The notes below the pieces were generated by a model. That model saw only the letters and a list, made by a program, of their open reading frames with translations, made no database searches and was not told the origin of the DNA. DNA of 64,000 bases, taken from contig JABVCE010000004.1 of the NCBI GenBank assembly GCA_014905635.1, positions 1,674,001-1,738,000 of the forward strand. Direction: 5' to 3'. This document shows, piece after piece, positions 1-64,000 of this stretch (positions are counted from its first letter, which is position 1; each line of letters opens with the position of its first letter). Both the position numbers and the translations under genes were made by a program. This stretch comes from Scenedesmus sp. PABB004. Its lineage: Eukaryota.

Positions 1-3000
1 CGCGGCGCGACGGGCCCGCTGGCCGCGGCCGCCGCCGCGCCCGGCGCGGCGCCCGGGCCCGCCGGCACCAGCCGCGCCAGCTTCCTGCTGCACGCCGCCG
101 GCGTCGGCGCCCGCCACCTGCAGGGCGGCGCCGGCCCGCGCGCGCCGCGCGTGCCCGGCGGCAGCTCCGACGAGCCTTCCGGCGCGGGGCGGCTGGTGGT
201 GGTGGTGGAGGGCCTGCAGACCAAGCTGGTCCCGGCGCCGGGGGCGGAGCGGCCGCGCGGGGTCGCGCGCGCGCGCGCCCCGCAGCGCCAGCGGGCGAGC
301 AGGAGGACAGCGAGGATGGCGCGCCGGTGTCATATGAGCTCGCCTGGCAGGCCGCCGAGCCCGCCGCCGCCAAGGATGGCAAGGAGGGCCCGGCGCAGGA
401 CGCGAGCGCGCGCGCGCGCGACGGCCGGCAGGCGGGCGGCCTCGCGGTCGTGGTGCGCGCCGACGGCGGCGCCGGCGGCGCGCCCGCGGCGGCGCTGCGG
501 CTGCGGCTGCGGCCGCGCGGCGCCGCGGCGGCTGCCGCCTCGTCGGCGCTGGCGGCGCTGCAGCAGGTCAACCGGCTGCAGGCGAGCGGCGCGTCCGGCC
601 TCGCGCTGCAGGCGCAGCTGGCGACAGGTGGCAGCAGGCTGGGCCCGGGCGACGGGCCGCAGGCCGCGACCGACGCCGCCGCCGACCCGGCGAGCGCGGT
701 GTGGGGCCTGCTGCGCACGGAGGCGACGGAGCAGGCAGGGCTGCAGGTCAGCCTTGCCGACAGCGGCTCCGCCGGCGGCGTCACGGCTGCGGCAGCGCAG
801 CGGGAGGCCGCGCCGGGCGCCCTGGGCGCGGCGGCTGCGCGCGGCGGCGCGGTGCAGGTCCCGCGCCTGCTGCCGGCCGCGCTGCCGGAGAGCGCGGAGC
901 ACGTGACAATCACCCCAGAGCCGCGCAGCTCGCTCTCAAACCTGGTGGCGCGGTCGGCCGACCTCGGCCGGGTGCGCGGGCGCTGGGGCAGCCCGTGGCG
1001 GCGCTTGCGCGCTCCGGCGCCCTGCTGCTGACAGCGCTGCCGCCGCGCCGCCCGCAGATGCAGCCTGGGCCAGGCGAGGTGCTGCTGGGCGTGCGCGCTG
1101 TGGGCATCAACTTCAGGGACGTGCTCAACGTCCTCGGCATGTACCCGGGCGACCCCGGCGCCCCGGCAGCGACGTCGCGGGCGTCGTGCTGGCGGCAGGT
1201 GCGCCGGCCGCTGCCGGTCCACGGGGGGCCTCGGCGCACCGGGGGAGCCCCAAGGCTCGCCCCCGACGCGCGCTGCGGCCGCGGCCGCCCCCGCCGCAGG
1301 CGCCGGCGCCGCGCACGCGCCCGGTGACGAGGTCTTTGGCCTCGCCCACGGCTGCCTGGGCACGGTCGTGCGGGGCCCGGGCGACACGCTCGTGCCGCTG
1401 CCGCCCTGCCTCAGCTACGAGGAGGCCGCGACCGCGCCCACGGTCTTTGCCACCGTCTCCGCCGCGCTGCACGGCGCGGCGCGCGTGACCGCGGGCGAGC
1501 GCGTGCTGGTGCACGCGGGCGCCGGCGGCGTGGGCCTGGCGGCGCTGCAGCTCGTCCGCAGCTCCGGCGCGACGCCGCTGGCGACCGCGGGCAGCCCCGC
1601 CAAGCGCGTGCTGCTGCGGCGCCTGGGCGTGGCGCACGTGGTGGGGTCGCGCGACACGGCCTGCTACGCCAGCATCGCGTCGGGCGGCGGCGTGGACGTG
1701 GTGCTCAACTCGCTGACGTCGCCCGGCATGGTCGGCGGCGCGCTGGCCGTGCTGCGGCGCGGCGGTCGGTTTGTGGAGATTGGCAAGCGCGACATCTGGG
1801 GCCCCGCCGCGGTCGCGGCGGAGCGCCCGGACGTGAGCTACAGCCTCGTCGCCATCGACTTTGCGCCGCCGCACGTGCTGCGCCGCGAGCTCACGCGCGT
1901 CGCCGCCATGCTCGCGACCGGCGCGCTGCGCCCGCTCCCTGTCTCGAGCTACGCCCTGAGCTCGGTGGTCGCGGCAATGCGGCTGCTTGCGCAGGCCAGC
2001 CACGTCGGCAAGGTGCGGCGCGCAGCTGCGTGCACAGAGCGGGGGTCCGGCGCGGGCACCCCGCCTGCCCCGTGCGCCGCCCCGAGCGCCGCGCCGCCCC
2101 GTCGCAGGTCGTTGTGTCAGCGCCGCCCCCGGGCGTTGCGGCCGGCGGCGCGGTGCCCGGCGGCCGCGCCAAGGCGCGCGTGGCTGTGACCGGCGGCTCA
2201 GGCGGCCTGGGGCTGCTCATGGCGCAGTGGCTGGCCGCCTCGGGTGCAGTGTGCGAGGTGCATCTGCTCAGCCGCAGCGGCCGCCTGCCGCCCGCCGCCG
2301 CGTCCGGCGCGGCCGGGCTGCTCGCCGGCGGCGGCGCCGCCCCCGGCGCGCCCGCGCTTGGCGCCTGGCTGCTTCGCGGCGCGGTCCCCGTGTTGCTGCA
2401 CGCCGCCGACGTGGCCTGCGCGGCCGACGCGCACGCCGCGCTGCGCTGCGGCGGGCGCGGCTTCGACGTGGTGCTGCACGCCGCGGGCGTGCTGTCTGAC
2501 GGCCTGGTCGCGAGCCAGAGCCCCGGCAGCGTGCGCGCGGTCATGGGACCCAAGCTCGGCAGCGCCGCCGGCGGCGTGCTCGCGGCGGCCGCCGCGGCGC
2601 TGCCGCTGCAGCAGCTCGTGCTCTTCAGCAGCGTCGCCAGCGCGGTGGGCGCGGCGGGGCAGGCGAGCTACGTCGCCGCCAACGCCGTGCTCGACGGCTG
2701 GGCCGCCGCGGGGCGGCGGTCCGGCGTCGCCGTGTCGTCGGTGCAGTGGGGTGCGTGGGCGAGCGCGGGCATGGCGTCGGCGGCGGTCAAGGACCGCCTG
2801 CACCGCCTCGGCCAGGGCGTGCTGTCGCCCGAGGCGGGCCTCGCCGCGCTCGCGGCGGTGCTGCGCGGCGCCGCGTGCGCCCGCGGCGGCGCCGGCGTGG
2901 TCGCCGCCAACCCCTGGCGCTGGCGCACCTACCTGTCCGCGCTGCCGGGCGTGCCCGCGGCGTACGCCGAGCAGGCACGCCGCGCGGCGCCCGGCGCGGC

Positions 3001-3021
3001 GGGCGAGCCGCGCGCCAGCGA

Positions 3022-3057
<36 letters not shown>

Positions 3058-3430
3058 CGGCCCCGCCGCTGCGGCGCCCGCCTGGTCGCCCGCGCGCGTG
3101 GCGGGCGAGGTGCAGGCCGCGCTGCGCGAGGTGCTGGGCCGGAAGCTGGAGCCGAGCGAGCCCTTCATGGCCGGCGGCCTGGACAGCCTGGGCGCGGTGG
3201 AGTATACCAACCTCCTCGGCCGCCGCGTCAACCTGCAGCTCCCCAGCACGCTCGTGTGAGTGCGCGCCGAGTGCGCGGCGCAGGCTGCGCTGTCGCCGTT
3301 GCGCCGCCGCCCTGCCCTGCACGCTGCGCCGCCGACGCCGACGAGCTGCGCGCCCCGCGCCCCGCCCACGCAGCTTTGACTACCCGACCCAGGCGTCGCT
3401 GAGCGAGTTCCTGTCCGCCAGGCTCGCGGC
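1..3430 (+). other. PKS module M1 (partial): DH C-terminal part/linker-ER-KR-ACP
   Basis: YELAWQ linker (~330); ER ~1060-2010 ([16 protein letters not shown]); [39 protein letters not shown] at ~3172. Introns 972-1057, 1199-1299, 2013-2107, 3256-3373. Confidence 0.88.
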
Positions 3431-6400
3431 GCGCCAGTCCGCCGCCGCGGCCGAGGCCGGCGGGGGCGGGGCCGCCGCGCGGCCGCGCTGCCGCCGCCGG
3501 CTCGCGCGCCGCGCGCGGCGAGCGGCGTCGTGGCGCCGCCCGAGACGCCCGTCACCATCCAGGCCGCCCTGCTGTGGCCGCTCGCGGTGCCCAGCGGCAA
3601 CGGCGCCGACGCGGCGGGCATCAGCAGCCTCGCTGGCGTGCTGCCGCAGGGCGACCACGTCACGCCCGTCCTGGGCGAGCGCTGGAGCGCCGATGGCGTC
3701 GGCGACGCCGCGCCGCGCTTCGGCGCCTTCCTGGCCGGCGCGGAGCGCTTTGACGCGGCCGCGTTTGGGCTCTCGCCCGCCGAGGCGCTCTCGGCCGACC
3801 CGCAGCACCGCCTGCTGCTTGCGGCAGCGGCGCAGCTGCTCGCTACGCCCGGCGCGTTTGCCGAGGGCCCCAGCAGCGGCGGCGGCGGCGGCGGCGCGCC
3901 GGCGCGGCGCCTGGCCGACACGGCCGTGTTTGTTGGCATCTCCTGGACCGAGTACCAGGCCCTTGCGCGCGCCTGCGGGCAGCCCCTGGGCGCGAGCACC
4001 GCGCAGGGCGCCGTGCTGAGCGTGGCGTGCGGCCGCGTGTCGTACCAGTTTGGGCTGAAGGGCCCCAGCCTCAGCGTCGACACCGCCTGCTCCAGCAGCC
4101 TCGTCGCGACCGCGCTCGCGCGCCAGGCGCTCGCCGGGCGCGGCGGCGGCGGCGGCGGCGCACCACCGCTCGCCGCGTCGTCGGCGCTGGTGGGCGGCAT
4201 CAACATGCTGCTGCTGCCGTCCACGACGGCCATGTTCCAGAAGGCCGGCATGCTCGCGCCCGACGGGCGCTGCAAGGCGCTCGACGCGGCCGCCGACGGC
4301 TACGTGCGCGCCGAGGCGGCGGCGATGGCGCTGCTGGGCGCGGGGCCGTGCGACACCGCGCTGGCGGTGCTCGCGGGCGCGGCGGTCAACCAGGACGGCC
4401 GCAGCAGCGGCCTCACCGCGCCCAACGGCCCCGCGCAGCAGGCCGTGCTGCGCGCTGCGCTGGCGGACGGCGGCCTGGCGCCCGCGGACCTGGCAGGCCT
4501 CTCCATGCACGGCACGGGCACGCCCCTGGGTGCGTGCTGGCTGCAGGGGCGGCGCAGCGGGCCGTGCGCGCCGCCCTACACTGCCCCACGCTGCGCCGCT
4601 GTCTGGCGCCCAGCGCTGCTCGCTCACGCTCCGCCCCGCCGCCGCCCGCTCCCCGCGCAGGCGACCCGATCGAGGTCGGCGCGGCGCTGCAGGTCCACGC
4701 CGGCCGCCCGCTCATCCTGCTGGCTGCCAAGACGCTGGTCGGCCACGCCGAGCCGGCGGCGGGGCTCACCAACGTCATCTTTGCGGCGCACCAGGCGGCC
4801 GCGGCCGCGGCGGTGCCGCTGCTGCACCTGCGCACGCTCAACCCGCACGTCACGTCGGCGGTCGCGAGCACCGGCACGGCGGGGCTGCTGGCGGCGCCAC
4901 GCGGCGCGATGCCGCTGCAGCGCGCCGCCGACGCCGCGGCGGCCGAGGGCGCCGCGCTCGCGCTCGGCGTGTCGGGCTTTGCCTTCCAGGTGAGGCGGGG
5001 CGCGTGCCCTCACTCACTGGGGGGAGGCGGGCCGCAGCGCGACGGCCTCCCCTGCTGAGGCCGGCGCTGGCACTTGGCTCGTCTGCCGCCCCTGACCCTC
5101 GGCCGCCCGGCCGCCACCGCAGGGCACCAACGCGCACGCCATCGTAAGCGCCGCGGCCCCCGCCGGTACCGCGCCCTCGCTGGCGCGCCTCGCGGCGCGC
5201 CGCGGCTGGGACGGAGCCGGCGACGGCGCGCTCGCGTGGTCGGCGCGCCGCGTGTGGGTGCACCCGCCGGCCTGCGGCCTCGTGTCGTCGCTGGTGCGCG
5301 CCGGCCCTTCCTCGGGCGCGCTCTTTGAGCTGCACCTCTCCGCGGCGCACCTGGCACACGTGTGGGAGCACCGCGTCGCGGGCGCGGTGCTGGTGCCGGG
5401 CGTGCTGCTGCTGGAGATGGCCGCCGCCTGCCTGGCGCTCGCTGGTGGCGCCGACGGCACCGTCGCCGGCGCGGCGCTGCCAGCCCTCAGCGGCGTCGCC
5501 ATCCCCGCGCCCTGCCTGCTGCCAGAGCTGGCTGCCGACGGCGGCAGCGCCGGCGCGGGCGTCGTGCTGCGCTGCCTCGTCACGCCGCACAGCGTGCAGG
5601 TCGCCAGCGCAGGCGGCAGCGGCAGCGGCGGCGGCGCGACGCGCCGCCTGCACATGCAGGCGCGGCCCATGGCTCTCGCGCCAAGCAGCGCGGTGCCGGC
5701 GGCGGGCCGCCCCAGCGCGCTCGCGGCACTGCTGCGCTCGCTGCCCGGCCGTGCGGTGGCGGAGCCCCCAGCTCGCTCCGCTGTCGCCACTGTGGCCGCC
5801 AGCGCGACCGCTCTGCCGGGCTGCGTCGGGCCAGCGCAGCTCGACGCCTTGCTGCAGACGGCGGCGGTGCTGCGCGGCGCGCTGGCGCCGCGCCTGGCCG
5901 CGCAGCTGCAGGTGCCCGCGGCTGCCGAGCTGTTCGTCTCGTGCGCGGCGGCCGCCGATGCAGCCAGCGCCCTGCCGCGGCTGGCGGCCGCGGCGGTGCG
6001 GCCCGGCCTGAGCGCGGAGCGCATGGTCGCCGACTTCACCCTCGTCACCGCAGCGGGCGCGCCCGAGGGCGTCTCGGCGCTGTGCCGCATCGTGGGCCTG
6101 CAGGCGCGCCGCGCAAGCGCGGCGGCGCTGGTGGCGGTGCCACCGCTGGCGGCCGCGTCGCCTGCACCGCGTGGCGAGGTGGCGGGCGAGGAGCAGGAGG
6201 AGGAGGACCTTCACGCTCAGTCGATGGTGTTTGAGGCAGTGCGCCTGGCCGACACACCCGCGGCGGCCGACGCCCCGGGCGCCGCCGCCTGCCGGCTGAC
6301 CCTGCGCGGCGCGGGCGGCCTCGCCACGGCCGCGACCGGCCTGGCGGTGGCGCAGCAGGCGGCAGCGCTGCGTGCGGCCGGCCTGCAGCTGAGCGCGCCG

Positions 6401-9400
6401 CTCGGCGCCGCGGACGCTGCTGGGTTCACCGGCCTGGCCAAAACGCTCGCGACCGAGGCAGGCATGGCCGTGGCGCTGCACACGGACGCGCGCGCTGGCT
6501 TTCAGCTCGCGGCTGGCCACCAGCGCGCCGCCCAGGGCGGCGCTGAGTTTCTGGACGAGGCATACACCAGGTGCGGGGGCGGGAGCGAGCGTCCACGGGG
6601 GCTGGGACCGCCCCGCGCCGGCCGCACCGCGCTGCCCTTTGCCCTGCTCGCGCCCTGCTGGCCACCGCCGCCCCTGCCGCGCAGCGGCAGCGTGGCACTC
6701 AGGGAGGTGCTGCTTCCGCGCCCGCCCGGCGGCGTGCTGACGGGAGCCTTCCGCTTCGAGCCGCGGCCGCGCGGCGCGCTGAGCAGCCTCGTCCCCGTGA
6801 GCCTGCCGGCGTGCGCGGCAGTGGCGGCGGGCACGGCGTCCTGCCCGCCCGGCCAGGTGCAGCTTGCGGTCCGCGCTGTGGGCATCAACTTCAGGGACGT
6901 GCTCAACGTCCTCGGCATGTACCCGGGCGACCCCGGCGCGCCCGGCAGCGACGTCGCGGGCGTCGTGGTCGCCGACGGCGGCAGCGCCAGCGGCGGCGCG
7001 GGCCTGGCGCCCGGGCAGGCCGTGTTTGGCCTGGCCGTGGGCGCGCTGGGCAGCGCGGTGGCGTGCTCCGCGTCCACGCTGGTGGCCATGCCTCCCTGCC
7101 TCAGCTACGAGGCTGCGGCCAGCATGCCCACGGTCTTCATCACCGCCCAGATGGCGCTGGGCGCCGTCACGGCCGTGACTGCGGGCGAGCGCGTGCTGGT
7201 GCACGCGGGCGCCGGCGGCGTGGGCCTGGCGGCGCTGCAGGTGCTGCGCGGCGCCGGCGCGACGCCGCTGGCGACCGCGGGCAGCCTCGCCAAGCGCGCG
7301 CTGCTGCGGGGCCTGGGCGTGGCGCACGTGGTGGGGTCGCGCGACACGGCCTGCTACGCCAGCATCGCGGCGGGCGGCGGCGTGGACGTGGTGCTCAACT
7401 CGCTGACGTCGCCTGGCATGGTCGGCGGCGCGCTGGCCGTGCTGCGGCGCGGCGGTCGGTTTGTGGAGATTGGCAAGCGCGACATCTGGGGCCCCGCCGC
7501 GGTCGCGGCGGAGCGCCCGGACGTGAGCTACGGCCTGCTGGCCGTTGACTTCCTGCCGGACGGCGTCGTGCACGCGGCGCTGCGGGCCGTGGCGGCGGGC
7601 GTCGCGGCCGGGCAGCTGGCGCCGCTGCCGACCGTGAGCTACGGCCTGGCCGCGGCGGCGGCGGCGCTGCGGCAGATGAGCCAGGCGCGGCACGTGGGCA
7701 AGGTGGTGGTCAGCACCTCCCTGCCCGCGGCGGCGCCCGCGGCCGGCGCGGGCCGCGTGCTGGTCACCGGCGGCCTGGGCGCGCTGGGCGGCCTGGTGGC
7801 TGCCTGGCTGGCAGGCCAGGGCGTGCGGCAGCTGCACCTGCTGGGCCGCAGCGCGTGCCTGCAGGCGGGCGGCAGCGCGCAGCGCCTGTGCGCCGCCGGC
7901 GGCTGCGCCAGCCAGGTGGTGGTGAGCCAGTGCGACGCGGCGGCTGCCGAGGACCTTGCCGCTGCGCTGGACTGCGGCGGCGGGCTGCTGCCCGTCGAGG
8001 TGGTGATCCACGCCGGCGGCGTGCTGGCCGACGCCACGCTGGCGGCGCAGCAGCTGCGCGGCGTGCGCGCGGTGGCGGGCGCCAAGCTGCCCGCCGCGCA
8101 GTGCTTTGCTACGCTGGCGGCGCGGCAGCCCGTGCGCAGCGTGGTGCTGTTCAGCAGCGTCGCGAGCCTGCTGGGCTCGCCCGGGCAGGCCAACTACGCC
8201 GCCGCCAACGCGGGCCTGGACGCGGCCGCGGCGGCCGACCGCGCGCGCGGCCTCGCCACGATTGCCGTGCGCTGGGGCGCCTGGGCAGGTGCGGTGCGGG
8301 CGCCCCCCAGTGTGCGGAACGGTCCACGCGCGGGCCGGCGCAGGGCGGCGGGGCCCGCGGCGCTGCCCGACGGCCTGCGCGCCCGCCGCACCGTCGCACA
8401 GGCGCTGGCATGGCCTCCAGCGAGGCCGTCAAGTCAAGGGTTGCCTCCCTCGGCATGGGCCTCGTCTCCCCCGCCGCCGGCCTGGCCGCGCTCGAGCGAC
8501 TGCTCGCCGCGCCCGCGCCCGTGGTCGCCGACGTCGTGCCGTTCCGGTGGCGCCGCCTGCTGGCGCGCTACCCGCGCGTGCCGGGCCTTCTCGCTGAGAT
8601 GGCCGAGCGCAGCGCAGCGCCGCCGACGCCGGCGGCAGGGCCGACGCCGGCCGCCGCGCGCCCGGCAGCGGCGCTGCGCGTGGCGCGCGGCGCGGCAGCG
8701 CCGACGGTCGACGCCGCGGGCGAGCGCGGGCGCGTGCTCGCGTCGGTGTCGGCGACGATCGAGGGCGTGCTGGGCCGGCCCGTCGCGCCGGACGAGCCGC
8801 TCATGGCGGCGGGGCTGGACAGCCTGGGGAGCGTGGAGCTGCGCAACAGCCTGGAGGGCGCGCTCACGCTGAGCCTGCCGCCCACGCTGGTGCGCCCCGC
8901 GCGCGGCGCGCGCGCTGCGAGCCCGCCGCCGCGCGGCCTCGCTAGCTCACGCCCCCTGCCGCGCCCCGACCCGTCCTGCCCCGGCCTGCCCGCTAGTCCT
9001 TTGACTTTCCCTCGGCGGCTGCAATCGCCGACTACGTGGCAGCGCGGCTGGCCGCGGCGCGGCGCGGCGCCGACGCGCCGCAGCAGTCGCCACCGCCGCC
9101 GGCGGCCGGCGACGCCGACGACGAGGACGCCCTGTGGTGGGGCCTCGGCGACGGGCAGGCCCCGCGCGCTGCGGGCGCGCAGGCGGTGGCGCGCGGCACC
9201 GCGGCCGCGGCTGTCAGGGAGGAGGAGGTCGAGGCGGAGGTGGCGGCCGCGGTCGCTGGCATCCTGGGCCGGCCCGTGGAGCGCGGCGCACCGCTCATGG
9301 CGTCCGGCCTCGACTCGCTCGCAAGCGTGGAGCTGCACAACGTCCTCACGGTGCGCTGACGCTCTGCGCGGGACGCGCGCGCGCCGCCGGCCCGGCGCAT

Positions 9401-12400
9401 CCTGTGCTCCCGCTCACCGTGCGTCGCCGCCGTGCGTCGCCGCCGCAGGCGCGCTTTGCGCTGCCGCTGCCGCCCACGCTCGCGCTGGACTTTCCCTCGG
9501 TCTCCGCGCTCGCGCGCCACATCCACGCCCAGCTTGCCGGCGCAGAGGCCGCCGCGGCCGGCACCGCAGCACGCGGGCCCGTGCTTGCGCTCGCGGCGCC
9601 GCACACGCGCGGCGCCGGCGCGGCGGTGGTGGGCATGGCGATGCGCCTGCCCGGCCCGCCGGGCGCCGGTCGGGGCGGCTGGGCTCCCGCGCTGCTGGCG
9701 GGCGTTGACGCGGTGCAGGCCGCGCCCCTCGACCGGTGCGCGCGCAATGCTGCGCCGCCTGGCCCCCTCCCCGCGCGGCGCGCCCACGCCCTCACGCCCC
9801 CGCCCGCCTGCCGGGGGCGCGCAGGTGGTCGCCCGAGGCGGCGCACGCCCGGCTCTCGCCCGGCGCCGCGCCACCGCGCTTCGGTGCGTTCCTGCCGGGC
9901 GCGGCCGCCTTTGACGCGGCCGCGTTCAGCCTGTCCCAGGCTGAGGCGGGGCTCATGGACCCGCAGCAGGTCGAAGGGCGCCTGCAGGCGCTGCGCCCGC
10001 CGGCGCGCCGGCGCCGGCGCCGAGCGGCACGGCCGCCCGCTGACGCCGCCCGCCGCCCACCTCGCGCCGCGCGCCGATTCCTGCCCGCCGCGCAGCGCCT
10101 GCTCCTGGAGCTGTACCACGAGGCGGCGGCCGGCACGGCCGGCGCGGCGCCCCGCAGTGGCGGCGGCGGGGCGACCGGCGTAACCGGCGTGTACGTTGGC
10201 ATATCTGCTGTGGACTTCAACAAGCTCGCCGCCCGGCTGCGCCTCCCGCTCAGCCCCTACAGCGCCACCGGCAGCCTCAGCCTCAGCGTCGCCGCGGGGC
10301 GGCTGTCCTACACCTTTGGCCTGTCCGGGCCGGCGCTGGCGATCGACACCGCCTGCTCCAGCAGCCTCGTCGCGGCGCACGCGGCGCTGGCGGGCCTCGC
10401 GCTGGGGCACTGCACCGCGGCGGCGGCGGGCGGCGCCAACCTCACGCTCGTTCCCGACACGCCGGCGGCCTTCCAGAAGGCTGGCATGCTCTCGCCCGAG
10501 GGCCGCTGCAAGACGCTCGACGCGGCCGCCGACGGCTACGTGCGCGCCGAGGCGGTCGGGCTGCTGCTGCTGGAGGCCTGGGCCGGCACGGCAGCCGCCG
10601 ACGGCGCGCCCGCAACGCAGCCGCTGGGCCTGCTGGCGGGCAGCGCGGTCAACCAGGACGGCCGCTCGTCGGCGCTGACGGCGCCCAACGGCCCCGCGCA
10701 GCAGGCCGTGCTGCGCGCTGCGCTGGCGGACGGTGGCCTGGCGCCCGCGGACCTGGCAGGCCTCTCCATGCACGGCACGGGCACGCCGCTGGGTGCGTGC
10801 GTGCTGCAGAGGCGGCGCAGTGGGCCGTGCGCGCTGCCCCACACTGCCCCACGCTGCGCCTCTGTCTGGCGCCAAGCACTGCTCGCTCACGCGCCGCCCC
10901 GCTCCCCGCGCAGGCGACCCGATTGAGGTCGGCGCGGCGGCCGAGGTGTTTGCCAGCACAGCCCGCCCCGCCGGCCAGCCGCTGGTGCTCGCCAGCAGCA
11001 AGGCCACGCACGGCCACAGTGAGCGGCGGGTTTGGCCTGAGCTGCATGCGCACGCGCGTCGACCCGCGCCTGTGCCAGCGCGGCGCGCCCACCGCCGTCG
11101 CCCGCCGCCGCCGCCCGCAGGCGAGCCCGCCGCGGGCGTAGTCGGCATTGCCCACGCGCTCGCAGCGGCGCGGCACGCCGCCCGGCCGCCCATCATGCAC
11201 CTGCGCACGCTCAACCACATGGTTGCTGGCATCCTCCGCTCGGCAGCCGTCGCGTCGCCGCCCGGCGCGCGGCGCGTGCTCGCCGCTTCGCGCCAGGCGG
11301 CGCCCGCGGCGGCCGCCGAGGCCGACGCCGCGGCGCGCATTGGCGTCAGTGCGTTTGCGTTTCAGGTGGGGCCGGCGCGCGCGACAGCGCGAGCCGCGCG
11401 CGCCGCCCAACGCTGCGGCGTCCGCACAGCCGGCAGGCCGCTGGGACCGGGCGTGCCGACGGCAGCCTCACCGTGCAGCTCACACCACCGCCGCCGCGGG
11501 GCCTCGCTCCCAGGGCACAAACGCGCACGTCATCATCCTGGCACGCCCCGCGGCCCAGCCGCCTGGGGCGCCCGGTGCCGCGCCGCCCACGCCTTGGCAG
11601 CGCACGCGTCTGTGGCCCCTGCCGCCGGCCAGCCGGCTGCTCGAGCGCGCCACGCGCCCGCGCGCGCCCGGCGCCGCGGCGTTCGAGGTGCGGCTTGGCT
11701 CGCTGGCGTGGCTGTGGGACCACGTCATCGCCGGTTCGGCCGTCTTCCCCGGCGCGGCGTACGTCGAGGTTGCCGCGGCGGCCACGTCCTCCCTGACGGC
11801 CGGCCAGCTCGGCGGCGGGGCCGGCGGCGACGCCCGCCTCGCCCTGGCGGGCGTCTCGATCCCGGCGCCGCTGGTGCTGTCCGCGCCCGGGTGCGGCGAG
11901 CCGCCGACGCTGCTGGCAGAGCTGACGGCGGGCGCGGGGCAGCTGAGCATCACCTCGGCCGGCGCGGACGGCGCGCGGCGGCTGCACTTTTCCTGCACCG
12001 TGGCGGTCGTGCCGGCCGAGAGCCCGCGCGGCGGTCGCGGCCTCGTCGGCCGCGCTGCAGCGCTGCTGGCGCGCCTCGCACGGAGCCGTGCCGGCTCGCC
12101 CCCGGCGGCCGCGCACGCCCGCGCCGTCGCTGCCCTGGCGCCGCCGCACGCGGCCGACGGCCTGCTCCTGCACCCTGCGAGCCTCGACGCCTGCTTGCAG
12201 CTTGGAGCTGTGCCCGCCACGCCTGGCGGCGCAGTGGAGCTGCGCATGCCGGCGGCCATCGAGCTGGTGCTGCTGCCGGCGACCGGCGCGGGCGCGCCGT
12301 GCGGTCCCGCGGCGTCCGAGGCGGGCGGGCGCTGGGCCAGCATGGGCCCCGCCGGCGCCGCCAGCCAGGCACCACCGGCGGGCGCCGTGTGCCTGGACTA

Positions 12401-15400
12401 CAGCCTGACCGCGGCGGCCGGCGGCGTGACCTGTGCGCTGTCCGGCCTGCTGGCGCGCCGCATCACCAGGCAGGCGCTCGCCGCTGCCGCGGGCGCCGGC
12501 GCCGCCGCTGCAGCCGGCAGCGGTGCCGCAGCGCCGGCGGGCGGCCAGCAGGAGGAGCACGAGGAGGAGGAGGAGGAGTATGCTGGCATGCTTTATGACA
12601 CGCTGTGGGCTGCAGAGCAGCCCTGGGAGGCTGCCGACGAGCCCGCGCCCGCGCGCGGCGCAGAGTTTGTGCTCGCCGGCGCCCCCGCCTCGACAGGCCA
12701 GCTGGCGGCGGCGCTGGCGGTCGTGCAGGCTGCGGCGGCCACCGAGGCGGCGTCGATCGGCATGCAGCTACCGCAGTCGCCAGCGACGCCTGGCGGCGCG
12801 GCGCGCGGAGCGTCACTGGCGCTCGGCGCAGCCTGCAACCTGCTCGGGCTGGCTAAATCGGGCGCCCTGGAGCTGCCCGGCACGGCTTTTGCGGCAGCGC
12901 TGAGCGGCAGCGAGCGCAGCAGCGTCCGCGTGCTGCACGCGTCGCCTGCGGGCGTGCGGGGCGACGCACACGGACGTCAGCTGGCGGCGGGAGCCTGCCT
13001 GGTTCCCAGGCTCGTGCGCGCCGCTGGCGCGGCAGACAGCCGCCACATGCAGCTCGCGCCGTCGCCGCGCGGCTCGTTCGGCGGCCTGGCGCCGCAGCCC
13101 GTCGACCTCGGCCGGCTGCGCCCCGGCCAGCTGGGCGTGCGCGTGGCGGCGGTGGGCATCAACTTCAGGGACGTGCTCAACGTCCTCGGCATGTACCCGG
13201 GCGACCCCGGCGCGCCCGGCAGCGACGTCGCGGGCGTCGTGGTCGCCGCCGGCGGCAGCGCCAGCGGCGGCACGGGCCTGGCGCCCGGGCAGGCCGTGTT
13301 TGGCCTGGCCGTGGGCGCGCTGGGCAGCGCGGTGGCGTGCTCCGCGTCCACGCTGGTGGCCATGCCTCCCTGCCTCAGCTACGAGGCTGCGGCCAGCATG
13401 CCCACGGTCTTCATCACCGCCCAGATGGCGCTGGGCGCCGTCACGGCCGTGACTGCGGGCGAGCGCGTGCTGGTGCACGCGGGCGCCGGCGGCGTGGGCC
13501 TGGCGGCGCTGCAGGTGCTGCGCGGCGCCGGCGCGACGCCGCTGGCGACCGCGGGCAGCCCCGCCAAGCGCGCGCTGCTGCGGGGCCTGGGCGTGGCGCA
13601 CGTGGTGGGGTCGCGCGACACGGCCTGCTACGCCAGCATCGCGGCGGGCGGCGGCGTGGACGTGGTGCTCAACTCGCTGACGTCGCCCGGCATGGTCGGC
13701 GGCGCGCTGGCCGTGCTGCGGCGCGGCGGTCGGTTTGTGGAGATTGGCAAGCGCGACATCTGGGGCCCCGCTGCGGTCGCGGCGGAGCGCCCGGACGTGA
13801 GCTACGGCCTGCTGGCCGTTGACTTCCTGCCGGACGGCGTCGTGCACGCGGCGCTGCGGGCCGTGGCGGCGGGCGTCGCGGCCGGGCAGCTGGCGCCGCT
13901 GCCGACCGTGAGCTACGGCCTGGCCGCGGCGGCGGCGGCGCTGCGGCAGATGAGCCAGGCGCGGCACGTGGGCAAGGTGGTGGTCAGCACCTCCCTGCCC
14001 GCGGCGGCGCCCGCGGCCGGCGCGGGCCGCGTGCTGGTCACCGGCGGCCTGGGCGCGCTGGGCGGCCTGGTGGCTGCCTGGCTGGCAGGCCAGGGCGTGC
14101 GGCAGCTGCACCTGCTGGGCCGCAGCGCGTGCCTGCAGGCGGGCGGCAGCGCGCAGCGCCTGTGCGCCGCCGGCGGCTGCGCCAGCCAGGTGGTGGTGAG
14201 CCAGTGCGACGCGGCGGCTGCCGAGGACCTTGCCGCTGCGCTGGACTGCGGCGGCGGGCTGCTGCCCGTCGAGGTGGTGATCCACGCCGGCGGCGTGCTG
14301 GCCGACGCCACGCTGGCGGCGCAGCAGCTGCGCGGCGTGCGCGCGGTGGCGGGCGCCAAGCTGCCCGCCGCGCAGCGCTTTGCTGTGCTGGCGGCGCGGC
14401 AGCCCGTGCGCAGCGTGGTGCTGTTCAGCAGCGTTGCGAGCCTGCTGGGCTCGCCCGGGCAGGCCAACTACGCCGCCGCCAACGCGGGCCTGGACGCGGC
14501 CGCGAGCGCGGCGCAGCTGGCGGGCGTGCCGGCGGTGTCGGTGCAGTGGGGCGCGTGGGCGGGCGGCGGCATGGCGGCGGCCGACGCGTCGACCGCGGCG
14601 CGCGTGGAGCGGCTGGGCATGGGTCTGATCGCCCCGGGGGCGGGCCTCGCCGCGCTCGAGGGCGCGCTCGGTCGGCTCTGCGCCGGCCTGCACCCTGGCG
14701 GCGCGCCGCCGGCTGCGACGGCAGCCGTGCCGTTCGCGTGGCCCGCCTTTCTGTCGCGCCAGGCGCAGCAGCGCGGCGGCCGCGGCGCGGCGCCGGTTTT
14801 CAGCGAGTTTGGGCCGGCCACGCTGCTGGTCGGCGGCGCGGGCGACTCCGACGGCGAGCGCGCGACGCCGTCCCAGGCGCCCGTGCCGTCGCTGGACGCG
14901 CTGCGCGACACCATCCACAGCGCCGTGCGCGAGGTGCTGGGCAGCGCGGTCGCGGACGACGCGCCGCTCATGGCTGCGGGGCTGGACAGCCTCGGCAGCG
15001 TCGAGCTGCGGGTGAGGGGCCGCACACCCCGCGCGCTGCGCCGCCTGGCCCTGCGCATGCGCGCACGCGCGCGCACGCTGGCCGTCTGGGCCGCGGGGCG
15101 GCCCGTCCTCACCCGCCTGCCGCTGCCTGCGGCCGTCGCGCGAAGAACACGCTGGAGGGCCGGCTCGGGCTGCGCCTGCCGGCCACGCTGATCTTCGATC
15201 ACCCGTCCGTCGCCGCTCTGGCCGCCTACGCCAGCGCCAAGCTGGCGCCTGGCCGCACCGCGCAGCAGGCCGCGCAGCACGCCGCGCCGCAGCCGCGCCG
15301 CGCGCCGCGTGGCGCGGCCGGGCCGGCCGGGCCCTCGCTCGCCGTGGCCGTCGCGGGCGCCGCCAGCCGGCTGCCTGCGGCCCTGACGCTCGACGCTGCC

Positions 15401-18400
15401 GGCCTGGCCTGCGCGCGCACGGCTGACGCCGTGATGCGCGTCCCTGGCAGCCGCTGGGACGTCGCGCGCGCCGCCGCGGCGGCCGGCGAGGCGCAGGCGG
15501 CCTTTGGCGCGTTTGTGCTGGGCGCGGCGGCCTTTGACGCCGCGGCGTTTGGGCTGTCGTCGACCGAGGCTCTGCAGATGGACCCCCAGCAGGTGTGTGT
15601 GTGCGCGCGCGGTTGGCCGCTGACCACCTGCCGGGTGGCCGTGTGCCGCCCCCCCCCCCTTGAGCCTCGCGCCCGTCACCGCGCGCCTGGCACGCCGCCC
15701 CGCCCGCAGCGCCTGCTGCTCGAGGCCGCGCGCGAGGCGCTCGCGCCGTCGGCCGCGGCCGCCGGCGGCGCGGCGGGCGCGGCGTACCGTGCAGGGCTGG
15801 GTGCCTTTGTGGGCGTGTCGTCGCGCGACTACTTCACCCTGGGCAAAGCCCTGCCTCAGGCGCTGACCGCGTACAGCGCGACTGCGACGGCGTTGTCGGT
15901 GGTGTCCGGCCGCCTCGCCTTCACCTTTGGCCTGTCGGGGCCCGCCGTCAGCGTCGACACGGCCTGCTCCAGCAGCCTCGTCGCGGCGCACAGCGCGCTC
16001 AGCGCGCTGCGCCTCGGCCAGGCCGGCGCGGCGCTGGCGGGCGGCGCCAACCTCACGCTCTCGCCCGACACGCCCGCCATGTTCACCCGCGCCGGCATGC
16101 TCTCGCCCGAGGGCCGCTGCAAGACGCTCGACGCGGCCGCCGACGGCTACGTGCGCGCCGAGGCGGTCGGGCTGCTGCTGCTGGAGGCATGGCCCGGCAC
16201 GGCCGCCGCCGACGGCGTGCCCGCAACGCAGCCGCTGGGCCTGCTGGCGGGCAGCGCGGTCAACCAGGACGGCCGCTCGTCGGCGCTGACGGCGCCCAAC
16301 GGCCCCGCGCAGCAGGCCGTGCTGCGCGCTGCGCTGGCGGACGGTGGCCTGGCGCCCGCGGACCTGGCAGGCCTCTCCATGCACGGCACGGGCACGCCGC
16401 TGGGTGCGTGCGTGGTGCAGGGGCGCGGTGCAGCGGGCCGTGCGCGCTGCCCCACACTGCCCCACGCTGCGCCGCTTCCTGGCGCTCAGCGCTGTTTGCT
16501 CACGCGCCGCCCTCACCGCCGCCCGCTCCCCGCGCAGGCGACCCGATTGAGGTCGGCGCGGCGGCCGAGGTGCTGCTGGGCGGCCCCGCCGGTCCTGCGC
16601 CGCCGGCCGGCCAGGGCGTGCAGCCACTGGTGCTGCTGAGCTCCAAGTCGTGGATGGGCCACAGTGAGCGGCGGGCTCAGCCGCAGCTGCGCTGCGCGCC
16701 TGCGCTCGCGCCGGCGCGGCGCACCGACCGCCCGCCGCCGCCGCCGCCGCCGCCCGCAGGCGAGCCGGGCGCGGGCGTCGTGGGCGTGCTGTTTGCCGCC
16801 GCCGCGCTGCGGCTGCGTGCCGCGCTGCCCATCGCGCACCTGCGCGCGCTCAACCCCATGCTGGGGCTGCTCGACGCGCCGCCCGGCGGCGGCACCGCCG
16901 CCGCCGACGCTGGTGGCGGCGGCCGGCCCTGGGTGATGCCGCGCGAGAGCGGCGGCTGGGCACGGGCCGGCGGCGCCGGCGGCGCAGTCGGGACCTCCGC
17001 GTTTGCGTACCAGGGCACAAACGCACACCTGCTGCTCCTGCCCGCGCCCAGCGGCGGCGGCGCCAGCGGCGGGGCCCGCGGCGCGCGCGCGCCGCAGCCC
17101 TGGCAGCGCCGGCGGCTGTGGCTGCTGCCGCAGCTCAGCTGGCTGGCGGCGCACGCGGCGCCGGCGCTGGCCGCCGGTGTGCTGGCGTTCCAGGCGCCGC
17201 TCGCCCACGCGCGCCTGGCCATGCTCTGGGACCACGTGGTGCGGGGGGCCGGCGTGTGACGGGGGCCGCGCTGGCAGCACTGCTGCAGCTGGAGTGCGTG
17301 CCGGCTGCGCTCGGGCCCCGACCAGGCACCCCCGCCGCGCCGCCGCCGCCCGCAGGTGTCTGGCGTCGTGCTGCTGCCAGGCGCGGCGATGCTGGAGGCG
17401 TCTGCTGCGGCAGCGCTCGCGGCCGCGGGCCCGGCGCTCGCCGACGGCGCGCGCCACCTGCTGCTGGCGGGCGTTGCCATCCAGGCGCCCTGCGCCCTGC
17501 CCGCCAGCCCCGGCGCGGCAGAGTCGGTCGTGCTGACCTGCGAGCTGGAGCTGGCCAGCGGCGCGCTGCTTCTCGCCTCCTCGCGCGACTCGCGCGCGGG
17601 CCGGCAGGCGCACCTCAGCGGCACCGTCCGCGCCACCGCGGCGCCGTCGCCGGTGCTGCACGCACAACACTCGCAGCAGCAGGGCGCCGCGCCCGCGGCG
17701 CGTGTGCCCTGGCTGCGCGCGCTGTTCGCGGCCGCGGCTGGCGCGCAGCTGCGCGGCGCGCGCAGCGGCGGCGGTGCGGCCGAGGCGTGGGCCTGCGGCC
17801 GTGCGGCGGCGGCGCCGGGCGACGAGGACGGCTTCGTGCTGCACCCCGCCCTGCTCGACGCGGCAATGCAGCTGTCTGCGGCCGCCGCGGCGGCCGTGCC
17901 GGGCGCGCACGCCGGCCGGCTGCTCGTGCCCGCCGGGGTGGACGCGCTGCTCGTCGTGCCCGACCGGGACGCGCTCTGCTCCCAGGCACCCAGCGGCGAC
18001 GACCACGCGGCAACCGCGGCGACGCGCCTGCCTGCCGGCGGGCGCAGCAGCACGTCGGCGCTTGCGCTGCACGGCCCGCGCGCCGGCGCGCCCGTGTGCC
18101 GCGTTGCCGGGTTGCTCGCCAAGGAGCTCCCGGTCGCGGCGCAAGGGGCGCAGGCAGGAGCGGCGGCAGCGCAGCGCGCAGACGGCGGCAGCATGCTGTA
18201 CGAGGTGCAGCGGGCTGCCTCGCGCCCCGCGAGCGCCGCGCTGAGCCGGCCGCGCAGCAGCGCGCACGGCGCGGAGCTGCGGCTCCGGCCCACTGTGCTC
18301 GCGGCGGCGCTCGCCGCGGTGCAGAGCGGCCTGGTCGCCAGCGGCGGCGCCGCCGTGGCGCTGCGCGCTGCGCTGGCGGACAGCGCCGCAGGCGTGCACG

Positions 18401-21400
18401 GCCTGCTGAAGGCGCTTGCCCAGGAGGCGAGCAGCTGGAAGGTTGGCGTCGCGCTCGAGGGCGCCGCTGGCGCAGCAACGACGCTCAGCTTGGTGCCTGG
18501 CACCGGCGGCGCCGGCGACGCGCACGGCGCCGCGCTGGCAGCTGGCGTGGAGCTGGCGCTCCAGCTGGTGCCGACTGCCGTGGCGCCTGCCCCCGGGCCG
18601 CACCAGCTCGTGCCGTCGCCGCGCGGCTCGTTCGGCGGCCTGGCGCCGCAGCCCGTCGACCTCGGCCGGCTGCGCCCCGGCCAGCTGGGCGTGCGCGTGG
18701 CGGCGGTGGGCATCAACTTCAGGGACGTGCTCAACGTCCTCGGCATGTACCCGGGCGACCCCGGCGCGCCCGGCAGCGACGTCGCGGGCGTCGTGGTCGC
18801 CGCCGGCGGCAGCGCCAGCGGCGGCGCGGGCCTGGCGCCCGGGCAGGCCGTGTTTGGCCTGGCCGTGGGCGCGCTGGGCAGCGCGGTGGCGTGCTCCGCG
18901 TCCACGCTGGTGGCCATGCCTCCCTGCCTCAGCTACGAGGCTGCAGCCAGCATGCCCACGGTCTTCATCACCGCCCAGATGGCGCTGGGCGCCGTCACGG
19001 CCGTGACTGCGGGCGAGCGCGTGCTGGTGCACGCGGGCGCCGGCGGCGTGGGCCTGGCGGCGCTGCAGGTGCTGCGCGGCGCCGGCGCGACGCCGCTGGC
19101 GACCGCGGGCAGCCCCGCCAAGCGCGCGCTGCTGCGGGGCCTGGGCGTGGCGCACGTGGTGGGGTCACGCGACACGGCCTGCTACGCCAGCATCGCGGCG
19201 GGCGGCGGCGTGGACGTGGTGCTCAACTCGCTGACGTCGCCCGGCATGGTCGGCGGCGCGCTGGCCGTGCTGCGGCGCGGCGGTCGGTTTGTGGAGATTG
19301 GCAAGCGCGACATCTGGGGCCCCGCTGCGGTCGCGGCGGAGCGCCCGGACGTGAGCTACGGCCTGCTGGCCGTTGACTTCCTGCCGGACGGCGTCGTGCA
19401 CGCGGCGCTGCGGGCCGTGGCGGCGGGCGTCGCGGCCGGGCAGCTGGCGCCGCTGCCGACCGTGAGCTACGGCCTGGCCGCGGCGGCGGCGGCGCTGCGG
19501 CAGATGAGCCAGGCGCGGCACGTGGGCAAGGTGGTGGTCAGCACCTCCCTGCCCGCGGCGGCGCCCGCGGCCGGCGCGGGCCGCGTGCTGGTCACCGGCG
19601 GCCTGGGCGCGCTGGGCGGCCTGGTGGCTGCCTGGCTGGCAGGCCAGGGCGTGCGGCAGCTGCACCTGCTGGGCCGCAGCGCGTGCCTGCAGGCGGGCGG
19701 CAGCGCGCAGCGCCTGTGCGCCGCCGGCGGCTGCGCCAGCCAGGTGGTGGTGAGCCAGTGCGACGCGGCGGCTGCCGAGGACCTTGCCGCTGCGCTGGAC
19801 TGCGGCGGCGGGCTGCTGCCCGTCGAGGTGGTGATCCACGCCGGCGGCGTGCTGGCCGACGCCACGCTGGCGGCGCAGCAGCTGCGCGGCGTGCGCGCGG
19901 TGGCGGGCGCCAAGCTGCCCGCCGCGCAGCGCTTTGCTGTGCTGGCGGCGCGGCAGCCCGTGCGCAGCGTGGTGCTGTTCAGCAGCGTTGCGAGCCTGCT
20001 GGGCTCGCCCGGGCAGGCCAACTACGCCGCCGCCAACGCGGGCCTGGACGCGGCCGCGAGCGCGGCGCAGCTGGCGGGCGTGCCGGCGGTGTCGGTGCAG
20101 TGGGGCGCGTGGGCGGGCGGCGGCATGGCGGCGGCCGACGCGTCGACCGCGGCGCGCGTGGAGCGGCTGGGCATGGGCCTGATCGCCCCGGGCGCGGGCC
20201 TCGCCGCGCTCGAGGGCGCGCTGGGCAGCCTCGGTCGCCTCGGCGCAGGCGCGGGCGGCCCGCCCGTGCTGGCCGCCGTGCCCTTCCACTGGCCGCGCCT
20301 GCTGCAGCGCCTCGGCCAGCCAGTGCCGAGCTTCTTTGCCTGCATGGACGCGCCTCGCGCCGCCAGCCGGGCGCGCCGCAGCGGCGTCGCCGCGGCGCGC
20401 CGCCTGCAGCCGGCGCACGTGTTGGAGCAGGTTCAGTCCTCGATTGCTGCCATCCTGGGCCGCGATGTGAGTGTGTCGCTGCGGGGGCTTGGTGGCAGGC
20501 GCTCCGCCTCCAGCGCGTCCAAGCGCGCCGACCACCGCCCCGCTGGCTGGCTCTGCCACCGCCTCAGGTGCCGCCGGACGAGCCGCTCATGGCGGCGGGG
20601 CTGGACAGCCTGGGGAGCGTGGAGCTGCGCAACAGCCTGGAGGGCGCGCTCGCGCTGAGCCTGCCGCCCACGCTGGTGCGCCGTGCGCGCGTGCGCGCCC
20701 CGGCGGGCGGGGCACCGCGCGCTCCGCAGTGCCAGCAGCAGGAACTCTGCTGCCCTGCCCGCGCAGGTGTTTGACTTCCCCTCGGCCGCTGCCATCGCTG
20801 ACTACGTGGCCAGCAAGCTGTCGGCAGCAGGGCAGGCGGAGCTCCGCGACGAGGGCGACGGCGTCGAGAGCAGCGCCTCGCCCCGCGCGCTGGCGCCCGC
20901 CGGTGGAGCGCCGCGCCTCGGCCGCGTGCTGACCGCGGCGGCTGGAGAGCAGGCTCAGCAGGCCATCGCGGTCACCGCGTTTGCTCGCAGGCGCGTCGGC
21001 GGCGGGGCACGCGTGTGCCGTCGCGCCTGCGCGCACCTGGCCGCGCTGCGCCCACGCGCGCGCGCCGCCGCCGCGGCCGCAGGGTTGCCCGCGACGTCTG
21101 GGCCGAGGGCTTTGCCGGCGACGCGTCGGCACCCATCCCGCTGGAGCGCTGGGACGTGGACGGCCCGCAGGTCGCGGCGCTGCTCGGCGGCCCGGGCGCC
21201 CCCGGGGGCGCCAACCCGGTGCGGATCGCCGTGATGCTGCCGGCTGGCGTGGCGGCGGGCTTTGACGCCGCGGCGTTTGGGCTGTCGTCGGCCGAGGCTC
21301 TGCAGATGGACCCCCAGCAGGTGTGTGCGTGCGCGCGGCCGGCCGCCGGCTTGCCTGCTGGCCGGCCGTGTGCGCCCTCTGAGCCTCGCGCCCGGCCGCC

Positions 21401-24400
21401 GCACGCCTGGCACGCCGCCCCGCCCGCAGCGCCTGCTGCTGGAGGCGTTCGTGGAGGCCTCCGCCTCGCGTGGCGGCGGCGGCCGCCGCGCGCCCCGCGG
21501 GCCGCCCTCGATCGGCAGCGGTGGCTGGGGCGCTTACGTGGGCATCAGCAGCGCCGACTATTCCAAGCTTGCCGCGCGCTACCAGCCCGGCGTGACAGCC
21601 TACAGCGCCACTGGCGCGAGCCTCAGCGTCGCCGCGGGGCGGCTGTCCTACACCTTTGGCCTGTCCGGGCCGGCGCTGGCGATCGACACCGCCTGCTCCA
21701 GCAGCCTCGTCGCGGCGCACAGCGCGGCGCTGGGCCTGCGTGCCCGCGCCATCACCGGCGCGGCGGCCGCGGGCGCCAACCTCACGCTCTCGCCCGACAC
21801 GCCCGCCATGTTCACCCGCGCCGGCATGCTCTCGCCCGAGGGCCGCTGCAAGACGCTTGACGCGGCCGCCGACGGCTACGTGCGCGCCGAGGCGGTCGGG
21901 CTGCTGCTGCTGGAGGCCTGGGCCGGCACGGCAGCCGCCGACGGCGCGCCCGCGGCGCAGCCGCTGGGCCTGCTGGCGGGCAGCGCGGTCAACCAGGACG
22001 GCCGCTCGTCGGCGCTTACGGCGCCCAACGGCCCCGCGCAGCAGGCCGTGCTGCGCGCTGCGCTGGCGGACGGCGGCCTGGCGCCCGCGGACCTGGCAGG
22101 CCTCTCCATGCACGGCACGGGCACGCCGCTGGGTGCGTGCATGGTGCAGGGGCGCGGTGCAGCGGGCCGTGCGCGCTGCCCCACACTGCCCCACGCTGCG
22201 CCGCTTCCTGGCGCTCAGCGCTGTTTGCTCACGCGCCGCCCTCGCCGCCGCCCGCTCCCCGCGCAGGCGACCCGATTGAGGTCGGCGCGGCGGCCGAGGT
22301 GCTGCTGGCGGGCGAGAGGCCCGCGCCGCTGGTGCTGGCGTCAAGCAAGGCCTGGCTCGGCCACAGTGAGCGGCGGCTCGGCGTCGGTTGCACTGCGCGC
22401 CTGCCCCCAAGCGTGGTGCGGCGCGCCGACCGCCCGCGCCCCCGCCTGCTGCCGCCGCCTGCAGGCGAGCCCGCCGCGGGCGTGGTGGGCCTGCTGCACG
22501 CCGCGCACCTGCTGGGCCACGCGGCCGCGCCGCCCATCGGCCACCTGCGCACGCTCAACCCCTACGTCCAGCGCCTCATGCCGCACGACGGCCGAGCAGC
22601 CGGCGGCTGGGCTACGCCGCGCGGCGCGGGCGGCCTGCCCAGCGCGCTCACGCCCGAGCGCCGCGCCCTGGCGGCGGTGGGGACGAGCGCGTTTGCCTTC
22701 CAGGTGGGGCCTGGCGCGCACGCGCAAACGCGCCGCGCTGCGCCGAGGCTGCGCTGCGCCGCTGTGCCTGCCGACGCGCCCGCCGCCTCTGCCGCCGCCG
22801 CGCAGGGCACCAACGCGCACGTGATCCTGGCGGCGGTGCCGCTGCGTGACGGCGCCGCGCGAGCCGCTGCGACCGGGCCCAGCGTTCTCGGCGCTGCCGG
22901 CCTCACCTGGCGGCGCCAGGCGCTGTGGCTGCTGCCACCGGTGTCTGCACTCAGCGGGCGCGCGTTGTCGCACGGCGGTGGCGTGACGACGGTGTTTGCC
23001 ATCGACCTCGCCGCGCCGCGCCTGGCATACCTGCAGGACCACAAGGTGCGGCGCCGCGGCGCGCGCGTCCGTGCGCGTCTGAGCCGCCGTGGCCCTCTGC
23101 ACCGCCGTCGCCGACACACCTGCCGCATGCCGCCGCGCAGGTCAGCGGGCGCAGCATCATGCCGGCTGCGGGCTTTCTCGAGGCTGCCGCCGCAGCGCTC
23201 GCCGTGCAGCTCCGGGCACAGCAGCAGCAGGAGCCCGGCGGCGCGCGCTCGGTCCTGCTGACGGGCGTTGTGCTGTCGGCGCCGCTGCTGCTCGCGGCGG
23301 AGAGCGGCGCGAGCCTGGCGGTCACGCTTGACGCGGACGTGGGCCGGGTCGAGGTGGCCTCGCTCAGCGCCGGCGCCAGTCGCCCCACGCTGCACCTCTC
23401 GGCGCGCGTGGGCGCTTGCGGCGAAGCGCCGCGGCAGGCGCGCACGCAGCTCGCGCACGGCGGCGGCCTGCCGCTGCTGGCGCGCGTCCTGCCTGCCCTG
23501 GCAGCGGCGGCGGCTGGCGGCGCGGCGGGCAGGGCGGGAGCGGCGCCCGCGACTGCCGCACTGGACGGCGGCGAGGCGACGTCCTCGCGTGACCACCTTC
23601 TGCACCCGGCGAGCCTCGACGCGGCGCTCCAGCTTGGCGCGGCGGCGGCCCAGCACGCCGCCCGCGGCGGCGCCGCGGATGGCGAGGTCCAGGTGCCCGC
23701 GGCCCTCGACGCGGCCCAGCTCCCAGCCGAGCCTGGCAGCGGCGCGCTGGCCTGGGCGGCGGCGCGGGTCACGCCCGGCGCCGGGGCGCGCGGCAGCTTC
23801 TGGGCGGGCGGCGGCGCGCGCGTGTCGCTGGTCGGCCTGGTGGCCAAGCCCATCGCGCGCGCGGGGGCGCAGGCGCCCGGTCTGGCAGAGCGCGCGGCGC
23901 TCGGCCGCCTGGCCTGCCCGCTCTACGCAGTCAGCCATCAGGCAGACGAGGCGGCCGAGCCGGCAGCGAGCGCGGCGGACGCGCCCAGCGGCGTCCGGCT
24001 CCGCCTCGCAGCCGGGCTCAGCGCCGCGGGCGCCGCAGGCACAGCCCTGGCGGCGCTGCAGCAGAGCCTCGCGGCCGGCCTGGGCCTGCCGGCGGCCGTG
24101 GCGGTAGCTGCCGGGCAGGGCGGTCCCGCGCCAGCCCCTGACGGCGACGCCAGCACCAGTGGCGTGCTGGGCGGCCTGCTTCGCGCGGCCGAGATGGAGA
24201 CGGGCAGCCGCCTCGGCTCAATGACTGCTGTGGCACCCGCCGCGCCAGGCGTTCAGAGCGGGGCGACGCTCAGGTTTGCGACGGGCGGCCATGGCGCAGC
24301 GGCGGCAAGCCTGCCCGGCCGATTCGTGAGTGCTGGCAGCACGTTTGCCGCACGACTCGTCGAGGCAGCGCCCGACGTCAGCCAGGGGGCGGCGATGCCG

Positions 24401-27400
24401 CACCAGCTCGTGCCGTCGCAGCGCGGCTCGTTCGGCGGCCTGGCGCCGCAGCCCGTCGACCTCGGCCGGCTGCGCCCCGGCCAGCTGGGCGTGCGCGTGG
24501 CGGCGGTGGGCATCAACTTCAGGGACGTGCTCAACGTCCTCGGCATGTACCCGGGCGACCCCGGCGCGCCCGGCAGCGACGTCGCGGGCGTCGTGGTCGC
24601 CGCCGGCGGCAGCGCCAGCGGCGGCGCGGGCCTGGCGCCCGGGCAGGCCGTGTTTGGCCTGGCCGTGGGCGCGCTGGGCAGCGCGGTGGCGTGCTCCGCG
24701 TCCACGCTGGTGGCCATGCCTCCCTGCCTCAGCTACGAGGCTGCAGCCAGCATGCCCACGGTCTTCATCACCGCCCAGATGGCGCTGGGCGCCGTCACGG
24801 CCGTGACTGCGGGCGAGCGCGTGCTGGTGCACGCGGGCGCCGGCGGCGTGGGCCTGGCGGCGCTGCAGGTGCTGCGCGGCGCCGGCGCGACGCCGCTGGC
24901 GACCGCGGGCAGCCCCGCCAAGCGCGCGCTGCTGCGGGGCCTGGGGGTGGCGCACGTGGTGGGGTCACGCGACACGGCCTGCTACGCCAGCATCGCGGCG
25001 GGCGGCGGCGTGGACGTGGTGCTCAACTCGCTGACGTCGCCCGGCATGGTCGGCGGCGCGCTGGCCGTGCTGCGGCGCGGCGGTCGGTTTGTGGAGATTG
25101 GCAAGCGCGACAGCTGGGGCCCCGCTGCGGTCGCGGCGGAGCGCCCGGACGTGAGCTACGGCCTGCTGGCCGTTGACTTCCTGCCGGACGGCGTCGTGCA
25201 CGCGGCGCTGCGGGCCGTGGCGGCGGGCGTCGCGGCCGGGCAGCTGGCGCCGCTGCCGACCGTGAGCTACGGCCTGGCCGCGGCGGCGGCGGCGCTGCGG
25301 CAGATGAGCCAGGCGCGGCACGTGGGCAAGGTGGTGGTCAGCACCTCCCTGCCCGCGGCGGCGCCCGCGGCCGGCGCGGGCCGCGTGCTGGTCACCGGCG
25401 GCCTGGGCGCGCTGGGCGGCCTGGTGGCTGCCTGGCTGGCACGCCAGGGCGTGCGGCAGCTGCACCTGCTGGGCCGCAGCGCGCGCCTGCAGGCGGGCGG
25501 CAGCGCGCAGCGCCTGTGCGCCGCCGGCGGCTGCGCCAGCCAGGTGGTGGTGAGCCAGTGCGACGCGGCGGCTGCCGAGGACCTTGCCGCTGCGCTGGAC
25601 CGCGGCGGCGGGCTGCTGCCCGTCGAGGTGGTGATCCACGCCGGCGGCGTGCTGGCCGACGCCACGCTGGCGGCGCAGCAGCTGCGCGGCGTGCGCGCGG
25701 TGGCGGGCGCCAAGCTGCCCGCCGCGCAGCGCTTTGCTGTGCTGGCGGCGCGGCAGCCCGTGCGCAGCGTGGTGCTGTTCAGCAGCGTTGCGAGCCTGCT
25801 GGGCTCGCCCGGGCAGGCCAACTACGCCGCCGCCAACGCGGGCCTGGACGCGGCCGCGAGCGCGGCGCAGCTGGCGGGCGTGCCAGCGGTGTCGGTGCAG
25901 TGGGGCGCGTGGGCGGGCGGCGGCATGGCGGCGGCCGACGCGTCGACCGCGGCGCGCGTGGAGCGGCTGGGCATGGGCCTGATCGCCCCGGGCGCGGGCC
26001 TTGCCGCGCTCGAGGGCGCGCTGGGCAGCCTCGGTCGCCTCGGCGCAGGCGCGGGCGGCCCGCCCGTGCTGGCCGCCGTGCCCTTCCACTGGCCAACCTT
26101 CTTCGCCCGTCAGCGCGGCAGCGCCCCTGCGGCGCTGCTCGCAGAGTTTGCTGACGAGGCCGCCACGGGCCCCGCCGGGCGCCCGCAGCGCGCCGCCGGC
26201 GAGCGGGTACGAGGCACGCGCGTGCCCGGCGCGATGCTGGAGGCGCAGGTGGGCGACGCTGTGGCCACCATCCTGGGCAGGACGGTGGCCTCGGACGAGC
26301 CGCTCGTTGCTGCTGGACTCGACTCCCTCGGCAGCGTGGAGCTGCGCAACAGCCTTCAGGTGCGCCGGCGCCGCCGCGCGCTGCCGAGCCTCCCCTTCGC
26401 CCGCCGCCGCGCAGCTCCCCTCACCCCTCGCCGCCGCCGCGTGTGCGTCAGGGCGCGCTGCGCGTGGACCTGCCAGCGACCCTGGTGTTTGACTTTCCCT
26501 CGGTGGCCGCCATCGCGGCCTTTGTCGCCGGCCTGGCGCCGCCCGCGGTCGGCGCGCCGAGCGAGGGCGATGACGAGACGGCCGAGGCGCCGGCGCTGCG
26601 CAGCGCGCGCCCGCAGCCCCCGCCCGCCTCAGCCCTGGCGGCGGGCGGCGAGGCGGCGCCGCGCCTGGTCGCCATCACCGCCCTTGCCAGCCGCACCGCG
26701 GCCGACAACGCGGTGATGGTGCTGGCCGGGCGCGACGCGAGCGCACGCGTGCCGTTTGCGCGCTGGGAGCTGGAGCGCCAGGAGGCGGTGCGGCGCGCAG
26801 CGCCGCCTGCGCCCGCGCGCCGCCCGCCCGCCGCGCACTCGCGCGCGGTCTCACCGCCGCCGCCCCGCCGCCGCCGCCGCCGGCGCAGCTTGTGGGCGAC
26901 CTGCCCGTGCAGTTTGGCGTCTTCCTTGACCGCGTGGACCTGTTTGACGCGGCCGCCCTCGGCATCGCCGGCCCGGAGGCGGCGCTGCTGGACCCGCAGC
27001 AGCGCCTGCTGCTCGAGGTGGCCGCCGAGGCACTCGCGGGCGCCCGTGGCGCGGCCGGCCTCGCCGCCTTTGCCGGCCCGCGCCGCGCGACGGCCGCGTT
27101 TGTGGGCGTGTCCAGCATGGACTACAACCGGGTGCGCGGGCGCACCGATCGACGGCGCTGCCTCGGCTGGCGCGCGGCGCCCCTGGCTGCCAGCCGCTGA
27201 CAGATCACGCCGCTGCCGTCGCCGCCGCAGGTCTCGGTGCGGCTCACCGGCGGTGTGACGCCCTACACTTCAACCGGCGCGAGCCTGAGCGTCGCCGCGG
27301 GGCGGCTCTCGTACACCTTTGGCCTGTCGGGGCCCGCCGTCAGCGTCGACACGGCCTGCTCCAGCAGCCTCGTCGCGGCGCACAGCGCGCTCAGCGCGCT

Positions 27401-30400
27401 GCGCCTCGGCCAGGCCGGCGCGGCGCTGGCGGGCGGCGCCAACCTCACGCTCTCGCCCGACACGCCGGCGGCCTTCCAGAAGGCCGGCATGCTCTCGCCC
27501 GAGGGCCGCTGCAAGACGCTCGACGCGGCCGCCGACGGCTACGTGCGCGCCGAGGCGGTCGGGCTGCTGCTGCTGGAGGCCTGGGCCGGCACGGCAGCCG
27601 CCGACGGCGCGCCCGCGGCGCAGCCGCTGGGCCTGCTGGCGGGCAGCGCGGTCAACCAGGACGGCCGCTCGTCGGCGCTGACGGCGCCCAACGGCCCCGC
27701 GCAGCAGGCCGTGCTGCGCGCGGCGCTCGCCGCCGCGGGGCTGCCGGCGGAGCAGGTGGACCTGCTGCAGATGCACGGCACCGGCACCAGCCTGGGCGAC
27801 CCCATCGAGGTCAGCAACTCAGCTGGCGGAGCGGAGCGGGGCTGCTGCGGCTTACCGCTGCCCGCCCGCGGCGGCACCTGCAGCGCCCCGACCCGCCGCC
27901 GCGCCGCGCCGGCGCAGGTGGGCGCCACCGCTGCGGTGTTTGGCCCCGGCCGGCGTGCGGGTGACGACACTCCGCCGCCCCTGGCCTTGTTCAGCAGCAA
28001 GGCCACGATGGGCCACAGTGAGCGGCGGCGGGCTCAGCCTGCGCTGCGCGCCTGCGCTCGCGGCAGCGCGGCGCGCCGACCGCCCGCACCCGCCGCCGCC
28101 CGCAGGCGAGCCTGCTGCCGGCGTCGTGGGCGTGCTGCACAGCCTGCGCGCGGTGCAGCAGGGCGCGCTGCCGCCGCTCATCCACCTGCGCACCGTCAAC
28201 CCCCACGTCGGCAGCGCGCTGCCGGCCCCGCCGAGCGGGGCGCGTGGCGCGTTCCAGCTGCCGCGGCAGCTCGCACCGCGCGCGACGCGCGGTGTGCCGG
28301 CCTCCGAGCTGGGCCTCGTGGTGGGCGTGAGCGGCTTTGCTTTCCAGGTGCGGCCGCGCCGGCGCCGAGGCTGCTGCTGCGCCTGCGCGCGCGCCCGCCC
28401 GCGCCCCGCTGAGGCACCCCACCTGCCGCCACCGCCGCCGCGCGAGCAGGGCACCAACGCCCACGTGGTCCTGGCGGCGGCGGCGCGCGGTCCGAGCGCG
28501 GTGGCGACGCCGCCTGAGGGCCTGGCGTGGGCGCGGGGGCGGCACTGGTTCATGCCGCCGCTGAGCCCCCTGCTCGGGCGCGTGCTGGGGACGAGCCCCG
28601 CCGCGAGCGGGCGCGGCCCCGGTGCGGTGCACTTCCAGGCGCGCCTGGGCGCGCCGAGCAACGCGGCGCTCTTCGGCAACGCGGCGCCCGGCGGCGCGCT
28701 GGTGCTGCCTGCGGCGGCTGGCGTCTTGGTCGCCGCGGCTGCCGTGGACGCCGTGAGCGCCGCCAGCGCCGCCGCCGCGCGGCCCGAGGTGCTGCTGGCG
28801 GGCGTGGCGTTTGGCCGGCTCGTGTGGCCGAGCGCGGGCGTGGGCGCGGGCGCGCTGGAGCTGACGGTCAGCCTGCAGCTCCGCGCAGGCGAGCTCAGCG
28901 TGGCCGGGACCACGCCGTCCGGCGCCTGTGGCAGCGTCATGGAGGCAGCGATCGTCCGCCACGCGCCGCAGGCGGCGGCCCTCGCGGGGGCGCGGCACGG
29001 CGCCGCCGCCCCCGCCAGCGGCGCCGCGCGCCCGCCGTCCTTCCTGTCGGCGCTGCTGCTCGCGGCCGCGGCGCGCCACGGGCAGCTGCCCGGGCCGTTG
29101 GTCAAGGCGCAGGTCGCGCCGGCGCCGGCGCCGGCGGGCGCGCAGCCGGTGCTCGCGGCGGCACTGCAGCTCGAGGCGTCGCTGCTGCTGCCGCTCTTTG
29201 CTGCCACGGCTGCCGCCGCCGGCGCGGCGGGCGCGCTCGCGGCGGCGCTGCCGGCGGGCCTGGACAGCTGCCTGGTCGACCCGCGCGGGTTTGGCGCGCA
29301 CGGCGCGCTGGACCTGGTGGACCCTGACCTCCCAGCGCCCCGCGCGCCGCGCGCCAGCACGCTCTGGCTGACCAGCCCCGCGAGCGGCACGGCCATGCAG
29401 CTGCGCGGCGTCACGTTCAGGGCGCTCGACGCCGCGGCGGCGCCGCCAGCCGTCGCGGCGCCGGCCGGCGTGCTGGCGGCGCTGCGCGGCGCGCCGCAGC
29501 TGCCGGGGGCCTCGAATCCGCTGCGCGGCGGCGGCGCGGCGCAGGTGAGCGGCGTGCGGCACCGGCCGCTCTGGGCAGGCGGCGAGGCGCCCGCGCCGGC
29601 TCTTGGGGCCCCGCGCGCGTCGCTGCTGCAGCCGCCGGGTGAGCCTGGCGCCGAGGAACAGGGCTTCTTGTATGCGACAGAGTGGGTCGCGGCCGGCGTG
29701 GCGCGCGGCGAGGCGGCGGCGGCCCCTGCGCCCCTGCTGCACGTTGCCGCCAAGGCGCAGCGCGACGCGGGCGCGGGCGTGCGCCACGCGCTCTGGCTGC
29801 TGCAGGGCGCGGCGCCGGCGGACGGGCTGCTGCGCCTGCACACGCGCGGCGCCTTTCCGCATGCGGCCGGGTCGTGCTGCCCCTCGCCGGCGGGGCCCGG
29901 CGCGGCGACGGCCGCCAGTATGCCGTGGGCGGTGCTGCGCGCGGCGGCGCTGGAGGCTCCGCAGTCGTGGCTGGCCGCCACGGACGGCGTCGACGCCGAC
30001 CCCGCCGCGGCGGGCAGCCTGGGCTTCAGCCTGCTGCCGCCGGCGGGCGCGGGGCTCGCCGCGCGCGGGCCGCTGGCCGAGCCCGGCCTGCACGGCAGCA
30101 CGGTGTTTGGCGGCGCTCTCTACGTCACGCGCCTCGCGCGCGTGCCAGCAGCGGCGGCGGCGGCCGCCGCCGAGCCGCCCGCGCCGCTGCTGGACGTGGC
30201 GGCGCGGCGGGGGACGTACGTCGTCACCGGCGGCGCCGGCGCGGTCGGCGCGGTCACCGCGCGCTGGCTGGTCGAGGTGCTGCGCGTGGAGCACGTGCAC
30301 CTGGTCAGCCGCGGCGGCGCGCTGCCCGAGGGCCTTGGCGACGCACGGGGCCCGCCGGCGCTGGTGACCGCGTCCAAGGGCGACATGGGCTGCGCGGAGG

Positions 30401-33400
30401 TCGCGGCCGCGCTGGTGCGCGCCTCCGAGGCGTGGCGCCTGCCCGTGCTGGGCGTGTTCCATGCCGCTGGCGTGCTCGCCGACGGGCTCGTCGGCGGCCA
30501 GAGCCTGCGCAGCGTGCGCGCCGCGCTGGCGCCCAAGGTCGCCGCCCACGCCGCGCTGAGCCGCGCACTTGCGGGGCAGCCTGTGCGCAGCGTGGTGCTG
30601 TTCAGCAGCGTCGCGAGCCTGCTGGGCTCGCCCGGGCAGGCCAACTACGCCGCCGCCAACGCGGGCCTGGACGCGGCCGCGTGCTCGGCGCAGCTGGCGG
30701 GCGTGCCGGCGGTGTCGGTGCAGTTTGGCGCGTGGGCGGGCGGCGGCATGGCGGCGGCCGACGCGTCGACCGCGGCGCGCGCAGCCCGCCTGGGCCTGGG
30801 CCTGCTGACAGCGGAGCAGGGCCTGGCGGCGCTCGCGGCCGCGCTCGCGGCCGCCGCGACGCCGCGCTCGCTGACGGGCAGGACGGCTGTGCTCGCGGCG
30901 GTGCCGATCGCCTGGCCCGCCTTCCTGGCGCGCCAGGCGCAGCCGCTGGGCGCCCTGTTTGCATCGTTTGCGACCGAGGCGCCGGCGGCGGCGGCGGCGG
31001 CTCCGCCCGGCGCCGCCCGGCCGGAGCAGGGGGAGCCCGAGCCTGCGCTCAGCGAGGCGGAGGTGGCCGCGGCGGTGGCTGAGGCTGTCGCCGCGATCCT
31101 CGGCGCAGACGTGCCTCCGGACGAGCCGCTGATGGCGGCGGGGCTGGACAGCCTCGGCGCGGTGGAGCTGCGCAACGCGCTGCAGGTGCGGGCGCTGCGC
31201 GCGGCCGCCCCAGCCGGCGCTCAGCGGGCGGCGGCCTCCCTCCCTCCGCCGCTCCGCCGCTGTCGCTCACGCTGCCCGGCCGCCACCGCCGCCGCCGCCC
31301 TGCGCGCCGCAGGAGTCGCTGTCGGTCAGGCTGCCCGCCACCGCCGTCATCGACTTCCCCACCGTGTCGGCGCTCAGCGGCTTCATCGCCCAGCAGCTCG
31401 CGCCGCCGCTGCCCGACGCCGCCGGGCCGGCCCCCGCCGCCGCGCCACTCGGCGGCGCGGCGGCAGCGCCGGCTGCACCGCACGCCGGGGCCGGCGGTCT
31501 GCTCGTGCTGGCGGCGGCGGCGCGCGTGCCGCCGGCGCAGGCGGGCGGCATGGACGCGGTCGGGCTCGTGCCGCTGGAGCACTGGGACGTGGAGGCGCCG
31601 CCCGCGGCGTGCACCGCGGCGCGGTTTGGCGCCTTCCTGCGCGACGTGGACCTGTTTGACCGCGCGCCGTTTGGCGTCGGCGCGGCCGAGGCGGCGCTGC
31701 TGGACCCGCAGCAGCGCCTGCTGCTCGAGGCCGGCGCGCAGGTGCTGCTGTACCCTGGCGGCGGCCGCAGCGGCGCGAGCCCGCTCGCGCGCGGCGCGCG
31801 GCGCGCGGGCGTGGGCGTGTACGTCGGCGCAGCGTCGTCCGACTACGCCGCCCTGGCCAAGGCGTTTGCCCCGCCCGGCGCCTTCCACGCGACCGCCAGC
31901 GCGCTCAGCGTCGCGTCGGGGCGCCTCGCGTTTGCATTTGGCCTGTCCGGCCCCGCGCTGAGCGTGGACACCGCGTGCTCCGCGTCGCTCGTCGCGCTGC
32001 ACCTCGCGGGCGCGGAGCTCCTCGCCCCCGCCGGCGGCGCGGCCGCGGCGCTCGTCGCGGGCGTGCACGTCCAGGCGACGCCCACGTCCACGTCGTACGT
32101 GTGGGCCGCGGGCATGCTCTCGCCCGAGGGCCGCTGCAAGGTCCTGGACGCGGCCGCCGACGGCTACGTGCGCGGCGAGGCGTGCCACGTGCTGCTGCTG
32201 GCGGCCGCCGGCGCGGCCGCCCCCGGCGCGGCGCCGCTGGCGGTCGTGCTCGGCAGCGCGGTCAATCAGGACGGCCGCAGCAGCAGCCTCACCGCGCCCA
32301 ACGGCCCCGCGCAGCAGGCCGTGCTGCGCGCCGCGCTCGCCGACAGCGGGCTCGCGCCGAGTGCCGTGAGCCTGCTCTCGCTGCACGGCACGGGCACGCC
32401 GCTGGGTGAGCGCATCGGCGCCGCGCGCGTGCGCACGCGCCGTTGCCGACGGTCGCCCTCGTGGGGCGTCTGCCGGCGCGCGACACGCCATCCCGCCGCC
32501 GTCCGCCGCCGCCCGCTCCCCGCCCGCGCAGGCGACCCCATCGAGATTGGCGCGGCGACCGCTGTCTTCCTGCCGGGCACCGCGCCGCGCGCGCAGCCGC
32601 TGTCGCTGCTGGCCTCCAAGTCGTGGCACGGCCACGGTGAGCGGCGCCTTGCACCCGAGCCGCGCGCCTGCGCACGCACGCTGGCGCGGCGCTCTGACCG
32701 CCCGCGCCCGCCGCCCCCCCCCCAGGCGAGCCGGCAGCCGGCCTGGCGGCCGTCGCGCACGCTGCGGCGGCCGCGGCCGCGCGGGCACGCGCGCCGCTGC
32801 TTCACCTGCGCTCGCTCAACCCGCACGTCGCCGCCAACCTGGACATGCTGCCGCGCAGCAGTGCCGGCATCGCGGCCGCGCGGCAGCCCGGCCCGCTGCC
32901 GCTGGCGGCTGCCGAGCCGGGTGCCCTCGTCGGCGTGAGCGGCTTCGCTTTCCAGGTGCGGCCGCACTGGCGCCGAGGCTGCCGCTGAGACCGCGCGCAC
33001 GCCCGCCTGCGCGCCGCTGAGGCGCCCCGCCGCCTGCCCCCGCTGCCGCCGCCGCCGCCGCGCGAGCAGGGCACCAACGCCCACACGGTCATCGCCGTCA
33101 ACGCCGCCGCAGTCGCATGGGGCGGCAGCGCGCGCGCCGCGCCGGCGCTGGCCTGGCGCCGCGCTCGCGCGTGGGCCGCGCCTGCTGCGCACCTGCTCGC
33201 GCGCGCCGTGGCCGCCGCCGCGCCGCCGGTCGTGGTGCTCGCCGCCGACCTGGGCGCGCCGCAGCTGAGCTTTCTCTGGGACCACCAGGTGCGCCCGCGT
33301 GCTGGCCAGCCGGCCGGGCCCGTCCGGCCAGTTGTCTCTCGCTCTCTCAAGCCCGCCCCCCACACGCCCTGGTCTCACACTCCTCTCTCCCTTACCTCCC

Positions 33401-36400
33401 TCCCTCCCGCTCGCTCGCGCGCGCAGGTCTCCAGCGCCGCGATCTTCCCCGGCGCCGGCTTCTTCCTCGCTGGCGCAGCCGCCGCGCGCGCGCTGGCGCC
33501 CGCCAGCAGCGGCGCCGGCCTCGCGCTCGCGCGCGTTTCCATCCCCGCGCCGCTGCTGCTGCCGCGCCCCGGCAGCGGTGTGCCGGCTCCGGTGCTCCAG
33601 GTCCGCGTCGACGCGGCGGCGGGGCAGCTCGCCGTCAGCACGGCCGGCGCGGGCGGCGGCGCGCGCACGCTTCACATGGCCGGCGCGTTCGAGTTTGTGC
33701 GTGCCGCCTCCGACGCGCGCGTCGCCTCCGGCGCGGACCGCGGCAGCCTCGCCACGCGCGCGGCTGCGCTGTTGCCCAGCACGGCGCGCGCGGCGCAGGC
33801 TGCGGCGGCGGCGGCGGCGGCGCCGCCCGGCGCGGCCGTGGCGGCGGTGGCGCCGGCGGACCACGGCGACGGCTGCGAGCTGGACGTCGGCGCGTTTGAC
33901 GCCTGGCTGCAGCTCGGCCAGGTGTTCCTGCTGCGGCGCGCGACGACCGGCAGCCGCGGCGTGCACGTGCCCACCGGCGTGGAGCTGCTGCTCCTGCCCG
34001 CCCCGGCGCGCGGCGCCGCCACGGCCGAGCGCCTGCTGGCGCACGCATCGCCGCGTGCGGCGCCGCCCGGCAGCCAGGCGGCGGTCAGCGACTACGGCCT
34101 CGCCTCGTGTCGCGGCGCGCTGCTGTGCAGCGTGCGCGGGCTGGCCGCCAAGCCCTTTGCCGCCGCGCCGGCTGGCCCGGCCGCGGCGGGCGCCGCCGGC
34201 GCTGCGGCCGAGGCAGGGGCGCCGGAGCTGCTGTACGAGGTGCAGTGGCAGGCGGCGGAGCTGGCGGCAGCGCTGCCGGACGCAGGGCCAGCAGGCGACG
34301 AGGCCGCCGCTTGCGTGCGGCTCACGCGCGGCGCCGGCGCAGCGGCAGCTGTCGCGGCGCTGCAAGGCCTGCTGCCGCGCGGCAGCGGGCGCGGCGTCGC
34401 ACTCGCTGGTGCCGCGAGCGCCGGCGCCCTCGCCGGCTTCCACGAGCCGGCCGCGCCAGACCCGGCGGGTGGCGTGCTGGCAGGCGTGGCCGGCATGCTG
34501 CGCTGCGTGGCGCTGGAGCAGCCGGAGCTGGAGCTGGCGGTGCGGGCGGCCAGCGCATACGGCGCGAGCGCCCCGCGTGTGCAGCGCCTGCAGGCCGGCG
34601 GCGCGGCCGGCGGCGGCGACGGCGCGTTTGGCGACTGGGCCTCCGCCGGCGCCGCGTTTGTGCCCCGCCTCCTGCCAGCCGCCGCGGCCGCCGCGCCCGG
34701 CGGCTTCCAGCTGTTGCCAGCAGTGCGCGGGTCGCTGGGCGCGCTCGCGCCCGTGCCCGTGCGCGACTGGCGCCGGCGCGGCGGCGGCGCCGAGGTGCTC
34801 GTCGCGGTCCGCGCTGTGGGCATCAACTTCAGGGACGTGCTCAACGTCCTCGGCATGTACCCGGGCGACCCCGGCGCGCCCGGCAGCGACGTCGCGGGCG
34901 TCGTCGTGGCAGGCCCCGGCGCCGGCGGCGCCGTGTTCGGGCTCTCCACCGGCGCGCTCGCCAGCCACGTCGTCGCGTCGGCGCTCACCGTCGCCCCCCT
35001 GCCGCCCTGCCTCAGCTTCGAGGCCGCGGCCAGCATGCCCACGGTCTTCATCACTGTCGACATGGCGCTGCTGCAGGCGGCCGGCCTGCGCGCGGGCGAG
35101 CGCGTGCTGGTGCACGCGGGAGCCGGCGGCGTGGGCCTGGCGGCGCTGCAGCTCGTCCGCAGCGCCGGCGCGACGCCGCTGGCGACCGCGGGCAACCCCG
35201 CCAAGCGCCCGCTGCTGCGGCGCCTGGGTGTGGCGCACGTGGTGGGGTCGCGCGACACGGCCTGCTACGCCAGCATCGCGGCGGGCGGCGGCGTGGACGT
35301 GGTGCTCAACTCGCTGACATCGCCCGGCATGGTCGGCGGCGCGCTGGCCGTGCTGCGGCGCGGCGGTCGGTTTGTGGAGATTGGCAAGCGCGACATCTGG
35401 GGCCCCGCCGCGGTCGCGGCGGAGCGCCCGGACGTGAGCTACAGCCTCGTCGCCGTTGACTTCCTGTCGGCGGCCGGCATCCATGCCGCCATGCTCAAGC
35501 TGTCGGCGCGCCTCGCGGTGGGCGCGATCGCGCCGCTGCCGAGCGTTGTGCACGACCTGGGCGCCGTCGCGGCGGCGCTGCGGCAGATGAGCCAGGCGCG
35601 GCACGTGGGCAAGGTGGTTGTCAGCGCCACCGCCGCGGCGCCGCCCGCACTGCACAGAGGCGGCAGCGTCGGCGGCGGCCCTGCCGGCACGGTCGTCGTC
35701 ACCGGCGGCACGGGCGCGCTCGGGCAGCTGGTCGCGGGCTGGCTCGGCGCCGCACAGGCGCGGCACCTCGTCCTGGCCAGCCGCGGCGGGCGCCTCAGCG
35801 CCGGCAGCGGGCTGGCGCGGGACCTGGCAGACGCGGAGCACCCGCTGCACGCGGCCATGGTCACGATCACGTCGTGCGACGTTGCGGCGGCCGAGGACGC
35901 GGCGGCCCTCTTCGACGGCCCCGCGGGCCGCGGCGGGGCCGGCACGCTGGCGCGCGCGCACCCGCCGCTCTCTGCAATCATGCACGCGGGCGGCGTGCTC
36001 GCGGACGCAACGCTCGGCAGGCAGACCCTGGCCGGCGTGCGGCAGGTGGGCTCGGCGGCGGCGGGGGCGCACGGGGACAGACAGGGCACACAGCTGGCTG
36101 CGCTTCGCCGCCGCCGCTGACCCTCGGCCCGCCCGACCTGACCGCAGGTGTTTGCCCCCAAGCACGCCGCCGCCACGCGCCTGCAGCCGCTCTTGCAGCA
36201 GCACCCGGTCAGCCACCAGGTGCTGTTCAGCAGCGTCGCGAGCCTGCTCGGCTCGCCGGGGCAGGCCAACTACGCCGCCGCCAACGCGGGCCTGGACGTG
36301 GCCGCGCGTGGGCTCTCCGCGGCCGGCCTGCCCGCCATGGCGGTGCAGTTCAGCGCCTGGGCGGGCGGCGGCATGGCCGCCGCGACCGCGTCCAAGGTGG

Positions 36401-38244
36401 CGTCGCTCGGCATCGGCGCGCTGACCCCTGCCGCGGGCCTCGCCGCGCTGGAGGGCGCGCTGCGCTCGCGCGGCGCTCTCGGGTGCGCCCCTCGGGGATT
36501 CTGGGCTCGCGGGGCGCGCCAGGGCCGCGCTGCTGGCTGCCCACCGCAGCCGCGCGGCCTGCGCAGGCGGTCGTCCGCGCTCGTGGCGAGCCCAGCGGTG
36601 CTCGCCGCGGCGCCATTTGACTGGGCCACGGTCCTCGCTGGCCAGCCGGCGGCGCCGGGTCTCCTGTCCGAGTTTGCCGGCGCCGCGCGGCGCCGCGCGA
36701 CGGACGCGGCCGGCGCTCCGCCGCGCGCAGCGCGCCGCGGCGGCCTGGCGGGCCTGCGCGGCGAGGCGCGGCGCGCGCACCTGCTGGACGAGGTGTCGGG
36801 CGTGATTGCGGGCCTGCTGGGGACGGGTGCGGCGTGCTGGGGCGCCGCGCCGGGGCGCCGTGCGGGGGCAGGAGGGGGGGGCTGCGGCGCGCGCGCTGCG
36901 CCCCACGCGCTGCCGCCGCGCCCGCAGGCGTGGCCGCCGACGCTCCGCTCATGGACAGTGGGCTGGACAGCCTCGGCGCGGTGGAGCTGCGGAGCAGCCT
37001 CGAGGCACGGCTCGCAGTCAGCCTGCCGCCCACGCTGGTGCGCCCTGCGCGCGGCGCGCGCCCGCCCGGGGGCCGGGGGGCGCCGCGCGCTCCGCCGGCA
37101 GTGCGGGCGTGTGATGTGATCTGGCTGCGCCGCCCCGCGCGCAGGTGTTTGACTTTCCCTCGGCGGCCGCCATCGCCGCCCTCATCGACGAGCGCCTCGC
37201 CGCGTCGCAGCCGGGCGAAGAGGGCGACGCGGGCGCCGAGGCGCCGCGGCAGCGCGCCGCGGCACGCGGCCCCGCGCCGCCGCGCCGCGGCCTCGCGCCG
37301 CCCGGCGACCCGCGCGCCGGCGCGGCGCTGCTCGTGTCGGCGACGCACGGCCGCTTCCCGGAGCCGGCCGCGACCGCGCCTGCGGCGGCGCACTGCGCGG
37401 CGGCGGGGCTGCTGCGCGACGCCATCAAGCCAGTCCCTGCGCAGCGCTACGACGTGGAGCTGGCGCTCACGCCCGACGCGCCGGCGCGCTTTGGTGGCTT
37501 CCTGCCCGGCGTGCAGGCGAGTGATCAGGCCAGCGCCGCGCCGCCTAGCAGGCCTGGCCGCGCTCCCGCTCACGCCCCGCTCGCCCGCGCGTCTGCGCCG
37601 CCGCAGGACTTTGACGTCGCGCCGTTTGGCCTGTCCGTGGCCGAGGCGGCCATGGTCGACCCGCAGCAGCGCCTGCTGCTCGAGGCGGGCGCCGCGCTGC
37701 TCGCCGCGGCGGCGGCGCCGCTCGGTGGTGCGCCGGCCGCCGGCGGTCGGGGGTGCGGCGTGTTTGTTGGCATCTCGACCCCCGACTACGCTGACATCAA
37801 GAAGGCAGCCACGCCCATCGGGGTCTACAGCGCGACGGGTGCGGCGGGGCGGCGGGCGGCGCGCGCGCGGCGCGTCGCGCGTGCTGCACGGCCGTGCGCG
37901 CTGAGCGCGAGCCCCCCGCCTGCCACCCCCGCTCCCCTCTTGCGCGCGCGCAGGCTCCGCCATCAGCGTCGCCGCGGGGCGGCTCTCGTACGTGTTTGCC
38001 CTGTCCGGCCCCGCGCTGGCGATCGACACCGCCTGCAGCAGCAGCCTCGTCGGCGCGCACAGCGCGGCGCTGAGCCTGCGCTCCGGGGGCTGCGAGGCGG
38101 CGCTCGTGGCGGGGGTCAAGGCCATCCTCACGCCCCACCTCTCGGCCATGTTCACGCGCGCAGGTGGGCCGGCCTCGCCTGGCCCGCTGGCAGGGGGAGA
38201 GCTCGGCGCGCGGGCCGCGCAGCCCAGGCGAAGGCCGAGCCGCC

Positions 38245-38278
<34 letters not shown>

Positions 38279-41200
38279 GCAGGCATGCTGGCGCCCGACG
38301 GGCGCTGCAAGACGCTCGACGCGGCCGCCGACGGCTACGTGCGCGGCGAGGCGGTGGCGGGCATGATGATGCACGCCCACCGCGGCGGCGGCGGCGCCGC
38401 CGGGCTGCCCGCCTGGGCGGTTGCGGTCGTCCTCGGCAGCGCAGTCAACCAGGACGGCCGCAGCAGCAGCCTCACCGCGCCCAACGGCCCCGCGCAGCAG
38501 GCCGTGCTGCGCGCGGCGCTGGCGGATGGCGGGCTCGCGCCGCGCGACGTCACGGGCCTGCAGCTGCACGGCACGGGCACACCCTTGGTGAGCGCCGCAG
38601 CGGCGCCGTGCGCGCGCGCCGCTGCCACCGGTCTCCCCCATGCACTGACCGCCTCCGCGCGGCCTGCTGACCGCCGCCGCCTCGCCGCCGCCCGCCGCCC
38701 GCGCAGGCGACCCGATCGAGGTCGGCGCGGCCGCGGCGGTCCTGCTCGCCGGCGCGCCGCGCGGCGGGGAGGGCCCCGCCGCGGCGCTGCCGCTGGGCCT
38801 GGCGTCGAGCAAGTCAGGCATCGGTCACACCGAGCCGGCGGCGGGCCTGGCGGGCGCGGTGCACGCGCTGGCCGCGGCCGCCGCGCGCGCGGCGGCGCCG
38901 GTGCTGCACCTGCGGTCCCTCAACCCGTACCTCCTGGGCACGCTGGCCCCTGTGGCGGGCGGCATCAGCATCCCCCGCCAGGCCCACGGGGCGCCGCTCG
39001 GCGGCGGGCTCGAGCTCGGCGCGTGCCACGTCACGGGCGTGAGCTCGTTCGCCTTCCAGGGCACCAACGCCCACCTGCTGCTCGCCGCGGGCGGCGACGC
39101 CGCGGTCGCCGCGGGCGCGGCCGCGTCGGCCGCGTCGGCCGCGCGGCTGGGCCTGCTGGCGCGCTCGGCGCTGAGCGTGCTGCCGCCGGCGCACTCGCTG
39201 CTGCGCGCGGCGACGCCGCCCGCGGGCGGGGCCGCGGCGTTTGAGGTGAGCCTGGGGCACCCGGGCGTCGCGTGGCTGCTGGACCACGTCGTGGGCGGGC
39301 GGCCCGTCGTCCCGGCGGCCGCGTACCTGGAAGCCGCCGACGCGGCGGGCCGGCAGCTGCTCGGCGGCTGGGGCGGCCCGGGCTCGCCGCCGGCGCGCCT
39401 CGCGCTCGCTGGCGTTGCGATCTCCGCGCCGCTTGCGCTGCCCGGCGGCGCCGAGGCGGCGGCGCGCGTGGCGCTCGTGGTCCGGATCGACGCCGCGACC
39501 GGCGCCTTCACCATCTCCAGCCGCGAGCGCGCGGCCGGCTCCACCGGCGGCCGCGCCGCCGCCACCACCCACGTCACGGGGCGCCTCGTCGCCCTCGGCG
39601 CGGCGTCGGACGCGGCGGGCGCGGCGGCCGCGCCGCCGGCCGGCGACGCCTCGTTTGACCGCCTCGCCGCGCGCGGCCTCGAGCCGCTGGACGGCGCGGC
39701 GATGTACGCGGGGCTGGCCGGCGCGGGGCTCGCCTACGGGCCTGCCTTCCGCCTCTTGGCCGACGTCAAGCGCGGCGGCGCGCACGCGGCCGCGCGCCTG
39801 CGGCCGCGCAGCGAGCCGGGCTGCTTCCTGGTGCACCCAGCGGCGCTGGACAACGCGCTGCAGCTCGGCGCAGCCATCGCGGACGGCGCGCCGGCGGCGC
39901 CGGACACGACGTTTGTGCCTGCGGCGCTGCAACTCTTTGCTTTCGGGCCCGGCGCGGCGGCCTTGCAGGGCGGCGTCGGCTGGGAGGTCGGCGACGCGAC
40001 AGCTCTCGCGTCGGTGCCGCCGGGCGCGCCGGCGCGCGACGCGCGCCGCCTGTTCCGCAGCCTGCAGCTCTGCATCGGCGGCACGCAGCTGGCGAGCGTG
40101 GTGGGCTTGGAGAGTCGCTCGGTCGGCGCGGCGGCGCTGCAGGCGCCCGCCGAGCCGCCGGCCGCGCTCGAGCGGCGGCCAGAGATGCTCTACGAGGTCG
40201 AGTGGGCCGCCGCCGAGGCGGCTGCACACGGCCAGCCGCCGGCGCACGAGCACGCCGCGGCGGCCTTCAGCCTCGCGGGCGCGCGCGCCGGCGCGGCGGC
40301 GGCGCCGGCGGCAGTCGCGGCCGCGCTGGGCGTGCTGCAGGCCCTGGGCCGCGCGCCGGACGCGGCCGCGCTGCTGGTGGCCACGCAGGAGGCCGCTGCG
40401 CTGGGTGCGACCCCTGGCGGCGCCCGCGGCGCGGAGCTGGACCTTGCGGTGAAGGGCCTGCTGCGGGCCTTTGCCCAGGAGGTGCCCGCGGCGGCCATCG
40501 CCAGCAGCATCGCCAGCCCCGCGACGCCCTCGGCCGGCCAGGCACGCACGCCGGCGCTGCTGCTGGCGGCCCCTGGCCAGCCGCCGGCGGCCAGCGCAGA
40601 CGGCTACGGCCGGGCGGCGGCTGGCGGCGTGGCGCTCGCGCCGGAGCTGCGGCGCAGCGGCGCGCGCGTGCCGCTGCCGCCGTTCCAGCTGCTGCCCGGG
40701 GCCAAGGGCTCGCTGAGCAGCCTGGCGCCGGCGGCCGTGCCGACGCGCCTGGATGCACCCGACACGGTGCTGCTGGGCGTGCGCGCTGTGGGCATCAACT
40801 TCAGGGACGTGCTCAACGTCCTCGGCATGTACCCGGGCGACCCCGGCGCGCCCGGCAGCGACGTCGCGGGTGTCGTGCTCGCCAGCAACAGCGCCGCGCT
40901 GCGCCCCGGCACGGCCGTGTTTGGCCTGGCCGAGGGCTGCCTCGGCTCCCACGTGCGCGCGTCGGCGCACACCCTGGTGCCCATGCCCGGCCACGTCGGG
41001 TACGAGGCCGCGGCCAGCATGCCCACGGTCTTCATCACCGTCGACATGGCGCTGCTGCAGGCGGCCGGCCTGCGCGCGGGCGAGCGCGTGCTGGTGCACG
41101 CGGGCGCCGGCGGCGTGGGCCTGGCGGCGCTGCAGCTCGTCCGCAGCGCCGGCGCGACGCCGCTGGCGACCGCGGGCAACCCCGCCAAGCGCCCGCTGCT

Positions 41201-44200
41201 GCGGCGCCTGGGTGTGGCGCACGTGGTGGGGTCGCGCGACACGGCCTGCTACGCCAGCATCGCGGCGGGCGGCGGCGTGGACGTGGTGCTCAACTCGCTG
41301 ACATCGCCCGGCATGGTCGGCGGCGCGCTGGCCGTGCTGCGGCGCGGCGGTCGGTTTGTGGAGATTGGCAAGCGCGACATCTGGGGCCCCGCCGCGGTCG
41401 CGGCGGAGCGCCCGGACGTGAGCTACAGCCTCGTCGCCGTTGACTTCCTGTCGGCGGCCGGCATCCATGCCGCCATGCTCAAGCTGTCGGCGCGCCTCGC
41501 GGTGGGCGCGATCGCGCCGCTGCCGAGCGTTGTGCACGACCTGGGCGCCGTCGCGGCGGCGCTGCGGCAGATGAGCCAGGCGCGGCACGTGGGCAAGGTC
41601 GTGGTGCGCGCTGCGCCCGCGGCCGTGCCGCAGCTGCAGCAGGCCCCGGGCGGCGGCGCGGTGCTTGTGGTGGGCGGCACCGGCACGCTGGGCTGCCTGA
41701 TGGTCGCCTGGCTGGCGGAGCAGGGCGTGGCAAGCATTCCCATACTCAGCCGCACGGGGCGGCTCAGCCACGCGCTGGCCGAGCTGCTGGCCGGCAGCGC
41801 GGCGCACCAGGCGGCTGTCACTGTGCTCGCGTGCGACGCCGCGCGCGGCGCCGACCTGGACGCGCTGCGGCGGCTGCTGGCCGGCGGCGCGCCGCTGCTG
41901 GGCGTGCTGCAAGCGGGCGGCGTGCTCGCGGACGCAACGCTCGGCAGGCAGACCCTGGCCGGCGTGCGGCAGGTGGGCGCGGCGGCGGCGGGGGCGCACG
42001 GGGACAGACAGATAGACAGATAGGGCGCAGCTGGCTGCGCTCCGTCGCCGCCGCTGACCCTCGGCCCGCCCGACCTGACCGCAGGTGTTTGCTCCCAAGC
42101 ACGGCGCCGCCACGCGCCTGCAGCCGCTCTTGCAGCAGCACCCGGTCAGCCACCAGGTGCTGTTCAGCAGCGTTGCGAGCCTGCTGGGCGCGCCCGGGCA
42201 GGCCAACTACGCCGCCGCCAACGCGGGCCTGGACGGGCTCGCGGGCGCGCTGTGCGCCGCGGGCCTGCCAGCGGTGTCGGTGCAGTGGGGCGCGTGGGCG
42301 GGCGGCGGCATGGCGTCGGCCGACGCGTCCACCGCGGCGCGCGTGGAGCGTCTGGGCATGGGCCTGATCGCCCCGGGGGCGGGCCTCGCCGCGCTCGAGG
42401 GCGCGCTCGGCCGCTTTGCGGCGCCCGGGCCGTCCGAGGGCGGGGCGGTGGTCGCGGCGGTGCCCTTTGTCTGGCGCCGCTTCCTGGCGCGCTTTGGCGG
42501 CGCCCCGCCGGCGCTCTTTGCGCACGTCGCCCAGGAGGAGCTGGCCGTCGGTGCTGGCGGCGGTGCGCCGGGCGGTGCACGGGGCGGCGCCAGCGCCGGC
42601 GTGGTGGCGCCCCGCCCTAGTGCTGCGGGCGTCACGGAGCGCGTTGGCGCCGCCGTCGCCTCGGTCGTCGGCCGGCCGCTGGGCGAGCACGACAGCCTCA
42701 TGGAGAGCGGGCTGGACAGCCTGGGCAGCGTGGAGCTCCGCAACGCGCTCGCGGCCACGTTTGCCGTTGAGCTGCCCGCCACGCTGGTGCGGGGCCCGGC
42801 AGCAGTGGGCGCTGCGCGCCGCGCCTGCCCGCGCCGGCGCTCACCCCCCGCCCTGCTCGCTCTGTGCCGTGCCGCCAACAGACGTTTGACTATCCGACCA
42901 TCGGCGCCATTGCCGGCCTCATCCTTGAGACCAAGTTCCCAGACGGCCCCGGCGACGACGCGGGCGCCGCGACGGCGGCCGCCCCCGCCCCCGCCCCCGC
43001 CCCCGCCGCCGGCGCGCTGCCTCGCGGCGCGGCCACCCATGGGCCGGACGCGGGCGGCGCGGTCGCGCTCACCGGCTTTGCGCTGCGCTTTGCCGGCACG
43101 CGCAGCCTGGCGCAGCTGTACGCGCACATGCGCGACGGCACCGAGCTGCACAGCGCGGCGCCGTACGAACGGTGCGCGCGCGGGCCCCGGCCGGCTCGCG
43201 GCCCCGCGGCCGCTGCCCCTGCGCCGCCCTGCGCGCCCGGCCCCTGCGCCGCCCTGCGCGCCCGGCGCTGCCGGGGCCTCTGCCCGCTCGCTCACGCGCC
43301 CGCTCACGCGCTCGCTTGCGTCGGCCGTCCGGCCGCAGGTTTGACGTCGACGCGGCGCACGACCCCGGCGCGCCGGGCGCGGGCAGCGGGGCCGCCGCGT
43401 CGCGCTTCGGCACGTTCGTGCCCGACGTTCACGCGTTTGACGGCGCCGCGTTTGGCATCAGCCCCGCCGAGGCCGGCCTGATCGACCCGCAGGCCCGCGC
43501 GCTGCTGCACGAGCTCGCGGCCGCCGCGGCAGACAGCGGGCGCGGCCCGGCCGCGCTGGCCGGCGCCGACGGCGGCGTGTTTGTCGGCTGCATCTGGGGC
43601 TCGGAGCACGCCGAGGCGCTGACCGCCGCCGGCGCGCCCGGCGGCGCGAGCCTGGTGACCGGCAGCGGCCTCGCCTTCATCGCGGGGCGGCTCTCGTATA
43701 CCTTCGGCCTGACCGGGCCGTGCGTGCCCACCAACACGGCGTGCAGCAGCAGCCTCGTCGCCGCGCACCTCGCGGCCGGCGCGGTGCGCGCGCGAGAGTG
43801 CGGCTTTGCCGCCGCGGCGGGCGCCAACGCGGTGCTGCTGCCGCGCGGCGCGAGCGCGGCGATGACCGCGGTGCGCGCGCTCGCGCCCGACGGGCGCTGC
43901 AAGAGCTTTGACGCCGCTGGCGACGGCTACGGCCGCGGCGAGGGCTTTGCCGTCGTGCTGCTGGAGCCGCTGGGCGGCGCGGCCGACCCCCGCCGCGTCC
44001 AGGCGCTGCTCACGGGCAGCGCGGTCAACCAGGACGGCCGCAGCAGCGGCCTCACCGCGCCGCACGGCCCCAGCCAGGCGGCGCTCGTGGCGGCGGCCAT
44101 GGCCGCGGCGGGCGCGACCACGCTCGGCTACGTCGCCTCGCACGGCACGGGCACGCCCCTGGGTGAGCGCCGCCGCAGCGCCGCGCGCGCGCGCGAGTGC

Positions 44201-47200
44201 CGCTGGCGCCGGTCGCCCTCGTACGGCGTCTGCCTCCACGCGGCCGGCCATCCCACCATCCCGCCGCCCGCCGCCGCCCGCTGCCCGCGCAGGCGACCCA
44301 ATCGAGGTCGGCGCACTGCGCCGCGCCGTGGTCGCGCCCGGGGCCGGGGCCGCCGCGCTGCCGGCCGGCTTTGTGTTCAGCGTCGGCGCCGTCAAGGCGC
44401 TCACGGGCCACCTCGAGGGCGCCGCCGGCCTGGCGGGCCTCGCGCAGGGCCTGTCGGTGCTGGCCCAGCGCGCCGTCGCGCCGCTGCGGTACAGGCGGCT
44501 CAACCCCTATGTCGCAGACGGCCTCGCCGGCTGGACCGTGCCGAGCAGGCGCGGACGCGCAGCGCTGCGCGCCGCATGCCGCGCGTCGCGCGCAGCGCGC
44601 AGCGCGCCCAGCGACCCCGCCCCGCCCCCCCCCCCCCCCCCGCCCCGCACGTAGGCTGCCCATCCAGGCCGGCGGCAGCACGCTGCCCGGGGGCGGCTGT
44701 GCCGGCACGAGCAGCTTTGGCATGTCCGGCGTCAACGCGCACGCCATCCTGCGCCTGCCGGACGCCAGCCCGAGACAGGCGGCTGCGGCCGCTGGCGGCG
44801 GCGGCGTCTTTGCCTGGCGTCGCTCCGACATGCGCGCCGGGCTGCTGCCGGTCGGCCACCCGCTGCTGCTACGCAGCCTCGCGCGCGGCGCGCGCGGCGC
44901 TGCAGAGTTTGCGCTGCCGCTGCTGGCGCGGCCGCAGCTCGCGTGGCTGTGGGATCACCGCGTCGGCGGCCGCGCGCTGCTGCCGGGCGCGGCGTACCTG
45001 GAGATGGCAGCCGCAGCTGCCGCGGCCTTGCTGGCCGGCGGCGGCGGCGCCGCCGCCAAGGAGCCGGGCGGCGCGGCCAGCGCGTCGGCCGCCGGCCTCG
45101 CCAGCGTGGTCCTCGCGGCGCCGTGTGCGCTGCCGCCGCTTGGCGGCGCCAGCGACGAGGCGGCGGCGCTGCTGCTGACTTGCGAGGTGGAGCTGGCCAC
45201 CGGCCGAGTCACCATCTCGTCGCGCGCCGCCGGCGCCGCGGCCAGCACAGTGCACGTGCGCTGTCAGCTGGTCGCGCTGGCATCGCACACCGAGGCGCTG
45301 CCCGCGGCGGCAGGAGCGGCGGGCGCCGCCGACCTGGGCGCCGACGCGCTGCGCGCGGCGTGTGCGCAGCCGCTGAGCAGCCAGGCGCTGTATGCGTCGC
45401 TGGCCGGCGCAGGCCTTGCATACGGCCCCGCCCACCGCCTGCTGCGCTGCGTCGGCGCTGCCGGCGGCGGCGCGGGCCTGGCGGCCGGCCACGTCGCCGC
45501 CGACGCGGGCGCGCAGTCCGCTGACGGCTGGCTGGTGCACCCGGCAGTGCTGGACTGCGCTCTCCAGCTCGGCGCAGTCGTGCCAGAGCCAGGCATGGAC
45601 GAGGCACACCATGCGACGATGGTGCCGGCCGCACTGCGGCTGTTCGTGCCGCGTCGCGCAGGCCCAGACAGCACCAGCGGTGGTGGCGGCTTCACCGCGT
45701 CCGCGCGCCGGCTGCCCGCGCCACCCGGCGGCGCCGCCACGCGGCGCGACCACGCGCTGCGCGACGGGGCCGGCCAGCTGGTGGCGCAGCTGCACGGCTT
45801 GGAGGTGCGGCGCCTTGGCGGTGCCGCACCGCGCGCCGGTGCTGCGCCGCCGGCCGCGCTCGAGCGGCGGCCAGAGATGCTCTACGAGGTCGAGTGGGCC
45901 GCCGCCGAGGCGGCTGCACACGGCCAGCCGCCGGCACACGAGCACGCCGCGGCGGCCTTCAGCCTCGCGGGCGCGCGCGCCGGCGCGGCGGCGGCGCCAG
46001 CGGCAGTCGCGGCCGCGCTGGGCGTGCTGCAGGCCCTGGGCCGCGCGCCGGACGCGGCCGCGCTGCTGGTGGCCACGCAGGAGGCCGCTGCGCTGGGTGC
46101 GACCCCTGGCGGCGCCCGCGGCGCGGAGCTGGACCCTGCGGTGAAGGGCCTGCTGCGGGCCTTTGCCCAGGAGGTGCCCGCGGCGGCCATCGCCAGCAGC
46201 ATCGCCAGCCCCGCGACGCCCTCGGCCGGCCAGGCACGCACGCCGGCGCTGCTGCTGGCGGCCCCTGGCCAGCCGCCGGCGGCCAGCGCAGACGGCTACG
46301 GCCGGGCGGCGGCTGGCGGCGTGGCGCTCGCGCCGGAGCTGCGGCGCAGCGGCGCGCGCGTGCCGCTGCCGCCGTTCCAGCTGCTGCCCGGGGCCAAGGG
46401 CTCGCTGAGCAGCCTGGCGCCGGCGGCCGTGCCGACGCGCCTGGATGCACCCGACACGGTGCTGCTGGGCGTGCGCGCTGTGGGCATCAACTTCAGGGAC
46501 GTGCTCAACGTCCTCGGCATGTACCCGGGCGACCCCGGCGCGCCCGGCAGCGACGTCGCGGGTGTCGTGCTCGCCAGCAACAGCGCCGCGCTGCGCCCCG
46601 GCACGGCCGTGTTTGGCCTGGCCGAGGGCTGCCTCGGCTCCCACGTGCGCGCGTCGGCGCACACCCTGGTGCCCATGCCCGGCCACGTCGGGTACGAGGC
46701 CGCGGCCAGCATGCCCACGGTCTTCATCACCGTCGACATGGCGCTGCTGCAGGCGGCCGGCCTGCGCGCGGGCGAGCGCGTGCTGGTGCACGCGGGCGCC
46801 GGCGGCGTGGGCCTGGCGGCGCTGCAGCTCGTCCGCAGCGCCGGCGCGACGCCGCTGGCGACCGCGGGCAACCCCGCCAAGCGCCCGCTGCTGCGGCGCC
46901 TGGGTGTGGCGCACGTGGTGGGGTCGCGCGACACGGCCTGCTACGCCAGCATCGCGGCGGGCGGCGGCGTGGACGTGGTGCTCAACTCGCTGACATCGCC
47001 CGGCATGGTCGGCGGCGCGCTGGCCGTGCTGCGGCGCGGCGGTCGGTTTGTGGAGATTGGCAAGCGCGACATCTGGGGCCCCGCCGCGGTCGCGGCGGAG
47101 CGCCCGGACGTGAGCTACAGCCTCGTCGCCGTTGACTTCCTGTCGGCGGCCGGCATCCATGCCGCCATGCTCAAGCTGTCGGCGCGCCTCGCGGTGGGCG

Positions 47201-50200
47201 CGATCGCGCCGCTGCCGAGCGTTGTGCACGACCTGGGCGCCGTCGCGGCGGCGCTGCGGCAGATGAGCCAGGCGCGGCACGTGGGCAAGGTCGTGGTGCG
47301 CGCTGCGCCCGCGGCCGTGCCGCAGCTGCAGCAGGCCCCGGGCGGCGGCGCGGTGCTTGTGGTGGGCGGCACCGGCACGCTGGGCTGCCTGATGGTCGCC
47401 TGGCTGGCGGAGCAGGGCGTGGCAAGCATTCCCATACTCAGCCGCACGGGGCGGCTCAGCCACGCGCTGGCCGAGCTGCTGGCCGGCAGCGCGGCGCACC
47501 AGGCGGCTGTCACTGTGCTCGCGTGCGACGCCGCGCGCGGCGCCGACCTGGACGCGCTGCGGCGGCTGCTGGCCGGCGGCGCGCCGCTGCTGGGTGTGCT
47601 GCAAGCGGGCGGCGTGCTCGCGGACGCAACGCTCGGCAGGCAGACCCTGGCCGGCGTGCGGCAGGTGGGCGCGGCGGCGGCGGGGGCGCACGGGGACAGA
47701 CAGATAGACAGATAGGGCGCAGCTGGCTGCGCTCCGTCGCCGCCGCTGACCCTCGGCCCGCCCGACCTGACCGCAGGTGTTTGCTCCCAAGCACGGCGCC
47801 GCCACGCGCCTGCAGCCGCTCTTGCAGCAGCACCCGGTCAGCCACCAGGTGCTGTTCAGCAGCGTTGCGAGCCTGCTGGGCGCGCCCGGGCAGGCCAACT
47901 ACGCCGCCGCCAACGCGGGCCTGGACGGGCTCGCGGGCGCGCTGTGCGCCGCGGGCCTGCCAGCGGTGTCGGTGCAGTGGGGCGCGTGGGCGGGCGGCGG
48001 CATGGCGTCGGCCGACGCGTCCACCGCGGCGCGCGTGGAGCGTCTGGGCATGGGCCTGATCGCCCCGGGGGCGGGCCTCGCCGCGCTCGAGGGCGCGCTC
48101 GGCCGCTTTGCGGCGCCCGGGCCGTCCGAGGGCGGGGCGGTGGTCGCGGCGGTGCCCTTTGTCTGGCGCCGCTTCCTGGCGCGCTTTGGCGGCGCCCCGC
48201 CGGCGCTCTTTGCGCGCGTCGCCCAGGAGGAGCTGGCCGCCGGTGCTGGCGGCGCGCGCCAGAGCCGCAGCGCGCGCAGCGCTGGTGTCACCGCTGCTGG
48301 TGTGGCCGCGCTGGTGGCCGACACCGTGGCGGCCGTGCTCGGCCCCGACGTGCCGCCCGATGAGCCGCTGATGGCGGCGGGGCTGGACAGCCTCGGCGCG
48401 GTGGAGCTGCGCAACGCGCTGCAGGTGCGCCCGCGCGCAAGCCAGCCAGCCGCTACACCGCGCCCCTTCCACCCCACACACCCGCTCTGCCCTACCCTGC
48501 CTCCGCCGCCGCTGCCGCCGCCAGGCGGCGCTGCCGAGCGGCAGCGCGGAGCTGCCGGCGACGCTGCTGTTTGATTACCCGACCATTGGCGCCGTCAGTG
48601 CCTTCATCGCGGCACAGGTGCGCAGGGCTCAGAGGGAAGGGCGCGGGCGGGCGGGCGTGACGCGTCGCCGCGCGGCCGGCGCGGTGTGCGCGCTTGGGCG
48701 GCAGGGGCTGCGACCACCTGCGCTCGCGGCCGCTGTCCACTCCAGGTCGCCACGCCCGAGGCTGCCGAGGCGCCAGCGGTTGCAGTGCCGGCCCCAGCGC
48801 CTGCGCCTGGCGCCGGCCTGCGCGGCGCGCTGGCGGCGCCACGGCCGCTGGTCGCCGTCGTCGGCGCGGCGGTGTGCAGCCCCGGCGGCGCGATCGACGC
48901 GGTCGTCGCGCGCGACGCCGTGGCGGCTGTGCCGCTCGCGCGCTGGGACTGGGACGCGCTGGCCGCCGGCACCGCCGCCGGCGCCGCGCTCCCGCCGCGC
49001 TTTGGCGGCTGGCTGGAGGGCGTGGAGCTGTTTGACGGCGCCGCGTTTGGCGTGAGCCCGCTCGAGGCGGGCCTCATGGACGCGCAGCAGCGCTTGCTGC
49101 TGGAGCTGTCGCTGCAGGCCCTGCACGGCGCCGCGGGGGCGAGCGGCGCGGCGGGCGTGCTCGACGCGGTGGCCGGCCCCGCCGCCGCCGCCTGCGTCGC
49201 CGTCGGCATCGCGAGCGCCGAGTGCGTCGCGCTGGCGGCCCGCGCCGCGCTGGCAGCCCGCCCGCGCGCGCGCGCGCGCGCGCTGCCGCCGCCGCCGCTG
49301 CCAGACCGGCCCACTCACGCGCCCCTGCCCCCGCGCCTGCGGCTGCAGGTACAACAACTGGCTGCTGCGGCGCACCGGCGCGGCGCCCAGCGCCTACGGC
49401 GCGACCGGCGGCGCGCTCAGCGTCGCCAGCGGGCGGCTCGCCTTCACGTTTGGCCTGCGCGGCGCGGCGCTGTCCATCGACACCGCCTGCTCCAGCAGCC
49501 TCGTCGCGGCGCACTTTGTCGCGGGGCAGCTGCGCGACGGCACCTCGCGCGCAGGCCTGGCGGCGGGCGTCGGCATCCTGCTGTCGCCCGAGCCGACGGC
49601 CATGTTCCAGAAGGCCGGCATGCTCGCGCCCGACGGGCGCTGCAAGACGCTCGACGCGGCCGCCGACGGCTACGTGCGCGCCGAGGCGGCGGGCGTGCTG
49701 CTGCTGGAGGCCCTGGGCGGCGCTCGCGCGGAGCGCGCGGCACCGCCGCTGGCGGTCGTGCTCGGCAGCGCGGTCAACCAGGACGGCCGCAGCAGCAGCC
49801 TCACCGCGCCCAACGGCCCGGCGCAGCAGGCCGTGCTGCGCGCGGCGCTCGCGGACGGCGGGCTCGCGCCGCGCGACGTCACGGGCCTGCAGCTGCACGG
49901 CACGGGCACGCCGCTGGGTGCGTGCTGTCGCGGCGCCGTGCGCGCGCGCCGCTGCCGCCGGTCTCCCCCATGCACTGACCGCCTCCGTGCGGCCTGCTGA
50001 CCCGCCGCTGCCGGCCGCCGCCCGCCGCCCGCCGCCCGCGTAGGCGACCCGATTGAGGTCGGCGCGGCCGCGGCGGTCCTGCTCGCCGGCCCAGGCCGCG
50101 CGCAGCCGCTGCTGGCAACGGCTGGCAAGAGCTGGGTCGGCCATGCGGAAGCGGCGGCCGGCGTGGCGGGCGTCGCGCACGCGCTGGCGGGGCTGCGGCA

Positions 50201-53200
50201 GCGCTCCGCGCAGGCGCTGCTTCACCTCACGGCACCCAACCCCCACTGCGGAGCAGCGCTCAGAGCCGCGCCGGCGCAGGGCCTGGCCGCGCCCTGGGCG
50301 CTGCCGCGCCAGGCGGGCGGCCTGCCGCTCGGCGGCCGCGGCGGCGGAGGCGGGAGCGGCGCCCTCACCACGGGCGTGAGCTCGTTCGCGTTCCAAGGTG
50401 GGGGCGGCGCGTGCGAGAGCGCGAGCGGGGCGCGCCGGCCGAGGCTGCTGCGCTCGCGCCTGCGCTAGCACGCGCCCGCTTGCCGCCGAGGCGCCCCGCC
50501 GCCTGCCCGCCCTGCCGCCGCCATCTCAAGGAACCAACGCGCACCTGCTGCTGACTGCGAATGGCGGCGGCGCCGCGGGCGGCGCGGCCGGCGCGGCCGC
50601 CCCGGCCGCCGCGCTGCCGTGGCAGCGCGCGCGCACCTGGCCGCTGCCGCCCGCGCACCTGGCGCTCGCGCATGTCGCGAGCGCGGGCGCAGGGCGCGTG
50701 GTGCTGCAGGCGCAGCTGGGCGCGCCCGGCCTGGCGTTCCTGCGAGACAACGTCGTGCTGGGGCAGGCGCTGCTCCCCACGGCGGCGCTGCTGGAGCTGG
50801 GCGCTGCGGCGGCGGCCGCGCTGCTGCCGCCGGCGCCCGGCGCCGGCGCCGGCGCCGCCGGCGCGCTGCGCGCCTGCCTCGCGCAGGTCGTCATGGGCGC
50901 GCCGCTGCGCCTCGACGGCGGCGGCGGCGGCGCGACGCTGACTGTCGGCGTGACGCTGGCCAGCGGCGCGGTGGAGGTTCAGACGGCCGCCGGCGCCGGC
51001 GGCCGGCTGCGGACGCACATGGCAGCGCGCACCGGGGCGGCCGGCGGCGCCGACGCCGGCGGCCGGGTGGCGCTTCCGCGCGAGGCGCTGCCGCCGATCC
51101 CTGCACCGCTGCGGGCGCTGCTGGCCGGCCAGCACGCGGCACTGCTGCTCGCTGTGGCGGCGGCGCCCTGCGTGTCGGCCGCGGCGCTTGTGCCCGCCGC
51201 CGGTGTCGGCGAGGCCTTCGTGCTCCACCCAGCGCTGCTGGAGGCGGCGCTGCAGACAGAGGCACTCGCCGCACCGCAGGGCGGTGCGGCCCCGGGCGGC
51301 GTGCAGGTCCCCGCCACCATCGGCGCGGTGCTGCTCGGCGGCGGCGGCCGCGCGGCCGCCGCGCACGAGCTGCTGGTGTCCAGCCTGCCGCAGCGCGCGG
51401 CCGGCCGCCCCGCCACCGGCACGTGGCTCCACGGCGCCAGCGCCGGCGGGGCGGCGGGCGCGCTCCTCGACGCCGAGTTTCGACCGCTCCGCGGCGACGC
51501 CGGCGGCGCTGCCGCGGGCGCCGCCGCCGCCGTGCCGGCGGGCGAGGCCGACGCGGCCGCGGCCAGCCCGCTGCTGGAGCTGGGCGAGGCGGAGCGCCGT
51601 GTCTACCTGACGGCCCAGATCAGCGCAGAGGTGTGGCTGCGCTGTAATGGGGCTGCGCGCGCGCGCGCCGCGCGGTGCGCGCCGCCGCCTCACGGCCGCC
51701 GCCTCGCGGCCGCCGCCTCGCGCGCGCGCACCGCAGGTCCGCAACATGCTGGGGCACCACGTGCCGCCGGACGAGCCGCTCATGGCGGCGGGGCTAGACA
51801 GCCTCGGCGCGATGGAGCTGCGCAGCAGCCTGGCGGCGGCGCTCGGCGTCAGCCTGCCGGTGACGCTGCTGTACGACGCGCAGACGATCGGCCAGCTCGC
51901 CGCGTACATCAGCGAGGCCCTCGCCGCCAGCGCCGCCGCGCCGGCAGAGCCGGGCAGCGAGCCGGGCGACGGCGACGCGCGCGGCGGCGGCGCCGAGCCG
52001 GCGGCAGGTGCGCCGGCCGGCCGAGCGAGCTGCTCAAGCTGCTGCGCGGCGCGCCGCCGCCGCGGCCGCTCTTCCTGGCGGCGCCGGGCGTGGCCAACGC
52101 GCAGTCGGCCTACTTTGCGTTCAGCGCCTGGCTGTCCTGGAGCGACCAGCCGATCTATGTGCTGGAGAAGGACAACGACCTCAGCATCGCCGAGCTCGCG
52201 GCCGCCAACGTGCGCGACATCCTGCTGGTGCAGCCCGAGGGGCCGTACCTGATCGGCGGCCACAGCTACGGCGGCGCCGTCGCGGTCGAGATCGCGGGCC
52301 GCCTCGAGGCGGCGGGGCACACCGTGGGCCTTGTGCTGGTGCGCGCGCCGCGCGGGGGCGCGGGGGGGCGGCGGCGCGCGCACGCGACGCACGCACGCAC
52401 GCGTACACACACGCGCGCATGCACCTGTCTGCCCTGCCCGTCTGCCGTGTCCGCAGATCATGGACACGCCCAAGAAGGAGCAGATCCGGGCGCTGCAGCC
52501 CAGCGCAGAGGCGGCGACAGAGGAGGATTGCCTGGAGCTGCTCGAGATGATCCTCGGTGCGTGCCGCTCCATGGGGGCAGGCGCCGTCGCGGCTGACTGC
52601 CCGGCGCGGCCGGCGCGCTGCGGGACCACGGGGCCGCCCCGCGCGCTCACGCCGCGCCGACGCCGCGCCGCCGCCCGCCGCCAGGCGCGCTCGGGCGCGA
52701 CGCGGTGGGCCTGGGCGCGGGCATGGCGCACCCGCGCGAGAGCGAGGAGTGGCAAGGCATGACGCTGCGCGAGAAGTGAGAGCCTGGGCGGCTGCGCGGC
52801 CGCGGCGCGCTGTGTGCTGCTGCCCGGCTGCCGCCGCCGAGCGCCGCGTGGCCGCGGCCGCGGCGCGCAGGTACGAGTTCTTCGCGCCCATCTGGCGCGT
52901 GATGCGGGACGACAACATGACCGTGGACGAGGTGGCGCGCCAGGTCGAGGCCGTCGCGCTCGCGGTCAAGCAGGGCAGCGCCGTCAGCGACCTGCGCCAC
53001 CACACCTTCACCACGCGCCTGCGCGGCGCCGAGGCACGCGCGCGCGCGCCGCGGGCTGCGTGCCGCCGGCAGCCCACGCCCAGGCGGCGGTCGCTGACCG
53101 CTCCTCCCGCCCCCGCCGCCTGCTGCTGCTGGGCAGGTGGTGTATTTCAGGGCCTCCACCCCGGGCGCGTGCGACTACGTGAACGACGGCCGCGCGTGGC

Positions 53201-56200
53201 GGCACAGCCACGGCACCTGCTGGGCGACGCTCGCCGACGACCTTACCGTCGTGGACGTGCCGGGCGACCACTTCAGCCTGCTGCGCCAGGCGCGGCGGCC
53301 GCGGACGCGCGCGCGGCGCCGCAGCACGCACAGCACTCGCAGCGCGGCGCAGCGGCGCGGCGCAGCGGCGCGGCGCAGCGGCGCGGCGCAGCGGCGCGGC
53401 GCGGCCGACCGCGCCGCTGCGCCGCGCAGGACCCGGCCGACATGGAGCCGCTGCTCGCGATGCTGAAGGTGAAGCTCGGCGCGTGGGGCTGGGCGGAGGC
53501 CATCCGCCGCGACGGCCGGCCGGGGCAGTGGCACGGCGCCGGCGCGGCGGAGGCGGCGGCGGAGCTGGACGACTACCTGCAGCGCATGGGCGTGCGGTGC
53601 GACGCGCGCCGCGCGCGCGGAGCCGGGCGCCGATCGCCACGCCGCCGCGCCGCGCGGGCTCACACCGTGCGCGCCCGCGCAGGGACGGCGCCGTGCGCGC
53701 GCGCCTCGCCGCGGCGCTGCCGGTGGCCGACCTGGAGGAGGTGTCCGCGACCGCCGCGCACGCGCGCCCCGCGCAGCTCATCCGCGCGCTGCCGCGGCCG
53801 GCCGGCGCGCCGCCGCACGACGGCGCGCTGCCGCCGCTCGTGGTCGTGCCCGACGCCGAGGCGCCGCTGCCGCACCTCACGGCCGCGCTGGAGCGCCTGG
53901 CGCGGCCCGTGTTTGTGCTGGGCATGCCGCCGGCCAGGCAGATGGCGCAGCTGCGCAGCGTGCCAGCACTCGCGCGCCTCTTCTGCGCCGCCGTGCGCGC
54001 GCGCGCGCCGCGGGGGCCGCTGCTGCTCGCCGGCATCGGCGCCGGCGGCGTGGTGGCGCACGAGATGGCGGTGCAGCTGCAGCGCGACGGCGAGCAGGTG
54101 CGAGGGGACAGCGGCGCCCGAGGCTCACTCCGCGCGGCGCAGCTCCGAGCGCGCCGGCGCCCTGCCGCCGCCGCGCCCCAGCCACCCGCCCGCTGCCTCG
54201 CGCCGCGGCTCAGGTCCCGGTGCTGCTGCTGCTGGAGAACGCGCCCCTGCGCGAGGCGGCCGACCTCACGGCGGCGCCCTGGTTCACGCTGTATCACCTG
54301 CTGTCGGACGCGCGCCCCGACGTCGACATGCGCGCCTGGGCCGCGCGCGCCAAGGGCCTCGCCGCGGGGCCGGCCGGCGTGGAGCGCCAGCTCGACGCCG
54401 CGGCCGCGCTCTGCCCGCGCGGCATGGACGGCGGCGCGTGGGAGGTCGCGCTCGCAGACGCGCTGCGCGGCGCTGCGCGCGCGGGGTACCAGTGGGAGGA
54501 GCGGCTCAGCAGCTGGGTGGCGCTGTGGCAGCTCCTCGCCGCCGCGCCACGCGACCAGGCGGGCGCGGGGGGCGCGCCGTCGTCCCCAGACGGCGGCGCG
54601 CCGCCGCCGCCGCCCCCAGACGGCAGCGAGGCCGGCAGCGGGCCCAGCCCGCCCGGCAGCGACGCCGCCGGCGGTGAGGGCGGCGGCGGCGGCAGGGCTG
54701 GGGGCGTGCCTGGTCTGGACGAGTTCCTGCTGGAGATGTCGGCGCTCGAGGCTGACCCGGGCGCGCAGCTCGACGCCGCGGCGGCGCACCGCCCGCCGCA
54801 CATGAGCGCCGCCGACTGGGACGCCGAGGTCGGCAAGGTGAGACGCGAGACGCACGGCGCGTGCGCCGGGCGCGCGGGCGGCACGGCGCCGCTGACTGGC
54901 CGCTGCCGCCGCCGCCGCTGCCGTCACTCACGCCGCGCGCCCGGTGCTGCCCGGCGCCGCGCGCCAGCTCCTGGCCCAGGTGAGCTACCTGAAGGCCATC
55001 TGCGCCAGCTACGTGCCCGCCCACGTGCTGCGCCCCGGCGCGACGAGCGCCGTGCTGTGCCACGGCGCGGCGCACAAGTCGCTGCGCCACGTGCTCGACG
55101 GCTGGGCCGCCGGCGCGCTGCGCCCGGTCGCGCAGCTCGTGCAGCCGCTGCGCATGCTGACCTGGCGCGACACCCACCCGAGCGCGCGCGACCTCGACGC
55201 GGCGCTCGACGCGGCGGCGCGCGGCGCGTCGAGCGCGGCCGCAGCGCGCGCCGCGCTGCTGCGCGGCCTGCCCGCGCGCGCGCTGCCTCCGGGCGCCGAG
55301 GTCAGCGGCGGCGCCAGTGCCAGCGGCGGCGGCGTGAGCGTGACGGCGCTGAACCGCTTCTGCACGGACAGCGCCGTGCAGCCGCACGTCGAGGAGGCGG
55401 CCGCGCTGGCGGCGACCGCGGCGCTGCCGCCGGGCACCGACATGACGCGCGAGGACGTGGACGCCGCGCACACGGCCGCGCACGCGGCCGCGCTTGCGGC
55501 GGTGCAGCACGCGACGCTGCTGAGCACGCTGCCGCTGTGGCTGGTGCCCGGCGAGACGGGCGCCTGCAGCGCCGCGCTCGCGCACGCCGCGTCGCTGCTG
55601 CCGATGCCCGCGTACGGCCTGGCGCTGCCGGACGGCGACGACGCGCGGCGCCGGCTGCCGGACGCCGCCGGCGGCGACCCCGCGGCCTGGCTGCCGGGCC
55701 TGACCGCGGCGTGCGTGGCGCCGCTGCTGACGCTCCAGGCGAGCGGGCCGTTTGTGGTGGTCGGGTGCGGCGCGTTCAGCTGCATGCTGGCCGCCGCGAT
55801 GGCGCGCGAGCTGGAGCACGAGCTGCAGCGGGGCGTGGTGCTCGTGCTGCTCGACGGCCCGCCCGTGCCGCCGGCGGCGGTGGCGCTGCCCGACCCGGGT
55901 GCGTGTTCCGTGTTTGCGCGCGCGCGCGCGCGCGCCTGGCCCCGGCGCGCGCCGCCACCTGGCCCCCCCGCTCACGCGGTTACCACCCTGCGCACCCACA
56001 CACTCGCCCCGCAGGCATCTATGGTCTGTACCAGCTCGCGCGCGACAGCGGCACGCTGCCGGCTGTCACGGCCGACGGCTTGGTCGCCCAGCCGTTTGCC
56101 GCGTTTGCGGCGGAGCTGTCCGCGCAGCTGGCGGCGGCCATGGCGGCCGCGGGCGTCGCGGCGGAGCTCGTCCCCGCGCCCGCGGCGCAGGCGGGCGGGC

Positions 56201-56676
56201 CCGGCGGCGAGCTGCTGCTGCTGCCGGCGCCGGCCGAGCCGCGCGCGGCTGCCGCGCTTGAGGCGGCGCTGGAGGAGGTGGCGGCGGCGCGCTTCGGCGC
56301 GCTCCTCGCGGCCAGCGGCGGCGCGGGCGGCGCGCCGGCCGGCCCCGACGCGGCCGGCGGCGACGCGGGCGCGGCGACCGCGCGGCTCGCGGCCAACGTG
56401 CGGCGCATGCTGCGCGCGTGCCGCCTCGCGCGCGGGCTGTGGTCGCCCGCGCGGCACGCGCCAGAGTTTGCCTACTGCGGCCGCGCCGTGCTCGTGCTGA
56501 GCGACGACGCGGAGGGCCGGGCCTTCCTGCTCGCGGCGCGCGAGAGCTGCCAGGGCGAGCTGAGCCTCGTGCCGACGGCGCTCGCGCACGGCGAGGTGCT
56601 GACGGGCGACGACGAGCAGCAGGTCCTGCTCGTTGCACTGGTGGACGGGCTGATGGAGATGCTGGCGCTGCTGTGA
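1..56676 (+). CDS. Giant modular type I polyketide synthase, AT-less (trans-AT type), 5'-truncated; >=10 modules, then TE and two TE-like domains; ~68 introns
   Basis: Repeating KS motifs ([13 protein letters not shown], GHxEPAAG), DH (HxxxGxxxxP, DxxxQ), ER ([22 protein letters not shown]), KR (TGGxGx[11 protein letters not shown]) and ACP (GLDSL). Exons can be joined through GT/GC-AG introns up to TGA at 56674-56676, except at ~5 one-base frameshifts. No AT motif (GHSxG plus HAFH/YASH) was seen. Confidence 0.95.
3530..9545 (+). other. PKS module M2: KS-DH-ER-KR-ACP-ACP
   Basis: [10 protein letters not shown] (~4078), HGTGT (4508), GHAEPAAG (4741); [12 protein letters not shown] and LDALLQ; ER ~6860-7710; KR ~7755-8450; ACPs [12 protein letters not shown] (~8812) and [12 protein letters not shown] (~9306). 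Confidence 0.92.
6874..8230 (+). repeat. ER-KR cassette, copy in M2 (family A)
   Basis: Near-identical nucleotide sequence to the copies in M3, M4 and M5; offsets 6274, 5554 and 5800 nt between successive copies, taken from matching antisense ORFs. Confidence 0.92.
9600..15245 (+). other. PKS module M3: KS-DH-ER-KR-ACP
   Basis: DTACSSSL (~10345), HGTGT (10771), [22 protein letters not shown] and [12 protein letters not shown] and KR in exon 11514-15011; [17 protein letters not shown]. Confidence 0.92.
13058..14670 (+). repeat. ER-KR cassette, copy in M3 (family A)
   Basis: Near-identical to 18604-20220 and 24404-26020. Confidence 0.92.
15340..20825 (+). other. PKS module M4: KS-DH-ER-KR-ACP
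   Basis: DTACSSSL (~15956), HGTGT (16382), [22 protein letters not shown] and [12 protein letters not shown] and KR in exon 17356-20466; ACP GLDSL at ~20598. Confidence 0.92.
18598..20294 (+). repeat. ER-KR cassette, copy in M4 (family A)
   Basis: Near-identical to 24398-26094 over ~1.7 kb. Confidence 0.92.
20960..26535 (+). other. PKS module M5: KS-DH-ER-KR-ACP
   Basis: DTACSSSL (~21685), HGTGT (22111); [14 protein letters not shown] and [12 protein letters not shown] and KR in exon 23141-26359; ACP GLDSL at ~26315. Confidence 0.92.
24398..26094 (+). repeat. ER-KR cassette, copy in M5 (family A)
   Basis: Few substitutions versus M4 (e.g. KRDSW vs KRDIW, WLARQG vs WLAGQG). Confidence 0.92.
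26660..31400 (+). other. PKS module M6: KS-DH0 (inactive)-KR-ACP, no ER
   Basis: KS triad intact (DTACSSSL ~27348, HGTGT ~27774, GHS|E). The DH site reads [14 protein letters not shown] (no His) and PVLAAALQ (no Asp). No ER motifs. [33 protein letters not shown] at 31141. Confidence 0.9.
31495..37205 (+). other. PKS module M7: KS-DH-ER-KR-ACP
   Basis: DTACSASL (~31967), HGTGT (32384), [22 protein letters not shown] and FDAWLQ; ER ~34795-35620; [19 protein letters not shown] at ~36960. Confidence 0.9.
37320..42935 (+). other. PKS module M8: KS-DH-ER-KR-ACP
   Basis: DTACSSSL (~38025), HGTGT (38567), GHTEPAAG (38823); [14 protein letters not shown] and [12 protein letters not shown] ~40770-41610; [19 protein letters not shown] at ~42709. 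Confidence 0.9.
40154..42547 (+). repeat. ~2.4 kb linker-ER-KR direct repeat, copy 1 (M8; family B)
   Basis: Almost identical to 45846-48239 (offset 5692), including intron 41973-42084. Confidence 0.93.
43060..48617 (+). other. PKS module M9: divergent KS-DH-ER-KR-ACP
   Basis: NTACSSSL (~43733), HGTGT (44141), GHLEGAAG (~44406), [11 protein letters not shown] (~44710); [14 protein letters not shown] and [14 protein letters not shown] near-identical to M8; ACP GLDSL at ~48380. Confidence 0.9.
45846..48239 (+). repeat. ~2.4 kb linker-ER-KR direct repeat, copy 2 (M9; family B)
   Basis: Only a handful of visible substitutions versus copy 1 (e.g. ELDPAV vs ELDLAV, FARVA vs FAHVA). Confidence 0.93.
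48840..51930 (+). other. PKS module M10: KS-DH0-ACP (no KR, no ER)
   Basis: DTACSSSL (~49479), HGTGT (~49896), GHAEAAAG (~50139); DH-like [13 protein letters not shown] (His to Asn) and [10 protein letters not shown] (Asp to Glu); [14 protein letters not shown] at ~51791 follows with no Rossmann motif between. Confidence 0.88.
52021..53490 (+). other. Thioesterase domain with intact Ser-Asp-His motifs
   Basis: [23 protein letters not shown] (GHSYGG at 52258-52275); [19 protein letters not shown] (~53250-53283). Confidence 0.9.
53347..53400 (+). repeat. Intronic tandem repeat, 13-nt unit gcgcagcggcgcg, ~4 copies
   Basis: Seen directly, inside intron 53290-53429. Confidence 0.7.
53790..55230 (+). 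other. Second thioesterase-like alpha/beta-hydrolase domain lacking the nucleophilic Ser
   Basis: [48 protein letters not shown] align by eye with TE1 [48 protein letters not shown]. Confidence 0.75.
55520..56676 (+). other. Third thioesterase-like domain lacking the GxSxG Ser; C-terminus of the PKS
   Basis: [49 protein letters not shown], and terminal [12 protein letters not shown]. Confidence 0.7.
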
Positions 56677-56930
56677 AGAGAGCTGGGCGGAGAGGGGTCC
56701 GGGCGCGACCGGGGGGGTTGGCGGCCGCACGGGCGGCACGGGCGGCACGGGCCGCGTGCGATCAGGCCAGCGCAGCGGGGGCGCGCGTTGTCGGCGTTGC
56801 CGTTGCCAACCCAGGTTGGAGCGCGTGACCGCGCCGGCGCGGGGGCGTGACCGGGCTGGCGCGTGAACAAGAGAGTTGCACGGCCGCTGCGCCGCGCGCC
56901 GCCTCAGCCCCCGCACCGCCCCGCGCACCC

Positions 56931-58106
56931 TCACGCCCCTGCGGCGCTGCGCGGCGGGCGCGTGAGGGAGATGATCCGATAGCCCTCCCGATAGTCGGCG
57001 TGCAGCTCGTCCACGGGCACCGCGGAGACCTCAAACCCCGCGCGCGCCGCCTTGGCCTCGAAGCTGTGCTCGCCGTACCGCCTCACGCGGTAGCAGATCC
57101 ACACCGGCGGCGGCGGCGCCGCTCCCGCCCCGCCGCCGCCGTCGGCGGCGGGGCAGAGCTGCGCAAGGCTGGCCAGCAGCTCGTCGTAGTGCTGCGGCTC
57201 GTACAGCACGTCGGCGGCGACGATCGCGTCCCACCGCGGCTGCTCCGGCTGCTCCGGCTGCCCCGGCGGCTGCTGCTCCAGCTCCGGCTGCTCCGGCTGC
57301 TCCGGCTGCTCCGGCTGCTCCGGCTGCTCCGGCTGCTCCGGCTGCTCCGGCTGCTCCGGCTGCTCCGGCTGCGGCTGCCGGCCGATGGCGCCGGCGGGCG
57401 TGCCCCACATGTAGGGCGTCACGCGCGGGCGCACCGCGCAGCGCGCCGCGTTGAGGCCGACGTTGACCTCCGTGAGCGGCGTGATGTGGGCCAGGTCAGT
57501 CAGCACCACGTCCGCGCCCGCCAGCGCCAGCACGATGCCCAGCTGCCCCGTGCCGCACCCGAGCTCCAGCACGCGCGGCGGCGCGCCGCCCGGCGGCGCG
57601 GACCACGGGCCCAGCGGCTTGGCGCGCAGCAGGTACTCACCTGCGCCGGGGGGGGGGGGGGGGAGCGTCGGGCGCAGCCGCCGCCGCGCCGTGCCGCCGC
57701 CGCCGCTGCGCGCTGCGCCGCGCCGCTGGCGGCGGCCGCCGCGCCGCACCCAGCACGAAGCCGCTCTGCCAGACCACGAGGCCGACGTTTGGAAACGCGG
57801 AGTCGTAGCCGCCGTCTGCGGGGCCGCCGTAGGCCTCCTCTGGGTGTGCCATCGCGTACTCCTGCAGCTCCTCCTTGGCCTCATCGTACACGCGGCCCTC
57901 CTCGGGGCGCTGCTTCAGCTGCGCGCGCCGCCAAGAGAGCGGCGGGGGTCGGCGCCGGGGGGGGGGGGGCGTGGTCGGCGGCGCTGCGCGCGGCGCGCGC
58001 TGCGCGGGCCGACGAGGCGGCGCACCTGCAACACCACGTCTCCGACCTGGAACAGCGCGCTGACGGACGTCTCGTCGTCATCGTCAAAGAGCATGGATAG
58101 CAGCAT
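56931..58106 (-). CDS. SAM-dependent methyltransferase, Methyltransf_16/METTL21-like protein lysine methyltransferase; 3 exons (58106-58026, 57918-57750, 57640-56931)
   Basis: VGLVVWQSGFVL, VLELGCGTG (motif I), VVLTD (post-I), WDAIVAADVLY (DxxY); GT-AG introns in consistent phase. Confidence 0.88.
57241..57372 (-). repeat. Coding 9-nt tandem repeat encoding (QPE)n, ~10 consecutive units plus 2
   Basis: tgctccggc repeated on the + strand; translates as QPEQPEQPE between the YMWG motif and motif II of the methyltransferase. Confidence 0.95.
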
Positions 58107-58943
58107 GGCGACGGCACCAGCGGCGGCAGCAGCGCCGGCCGCGACGGCGCCGGCCCCGCGGCCGAGACAGGCGCAGCGGCGGGCGCGGTGCCCCTAATGC
58201 GATGCACCTGACGTTCAGACCGGGCGGAGACCAAGCGCGGAGCCCGGCGTGGCGACCGGCGGCGGCGGCGGCTGGCGGCTGGCGCAGCAGCGGCGCGCGG
58301 CGGCTGGCGTCGCGGCGGGGGTGCGGCGGCGTCGCGGCGGGCGTCGCGGTGTGCGGGTGGCACTGCTGTAAAGCGCGAGGCCCGAGCGGCGGCGGCTGCG
58401 GTTCACGGCGTCGCAGACCGCGGCGCAGCGCGCAGCGTCGCTCGCGAGCGAGGCCCGGCGCTGCGTTACCCGACACCGCCAGCCAGCCAGCCTGAGCACG
58501 CACGCACCCCCTGCACTCTCCAGTGATACACGACGCGGCGCTTTGGCAGCGCCCCCCCTGATCTGATCGCCCCCTCGGCCCTGAGCCCCCGCTCCCCGCT
58601 CGCTTTTATGGCTCGCTCCAGCAGCGTTCAGCCGCCCTGCCGACACACCAGCACACATAGACGCACGGCCGCCCGAATCACAGGGCGAGCCGCGTCGTCT
58701 CGCCGCCGTGTCTCAGCCCACAGGGGCCGCGCGCTCGACCGATTGTCGCGTTCCGCTGACCGTTTATTTGACCCGCTCACCGCTGCATCGCTGCAACCTG
58801 GGCTGAAGATATGCAGCCCCGCGCGCGCACGCACGCTCTTCCGCGCCGCCGCCCCCGCGGCGCTGCCCGCGCCCCGCCCGCCGCGCGGCCGGCCCCGCCG
58901 CCGGCCCCGGTGCCGGCGCCGGCGCGGGCGCACGGGGCGGCGC

Positions 58944-61900
58944 TCAGGGCTCGAACGACGGCGCCTGGCGCTTGCCGCCCCAGCTCGCCTCGTAGAGCAG
59001 GCGCGGCAGGAGGTCCCGGTAGGGGTCTGCCTGGCGCATGCGCAGCAGGTAGCCCAGCCCGTCCTCGACCTCGCCCTTCACGCGCTCGTACAGCGCCTGG
59101 CAGCCCGCCCGGTCGGCCGCGAGGGCGGGGTGCGTGGGGATGGGGGCGCGGAAGACAAAGTAGGTGCGGGAGGGGAGGTTGGGCGTGAAGAAGCCAGGCT
59201 GCGGGGGCGCGCCGGCGGGGGGGGGGGGGTGAGATTGCGTGTGTGCGTGCGTGTGTGTGTGTGGGGGGGGGGGGGGGGGTGAGGCAACGGGCGAGCGAGC
59301 GGCGGCGGCGCGCGCGCACCGAGCCAAACGCCTCGACGTCCTCCATCGTCGCGTTGACGCCGACGCGCGCGCGCGGGATGGCCGCGAGCCGCGCCACGTC
59401 CTCGGGGCTGCGCTGCCAGGGCAGGCGGAAGGGCAGGCCCTCCGGCAGCGCCGGCAGCAGCCGGCCGAGCGCGTCGACCTCCTCTGCGCTGAGGTGCGTG
59501 GTGATGGCCTCGTCCACGCCCACCGCGGCAAAGGGCACGATCGTGGCGCCAAACTTGGCGGCCATGCGCACAAACTCGGCCTTGCCCGGCCAGATGAGCT
59601 TGTAGGCCTCGCCCTTGCGCTTGAACGCCTGGCGCAGGCGGTGGCCGCGGCGTGGGGGCGCGTCGGCACGCGTGGGCGCGCGCGCGTGCGACCGCGTGCG
59701 GCCCCGGGCCCATGTGTGCGCTGCGCTGCGCTTCGCGCTGCGCGCTGCGGTGTGGCGCGCGCGGCCCCACCTCGCGCGCGCCGCCGGGGTAGAGCAGCAC
59801 CACCTCGCCCGCCGCGAGCAGGGCGTGCATGTTCTTGCCCGCGACCGGCACCGCGCCGTACGTGCTCAGCAGCCCGCTGAACGCGGCCGCGCCGGCCGCG
59901 CCGTCCTCCTTGTCGCCGCCGCCGCCGCGCGCCGCGCCGTTGCTGCGCGCCGCCGCGGCGAGGCCCTCGGGCCCGGCAAAGACGATCGGGTGCGCCAGGC
60001 CGCGCGGCAGCACGCCCAGCTCGTCCTGGAAGGCCTGGATCATGGGGTACATGTCGCCGGCAAAGAACTGCGGCGCAGTCGCACGGGGAGTAGGGTTGAG
60101 TAGGGGCAACACGCGCGGCGCGTGGGCGGGCCAGGCCCCCCGCGCGGCGCGGGCGGGGCCGCGGCGCCAGGCCGCGGCGCCGCCGCCGCCGCCGCCGCGC
60201 GCCTGGTGGTTTCCGATGAGCAGCACGGGGCGGTCGTGCACGGGCACGCCGGCGAGGCCGCGCACGACGCGGCCGTCGGGCGCGGTGCTGTAAAACACGG
60301 GCGAGGTGAGGCGGTTGATGGTCGACACAAAGCCGCCCGCGTCGAGCTCCAGCTCGCGCCGCGTGGGCAGCTGGATGGGCACCGCCTTGCCGAACGACGC
60401 GCCGCCGCCGTCGGTCGCGGTCACGCTCGGCCGGCCGTTGCTCATGCGGCGCTCGGTGATGTAGAAGCCCTCAGCCTGCCGGGCGCGACGGGGGAGGGGC
60501 GGGCAGTGGTGGTGTGCGCGAGGGGGGCGGCGCCGAGCCGCCATCCCCCAGCCGCGCGCCCCCGCCGCGCAGCGCAGCCTCCTCCCCCGCCGCGCCCAGC
60601 TCAACCGCCGCGCACCTCCAGCAGCTGCACCAGGTCCACGCCCGCCTCCTGCAGCAGCGCGTGGCCGCGGTCGGGCAGCACGCGCGTGCGCGCACGCGGC
60701 AGCGACTTGCCCTGCGGGCGGCGGCGGCGGCGGCGGCGGCGCGTGGGCGCCCGCCCCCGGCCCGGCCCCGGCCGCGGGGCGCGCGCGCAGGCAGGCGGCC
60801 CGGCGGCCGGCCCGCGCGCGCACCAGGCGCTCCGCCTCGTCCTTGCTGGGGATGAGCAGGTCCCGCTCGCCGCTAAGCACCAGCACGCGCTGCTGCACGC
60901 TGCGCAGCCGCGGCGCCACCCACGCGCTGCCCTGCTCGAGCAGCTTGAGCCGCCACGCCAACGTCTCGGGCGGCAGCACGAGGCGCAGCGCCGCCAGCTG
61001 CGGCGCGAGACCGACCAGGCCCTGCGCGCGCGGTGCGGCGCGGGCGCGGCGGCGCGGCGGCGCGCGTCGGCCGCTGCGTCCCGCGCCCGTGCTGTGCGCC
61101 GCGCCGCGCGGCAGGCGCGCTCACGTAGAGCAGGTCTGAGCCCTGCTGCAGCAGCGGCGCGGAGCGGTCGACGTCGTTCAGCGCCATCGAGATGGGGTTG
61201 GACAGCACCGGCGCGAGCACAAAGGGCAGGAACTTGTACACCTCATCAGGCAGCTGTCGCGACCCGGGCGGCGGGCGGCAGACGGTGGTTAGGCGAGCGC
61301 GCGCGCGAGCGCACGGGGCCCAGGCGCGTCGCTGGCCGCCGCCGGTGCGCGCCGCGCGCGCCTGCGTGAGGAGCGGGCCGGCGGCGGGCCAGACGCTCTT
61401 GTCGAAGCTGGTCGCGGGGTTGACGAGCACCAGGCGGTCGACGTAGTCGCCCAACCGAGACGCGAGCGCGAGGCAGAGCAGGCCGCCAAACGACTCGCCC
61501 AGCAGGTACACCGGCCGCCCGCCGTCGCTCGCGTCCAGCTCGGCCTTGATCAGCGCCTGGCGGCCGCGCCGGCCGCGGCGCGGCGGCGGTCAGGTCAGGG
61601 CGACGCGGCGGCCGGGGCGGTGCGGCGGGCCTGTGCAGCGGCCGCCCGCTGGCGGCGCCGCGCCGCCCCCGCCGCCCTGCGCGCCGCCGCCACCGTCCGT
61701 CCCGCTCGTTGCTGGGCGCGCGCGCGCGCGCACCGCCACGGTGTCGACGAGCTCCTCAAAGCTGCTGCGGTCGGTGCGCGGGACGATGAGGCAGCGCAGG
61801 TCGAACGCCGCGGTGAGGCGCGGGAACTGGCGGTACGCGGCGAGGCCGCTGCCGTCAATGCCAGGCATGTAGTACATCAGCGGCAGCTCCGCCGCGGGCG

Positions 61901-62513
61901 GCGCGCCGGGCGGCTTGGGGACGAGCGGGCTGAACAGCCGCGGCGGCCCGCCGTCGGTCGCGAGCGCCGAGCCGAGCAGCGTGTCGTCGCGCAGCGTGCG
62001 CTCCGGGTCGCCGAGCAGCGTCTCCGCGAAGCGCGCGAGGTCGAGCTCCGGGATGAGCGGCCGCGGCGCGGGCGGCGCCGACGCGGGCCGGCGCCGCGCC
62101 GCCGGCGCGGGGGCGGCCGGGGCGGCCGGGGTCGCCGCGGCGGGCGCCGCGCCCTGCGGCGCCGCGCCTGCGACTGCCGCCGGCGTCGGCGCAGGCGGCG
62201 CGGCCGGCGCGGCGGGCGCGGGCGCGAGCACCGCCTCGGGCGCCTCCAGCTCCGCGACTGCGGCGGCGGCAGCGGCGGCCACACGCGGGCGCGCGCGCGC
62301 ATGAGCGGCCGCCGCGGCGCTGCGCGGCGCCCCAGGGCTGTGTCCGGGGCCGGGGCAGCCGCCGGCGGCGCGCGCACCTCGCCGCGCGAGCCGCGCGCCG
62401 CGCCGCGGCGCGCGGCGCTGCTCGTGGCTCGCGCGGGCCGGCGCCGCCGCGACGGCGGCGCCGCCAAGGGCCGCGCGTCCGGGCGCGAGCCGGCCGCTCT
62501 GTTGAGCCAGCAT
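58944..62513 (-). CDS. Phytyl ester synthase / esterase-lipase-thioesterase (ELT) family acyltransferase: alpha/beta-hydrolase plus DAGAT-type acyltransferase domain, probable plastid transit peptide; multi-exon
   Basis: MPGIDGSGL, YLLGESFGG, LVNPATSF, GHALLQE, LIGNHQ|FFAGD (HX4D), LYPGGARE, KFGATIVPFAAVG; Ala/Arg-rich N-terminus from ATG at 62513; stop at 58944. Confidence 0.9.
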
Positions 62514-63056
62514 GGCTGGCTGGCGGGCTGGCGCGCGCGCGTGCGGGCTGCTCCGCTGCTGCGGAGCGCGCAAAGTGTGGGTGCGGCGGTTGCGCCAACC
62601 GCGTCGAGCACCGCGTTGAAGGAGAGCCGGCGCGGCGAGTGAGCGTGGGCAGAGCGGCGAGGCGCGCTCGGGCTGAGCGGTTTTCCCTGCGCCCGCGCTG
62701 CGCCTGCCCCGCGCCGCGGTCGCTGATCAATCCCGGAGGCGCGCAGAGGAGAGGCACTGGCGTCGCAATCCGCCTCCGCGCCCGCGCTGCCATTCGAGGC
62801 GCCCCTCACCAACCTCGCCGCCTGGGCCCCCGCGCGCCCCCGGCGCCTCGGGCGCGGTGCCCTGAGCGCTGAGACGCCGGCGCAGCCGCTGCGGGGCTGC
62901 CGGCGCGGCGTGGGGGGCGCCGGCGCGTGCTGCTCTTGAGAGCATGGCCTCGCGCCCTCCCGAGGGGTGGGCGCCGTCCTGAGGAGGAGCCTGAGAAGGC
63001 CCCCCGGCGCCCGCACGGGCCCGGCAGGCAGCCCGGCCGCGCCGCAGCGGCAGGCG
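62514..63056. promoter_or_regulatory. Divergent intergenic region (putative bidirectional promoter plus 5' UTRs)
   Basis: ~540 nt between head-to-head start codons of the ELT/PES-like gene and the WNK gene; no specific element identified. Confidence 0.4.
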
Positions 63057-64000
63057 ATGGAGGCGCCCACCGCCAACGGCGGGCCCGAGCCCCCCGGCCC
63101 GCCCCCGCCGCCCCCGGAGGACGAGCCGGAGGAGCAGGAGGTCCGGGCCGTGGAGACCGACCCGTCGCGGCGCTACACGCGGGTGCGCCGCGTGCCGGCA
63201 CGGCGCCGCCGGCAGCAGCGAGCGGCAGCCGGGGGCAGGCGCGCGGCGCGGGCGGCGCCGGCCGGCCCGCGGCAGGCGCCCTGCCGCGCCAGCGGCAGTA
63301 GCGCGCGTTGCCTGCGGGCGGCGCGCGGGGGCCGGCCCGCCCGCGCGGCGCGCAGCGCGCCGACGCCGCCACCGCGCCGCGCGCCGCGCGCCGCCGCCAC
63401 CGCGCGCGCAGTACGACACCGTGCTCGGGCGCGGCGCGTTCAAGACGGTGTTCAAGGCCTTTGACGAGGCGGAGGGCATCGAGGTCGCGTGGAACCAGGT
63501 GAAGGTCAACGACCTCGCCAACTCGCCGGCGGAGCGGGAGCGGCTGTTTGCCGAGATCCGCGTGCTCAAGCAGCTGAAGCACAAGAACATCATGAGCTTC
63601 TACGACTCCTGGCTCGACCAGAAGAACCTCACCGTCAACTTCATCACCGAGCTCTTCACGTCCGGCACGCTGCGCCAGTGAGCGGCCCCCGCGGCGGGCG
63701 CGGCGGGCGCGAGGGCGGGAGGGACGGCGGGCGAGAGGAGAGGGAGCCGGCAGCAGCAGGCGCCGCCCAGCCCCAAGCGCGCGGGCGGCTGACGCGGCGG
63801 TGCGGCCGCCGCGCGCGCAGGTACCGCAAGAAGCACAAGATGATTGACGAGCAGGTCCTCAAGCGCTGGGCGTGGCAGATCCTGCAGGGCCTCGTCTACC
63901 TGCACGCGCACGAGCCCGCCATCATACACCGCGACCTCAAGTGCGCACCCGCCCGCACCCGCAACCCGCGCCCGCGTCGGCCGGGGCGGGGCTGGCCCAC
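63057..64000 (+). CDS. WNK: WNK (with-no-lysine) family Ser/Thr protein kinase, 5' part (exons 63057-63182, 63412-63677, 63821-63940)
   Basis: [37 protein letters not shown] (catalytic Lys in subdomain I, none in subdomain II), [20 protein letters not shown]. Confidence 0.95.

Follow-up and report, generated by a model that had tools for sequence, protein, structure and literature searches.

The question raised by this locus is whether a long run of broken open reading frames represents one working polyketide synthase (PKS) gene of a known algal kind, and what such a gene would make. The window, i.e., the whole stretch of DNA that was analyzed, comprises 64,000 nucleotides from Scenedesmus sp. 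PABB004. Its positions 1–56676 are likely to be the 3′ part of one very GC-rich chlorophyte nuclear gene for an AT-less modular type I PKS of the Chlamydomonas PKS1/Volvox PKS1 kind, a reading that includes the product scheme and the wall role set out below.

Module organization and absence of acyltransferase

Domains were located by Pfam scans of the plus-strand ORFs and of the 64 modelled exons, and motifs were read on the spliced model (Table 1). The visible coding length is ~16,300 codons on the plus strand, in which ..ER-KR-ACP is followed by four KS-DH-ER-KR-ACP modules, one KS-KR-ACP module, three further KS-DH-ER-KR-ACP modules and an end composed of KS, dead DH, ACP, TE, pseudoTE and pseudoTE. 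The Pfam totals are nine KS (M2–M10), eight ER and nine KR domains, with ACPs in 10/10 modules. Cys-His-His is present in 9/9 KSs, HAGAGGVG in 8/8 ERs and Tyr in 9/9 KRs, and 11 ACPs carry GxDSL, two of them in M2; the locus thus has the several KS...ACP modules, the KS Cys-His-His and the ACP Ser of an assembly-line type I PKS. The motifs read include GGVG and SYVAAN in M1, 27 residues in M2, and NTACSSS in the KS of M9. The ER-KR blocks share 97–99.5% DNA identity, reaching 99.5% over 1698 nt between M4 and M5, while M8 and M9 are 87% identical over 3672 nt.

The initial annotation had proposed at least 10 collinear modules with M1 cut by the window edge, and the scans of ORFs and exons bear this out with 10 type I modules. 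Its seven intact DH domains also stand, since His and Asp are kept in M2–M5 and M7–M9; in M7, the DH is visible by alignment only (a 10-residue motif and FDAWLQ), and HxxxS replaces HxxxG. Its eight intact ER-KR pairs stand as far as the ER and KR motifs are concerned, but ER1 is one base short as assembled. M6 is KR-only, as had been stated: aligned with its sister modules, it retains a DH-like remnant in which both His and Asp are replaced and it lacks ER, exon 28450–31185 gives no Pfam DH or ER match at E ≤ 0.05, and the M6 KR shows LxD, a B-type KR motif. M10 had been called non-reducing, which agrees with its dead DH-like domain (PKS_DH_N 3e-9, PS-DH 3e-6; a 10-residue motif and LLEAALQ; Asn for His, Glu for Asp); it is, however, not bare, since the KS (DTACSSS, HGTGT, KSWVGH) is followed by this domain, an ACP and then TE.

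Table 1. Positions of modules and terminal domains in the window (all on the plus strand).
Feature	Position	Domains	Basis
Module 1, edge-cut	1..3414	linker; ER (ADH_N fragment 1058-1198, ADH_zinc_N/_2 ~1527-2012); KR ~2180-2761; ACP ~3110-3250	Pfam on exons
Module 2	3417..9524	KS 3644-4528 and 4663-4830; DH from ~5300; ER 6848-7711; KR 7751-8287; ACP 8746-8886; ACP 9237-9341	Pfam on exons
Module 3	9527..15233	KS 10051-10791 and 10916-11017; DH 11637-12482; ER 13122-13985; KR 14025-14561; ACP 14910-15229	Pfam on exons
Module 4	15236..20809	KS 15707-16402; DH to ~18141; ER 18676-19539; KR 19579-20115; ACP 20568-20675	Pfam on exons
Module 5	20812..26527	KS 21084-22365 in exons; DH 23141-23788; ER 24476-25339; KR 25379-25915; ACP from 26249	Pfam on exons
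Module 6	26530..31388	KS 26889-28190 in exons; degenerate DH-like remnant; KR 30211-30738; ACP 31072-31185	Pfam on exons
Module 7	31391..37187	KS 31547-32635; DH; ER 34788-35622; KR 35686-36363; ACP 36930-37037	Pfam on exons, DH by alignment
Module 8	37190..42924	KS 37595-38912 in exons; DH 39192-40139; ER 40758-41606; KR 41655-42300; ACP 42640-42783	Pfam on exons
Module 9	42927..48600	KS 43379-44483; DH 44857-45834; ER 46450-47298; KR 47347-47992; ACP 48314-48617	Pfam on exons
Module 10	48603..51911	KS 48851-50228; dead DH-like 50668-51372; ACP 51737-51901	Pfam on exons and motifs
Thioesterase 1, active-looking	52008..53596	TE1	PF00975, E=7e-14 on exon 52009-52338
Pair of degenerate TE-like domains and stop	53683..56676	TE2 (exon 53684-54097); TE3 (exon 54980-55897)	PF00975, E=4.8e-9 (TE2) and E=0.048 (TE3)
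Stop codon TGA	56674-56676		

The absence of AT, also claimed initially, holds. PF00698 matched 0/64 modelled exons at E ≤ 0.05, and a custom profile based on the AT domains of 80 bacterial sequences, which matched 113/120 proteins in the positive control, gave a best E of only 0.65 over all six-frame ORFs of the window. The KS-to-DH spacing of ~100–130 aa leaves no space for an AT, and the KS flank contains a short remnant only (weak PF16197 matches). The modules are thus of the trans-AT type; a free-standing AT is not encoded in the 7 kb downstream of the gene. At the other end, TE1 shows GHSYG and VPGDHFSLL (GDHF) and provides a terminal release domain, while TE2 and TE3, which match each other at a blastp E of 1.5e-10, lack the Ser of GxSxG and read GIGAG and GCGAF. 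The TE domains, the dead DH of M10 and an additional terminal module in related proteins had been missed by the initial annotation.

Gene structure, algal relatives and integrity of the frame

The region is 80% GC overall (76–82% in every 2-kb bin), and the gene model contains about 70 short GT-AG introns of ~85–135 nt with the consensus G/GTGCG...CGCAG/G (slashes marking splice sites); 55/70 junctions have strong sites at both ends. The frame shifts every 1–4 kb could be read as boundaries between several adjacent genes, or as those of a contaminating bacterial trans-AT cluster, but this is highly improbable: each frame change is bridged by a ~100-nt consensus intron, the introns cut conserved motifs, a 12-residue KS motif being split at the identical place in 8/9 KSs, and a neighboring eukaryote-type protein kinase is itself frame-split. 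The largest non-coding gap or intron in the model is 167 nt, so intergenic space is absent and the locus reads as a single gene, as first proposed. Directly after the stop codon begins a convergent, minus-strand methyltransferase-like ORF.

The best matches of this gene are Monoraphidium, Tetrabaena and EukProt proteins. AT is absent from 6/6 algal-like proteins examined (P0001–P0005 and P0063, from Monoraphidium, Tetrabaena, EukProt and JGI), five of which are the five best matches. Partial or fragmentary gene models underlie P0002 (Monoraphidium minutum, 4004 aa), P0001 (EukProt, 4131 aa), P0004 (JGI, 2680 aa) and P0063 (Tetrabaena socialis, 4351 aa); in P0063, which has AMP-binding at residues 174–663, the KS spacing reveals missing exons. 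Overall identity between the window gene and its chlorophyte relatives is 41–57%, and 78% identity is reached with P0004 in the TE. For M7, M8, M9 and M10 alike, the KS groups with position-matched counterparts in the relatives at a support of 100/97 to 100/100 (M7 with KS465 of P0002, 100/97), the M2 KS likewise pairs by position, and the M3–M6 KSs cluster together; diagnostic motifs shared with the relatives are NTACSSS for the M9-type KS and DTACSAS plus KSWHGH for the M7-type KS. P0001 and P0004 carry an extra terminal HANGT KS module that is absent from the window gene, none of whose KSs falls in the HANGT clade. To judge from its short GT-AG introns and from its closest matches, which are AT-less algal proteins, the gene is eukaryotic and green-algal-like.

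The frame itself is not free of faults. Weak sites occur at 15/70 junctions, and for 11 of these a canonical in-frame alternative is absent. ER1 has one base fewer than its seven sister ERs near nt 1162; the KS8 exon/intron boundary (38585–38590) has one G fewer than the sister KSs, and its canonical donor is out of frame; the ACP10–TE1 junction offers only a weak GTACAT donor or needs a frame correction. Because of these features, the gene as assembled needs unusual splicing or base corrections for read-through, and the deficits in ER1 and KS8 may be either assembly errors or real lesions. The sequence in its present form could accordingly fail to encode a working enzyme: it might be a pseudogene in decay, or an assembly error in which a longer PKS1 gene has been collapsed. 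To the faults above can be added that ~1100 residues of P0004 (ACP10–KS11) are missing exactly at the ACP10–TE1 junction, that repeats as similar as the ER-KR blocks collapse readily in assembly, and that the absence of stop codons is a weak sign of function, since at 80% GC long frames open by chance on both strands; dN/dS between modules is 0.53–0.88, values that do not demonstrate constraint. Nevertheless, the motifs of 9 KSs, 8 ERs, 9 KRs, 11 ACPs and TE1 are all intact, GC3 is 91% against a GC2 of 66% in the modelled frame, the consensus sites at 55 junctions are strong, and assemblies often go wrong by a single base in runs of G/C. A decayed or collapsed copy is therefore considered unlikely, and a functional PKS1-type gene is the preferred reading.

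Predicted biosynthesis and product

In the scheme proposed for this PKS1-type enzyme, a free-standing malonyl acyltransferase encoded elsewhere would load every ACP, and the starter would be activated by an AMP-ligase/ACP loader like that of CrePKS1, lying upstream and outside the window. Ten extensions of the starter would follow, of which 1–5 and 7–9 would be reduced fully to CH2-CH2, extension 6 would halt at the β-hydroxyl and extension 10 would leave a 3-oxo group, and TE1 would release an 11-hydroxy-3-oxo acid of 20 carbons plus the starter. The released acid may be decarboxylated to a methyl ketone, or it may be esterified; by analogy with Chlamydomonas pks1 mutants, the product is probably used in a resistant wall, of the cell or of a spore. 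Collinearity is assumed here, and on that assumption the domain map does lead to the initially predicted 11-hydroxy, 3-oxo chain (C22 or longer with an acetate starter); the alternative hydroxyl at C9, should M10 not elongate, is not favored because the Cys-His-His of KS10 is intact.

Non-collinear use of modules is known in bacterial trans-AT systems, and a real enzyme that skips or reuses modules, or acts as a variable-length ruler, would give a product different from the 11-hydroxy-3-oxo chain. The clustering of the M3–M6 KSs and the near-identity of the ER-KR blocks suggest that the modules may not discriminate chain lengths. Against this, the module count and order of 5, 1 and 3 are kept in the published domain strings of Chlamydomonas and Volvox, and KS7–KS10 pair with position-matched KSs of chlorophyte proteins, which argues that each position matters; non-collinear operation is thus very unlikely, and the collinear scheme is retained. 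More speculatively, this lineage might have lost its last (HANGT) KS module by fusion of KS10 and the dead DH to the final ACP-TE, the 3-oxo acid then being released and decarboxylating to a long-chain hydroxy methyl ketone, with ongoing gene conversion keeping the ER-KR cassettes of M2–M5 near-identical. If true, this tentative scenario would represent a natural edit of a single module by which a wall-polymer monomer acquires a different head group.

Comparison with known PKS1 and trans-AT systems

In bacterial trans-AT PKSs, e.g., bacillaene synthase, modules likewise lack a cis-AT, are presumably fed by a free-standing AT and often use a trans ER. The window gene, in contrast, is eukaryotic with introns, has ER in cis in 8/10 modules, and consists of simple FAS-like modules without methyltransferase or β-branching domains.

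The closer comparison is with CrePKS1 (Cre10.g449750) of Chlamydomonas reinhardtii, on which tough zygospore walls depend, and VcaPKS1 of Volvox carteri, which Table S2 (Additional file 2) of Shelest et al. (2015, BMC Genomics 16:1015) gives as trans-AT systems with five fully reducing, one KR-only and three fully reducing modules and a non-reducing TE end. The same 5-1-3 KS modules and non-reducing TE end are found in the window gene, which is also trans-AT and a single giant intron-rich gene, lacks a methyltransferase domain as they do, and has the ACP doublet of module 2 that Table S2 lists as ACP2; a CrePKS1-type AMP-ligase-ACP3 loader would fall upstream of the window edge. The orthology to CrePKS1 suggested by these features is drawn from published domain strings and other chlorophyte proteins. 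With the ER-rich, AT-less, one-KR-only programme already in that table, the novelty implied by the initial annotation falls away. The same applies to its wall-monomer idea: in what PMC9832785 and PMC6912462, both citing Heimerl et al. (2018, Plant J 95:268), say of PKS1, a resistant wall made from long aliphatic polyketide units is already linked to it, the former giving aliphatic building blocks as a proposal for that wall and the latter describing a Chlamydomonas pks1 mutant that fails under desiccation and misses the central wall layer, a phenotype known for Chlamydomonas only.

The window gene also departs from both. According to Table S2, CrePKS1 and VcaPKS1 end in two non-reducing modules (KS-ACP, KS-ACP-TE), the last KS being of the HANGT/HSNGT type, whereas the window gene has one, with HGTGT; its predicted product is therefore 3-oxo and not 3,5-dioxo at this end, with a chain two carbons shorter. 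An end with more than one TE is shared with VcaPKS1, which has two (TE2 in that table), but the two serine-less TE-like domains of the window gene, like the dead DH-like domain of M10, set it apart from both systems, as does a locus of ~80% GC. If the terminal module is really missing, the gene offers a natural variant through which a role might be assigned to the odd HANGT ketosynthase. A further gene with the 5-1-3 programme also suggests that the position of the mid-chain hydroxyl is conserved across Chlorophyceae-like algae, a useful constraint in the search for the PKS1 monomer in a family linked to desiccation-resistant walls. Apart from these points, the locus is an ordinary case of the AT-less algal megasynthases that, according to Shelest et al. 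(2015), evolve by module duplication.

Gene model and introns

GC content lies at 76–82% in every 2-kb bin of the window, which holds 255 ORFs of at least 150 aa with all six frames represented; because long open frames arise in all six frames at this composition, ORF length alone says little. Antisense open frames as long as 1560 aa lie opposite PKS exons, at 32266–36948 (-) and elsewhere; we attribute them to the GC content of 80%. Two Pfam scans covered plus-strand stop-to-stop ORFs no shorter than 120 aa (67 ORFs in one, 83 in the other), and the minus-strand scan covered ORFs from 55975 onward. A regular Pfam series of KS, DH, ER, KR and ACP domains extends from nt ~1000 to ~52300 and switches frame every 1–4 kb.

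The frame changes along the PKS locus are introns. For instance, an intron reading GTGAGC...CGCGCAG between exonic ctgg and gcgaccc interrupts a conserved 12-residue KS motif, and the KRs of modules M8 and M9 are interrupted by GTGGGC...CCGCAG between cag and gtg. On the evidence of these introns, a bacterial origin of the locus and its reading as several genes were both rejected. Eight of the nine KS domains share one intron position within the conserved 12-residue motif, so module duplication involved DNA that already carried introns; the KS of M6 lacks this intron, and its DPIE is followed instead by an in-frame insert of 108 nt with GTCAGC...GCAG at its ends.

The gene model was obtained with a custom dynamic programme that scored codons by log-odds and splice sites by matrices, with training on the locus itself; the model extends from the edge of the window to the TGA at 56674–56676 and comprises 71 exons, 70 introns of 74–167 nt and 16,307 residues, with a GC3 of 91% versus a GC2 of 66% in the modelled frame. 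Strong sites at both ends are found in 55 of the 70 introns, and 11 of the 15 weak ones are without a canonical in-frame alternative. A homology-weighted model with frameshift edges was discarded after producing 18 spurious frameshifts, caused by low-complexity Ala/Gly/Pro matches that fell in every frame and covered 52,104 codon starts. The dN/dS between modules is 0.53–0.88, a range of little informative value given the mosaic blocks and a GC3 of 91%. Other ORFs follow directly downstream, so the PKS gene ends where the initial annotation had placed its end; no acyltransferase occurs among these downstream neighbours (methyltransferase-like, alpha/beta-hydrolase-like and kinase). The polyadenylation signal TGTAA has three matches in the window, a count not above chance, and none near 56.7 kb.

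Features of the PKS locus and its downstream neighbours; modules M1–M10 are in gene order
Feature	Window position	Strand	Basis or remark
M1			ER-KR-ACP; truncated by window edge
M2			KS-DH-ER-KR-ACP-ACP
M3, M4, M5			KS-DH-ER-KR-ACP
M6			KS-KR-ACP
M7, M8, M9			KS-DH-ER-KR-ACP
M10			KS, DH-like, ACP, TE; then two further TE-like stretches
ER-KR blocks of M2–M5	6848-8289, 13050-14748, 18597-20300, 24397-26094	+	blastn
Tandem ACPs of M2	8746-8886 and 9237-9341	+	same place as ACP2 of CrePKS1 module 2
Shared KS intron	4530, 10793, 16404, 22133, 32406, ~38589, 44163, 49918	+	8/9 KS domains
Two TE-like alpha/beta-hydrolase repeats without nucleophile serine	53683-56676	+	3' of active-looking TE
Methyltransf_16-like ORF	56934-57914	-	Pfam
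Alpha/beta-hydrolase-like ORF	60876-61589	-	Pfam
Protein-kinase gene, split	62995-63998	+	Pfam

Domains, catalytic motifs and ER-KR blocks

The domain map was drawn from Pfam, exon by exon, over 64 modelled exons. In the spliced model, Cys, His and His are retained in 9/9 KSs (M9 with the variant NTACSSS) and HAGAGGVG in 8/8 ERs. The KR Tyr is present in 9/9, within SYVAAN in M1 and NYAAAN in the remaining KRs, and all nine carry a VLAD/VLSD motif, which we take to be the LxD signature of B-type KRs. DH motifs had been annotated in seven modules, and His and Asp are indeed retained in M2–M5 and M7–M9; in M7, Ser replaces Gly of HxxxGxxxxP and the domain has no Pfam DH match. M6 is KR-only, as previously read: a stretch alignable to the sister DHs has lost both catalytic residues, and the ER is entirely absent. 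M10 had been described as non-reducing, which agrees with its lack of a KR and its dead DH (His to Asn, Asp to Glu), but the module also contains this DH-like domain, an ACP and a TE. The first thioesterase, TE1, has GHSYG and GDHF motifs, while the two TE-like domains after it, TE2 and TE3, have Gly at the position of the nucleophile Ser; in blastp, TE2 matches TE3 at E=1.5e-10 and TE1 at E=6e-6.

The modules are AT-less, as first annotated. PF00698 matched 0/64 modelled exons at E<=0.05 and no plus-strand ORF (>=120 aa) at 1e-5. For a custom AT profile, 112 bacterial matches supplied 226 AT domains, of which 80 were used; the profile gave no score better than E=0.65 in six-frame window ORFs of at least 20 aa, with the nucleophile elbow of TE1 among its top matches; in its control, 113 of 120 control proteins and 0 of 6 algal-like proteins were matched. 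KS-to-DH spacing is ~100–130 residues per module.

The ER-KR blocks of M2–M5 share 97–99.5% DNA identity, the KSs of the same modules ~76–83%, and the DH parts show no blastn match of 400 nt or more. From DNA comparison, this mosaic is suggestive of gene conversion or of replaced cassettes, and not of a simple duplication of whole modules.

Terminal module and one-base deficits

The best protein matches are P0001 (EukProt), P0002 (Monoraphidium minutum), three JGI proteins and P0063 (Tetrabaena socialis); AT is absent from these chlorophyte or unnamed eukaryotic proteins, whereas it is present in all bacterial matches. In a KS tree of 26 rows, with support of 100/97 to 100/100 for all listed pairings, M7 pairs with P0002 KS465, M8 with P0002 KS2002, M9 with P0001 KS1395 and P0002 KS3581, and M10 with P0001 KS3160 and P0004 (JGI) KS895; M3–M6 group together, and M2 joins a KS of Tetrabaena, whose fragmentary model makes its KS numbering unreliable. 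Unlike the window gene, P0001 and P0004 have one further KS (DTACSAS/HANGT), in a clade without a window member; a HANGT-type motif is listed for the terminal KS of PKS1 from Chlamydomonas reinhardtii (CrePKS1) and Volvox carteri (VcaPKS1) in file 1 of Shelest et al. 2015 (PMC4661987).

The window tail aligns to P0004 at residues 705–1316 (KS10, DH-like) and then at 2442–2672 (last ACP, TE), so that ~1100 residues (ACP10–KS11) are absent from the window gene, which may reflect real module loss or assembly collapse. The ACP10-TE1 junction (window 51881–52070) coincides with the site of the extra ACP-KS(HANGT) segment in relatives; it requires a frame change, with GTACAT as the sole frame-keeping donor.

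Direct comparison with sister copies identified two one-base deficits. ER1 reads 'ggcgccccggc' (window ~1155–1170) versus 'ggcgcgcccggc' in seven sister ERs; it is one base short of 7/7, and the frame passes from 2 to 1 within a 12-residue stretch, through an indel introduced in assembly or a genuine frameshift. ER-KR had been called intact in eight modules, which holds for the ER motif but is qualified by this deficit in ER1. At window 38581–38590, KS8 reads 'cccttgGTGAGC' versus 'cccctggGTGAGC' in sister KSs; the boundary is one G short, so use of the consensus donor would leave DPIE out of frame, and frame is kept solely by weak GC or GTCTCC donors, adding 7–14 residues to a conserved 12-residue motif. 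Scanning automatically for neighbouring HSPs that differ in frame returned no candidates, as the shifted stretches are too short. The ER1, KS8 and ACP10-TE1 anomalies may be indel errors of an extremely GC-rich assembly or real lesions; all three would also fit a PKS locus that is a damaged or mis-assembled copy, which we consider improbable.

Proposed product and comparison with PKS1

Read collinearly, a starter would undergo ten rounds of extension, each with a malonyl unit that a trans AT has loaded. Extensions 1–5 and 7–9 would give saturated methylenes and extension 6 a hydroxyl, finally at C11; since KS10 looks competent, and M10 is without a KR and has a dead DH, extension 10 would leave a 3-oxo group, and TE1 would release the finished chain. 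By collinearity the earlier count holds: 11-OH and 3-oxo on a chain of C22 or longer if acetate is the starter. A free 3-oxo acid readily decarboxylates to a methyl ketone; alternatively, the chain might be esterified via its hydroxyl.

It has been reported, in a passage of PMC6912462, that Chlamydomonas PKS1 is induced after mating, and that in its mutant the central wall layer is absent and desiccation is not survived. Long aliphatic polyketides have been put forward as building blocks of the Chlamydomonas wall (passage in PMC9832785). By analogy, we infer a wall role for the window PKS. A possible wall lipid has already been published for the family; the same is true of an AT-less single gene with in-line ER in most modules and one KR-only module. 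Only three features were without a description in the literature search: the lack of the last module, the TE repeats devoid of the nucleophile serine, and the ER-KR mosaic homogenisation.

According to Shelest et al. 2015 (PMC4661987), chlorophyte multimodular PKSs are nearly all trans-AT, evolve by module duplication with an inter-module similarity of 89–98%, and show ACP duplications. In Table S2 of that paper, CrePKS1 starts with AMP-ligase-ACP3 and five KS-DH-ER-KR-ACP modules, of which modules 2 and 4 have ACP2, and continues with KS-KR-ACP, three KS-DH-ER-KR-ACP, KS-ACP and KS-ACP-TE; VcaPKS1 has the same string except for TE2 at its end. The window gene has in common with CrePKS1 and VcaPKS1 the 5-1-3 programme and the paired ACPs of module 2, and with VcaPKS1 the multiple TEs. 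The shared programme implies, from architecture, that chain extension really begins with M1, and that only the loader, KS1 and DH1 are missing upstream. The window gene is a further PKS1-type member, and the features first singled out in it are already in print.

Follow-up and report, generated by a model that had tools for sequence, protein, structure and literature searches.

Predicted end of a giant green-algal polyketide synthase: an intact thioesterase and a conserved pair of thioesterase-like units lacking the nucleophile serine

Tandem thioesterase (TE) domains end some nonribosomal peptide synthetases (NRPSs), e.g., those of lysobactin, arthrofactin and the Pseudomonas lipopeptides, and both TEs of these tandems keep the catalytic Ser and are enzymes. 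Covalent catalysis by the Ser of the nucleophile elbow is the rule in the thioesterase family. Megasynthases also contain pseudo-domains, such as psiKR and psiME of animal FAS or the vestigial AT docking regions and KS0 domains of trans-AT polyketide synthases (PKSs), and we know of none described at the TE position. The occurrence of KS0 in algal PKSs is mentioned in a passage of PMC4661987. Chlamydomonas reinhardtii PKS1, a giant green-algal trans-AT PKS, is needed for zygospore maturation according to a passage of PMC7073580, and the legend of Fig. 2 in that review marks domains of unknown function with '?'.

The stretch analysed here (the window) comprises 64,000 nucleotides of Scenedesmus sp. 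PABB004 DNA (contig JABVCE010000004.1, positions 1,674,001 to 1,738,000), with a GC content of 76–82% and a spliced synthase gene on the + strand. KS, DH, ER, KR and ACP matches recur on this strand (35 translated ORFs, E<=1e-5), and AT gave no match among these 35 ORFs at the same threshold. Judged from the translated domains, the window encodes a giant AT-less (trans-AT type), highly reducing PKS of the conserved green-algal type; by domain content it can be likened to C. reinhardtii PKS1, with no AT, numerous fully reducing modules and a TE at the C-terminus. The exon model contains about 83 introns with mostly GTG[CA]G donors. In the last module, KS lies at ~48.6–50.0 kb (Pfam ketoacyl-synt, 5.6e-12) and DH at ~50.5–51.6 kb (PKS_DH_N, 1e-8; PS-DH, 9.6e-6). 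The last exons run from the ACP to TE1 and then to a spliced tail of about 890 aa (roughly 900 aa in an earlier note on this DNA) with two more PF00975-type units, TE2' and TE3' (Table 1). For the ACP-to-TE1 join no frame-compatible GT donor was found, leaving a GCGCGG donor at 51979 or a GT at 51904 as candidates. The next gene downstream of the synthase 3' end is convergent.

Table 1. Features at the 3' end of the synthase gene (window positions)
Feature	Position	Strand	Evidence
Last PKS module, upstream of the TE-fold units	48575..51630	+	exon model
ACP exon with LDSLG motif	51737..51978	+	frame-1 translation; 3' end uncertain
TE1 exon C, N-half and elbow GHSYGG	52026..52338	+	PF00975, FAS TE, pattern match
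TE1 exon D, 'IMDTP' start with predicted catalytic Asp, then lid start	52457..52556	+	splice pair GTGCGC...CGCAG
TE1 exon E, lid	52685..52775	+	exon model; weakest coding signal
TE1 exon F, lid	52871..53033	+	exon model; 3' end uncertain: 52982 (GT), 53033 or 53039 (GC)
TE1 exon G, last strands and GDHF with predicted catalytic His	53137..53289	+	PDB matches, coding score
Probable GC-AG intron, or intergenic spacer	53290..53429	+	donor GCGCGG, acceptor CCGCGCAG
Exon H, putative last TE1 helix, linker, didomain N-terminal motif	53430..53596	+	translation, coding score, alignment
TE2' exon I, N-half and elbow GIGAGG	53683..54097	+	PF00975
TE2' exon J, 'VLLLLEN', large helical lid, insert	54214..54837	+	translation, alignment
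Exon K, TE2' C-end (no His), linker with 'ALNRFC' strand, TE3' N-half	54968..55898	+	relatives, profile vs PDB
Exon L, TE3' lid and C-half, 'ALAHGEVL' (His), C-terminus '...LMEMLALL', stop	56015..56676	+	alignment

The earlier note had described an active TE with GHSYGG, an Asp and GDH, followed by two catalytically dead paralogues, and the motifs themselves are all present. The three elbows (GHSYGG, GIGAGG and GCGAFS) lie in frame with the codon-position GC signal. GHSYGG, at 52258–52275, is the single match to a degenerate pattern for which 0.01 matches were expected by chance. The N-half of TE1 matches PF00975 (E 3.9e-14; 53.9 bits against a cut-off of 26.4) and human FAS TE (E 2.1e-8, GHSYGG aligned to GYSYGA). 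By its position after the strand, the catalytic Asp is probably that of LVL/IMDTP, spanning the 52338/52457 splice. The six best PDB matches of exon G are pikromycin (Pik) TE chains ('dvpgdhf'), at a weak E of 0.22, and the 11 codons of its GDH-containing motif have a coding log-odds of +4.74. With what its motifs indicate to be a full Ser-Asp-His set, TE1 is the only unit here predicted to be able to form an acyl-enzyme, and therefore the one that would perform chain release.

The alpha/beta-hydrolase TE fold of type I TE domains (PF00975) and animal FAS TE (PDB 2px6, 4z49, 1xkt) appears to be common to all three units, and animal FAS TE is the best solved relative by sequence of both TE1 and TE2' (2e-9 for the latter). 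The TE2' N-half matches PF00975 (E 1.4e-9, 39.0 bits). Exactly as noted earlier, GIGAGG occupies 54032–54049, with Gly in place of the nucleophile Ser, and the relative L001 has the same motif and the same intron position in exon I. Against the Ser/Asp/His of type I TEs, TE2' has Gly, Glu (in 'VLLLLEN', at the Asp position) and no His. Its lid (motifs PWF, GYQWEE and LDEFLL) is large and helical like that of animal FAS TE, and exon J also contains a Pro/Gly/Ser-rich insert of ~50–60 aa. Residues 52–153 of the relative P0028 match FAS TE at the above 2e-9, in an alignment that pairs the elbow Gly with the catalytic Ser; the structure-match rows for the P0028 model span 409–725, hardly covering TE2'. 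Gly stands at the elbow in all seven proteins covering the position, as well as in L001, and neither Ser nor His was found in any sequence covering TE2'. These residues mark TE2' as an old, predicted pseudoenzyme, shared by all relatives covering this unit.

TE3' presents a different picture. Its elbow GCGAFS, at the noted 55763–55780, again has Gly at the nucleophile position and is one residue longer than that of type I TEs (G-x-[SG]-x-x-[GS]); the Asp lies in 'VLLDGPP'. The TE3' exon of the window alone gave no Pfam match, and its close relative P0007 alone gave no significant match against PDB sequences (best E 1.5), so the fold was assigned from a sequence profile and from modelled relatives. 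The profile, built from the window exon and four close relatives, matches solved TE domains (1.5e-6) and FAS TE (3e-6). The AlphaFold2 model of P0007, which is 70% identical to the window (pLDDT 84.9, pTM 0.84), places Gly158 between strand 152–157 and helix 159–176 and superposes on TE structures with Z 20.3 and an rmsd of 3.1 A over 248 residues. In the P0028 model (pLDDT 79.7, pTM 0.78), Ser539, Asp566 and His697 occupy the strand ends where a catalytic triad would be expected, and residues ~410–725 match TE structures with Z 21.7. The check by modelling proposed earlier thus returned TE structures at Z 20–22, and TE3' is modelled as having the thioesterase fold. Two further TE paralogues after TE1, as the earlier note claimed, are supported by the Pfam match of TE2' and by the profile and relative's model of TE3'.

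For exon K 43 relatives were found. The TE3' nucleophile position is occupied by Gly in 17 of 30 sequences, the window included, and by Ser in the other 13, while Asp is kept in 26 of 27 rows and His in 15 of 19, both being retained in the window (Gly-Asp-His). The TE3' tree has two main clades and at least 2–3 Ser/Gly state changes; the window falls in an all-Gly clade of seven (support 100), and the other main clade has Ser. TE3' has lost Ser alone, in part of the family, with Asp and His mostly retained. The claim of two dead TEs accordingly holds for TE2', which is without Ser and His throughout, but not in full for TE3'. It is even conceivable, if rather improbable, that TE3' is still an enzyme here, using Asp-His with water or a substrate hydroxyl, or another residue, e.g., the Ser at elbow+3. 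The retained Asp and His, the modelled conservation of the fold and the pocket-forming lid, and the alternation of the elbow motif, G-x-S-x-x-G in 11 of 13 Ser rows and G-x-G-x-x-S in 13 of 17 Gly rows, speak for such activity. However, it would depart from the covalent catalysis usual in the family, and the elbow+3 residue, one turn into helix C, should face away from the site. P0021 and P0038 of the Gly clade carry Ser at the expected His position (by eye), Ser-type P0014 has Asn at the Asp position, and the Ser/Gly pattern tracks the phylogeny and is consistent with nothing more than a requirement for small residues. If TE3' were active, hydrolysis, transesterification or cyclisation would be possible, and two catalysts would be at work at the terminus. 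The TE of mycobacterial Pks13 (PDB 5v3w) gives a weak but specific match to P0028 TE3' (E 5.5e-4 to 7e-4, residues 472–562) and Z 18–19 against the TE3' models. It uses Ser and transfers an acyl group to trehalose, whereas TE3' of the window has Gly; the resemblance hints at a possible transfer role for Ser-type relatives and is no sign of membership.

TE2' and TE3' are paralogues (blastp 6.8e-10, small local database) and form one colinear module of ~700 aa under purifying selection. Spliced window residues 318–1202 are colinear with P0028 residues 8–725, with 30–44% identity in all eight segments, and L001 shares the intron positions of the window. The two units noted earlier are thus both present but are not independent add-ons: the didomain is free-standing in four lower-GC relatives (701–726 aa, ~725; contigs of 2.2 kb to 1.2 Mb). 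All four proteins begin at one conserved Met, with the first 18 residues near-invariant (M-T-x-x-E-x-Q-[DE]-[IL]-D-R-Y-L-E-E-M-G-V), and the window retains this peptide as a linker after TE1 (exon H). The loss of catalytic residues, the long low-complexity inserts and the weak or absent Pfam scores of TE3' could be taken as marks of a decaying relic of duplicated TEs without present function. This is very improbable, as 884 colinear residues are kept against relatives just ~30% identical, and the check for purifying selection suggested earlier gave dN/dS against L001 of 0.12 (exon I), 0.28 (exon J) and 0.21 (exon K), values of a tail that is not decaying. In addition, about 2.7 kb of exons are free of stops and frameshifts, codon periodicity is intact, intron positions are conserved, and the C-terminus coincides with the alignment end common to the relatives.

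The didomain is probably joined to TE1 by the predicted GC-AG intron at 53290–53429, as judged from splice signals and coding scores. This segment has intron-like coding scores in all three frames and includes a 13-nt tandem repeat (53342–53402, 4.7 copies), and its flanks score as coding. Its donor GCGCGG differs from GTGCGG, the most frequent donor, by a single T-to-C change, and of the 39 copies of its acceptor CCGCGCAG the exon model splices at 13. Against this join, the model restricted to canonical donors used the GT at 53257, which would delete the GDH motif. In favour of it, Pik TE chains extend ~18 or more residues beyond the aligned GDHF (alignment to residue 265 of 283), and only exon H supplies residues like those. 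The alternative, which we regard as unlikely though with a real chance of being correct, is that the PKS ends with TE1 and that the ATG at 53442 starts a second polypeptide, the didomain, encoded on its own or a bicistronic transcript and acting in trans like its lower-GC counterparts. This ATG falls near the start of exon H, in its reading frame, and the four lower-GC proteins start at the equivalent place; 53270–53440 has no GT donor, the exon model seldom uses GC donors (0, 2 or 8 of 83 under different penalties), and in some species the algal megasynthase is divided among several polypeptides, as a passage of the review PMC7073580 states. Without splicing, however, TE1 would run on into a tail of 58 codons that scores like an intron (-31.2 over 60 codons) and includes the 13-nt repeat, and it would lack the helix that comes after GDHF in solved TEs. 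The supposed start lies 12 nt past the consensus acceptor, with a branch-like CCGAC upstream, and the spacer has no space for a 3' UTR and a promoter. Moreover, ~37 extra window residues precede the shared motif compared with the stand-alone proteins, and can be read as a TE C-terminal helix.

Taken as a predicted single polypeptide, the synthase end resembles the NRPS tandem TEs in having more than one TE-fold domain in series at the release end. Unlike them, it has three units, of which two lack the nucleophile, and the additional pair constitutes a conserved module in its own right, found elsewhere as a free-standing protein. The pair is like other megasynthase pseudo-domains in being a duplicated catalytic fold with residues lost, retained under selection beside a working copy. 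In the literature searched no description of an active TE followed by a dead-TE pair was found, in agreement with the earlier note, whose observation is confirmed and whose interpretation is partly supported.

We lean slightly towards a green-algal-type PKS 3' end in which the ACP and active TE1 are followed by a fused pseudo-TE and TE-like didomain as a non-catalytic partner. TE3' may originally have been a trans-acting release or transfer enzyme with TE2' as its obligate dead partner. The didomain would then have become fused behind the cis-acting TE1, although any history of replacement is conjecture, and conjecturally the Ser of TE3' became dispensable in the window lineage after fusion. 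At present, the didomain may be a partner of TE1 and use the pockets it has kept to bind either an acceptor or the long reduced acyl product, or alternatively may scaffold the synthase end. Acceptor binding, oligomerisation and macrolactone or estolide formation, as proposed earlier, are candidate roles. The conserved Ser-less TE pair behind an intact TE1 would represent a putative accessory release module of a type not found described, serving as a scaffold, acyl-binding or hand-off partner for TE1.

The window has a G+C content of 76–82% throughout, and since this leaves long open frames in all six frames, ORF length is weak evidence for a gene. The GC content by codon position (third minus second) showed a single + strand coding frame at a time, switching every few hundred bases, the pattern typical of a eukaryotic gene interrupted by introns. 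Pfam analysis of 35 + strand ORF translations revealed repeated KS, DH, ER, KR and PP-binding/carrier-protein matches from 1 to ~52 kb on the + strand, and no acyltransferase family at E<=1e-5 among these 35 translations, covering ~52 kb of PKS coding sequence. The window gene, which begins upstream of the window edge, combines the attributes of the green-algal giant trans-AT PKSs: many KS-DH-ER-KR-ACP modules, no AT and a C-terminal TE. By domain content it belongs to the giant, AT-less, highly reducing PKSs, which PMC7073580 and PMC4661987 present as a type conserved in green algae; the former also ties the green-algal synthase to resistant zygospore walls. Within 1–52000 (+ strand) the ER and KR matches have near-identical scores in four successive modules and the module repeats are very alike, which suggests a recent module duplication.

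The exon model was obtained by rough dynamic programming, with codon log-odds trained on Pfam-matched stretches, and serves as a rough guide only. It comprises ~84 exons with a median intron of 108 nt and donors that are mostly GTG[CA]G. At least one of its introns is wrong: the in-frame intron at 56398–56466 was rejected as false, the segment being coding according to relatives. The features of the 3' end are collected in the table. The stop codon at 56676 is a plausible gene end because the next gene lies on the opposite strand; additionally, the relatives terminate at the same residue. At the join between the last ACP and the thioesterase that follows it (TE1), no frame-compatible GT donor is present in 51960–52030. 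The join may be made by a 47-nt GC-AG intron whose donor, GCGCGG, recurs at the downstream junction discussed below, or by a GT at 51904 at the cost of part of the ACP tail; alternatively, the assembly may contain a frameshift in the low-complexity linker.

Modelled exons of the PKS 3' end and the neighbouring genes (window coordinates)
Feature	Position	Strand	Content
ACP exon	51737 to ~51978	+	carrier protein
Exon C	52026–52338	+	TE1 N-half, GHSYGG
Exon D	52457–52556	+	TE1, 'IMDTP'
Exon E	52685–52775	+	TE1 lid
Exon F	52871 to ~53033	+	TE1 lid
Exon G	53137–53289	+	TE1, 11-residue GDH stretch
Exon H	53430–53596	+	TE1 end, linker, didomain start
Exon I	53683–54097	+	TE2' N-half, GIGAGG
Exon J	54214–54837	+	TE2' lid
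Exon K	54968–55898	+	TE2' C-end, linker, TE3' N-half, GCGAFS
Exon L	56015–56676	+	TE3' C-half, stop
Methyltransf_16 (lysine-methyltransferase-like) gene	56931–57914	-	2e-13; convergent with PKS end
Abhydrolase_1 alpha/beta-hydrolase gene fragment	60873–61589	-	E 3.8e-7; ~4 kb downstream of PKS
Protein kinase gene	62995–63998	+	runs off window

The earlier note had described an active TE followed by two dead paralogues, here called TE2' (unit 2) and TE3' (unit 3) and together the didomain; all three of its elbow motifs were located in place. Its intact TE1 (GHSYGG, Asp, GDH) was borne out by several comparisons. The N-half exon scores 53.9 bits against PF00975 (cut-off 26.4, E 3.9e-14), GHSYGG pairs with GYSYGA of the human FAS TE (E 2.1e-8), and 'VPGDHF' aligns with the pikromycin TE in the six best matches, at a weak E of 0.22. 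The acid lies in 'LVL-IMDTP', with the splice between LVL and IMDTP, and this Asp is assigned by position only. TE1 carries the whole PF00975 triad, i.e., G-x-S-x-G, Asp after strand 6 and His after strand 8, and is the only unit of the three with a complete catalytic set; we infer that it performs chain release.

TE1 and the didomain are probably joined in one polypeptide through a GC-AG intron at 53290–53429. GC-AG introns form a minor class of U2-type introns, ~1% of introns. No GT dinucleotide occurs anywhere in 53270–53440, and GC donors are rare in the exon model (8, 2 or 0 of 83 as the penalty goes from -3 to -6 and -100), which speaks for the alternative, namely a didomain encoded separately, or on a bicistronic transcript, and translated from the ATG at 53442. 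When restricted to canonical donors, the exon model picks a GT at 53257 and deletes the 11-residue GDH stretch with the catalytic His of TE1. This donor was rejected because it would cut out an in-frame and well-scoring segment: the 11 codons have an exon-like coding score of +4.74, and the next 60 codons in the same frame score -31.2. A separate gene is, however, disfavoured by the properties of 53290–53429 itself. In every frame its coding score resembles that of the seven neighbouring introns, and it contains a perfect 13-nt tandem repeat (53342–53402, unit GCGCGGCGCAGCG, 4.7 copies), whose period is not divisible by three. The segment ends in CCGCGCAG, an acceptor at 13 of the 39 occurrences of this sequence in the exon model, and starts with GCGCGG, the commonest donor hexamer GTGCGG (15/83) with C at +2. 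Moreover, the solved Pik TE chains extend ~18 or more residues beyond the aligned GDHF stretch; the helix after GDHF is supplied by exon H only, which continues into the conserved N-terminal peptide of the didomain. The intron-like scores, the repeat, the likeness to splice sites and the exon H helix make the GC-AG intron the preferred reading.

With exon K as the query, a complete HMMER search of 1.84 billion representative proteins retrieved 43 relatives at E<=1e-3, 20 of them at E<=1e-10 and six at E<=1e-30. The majority are ORF-style fragments that derive from transcripts or from GC-rich genomes with introns. Four relatives of ordinary composition are complete, namely P0028, P0047 (725 aa), P0048 (726 aa) and P0039 (701 aa), encoded on contigs between 2.2 kb and 1.2 Mb long. 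They share the starting Met and hardly vary over the first 18 residues (M1 T2 E5 Q7 D10 R11 Y12 L13 E14 E15 M16 G17 V18). ATG would not be expected at an exon edge in each of four lineages with only 40–86% identity, so the shared Met is taken as the true start and the didomain as a free-standing protein in these organisms. The spliced window residues 318–1202 are colinear with residues 8–725 of P0028, with 30–44% identity in each of eight segments; the best-conserved segment is the N-terminal peptide (44%), kept in window exon H. A blastp comparison within a small local database shows the halves of P0028 to be paralogous (6.8e-10) and TE1 to resemble each of them (2.4e-5 and 5.5e-6). By these comparisons the two extra units are a single module, not two add-ons. 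A fixed arrangement of the two units is only hinted at by the high pTM of the predicted two-domain model; a complex prediction for the TE2' and TE3' halves of P0028 scored 0.00 without controls and counts neither way.

No relative of the didomain was detected in prokaryote genomes with the patterns used, or in metagenome contigs with one alignment-derived pattern set; another set retrieved from the latter a single 2.5-kb contig of 60.6% GC, L001, that stops before the TE1 junction. L001 has the same exons I, J and K, the same two intron positions and the same GIGAGG. The matter of selection, raised in the earlier note, was addressed by Nei-Gojobori comparison of the window with L001, which gave dN/dS of 0.12 for exon I (138 codons), 0.28 for exon J (204) and 0.21 for exon K (281), ratios that are rough because dS (~1.5–1.75) is near saturation; pN is far below pS. 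Constraint at this level indicates that the tail behind TE1 is not decaying. Longer fused forms were not found among proteins of 1165–3325 aa with P0004, an exon K relative, as the query, which is weak evidence, and the exon I search of longer proteins yielded only P0049, a read-through ORF without TE1. The ESM Atlas matches were generic bacterial TE clusters only, and no usable match against Pfam or PDB was obtained with the short exons, exon H among them.

The Gly in place of Ser that the earlier note had read in unit 2 (GIGAGG) holds across the family, being found in 7/7 proteins covering the elbow column and in L001. Exon I matches PF00975 above the gathering cut-off (39.0 bits, E 1.4e-9), as P0028 does in two stretches (74.7 bits, E 1.6e-20), and TE2' of P0028 matches the FAS TE in sequence (E 2e-9). 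The fold of TE2' is assigned from these Pfam and FAS TE matches plus the predicted strand-helix order, as the VIA-align structure rows for P0028 span mainly residues 409–725 and barely cover TE2'. In the P0028 model the unit 2 elbow is Gly136, between strand 130–135 and helix 138–151, and Glu163 follows strand 156–162; the acid position is Glu in 8/8 rows. Neither the relatives' alignment nor the P0028 model has a conserved His after the last strand of TE2', which therefore lacks a Ser-Asp-His triad. The TE2' lid of the window contains a Pro/Gly/Ser/Ala-rich insert of ~50–60 residues (~54520–54700), absent from low-GC relatives; other GC-rich relatives have comparable inserts of varying length.

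The assignment of unit 3 to the alpha/beta-hydrolases stood on models of its relatives, but not on the window exon alone, since exon K has no Pfam match at E<=1. A profile of exon K and four close relatives matched solved TE domains (1.5e-6) and the FAS TE (3e-6). Of the relatives, P0009 (36.6 bits) and P0033 (27.8) score above the PF00975 cut-off and P0004 below it (22.3 bits), and P0006 gives no match. P0007, a 381-aa relative 70% identical to window unit 3 over the matched region, has an AlphaFold model (pLDDT 84.9, pTM 0.84, elbow Gly158) that aligns with TE structures at Z 20.3 and 3.1 A over 248 residues. The AlphaFold2 model of P0028 from an 11-sequence alignment (pLDDT 79.7, pTM 0.78) has the human FAS TE as its best Foldseek matches (3e-10), and its residues ~410–725 align with TE domains in VIA-align at Z 21.7 and 3.1–3.5 A over 243–249 residues. 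The predicted structures of both P0007 and P0028 thus point to a TE-type alpha/beta-hydrolase fold for TE3'. In the P0028 model, Ser539 lies between strand 533–538 and helix 540–555, Asp566 after strand 560–565 and His697 after strand 688–693, the places of a classical triad.

Window TE3' has Gly (GCGAFS), Asp (LLDGPP) and His (AHGEVL), and does not complete a Ser-Asp-His triad. The description of unit 3 as dead fits the window, but does not extend to the family: the elbow is Gly in 17 of 30 rows (window included) and Ser in 13, with the acid and His kept. The acid is Asp in 26 of 27 rows and Asn in P0014, and 15 of 19 rows have His, the remaining four falling where the tail is misaligned or read through; on visual inspection, the His position is occupied by Ser in P0021 and P0038. 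A rapid maximum-likelihood tree for unit 3 (30 rows, 285 columns, elbow column included) separates a mostly-Ser group (12 Ser, 1 Gly) from a mostly-Gly group (16 Gly, 1 Ser) with a branch support of 97 and requires at least 2–3 changes of the elbow state; the window falls within an all-Gly clade of seven (support 100). The elbow, acid and His columns together with this tree indicate, from alignments and models, that unit 2 is an old pseudoenzyme and that the unit 3 nucleophile was lost in one large lineage with Asp and His retained.

Two further sequence patterns were seen in TE3'. Its elbow (window 55763–55780) reads G-x-S-x-x-G in 11/13 Ser-type rows and G-x-G-x-x-S in 13/17 Gly-type rows, as if Ser and Gly trade places between the nucleophile position and position +3; this may reflect a need for small residues alone, and the pattern tracks phylogeny. 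A Cys in R-E-[SA]-C-x-G before the last strand (window ~56490–56510, 'ARESCQG') occurs in almost every relative, whether Ser- or Gly-type, with P0006 as an exception, and by its place in the fold is probably far from the active site.

By fold and sequence, the FAS-type TE is the nearest known kind. Some NRPSs end in tandem active TEs, each of which keeps its Ser, whereas two of the three units here have Gly. The Pks13 TE, which transfers its chain to trehalose, is a weak match to a didomain relative. Megasynthases retain pseudo-domains, and these are among the closest known kinds; the accessible part of PMC4661987 provides KS0 as an example. A full-text literature search found no description of a TE with two nucleophile-less TE units or of this didomain; it did not extend to the Chlamydomonas PKS1 paper or to the PMC7073580 figure with '?' domains in its legend, where a prior mention is possible.

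Free and (probably) fused forms of the didomain exist, as do Ser and Gly forms. The didomain is most likely an accessory whose unit 3 was at first a TE-type enzyme working in trans, accompanied by unit 2 as an obligate dead partner; docking would be via its N-terminal peptide. Fusion behind a cis TE would have made the unit 3 Ser dispensable in the window's lineage, and the present didomain would bind an acceptor or the long reduced chain, or organise the synthase end. A tentative and rather unlikely joint reading makes the didomain a release partner of algal giant PKSs that is widely conserved but undescribed. Lineages of the Ser type would have it as a trans enzyme that docks by the DRYLEEMGV peptide and passes the finished chain to an acceptor (e.g., a wall polymer), as the Pks13 TE does to trehalose. 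In the window's lineage, fused behind cis TE1, it would hold the product or acceptor non-covalently and steer TE1 from hydrolysis to ester-forming release.

If the didomain is a structural appendage only, the result amounts to nothing beyond a helpful annotation for ~900 residues that would otherwise carry the label 'unknown'. As a conserved, selected and catalytically depleted TE pair at the synthase end it offers a concrete handle on release and marks the point at which hand-off of the product is probably decided, and the natural Ser/Gly and fused/free variants allow comparison. The TE position would also join the pseudo-domains retained by megasynthases.
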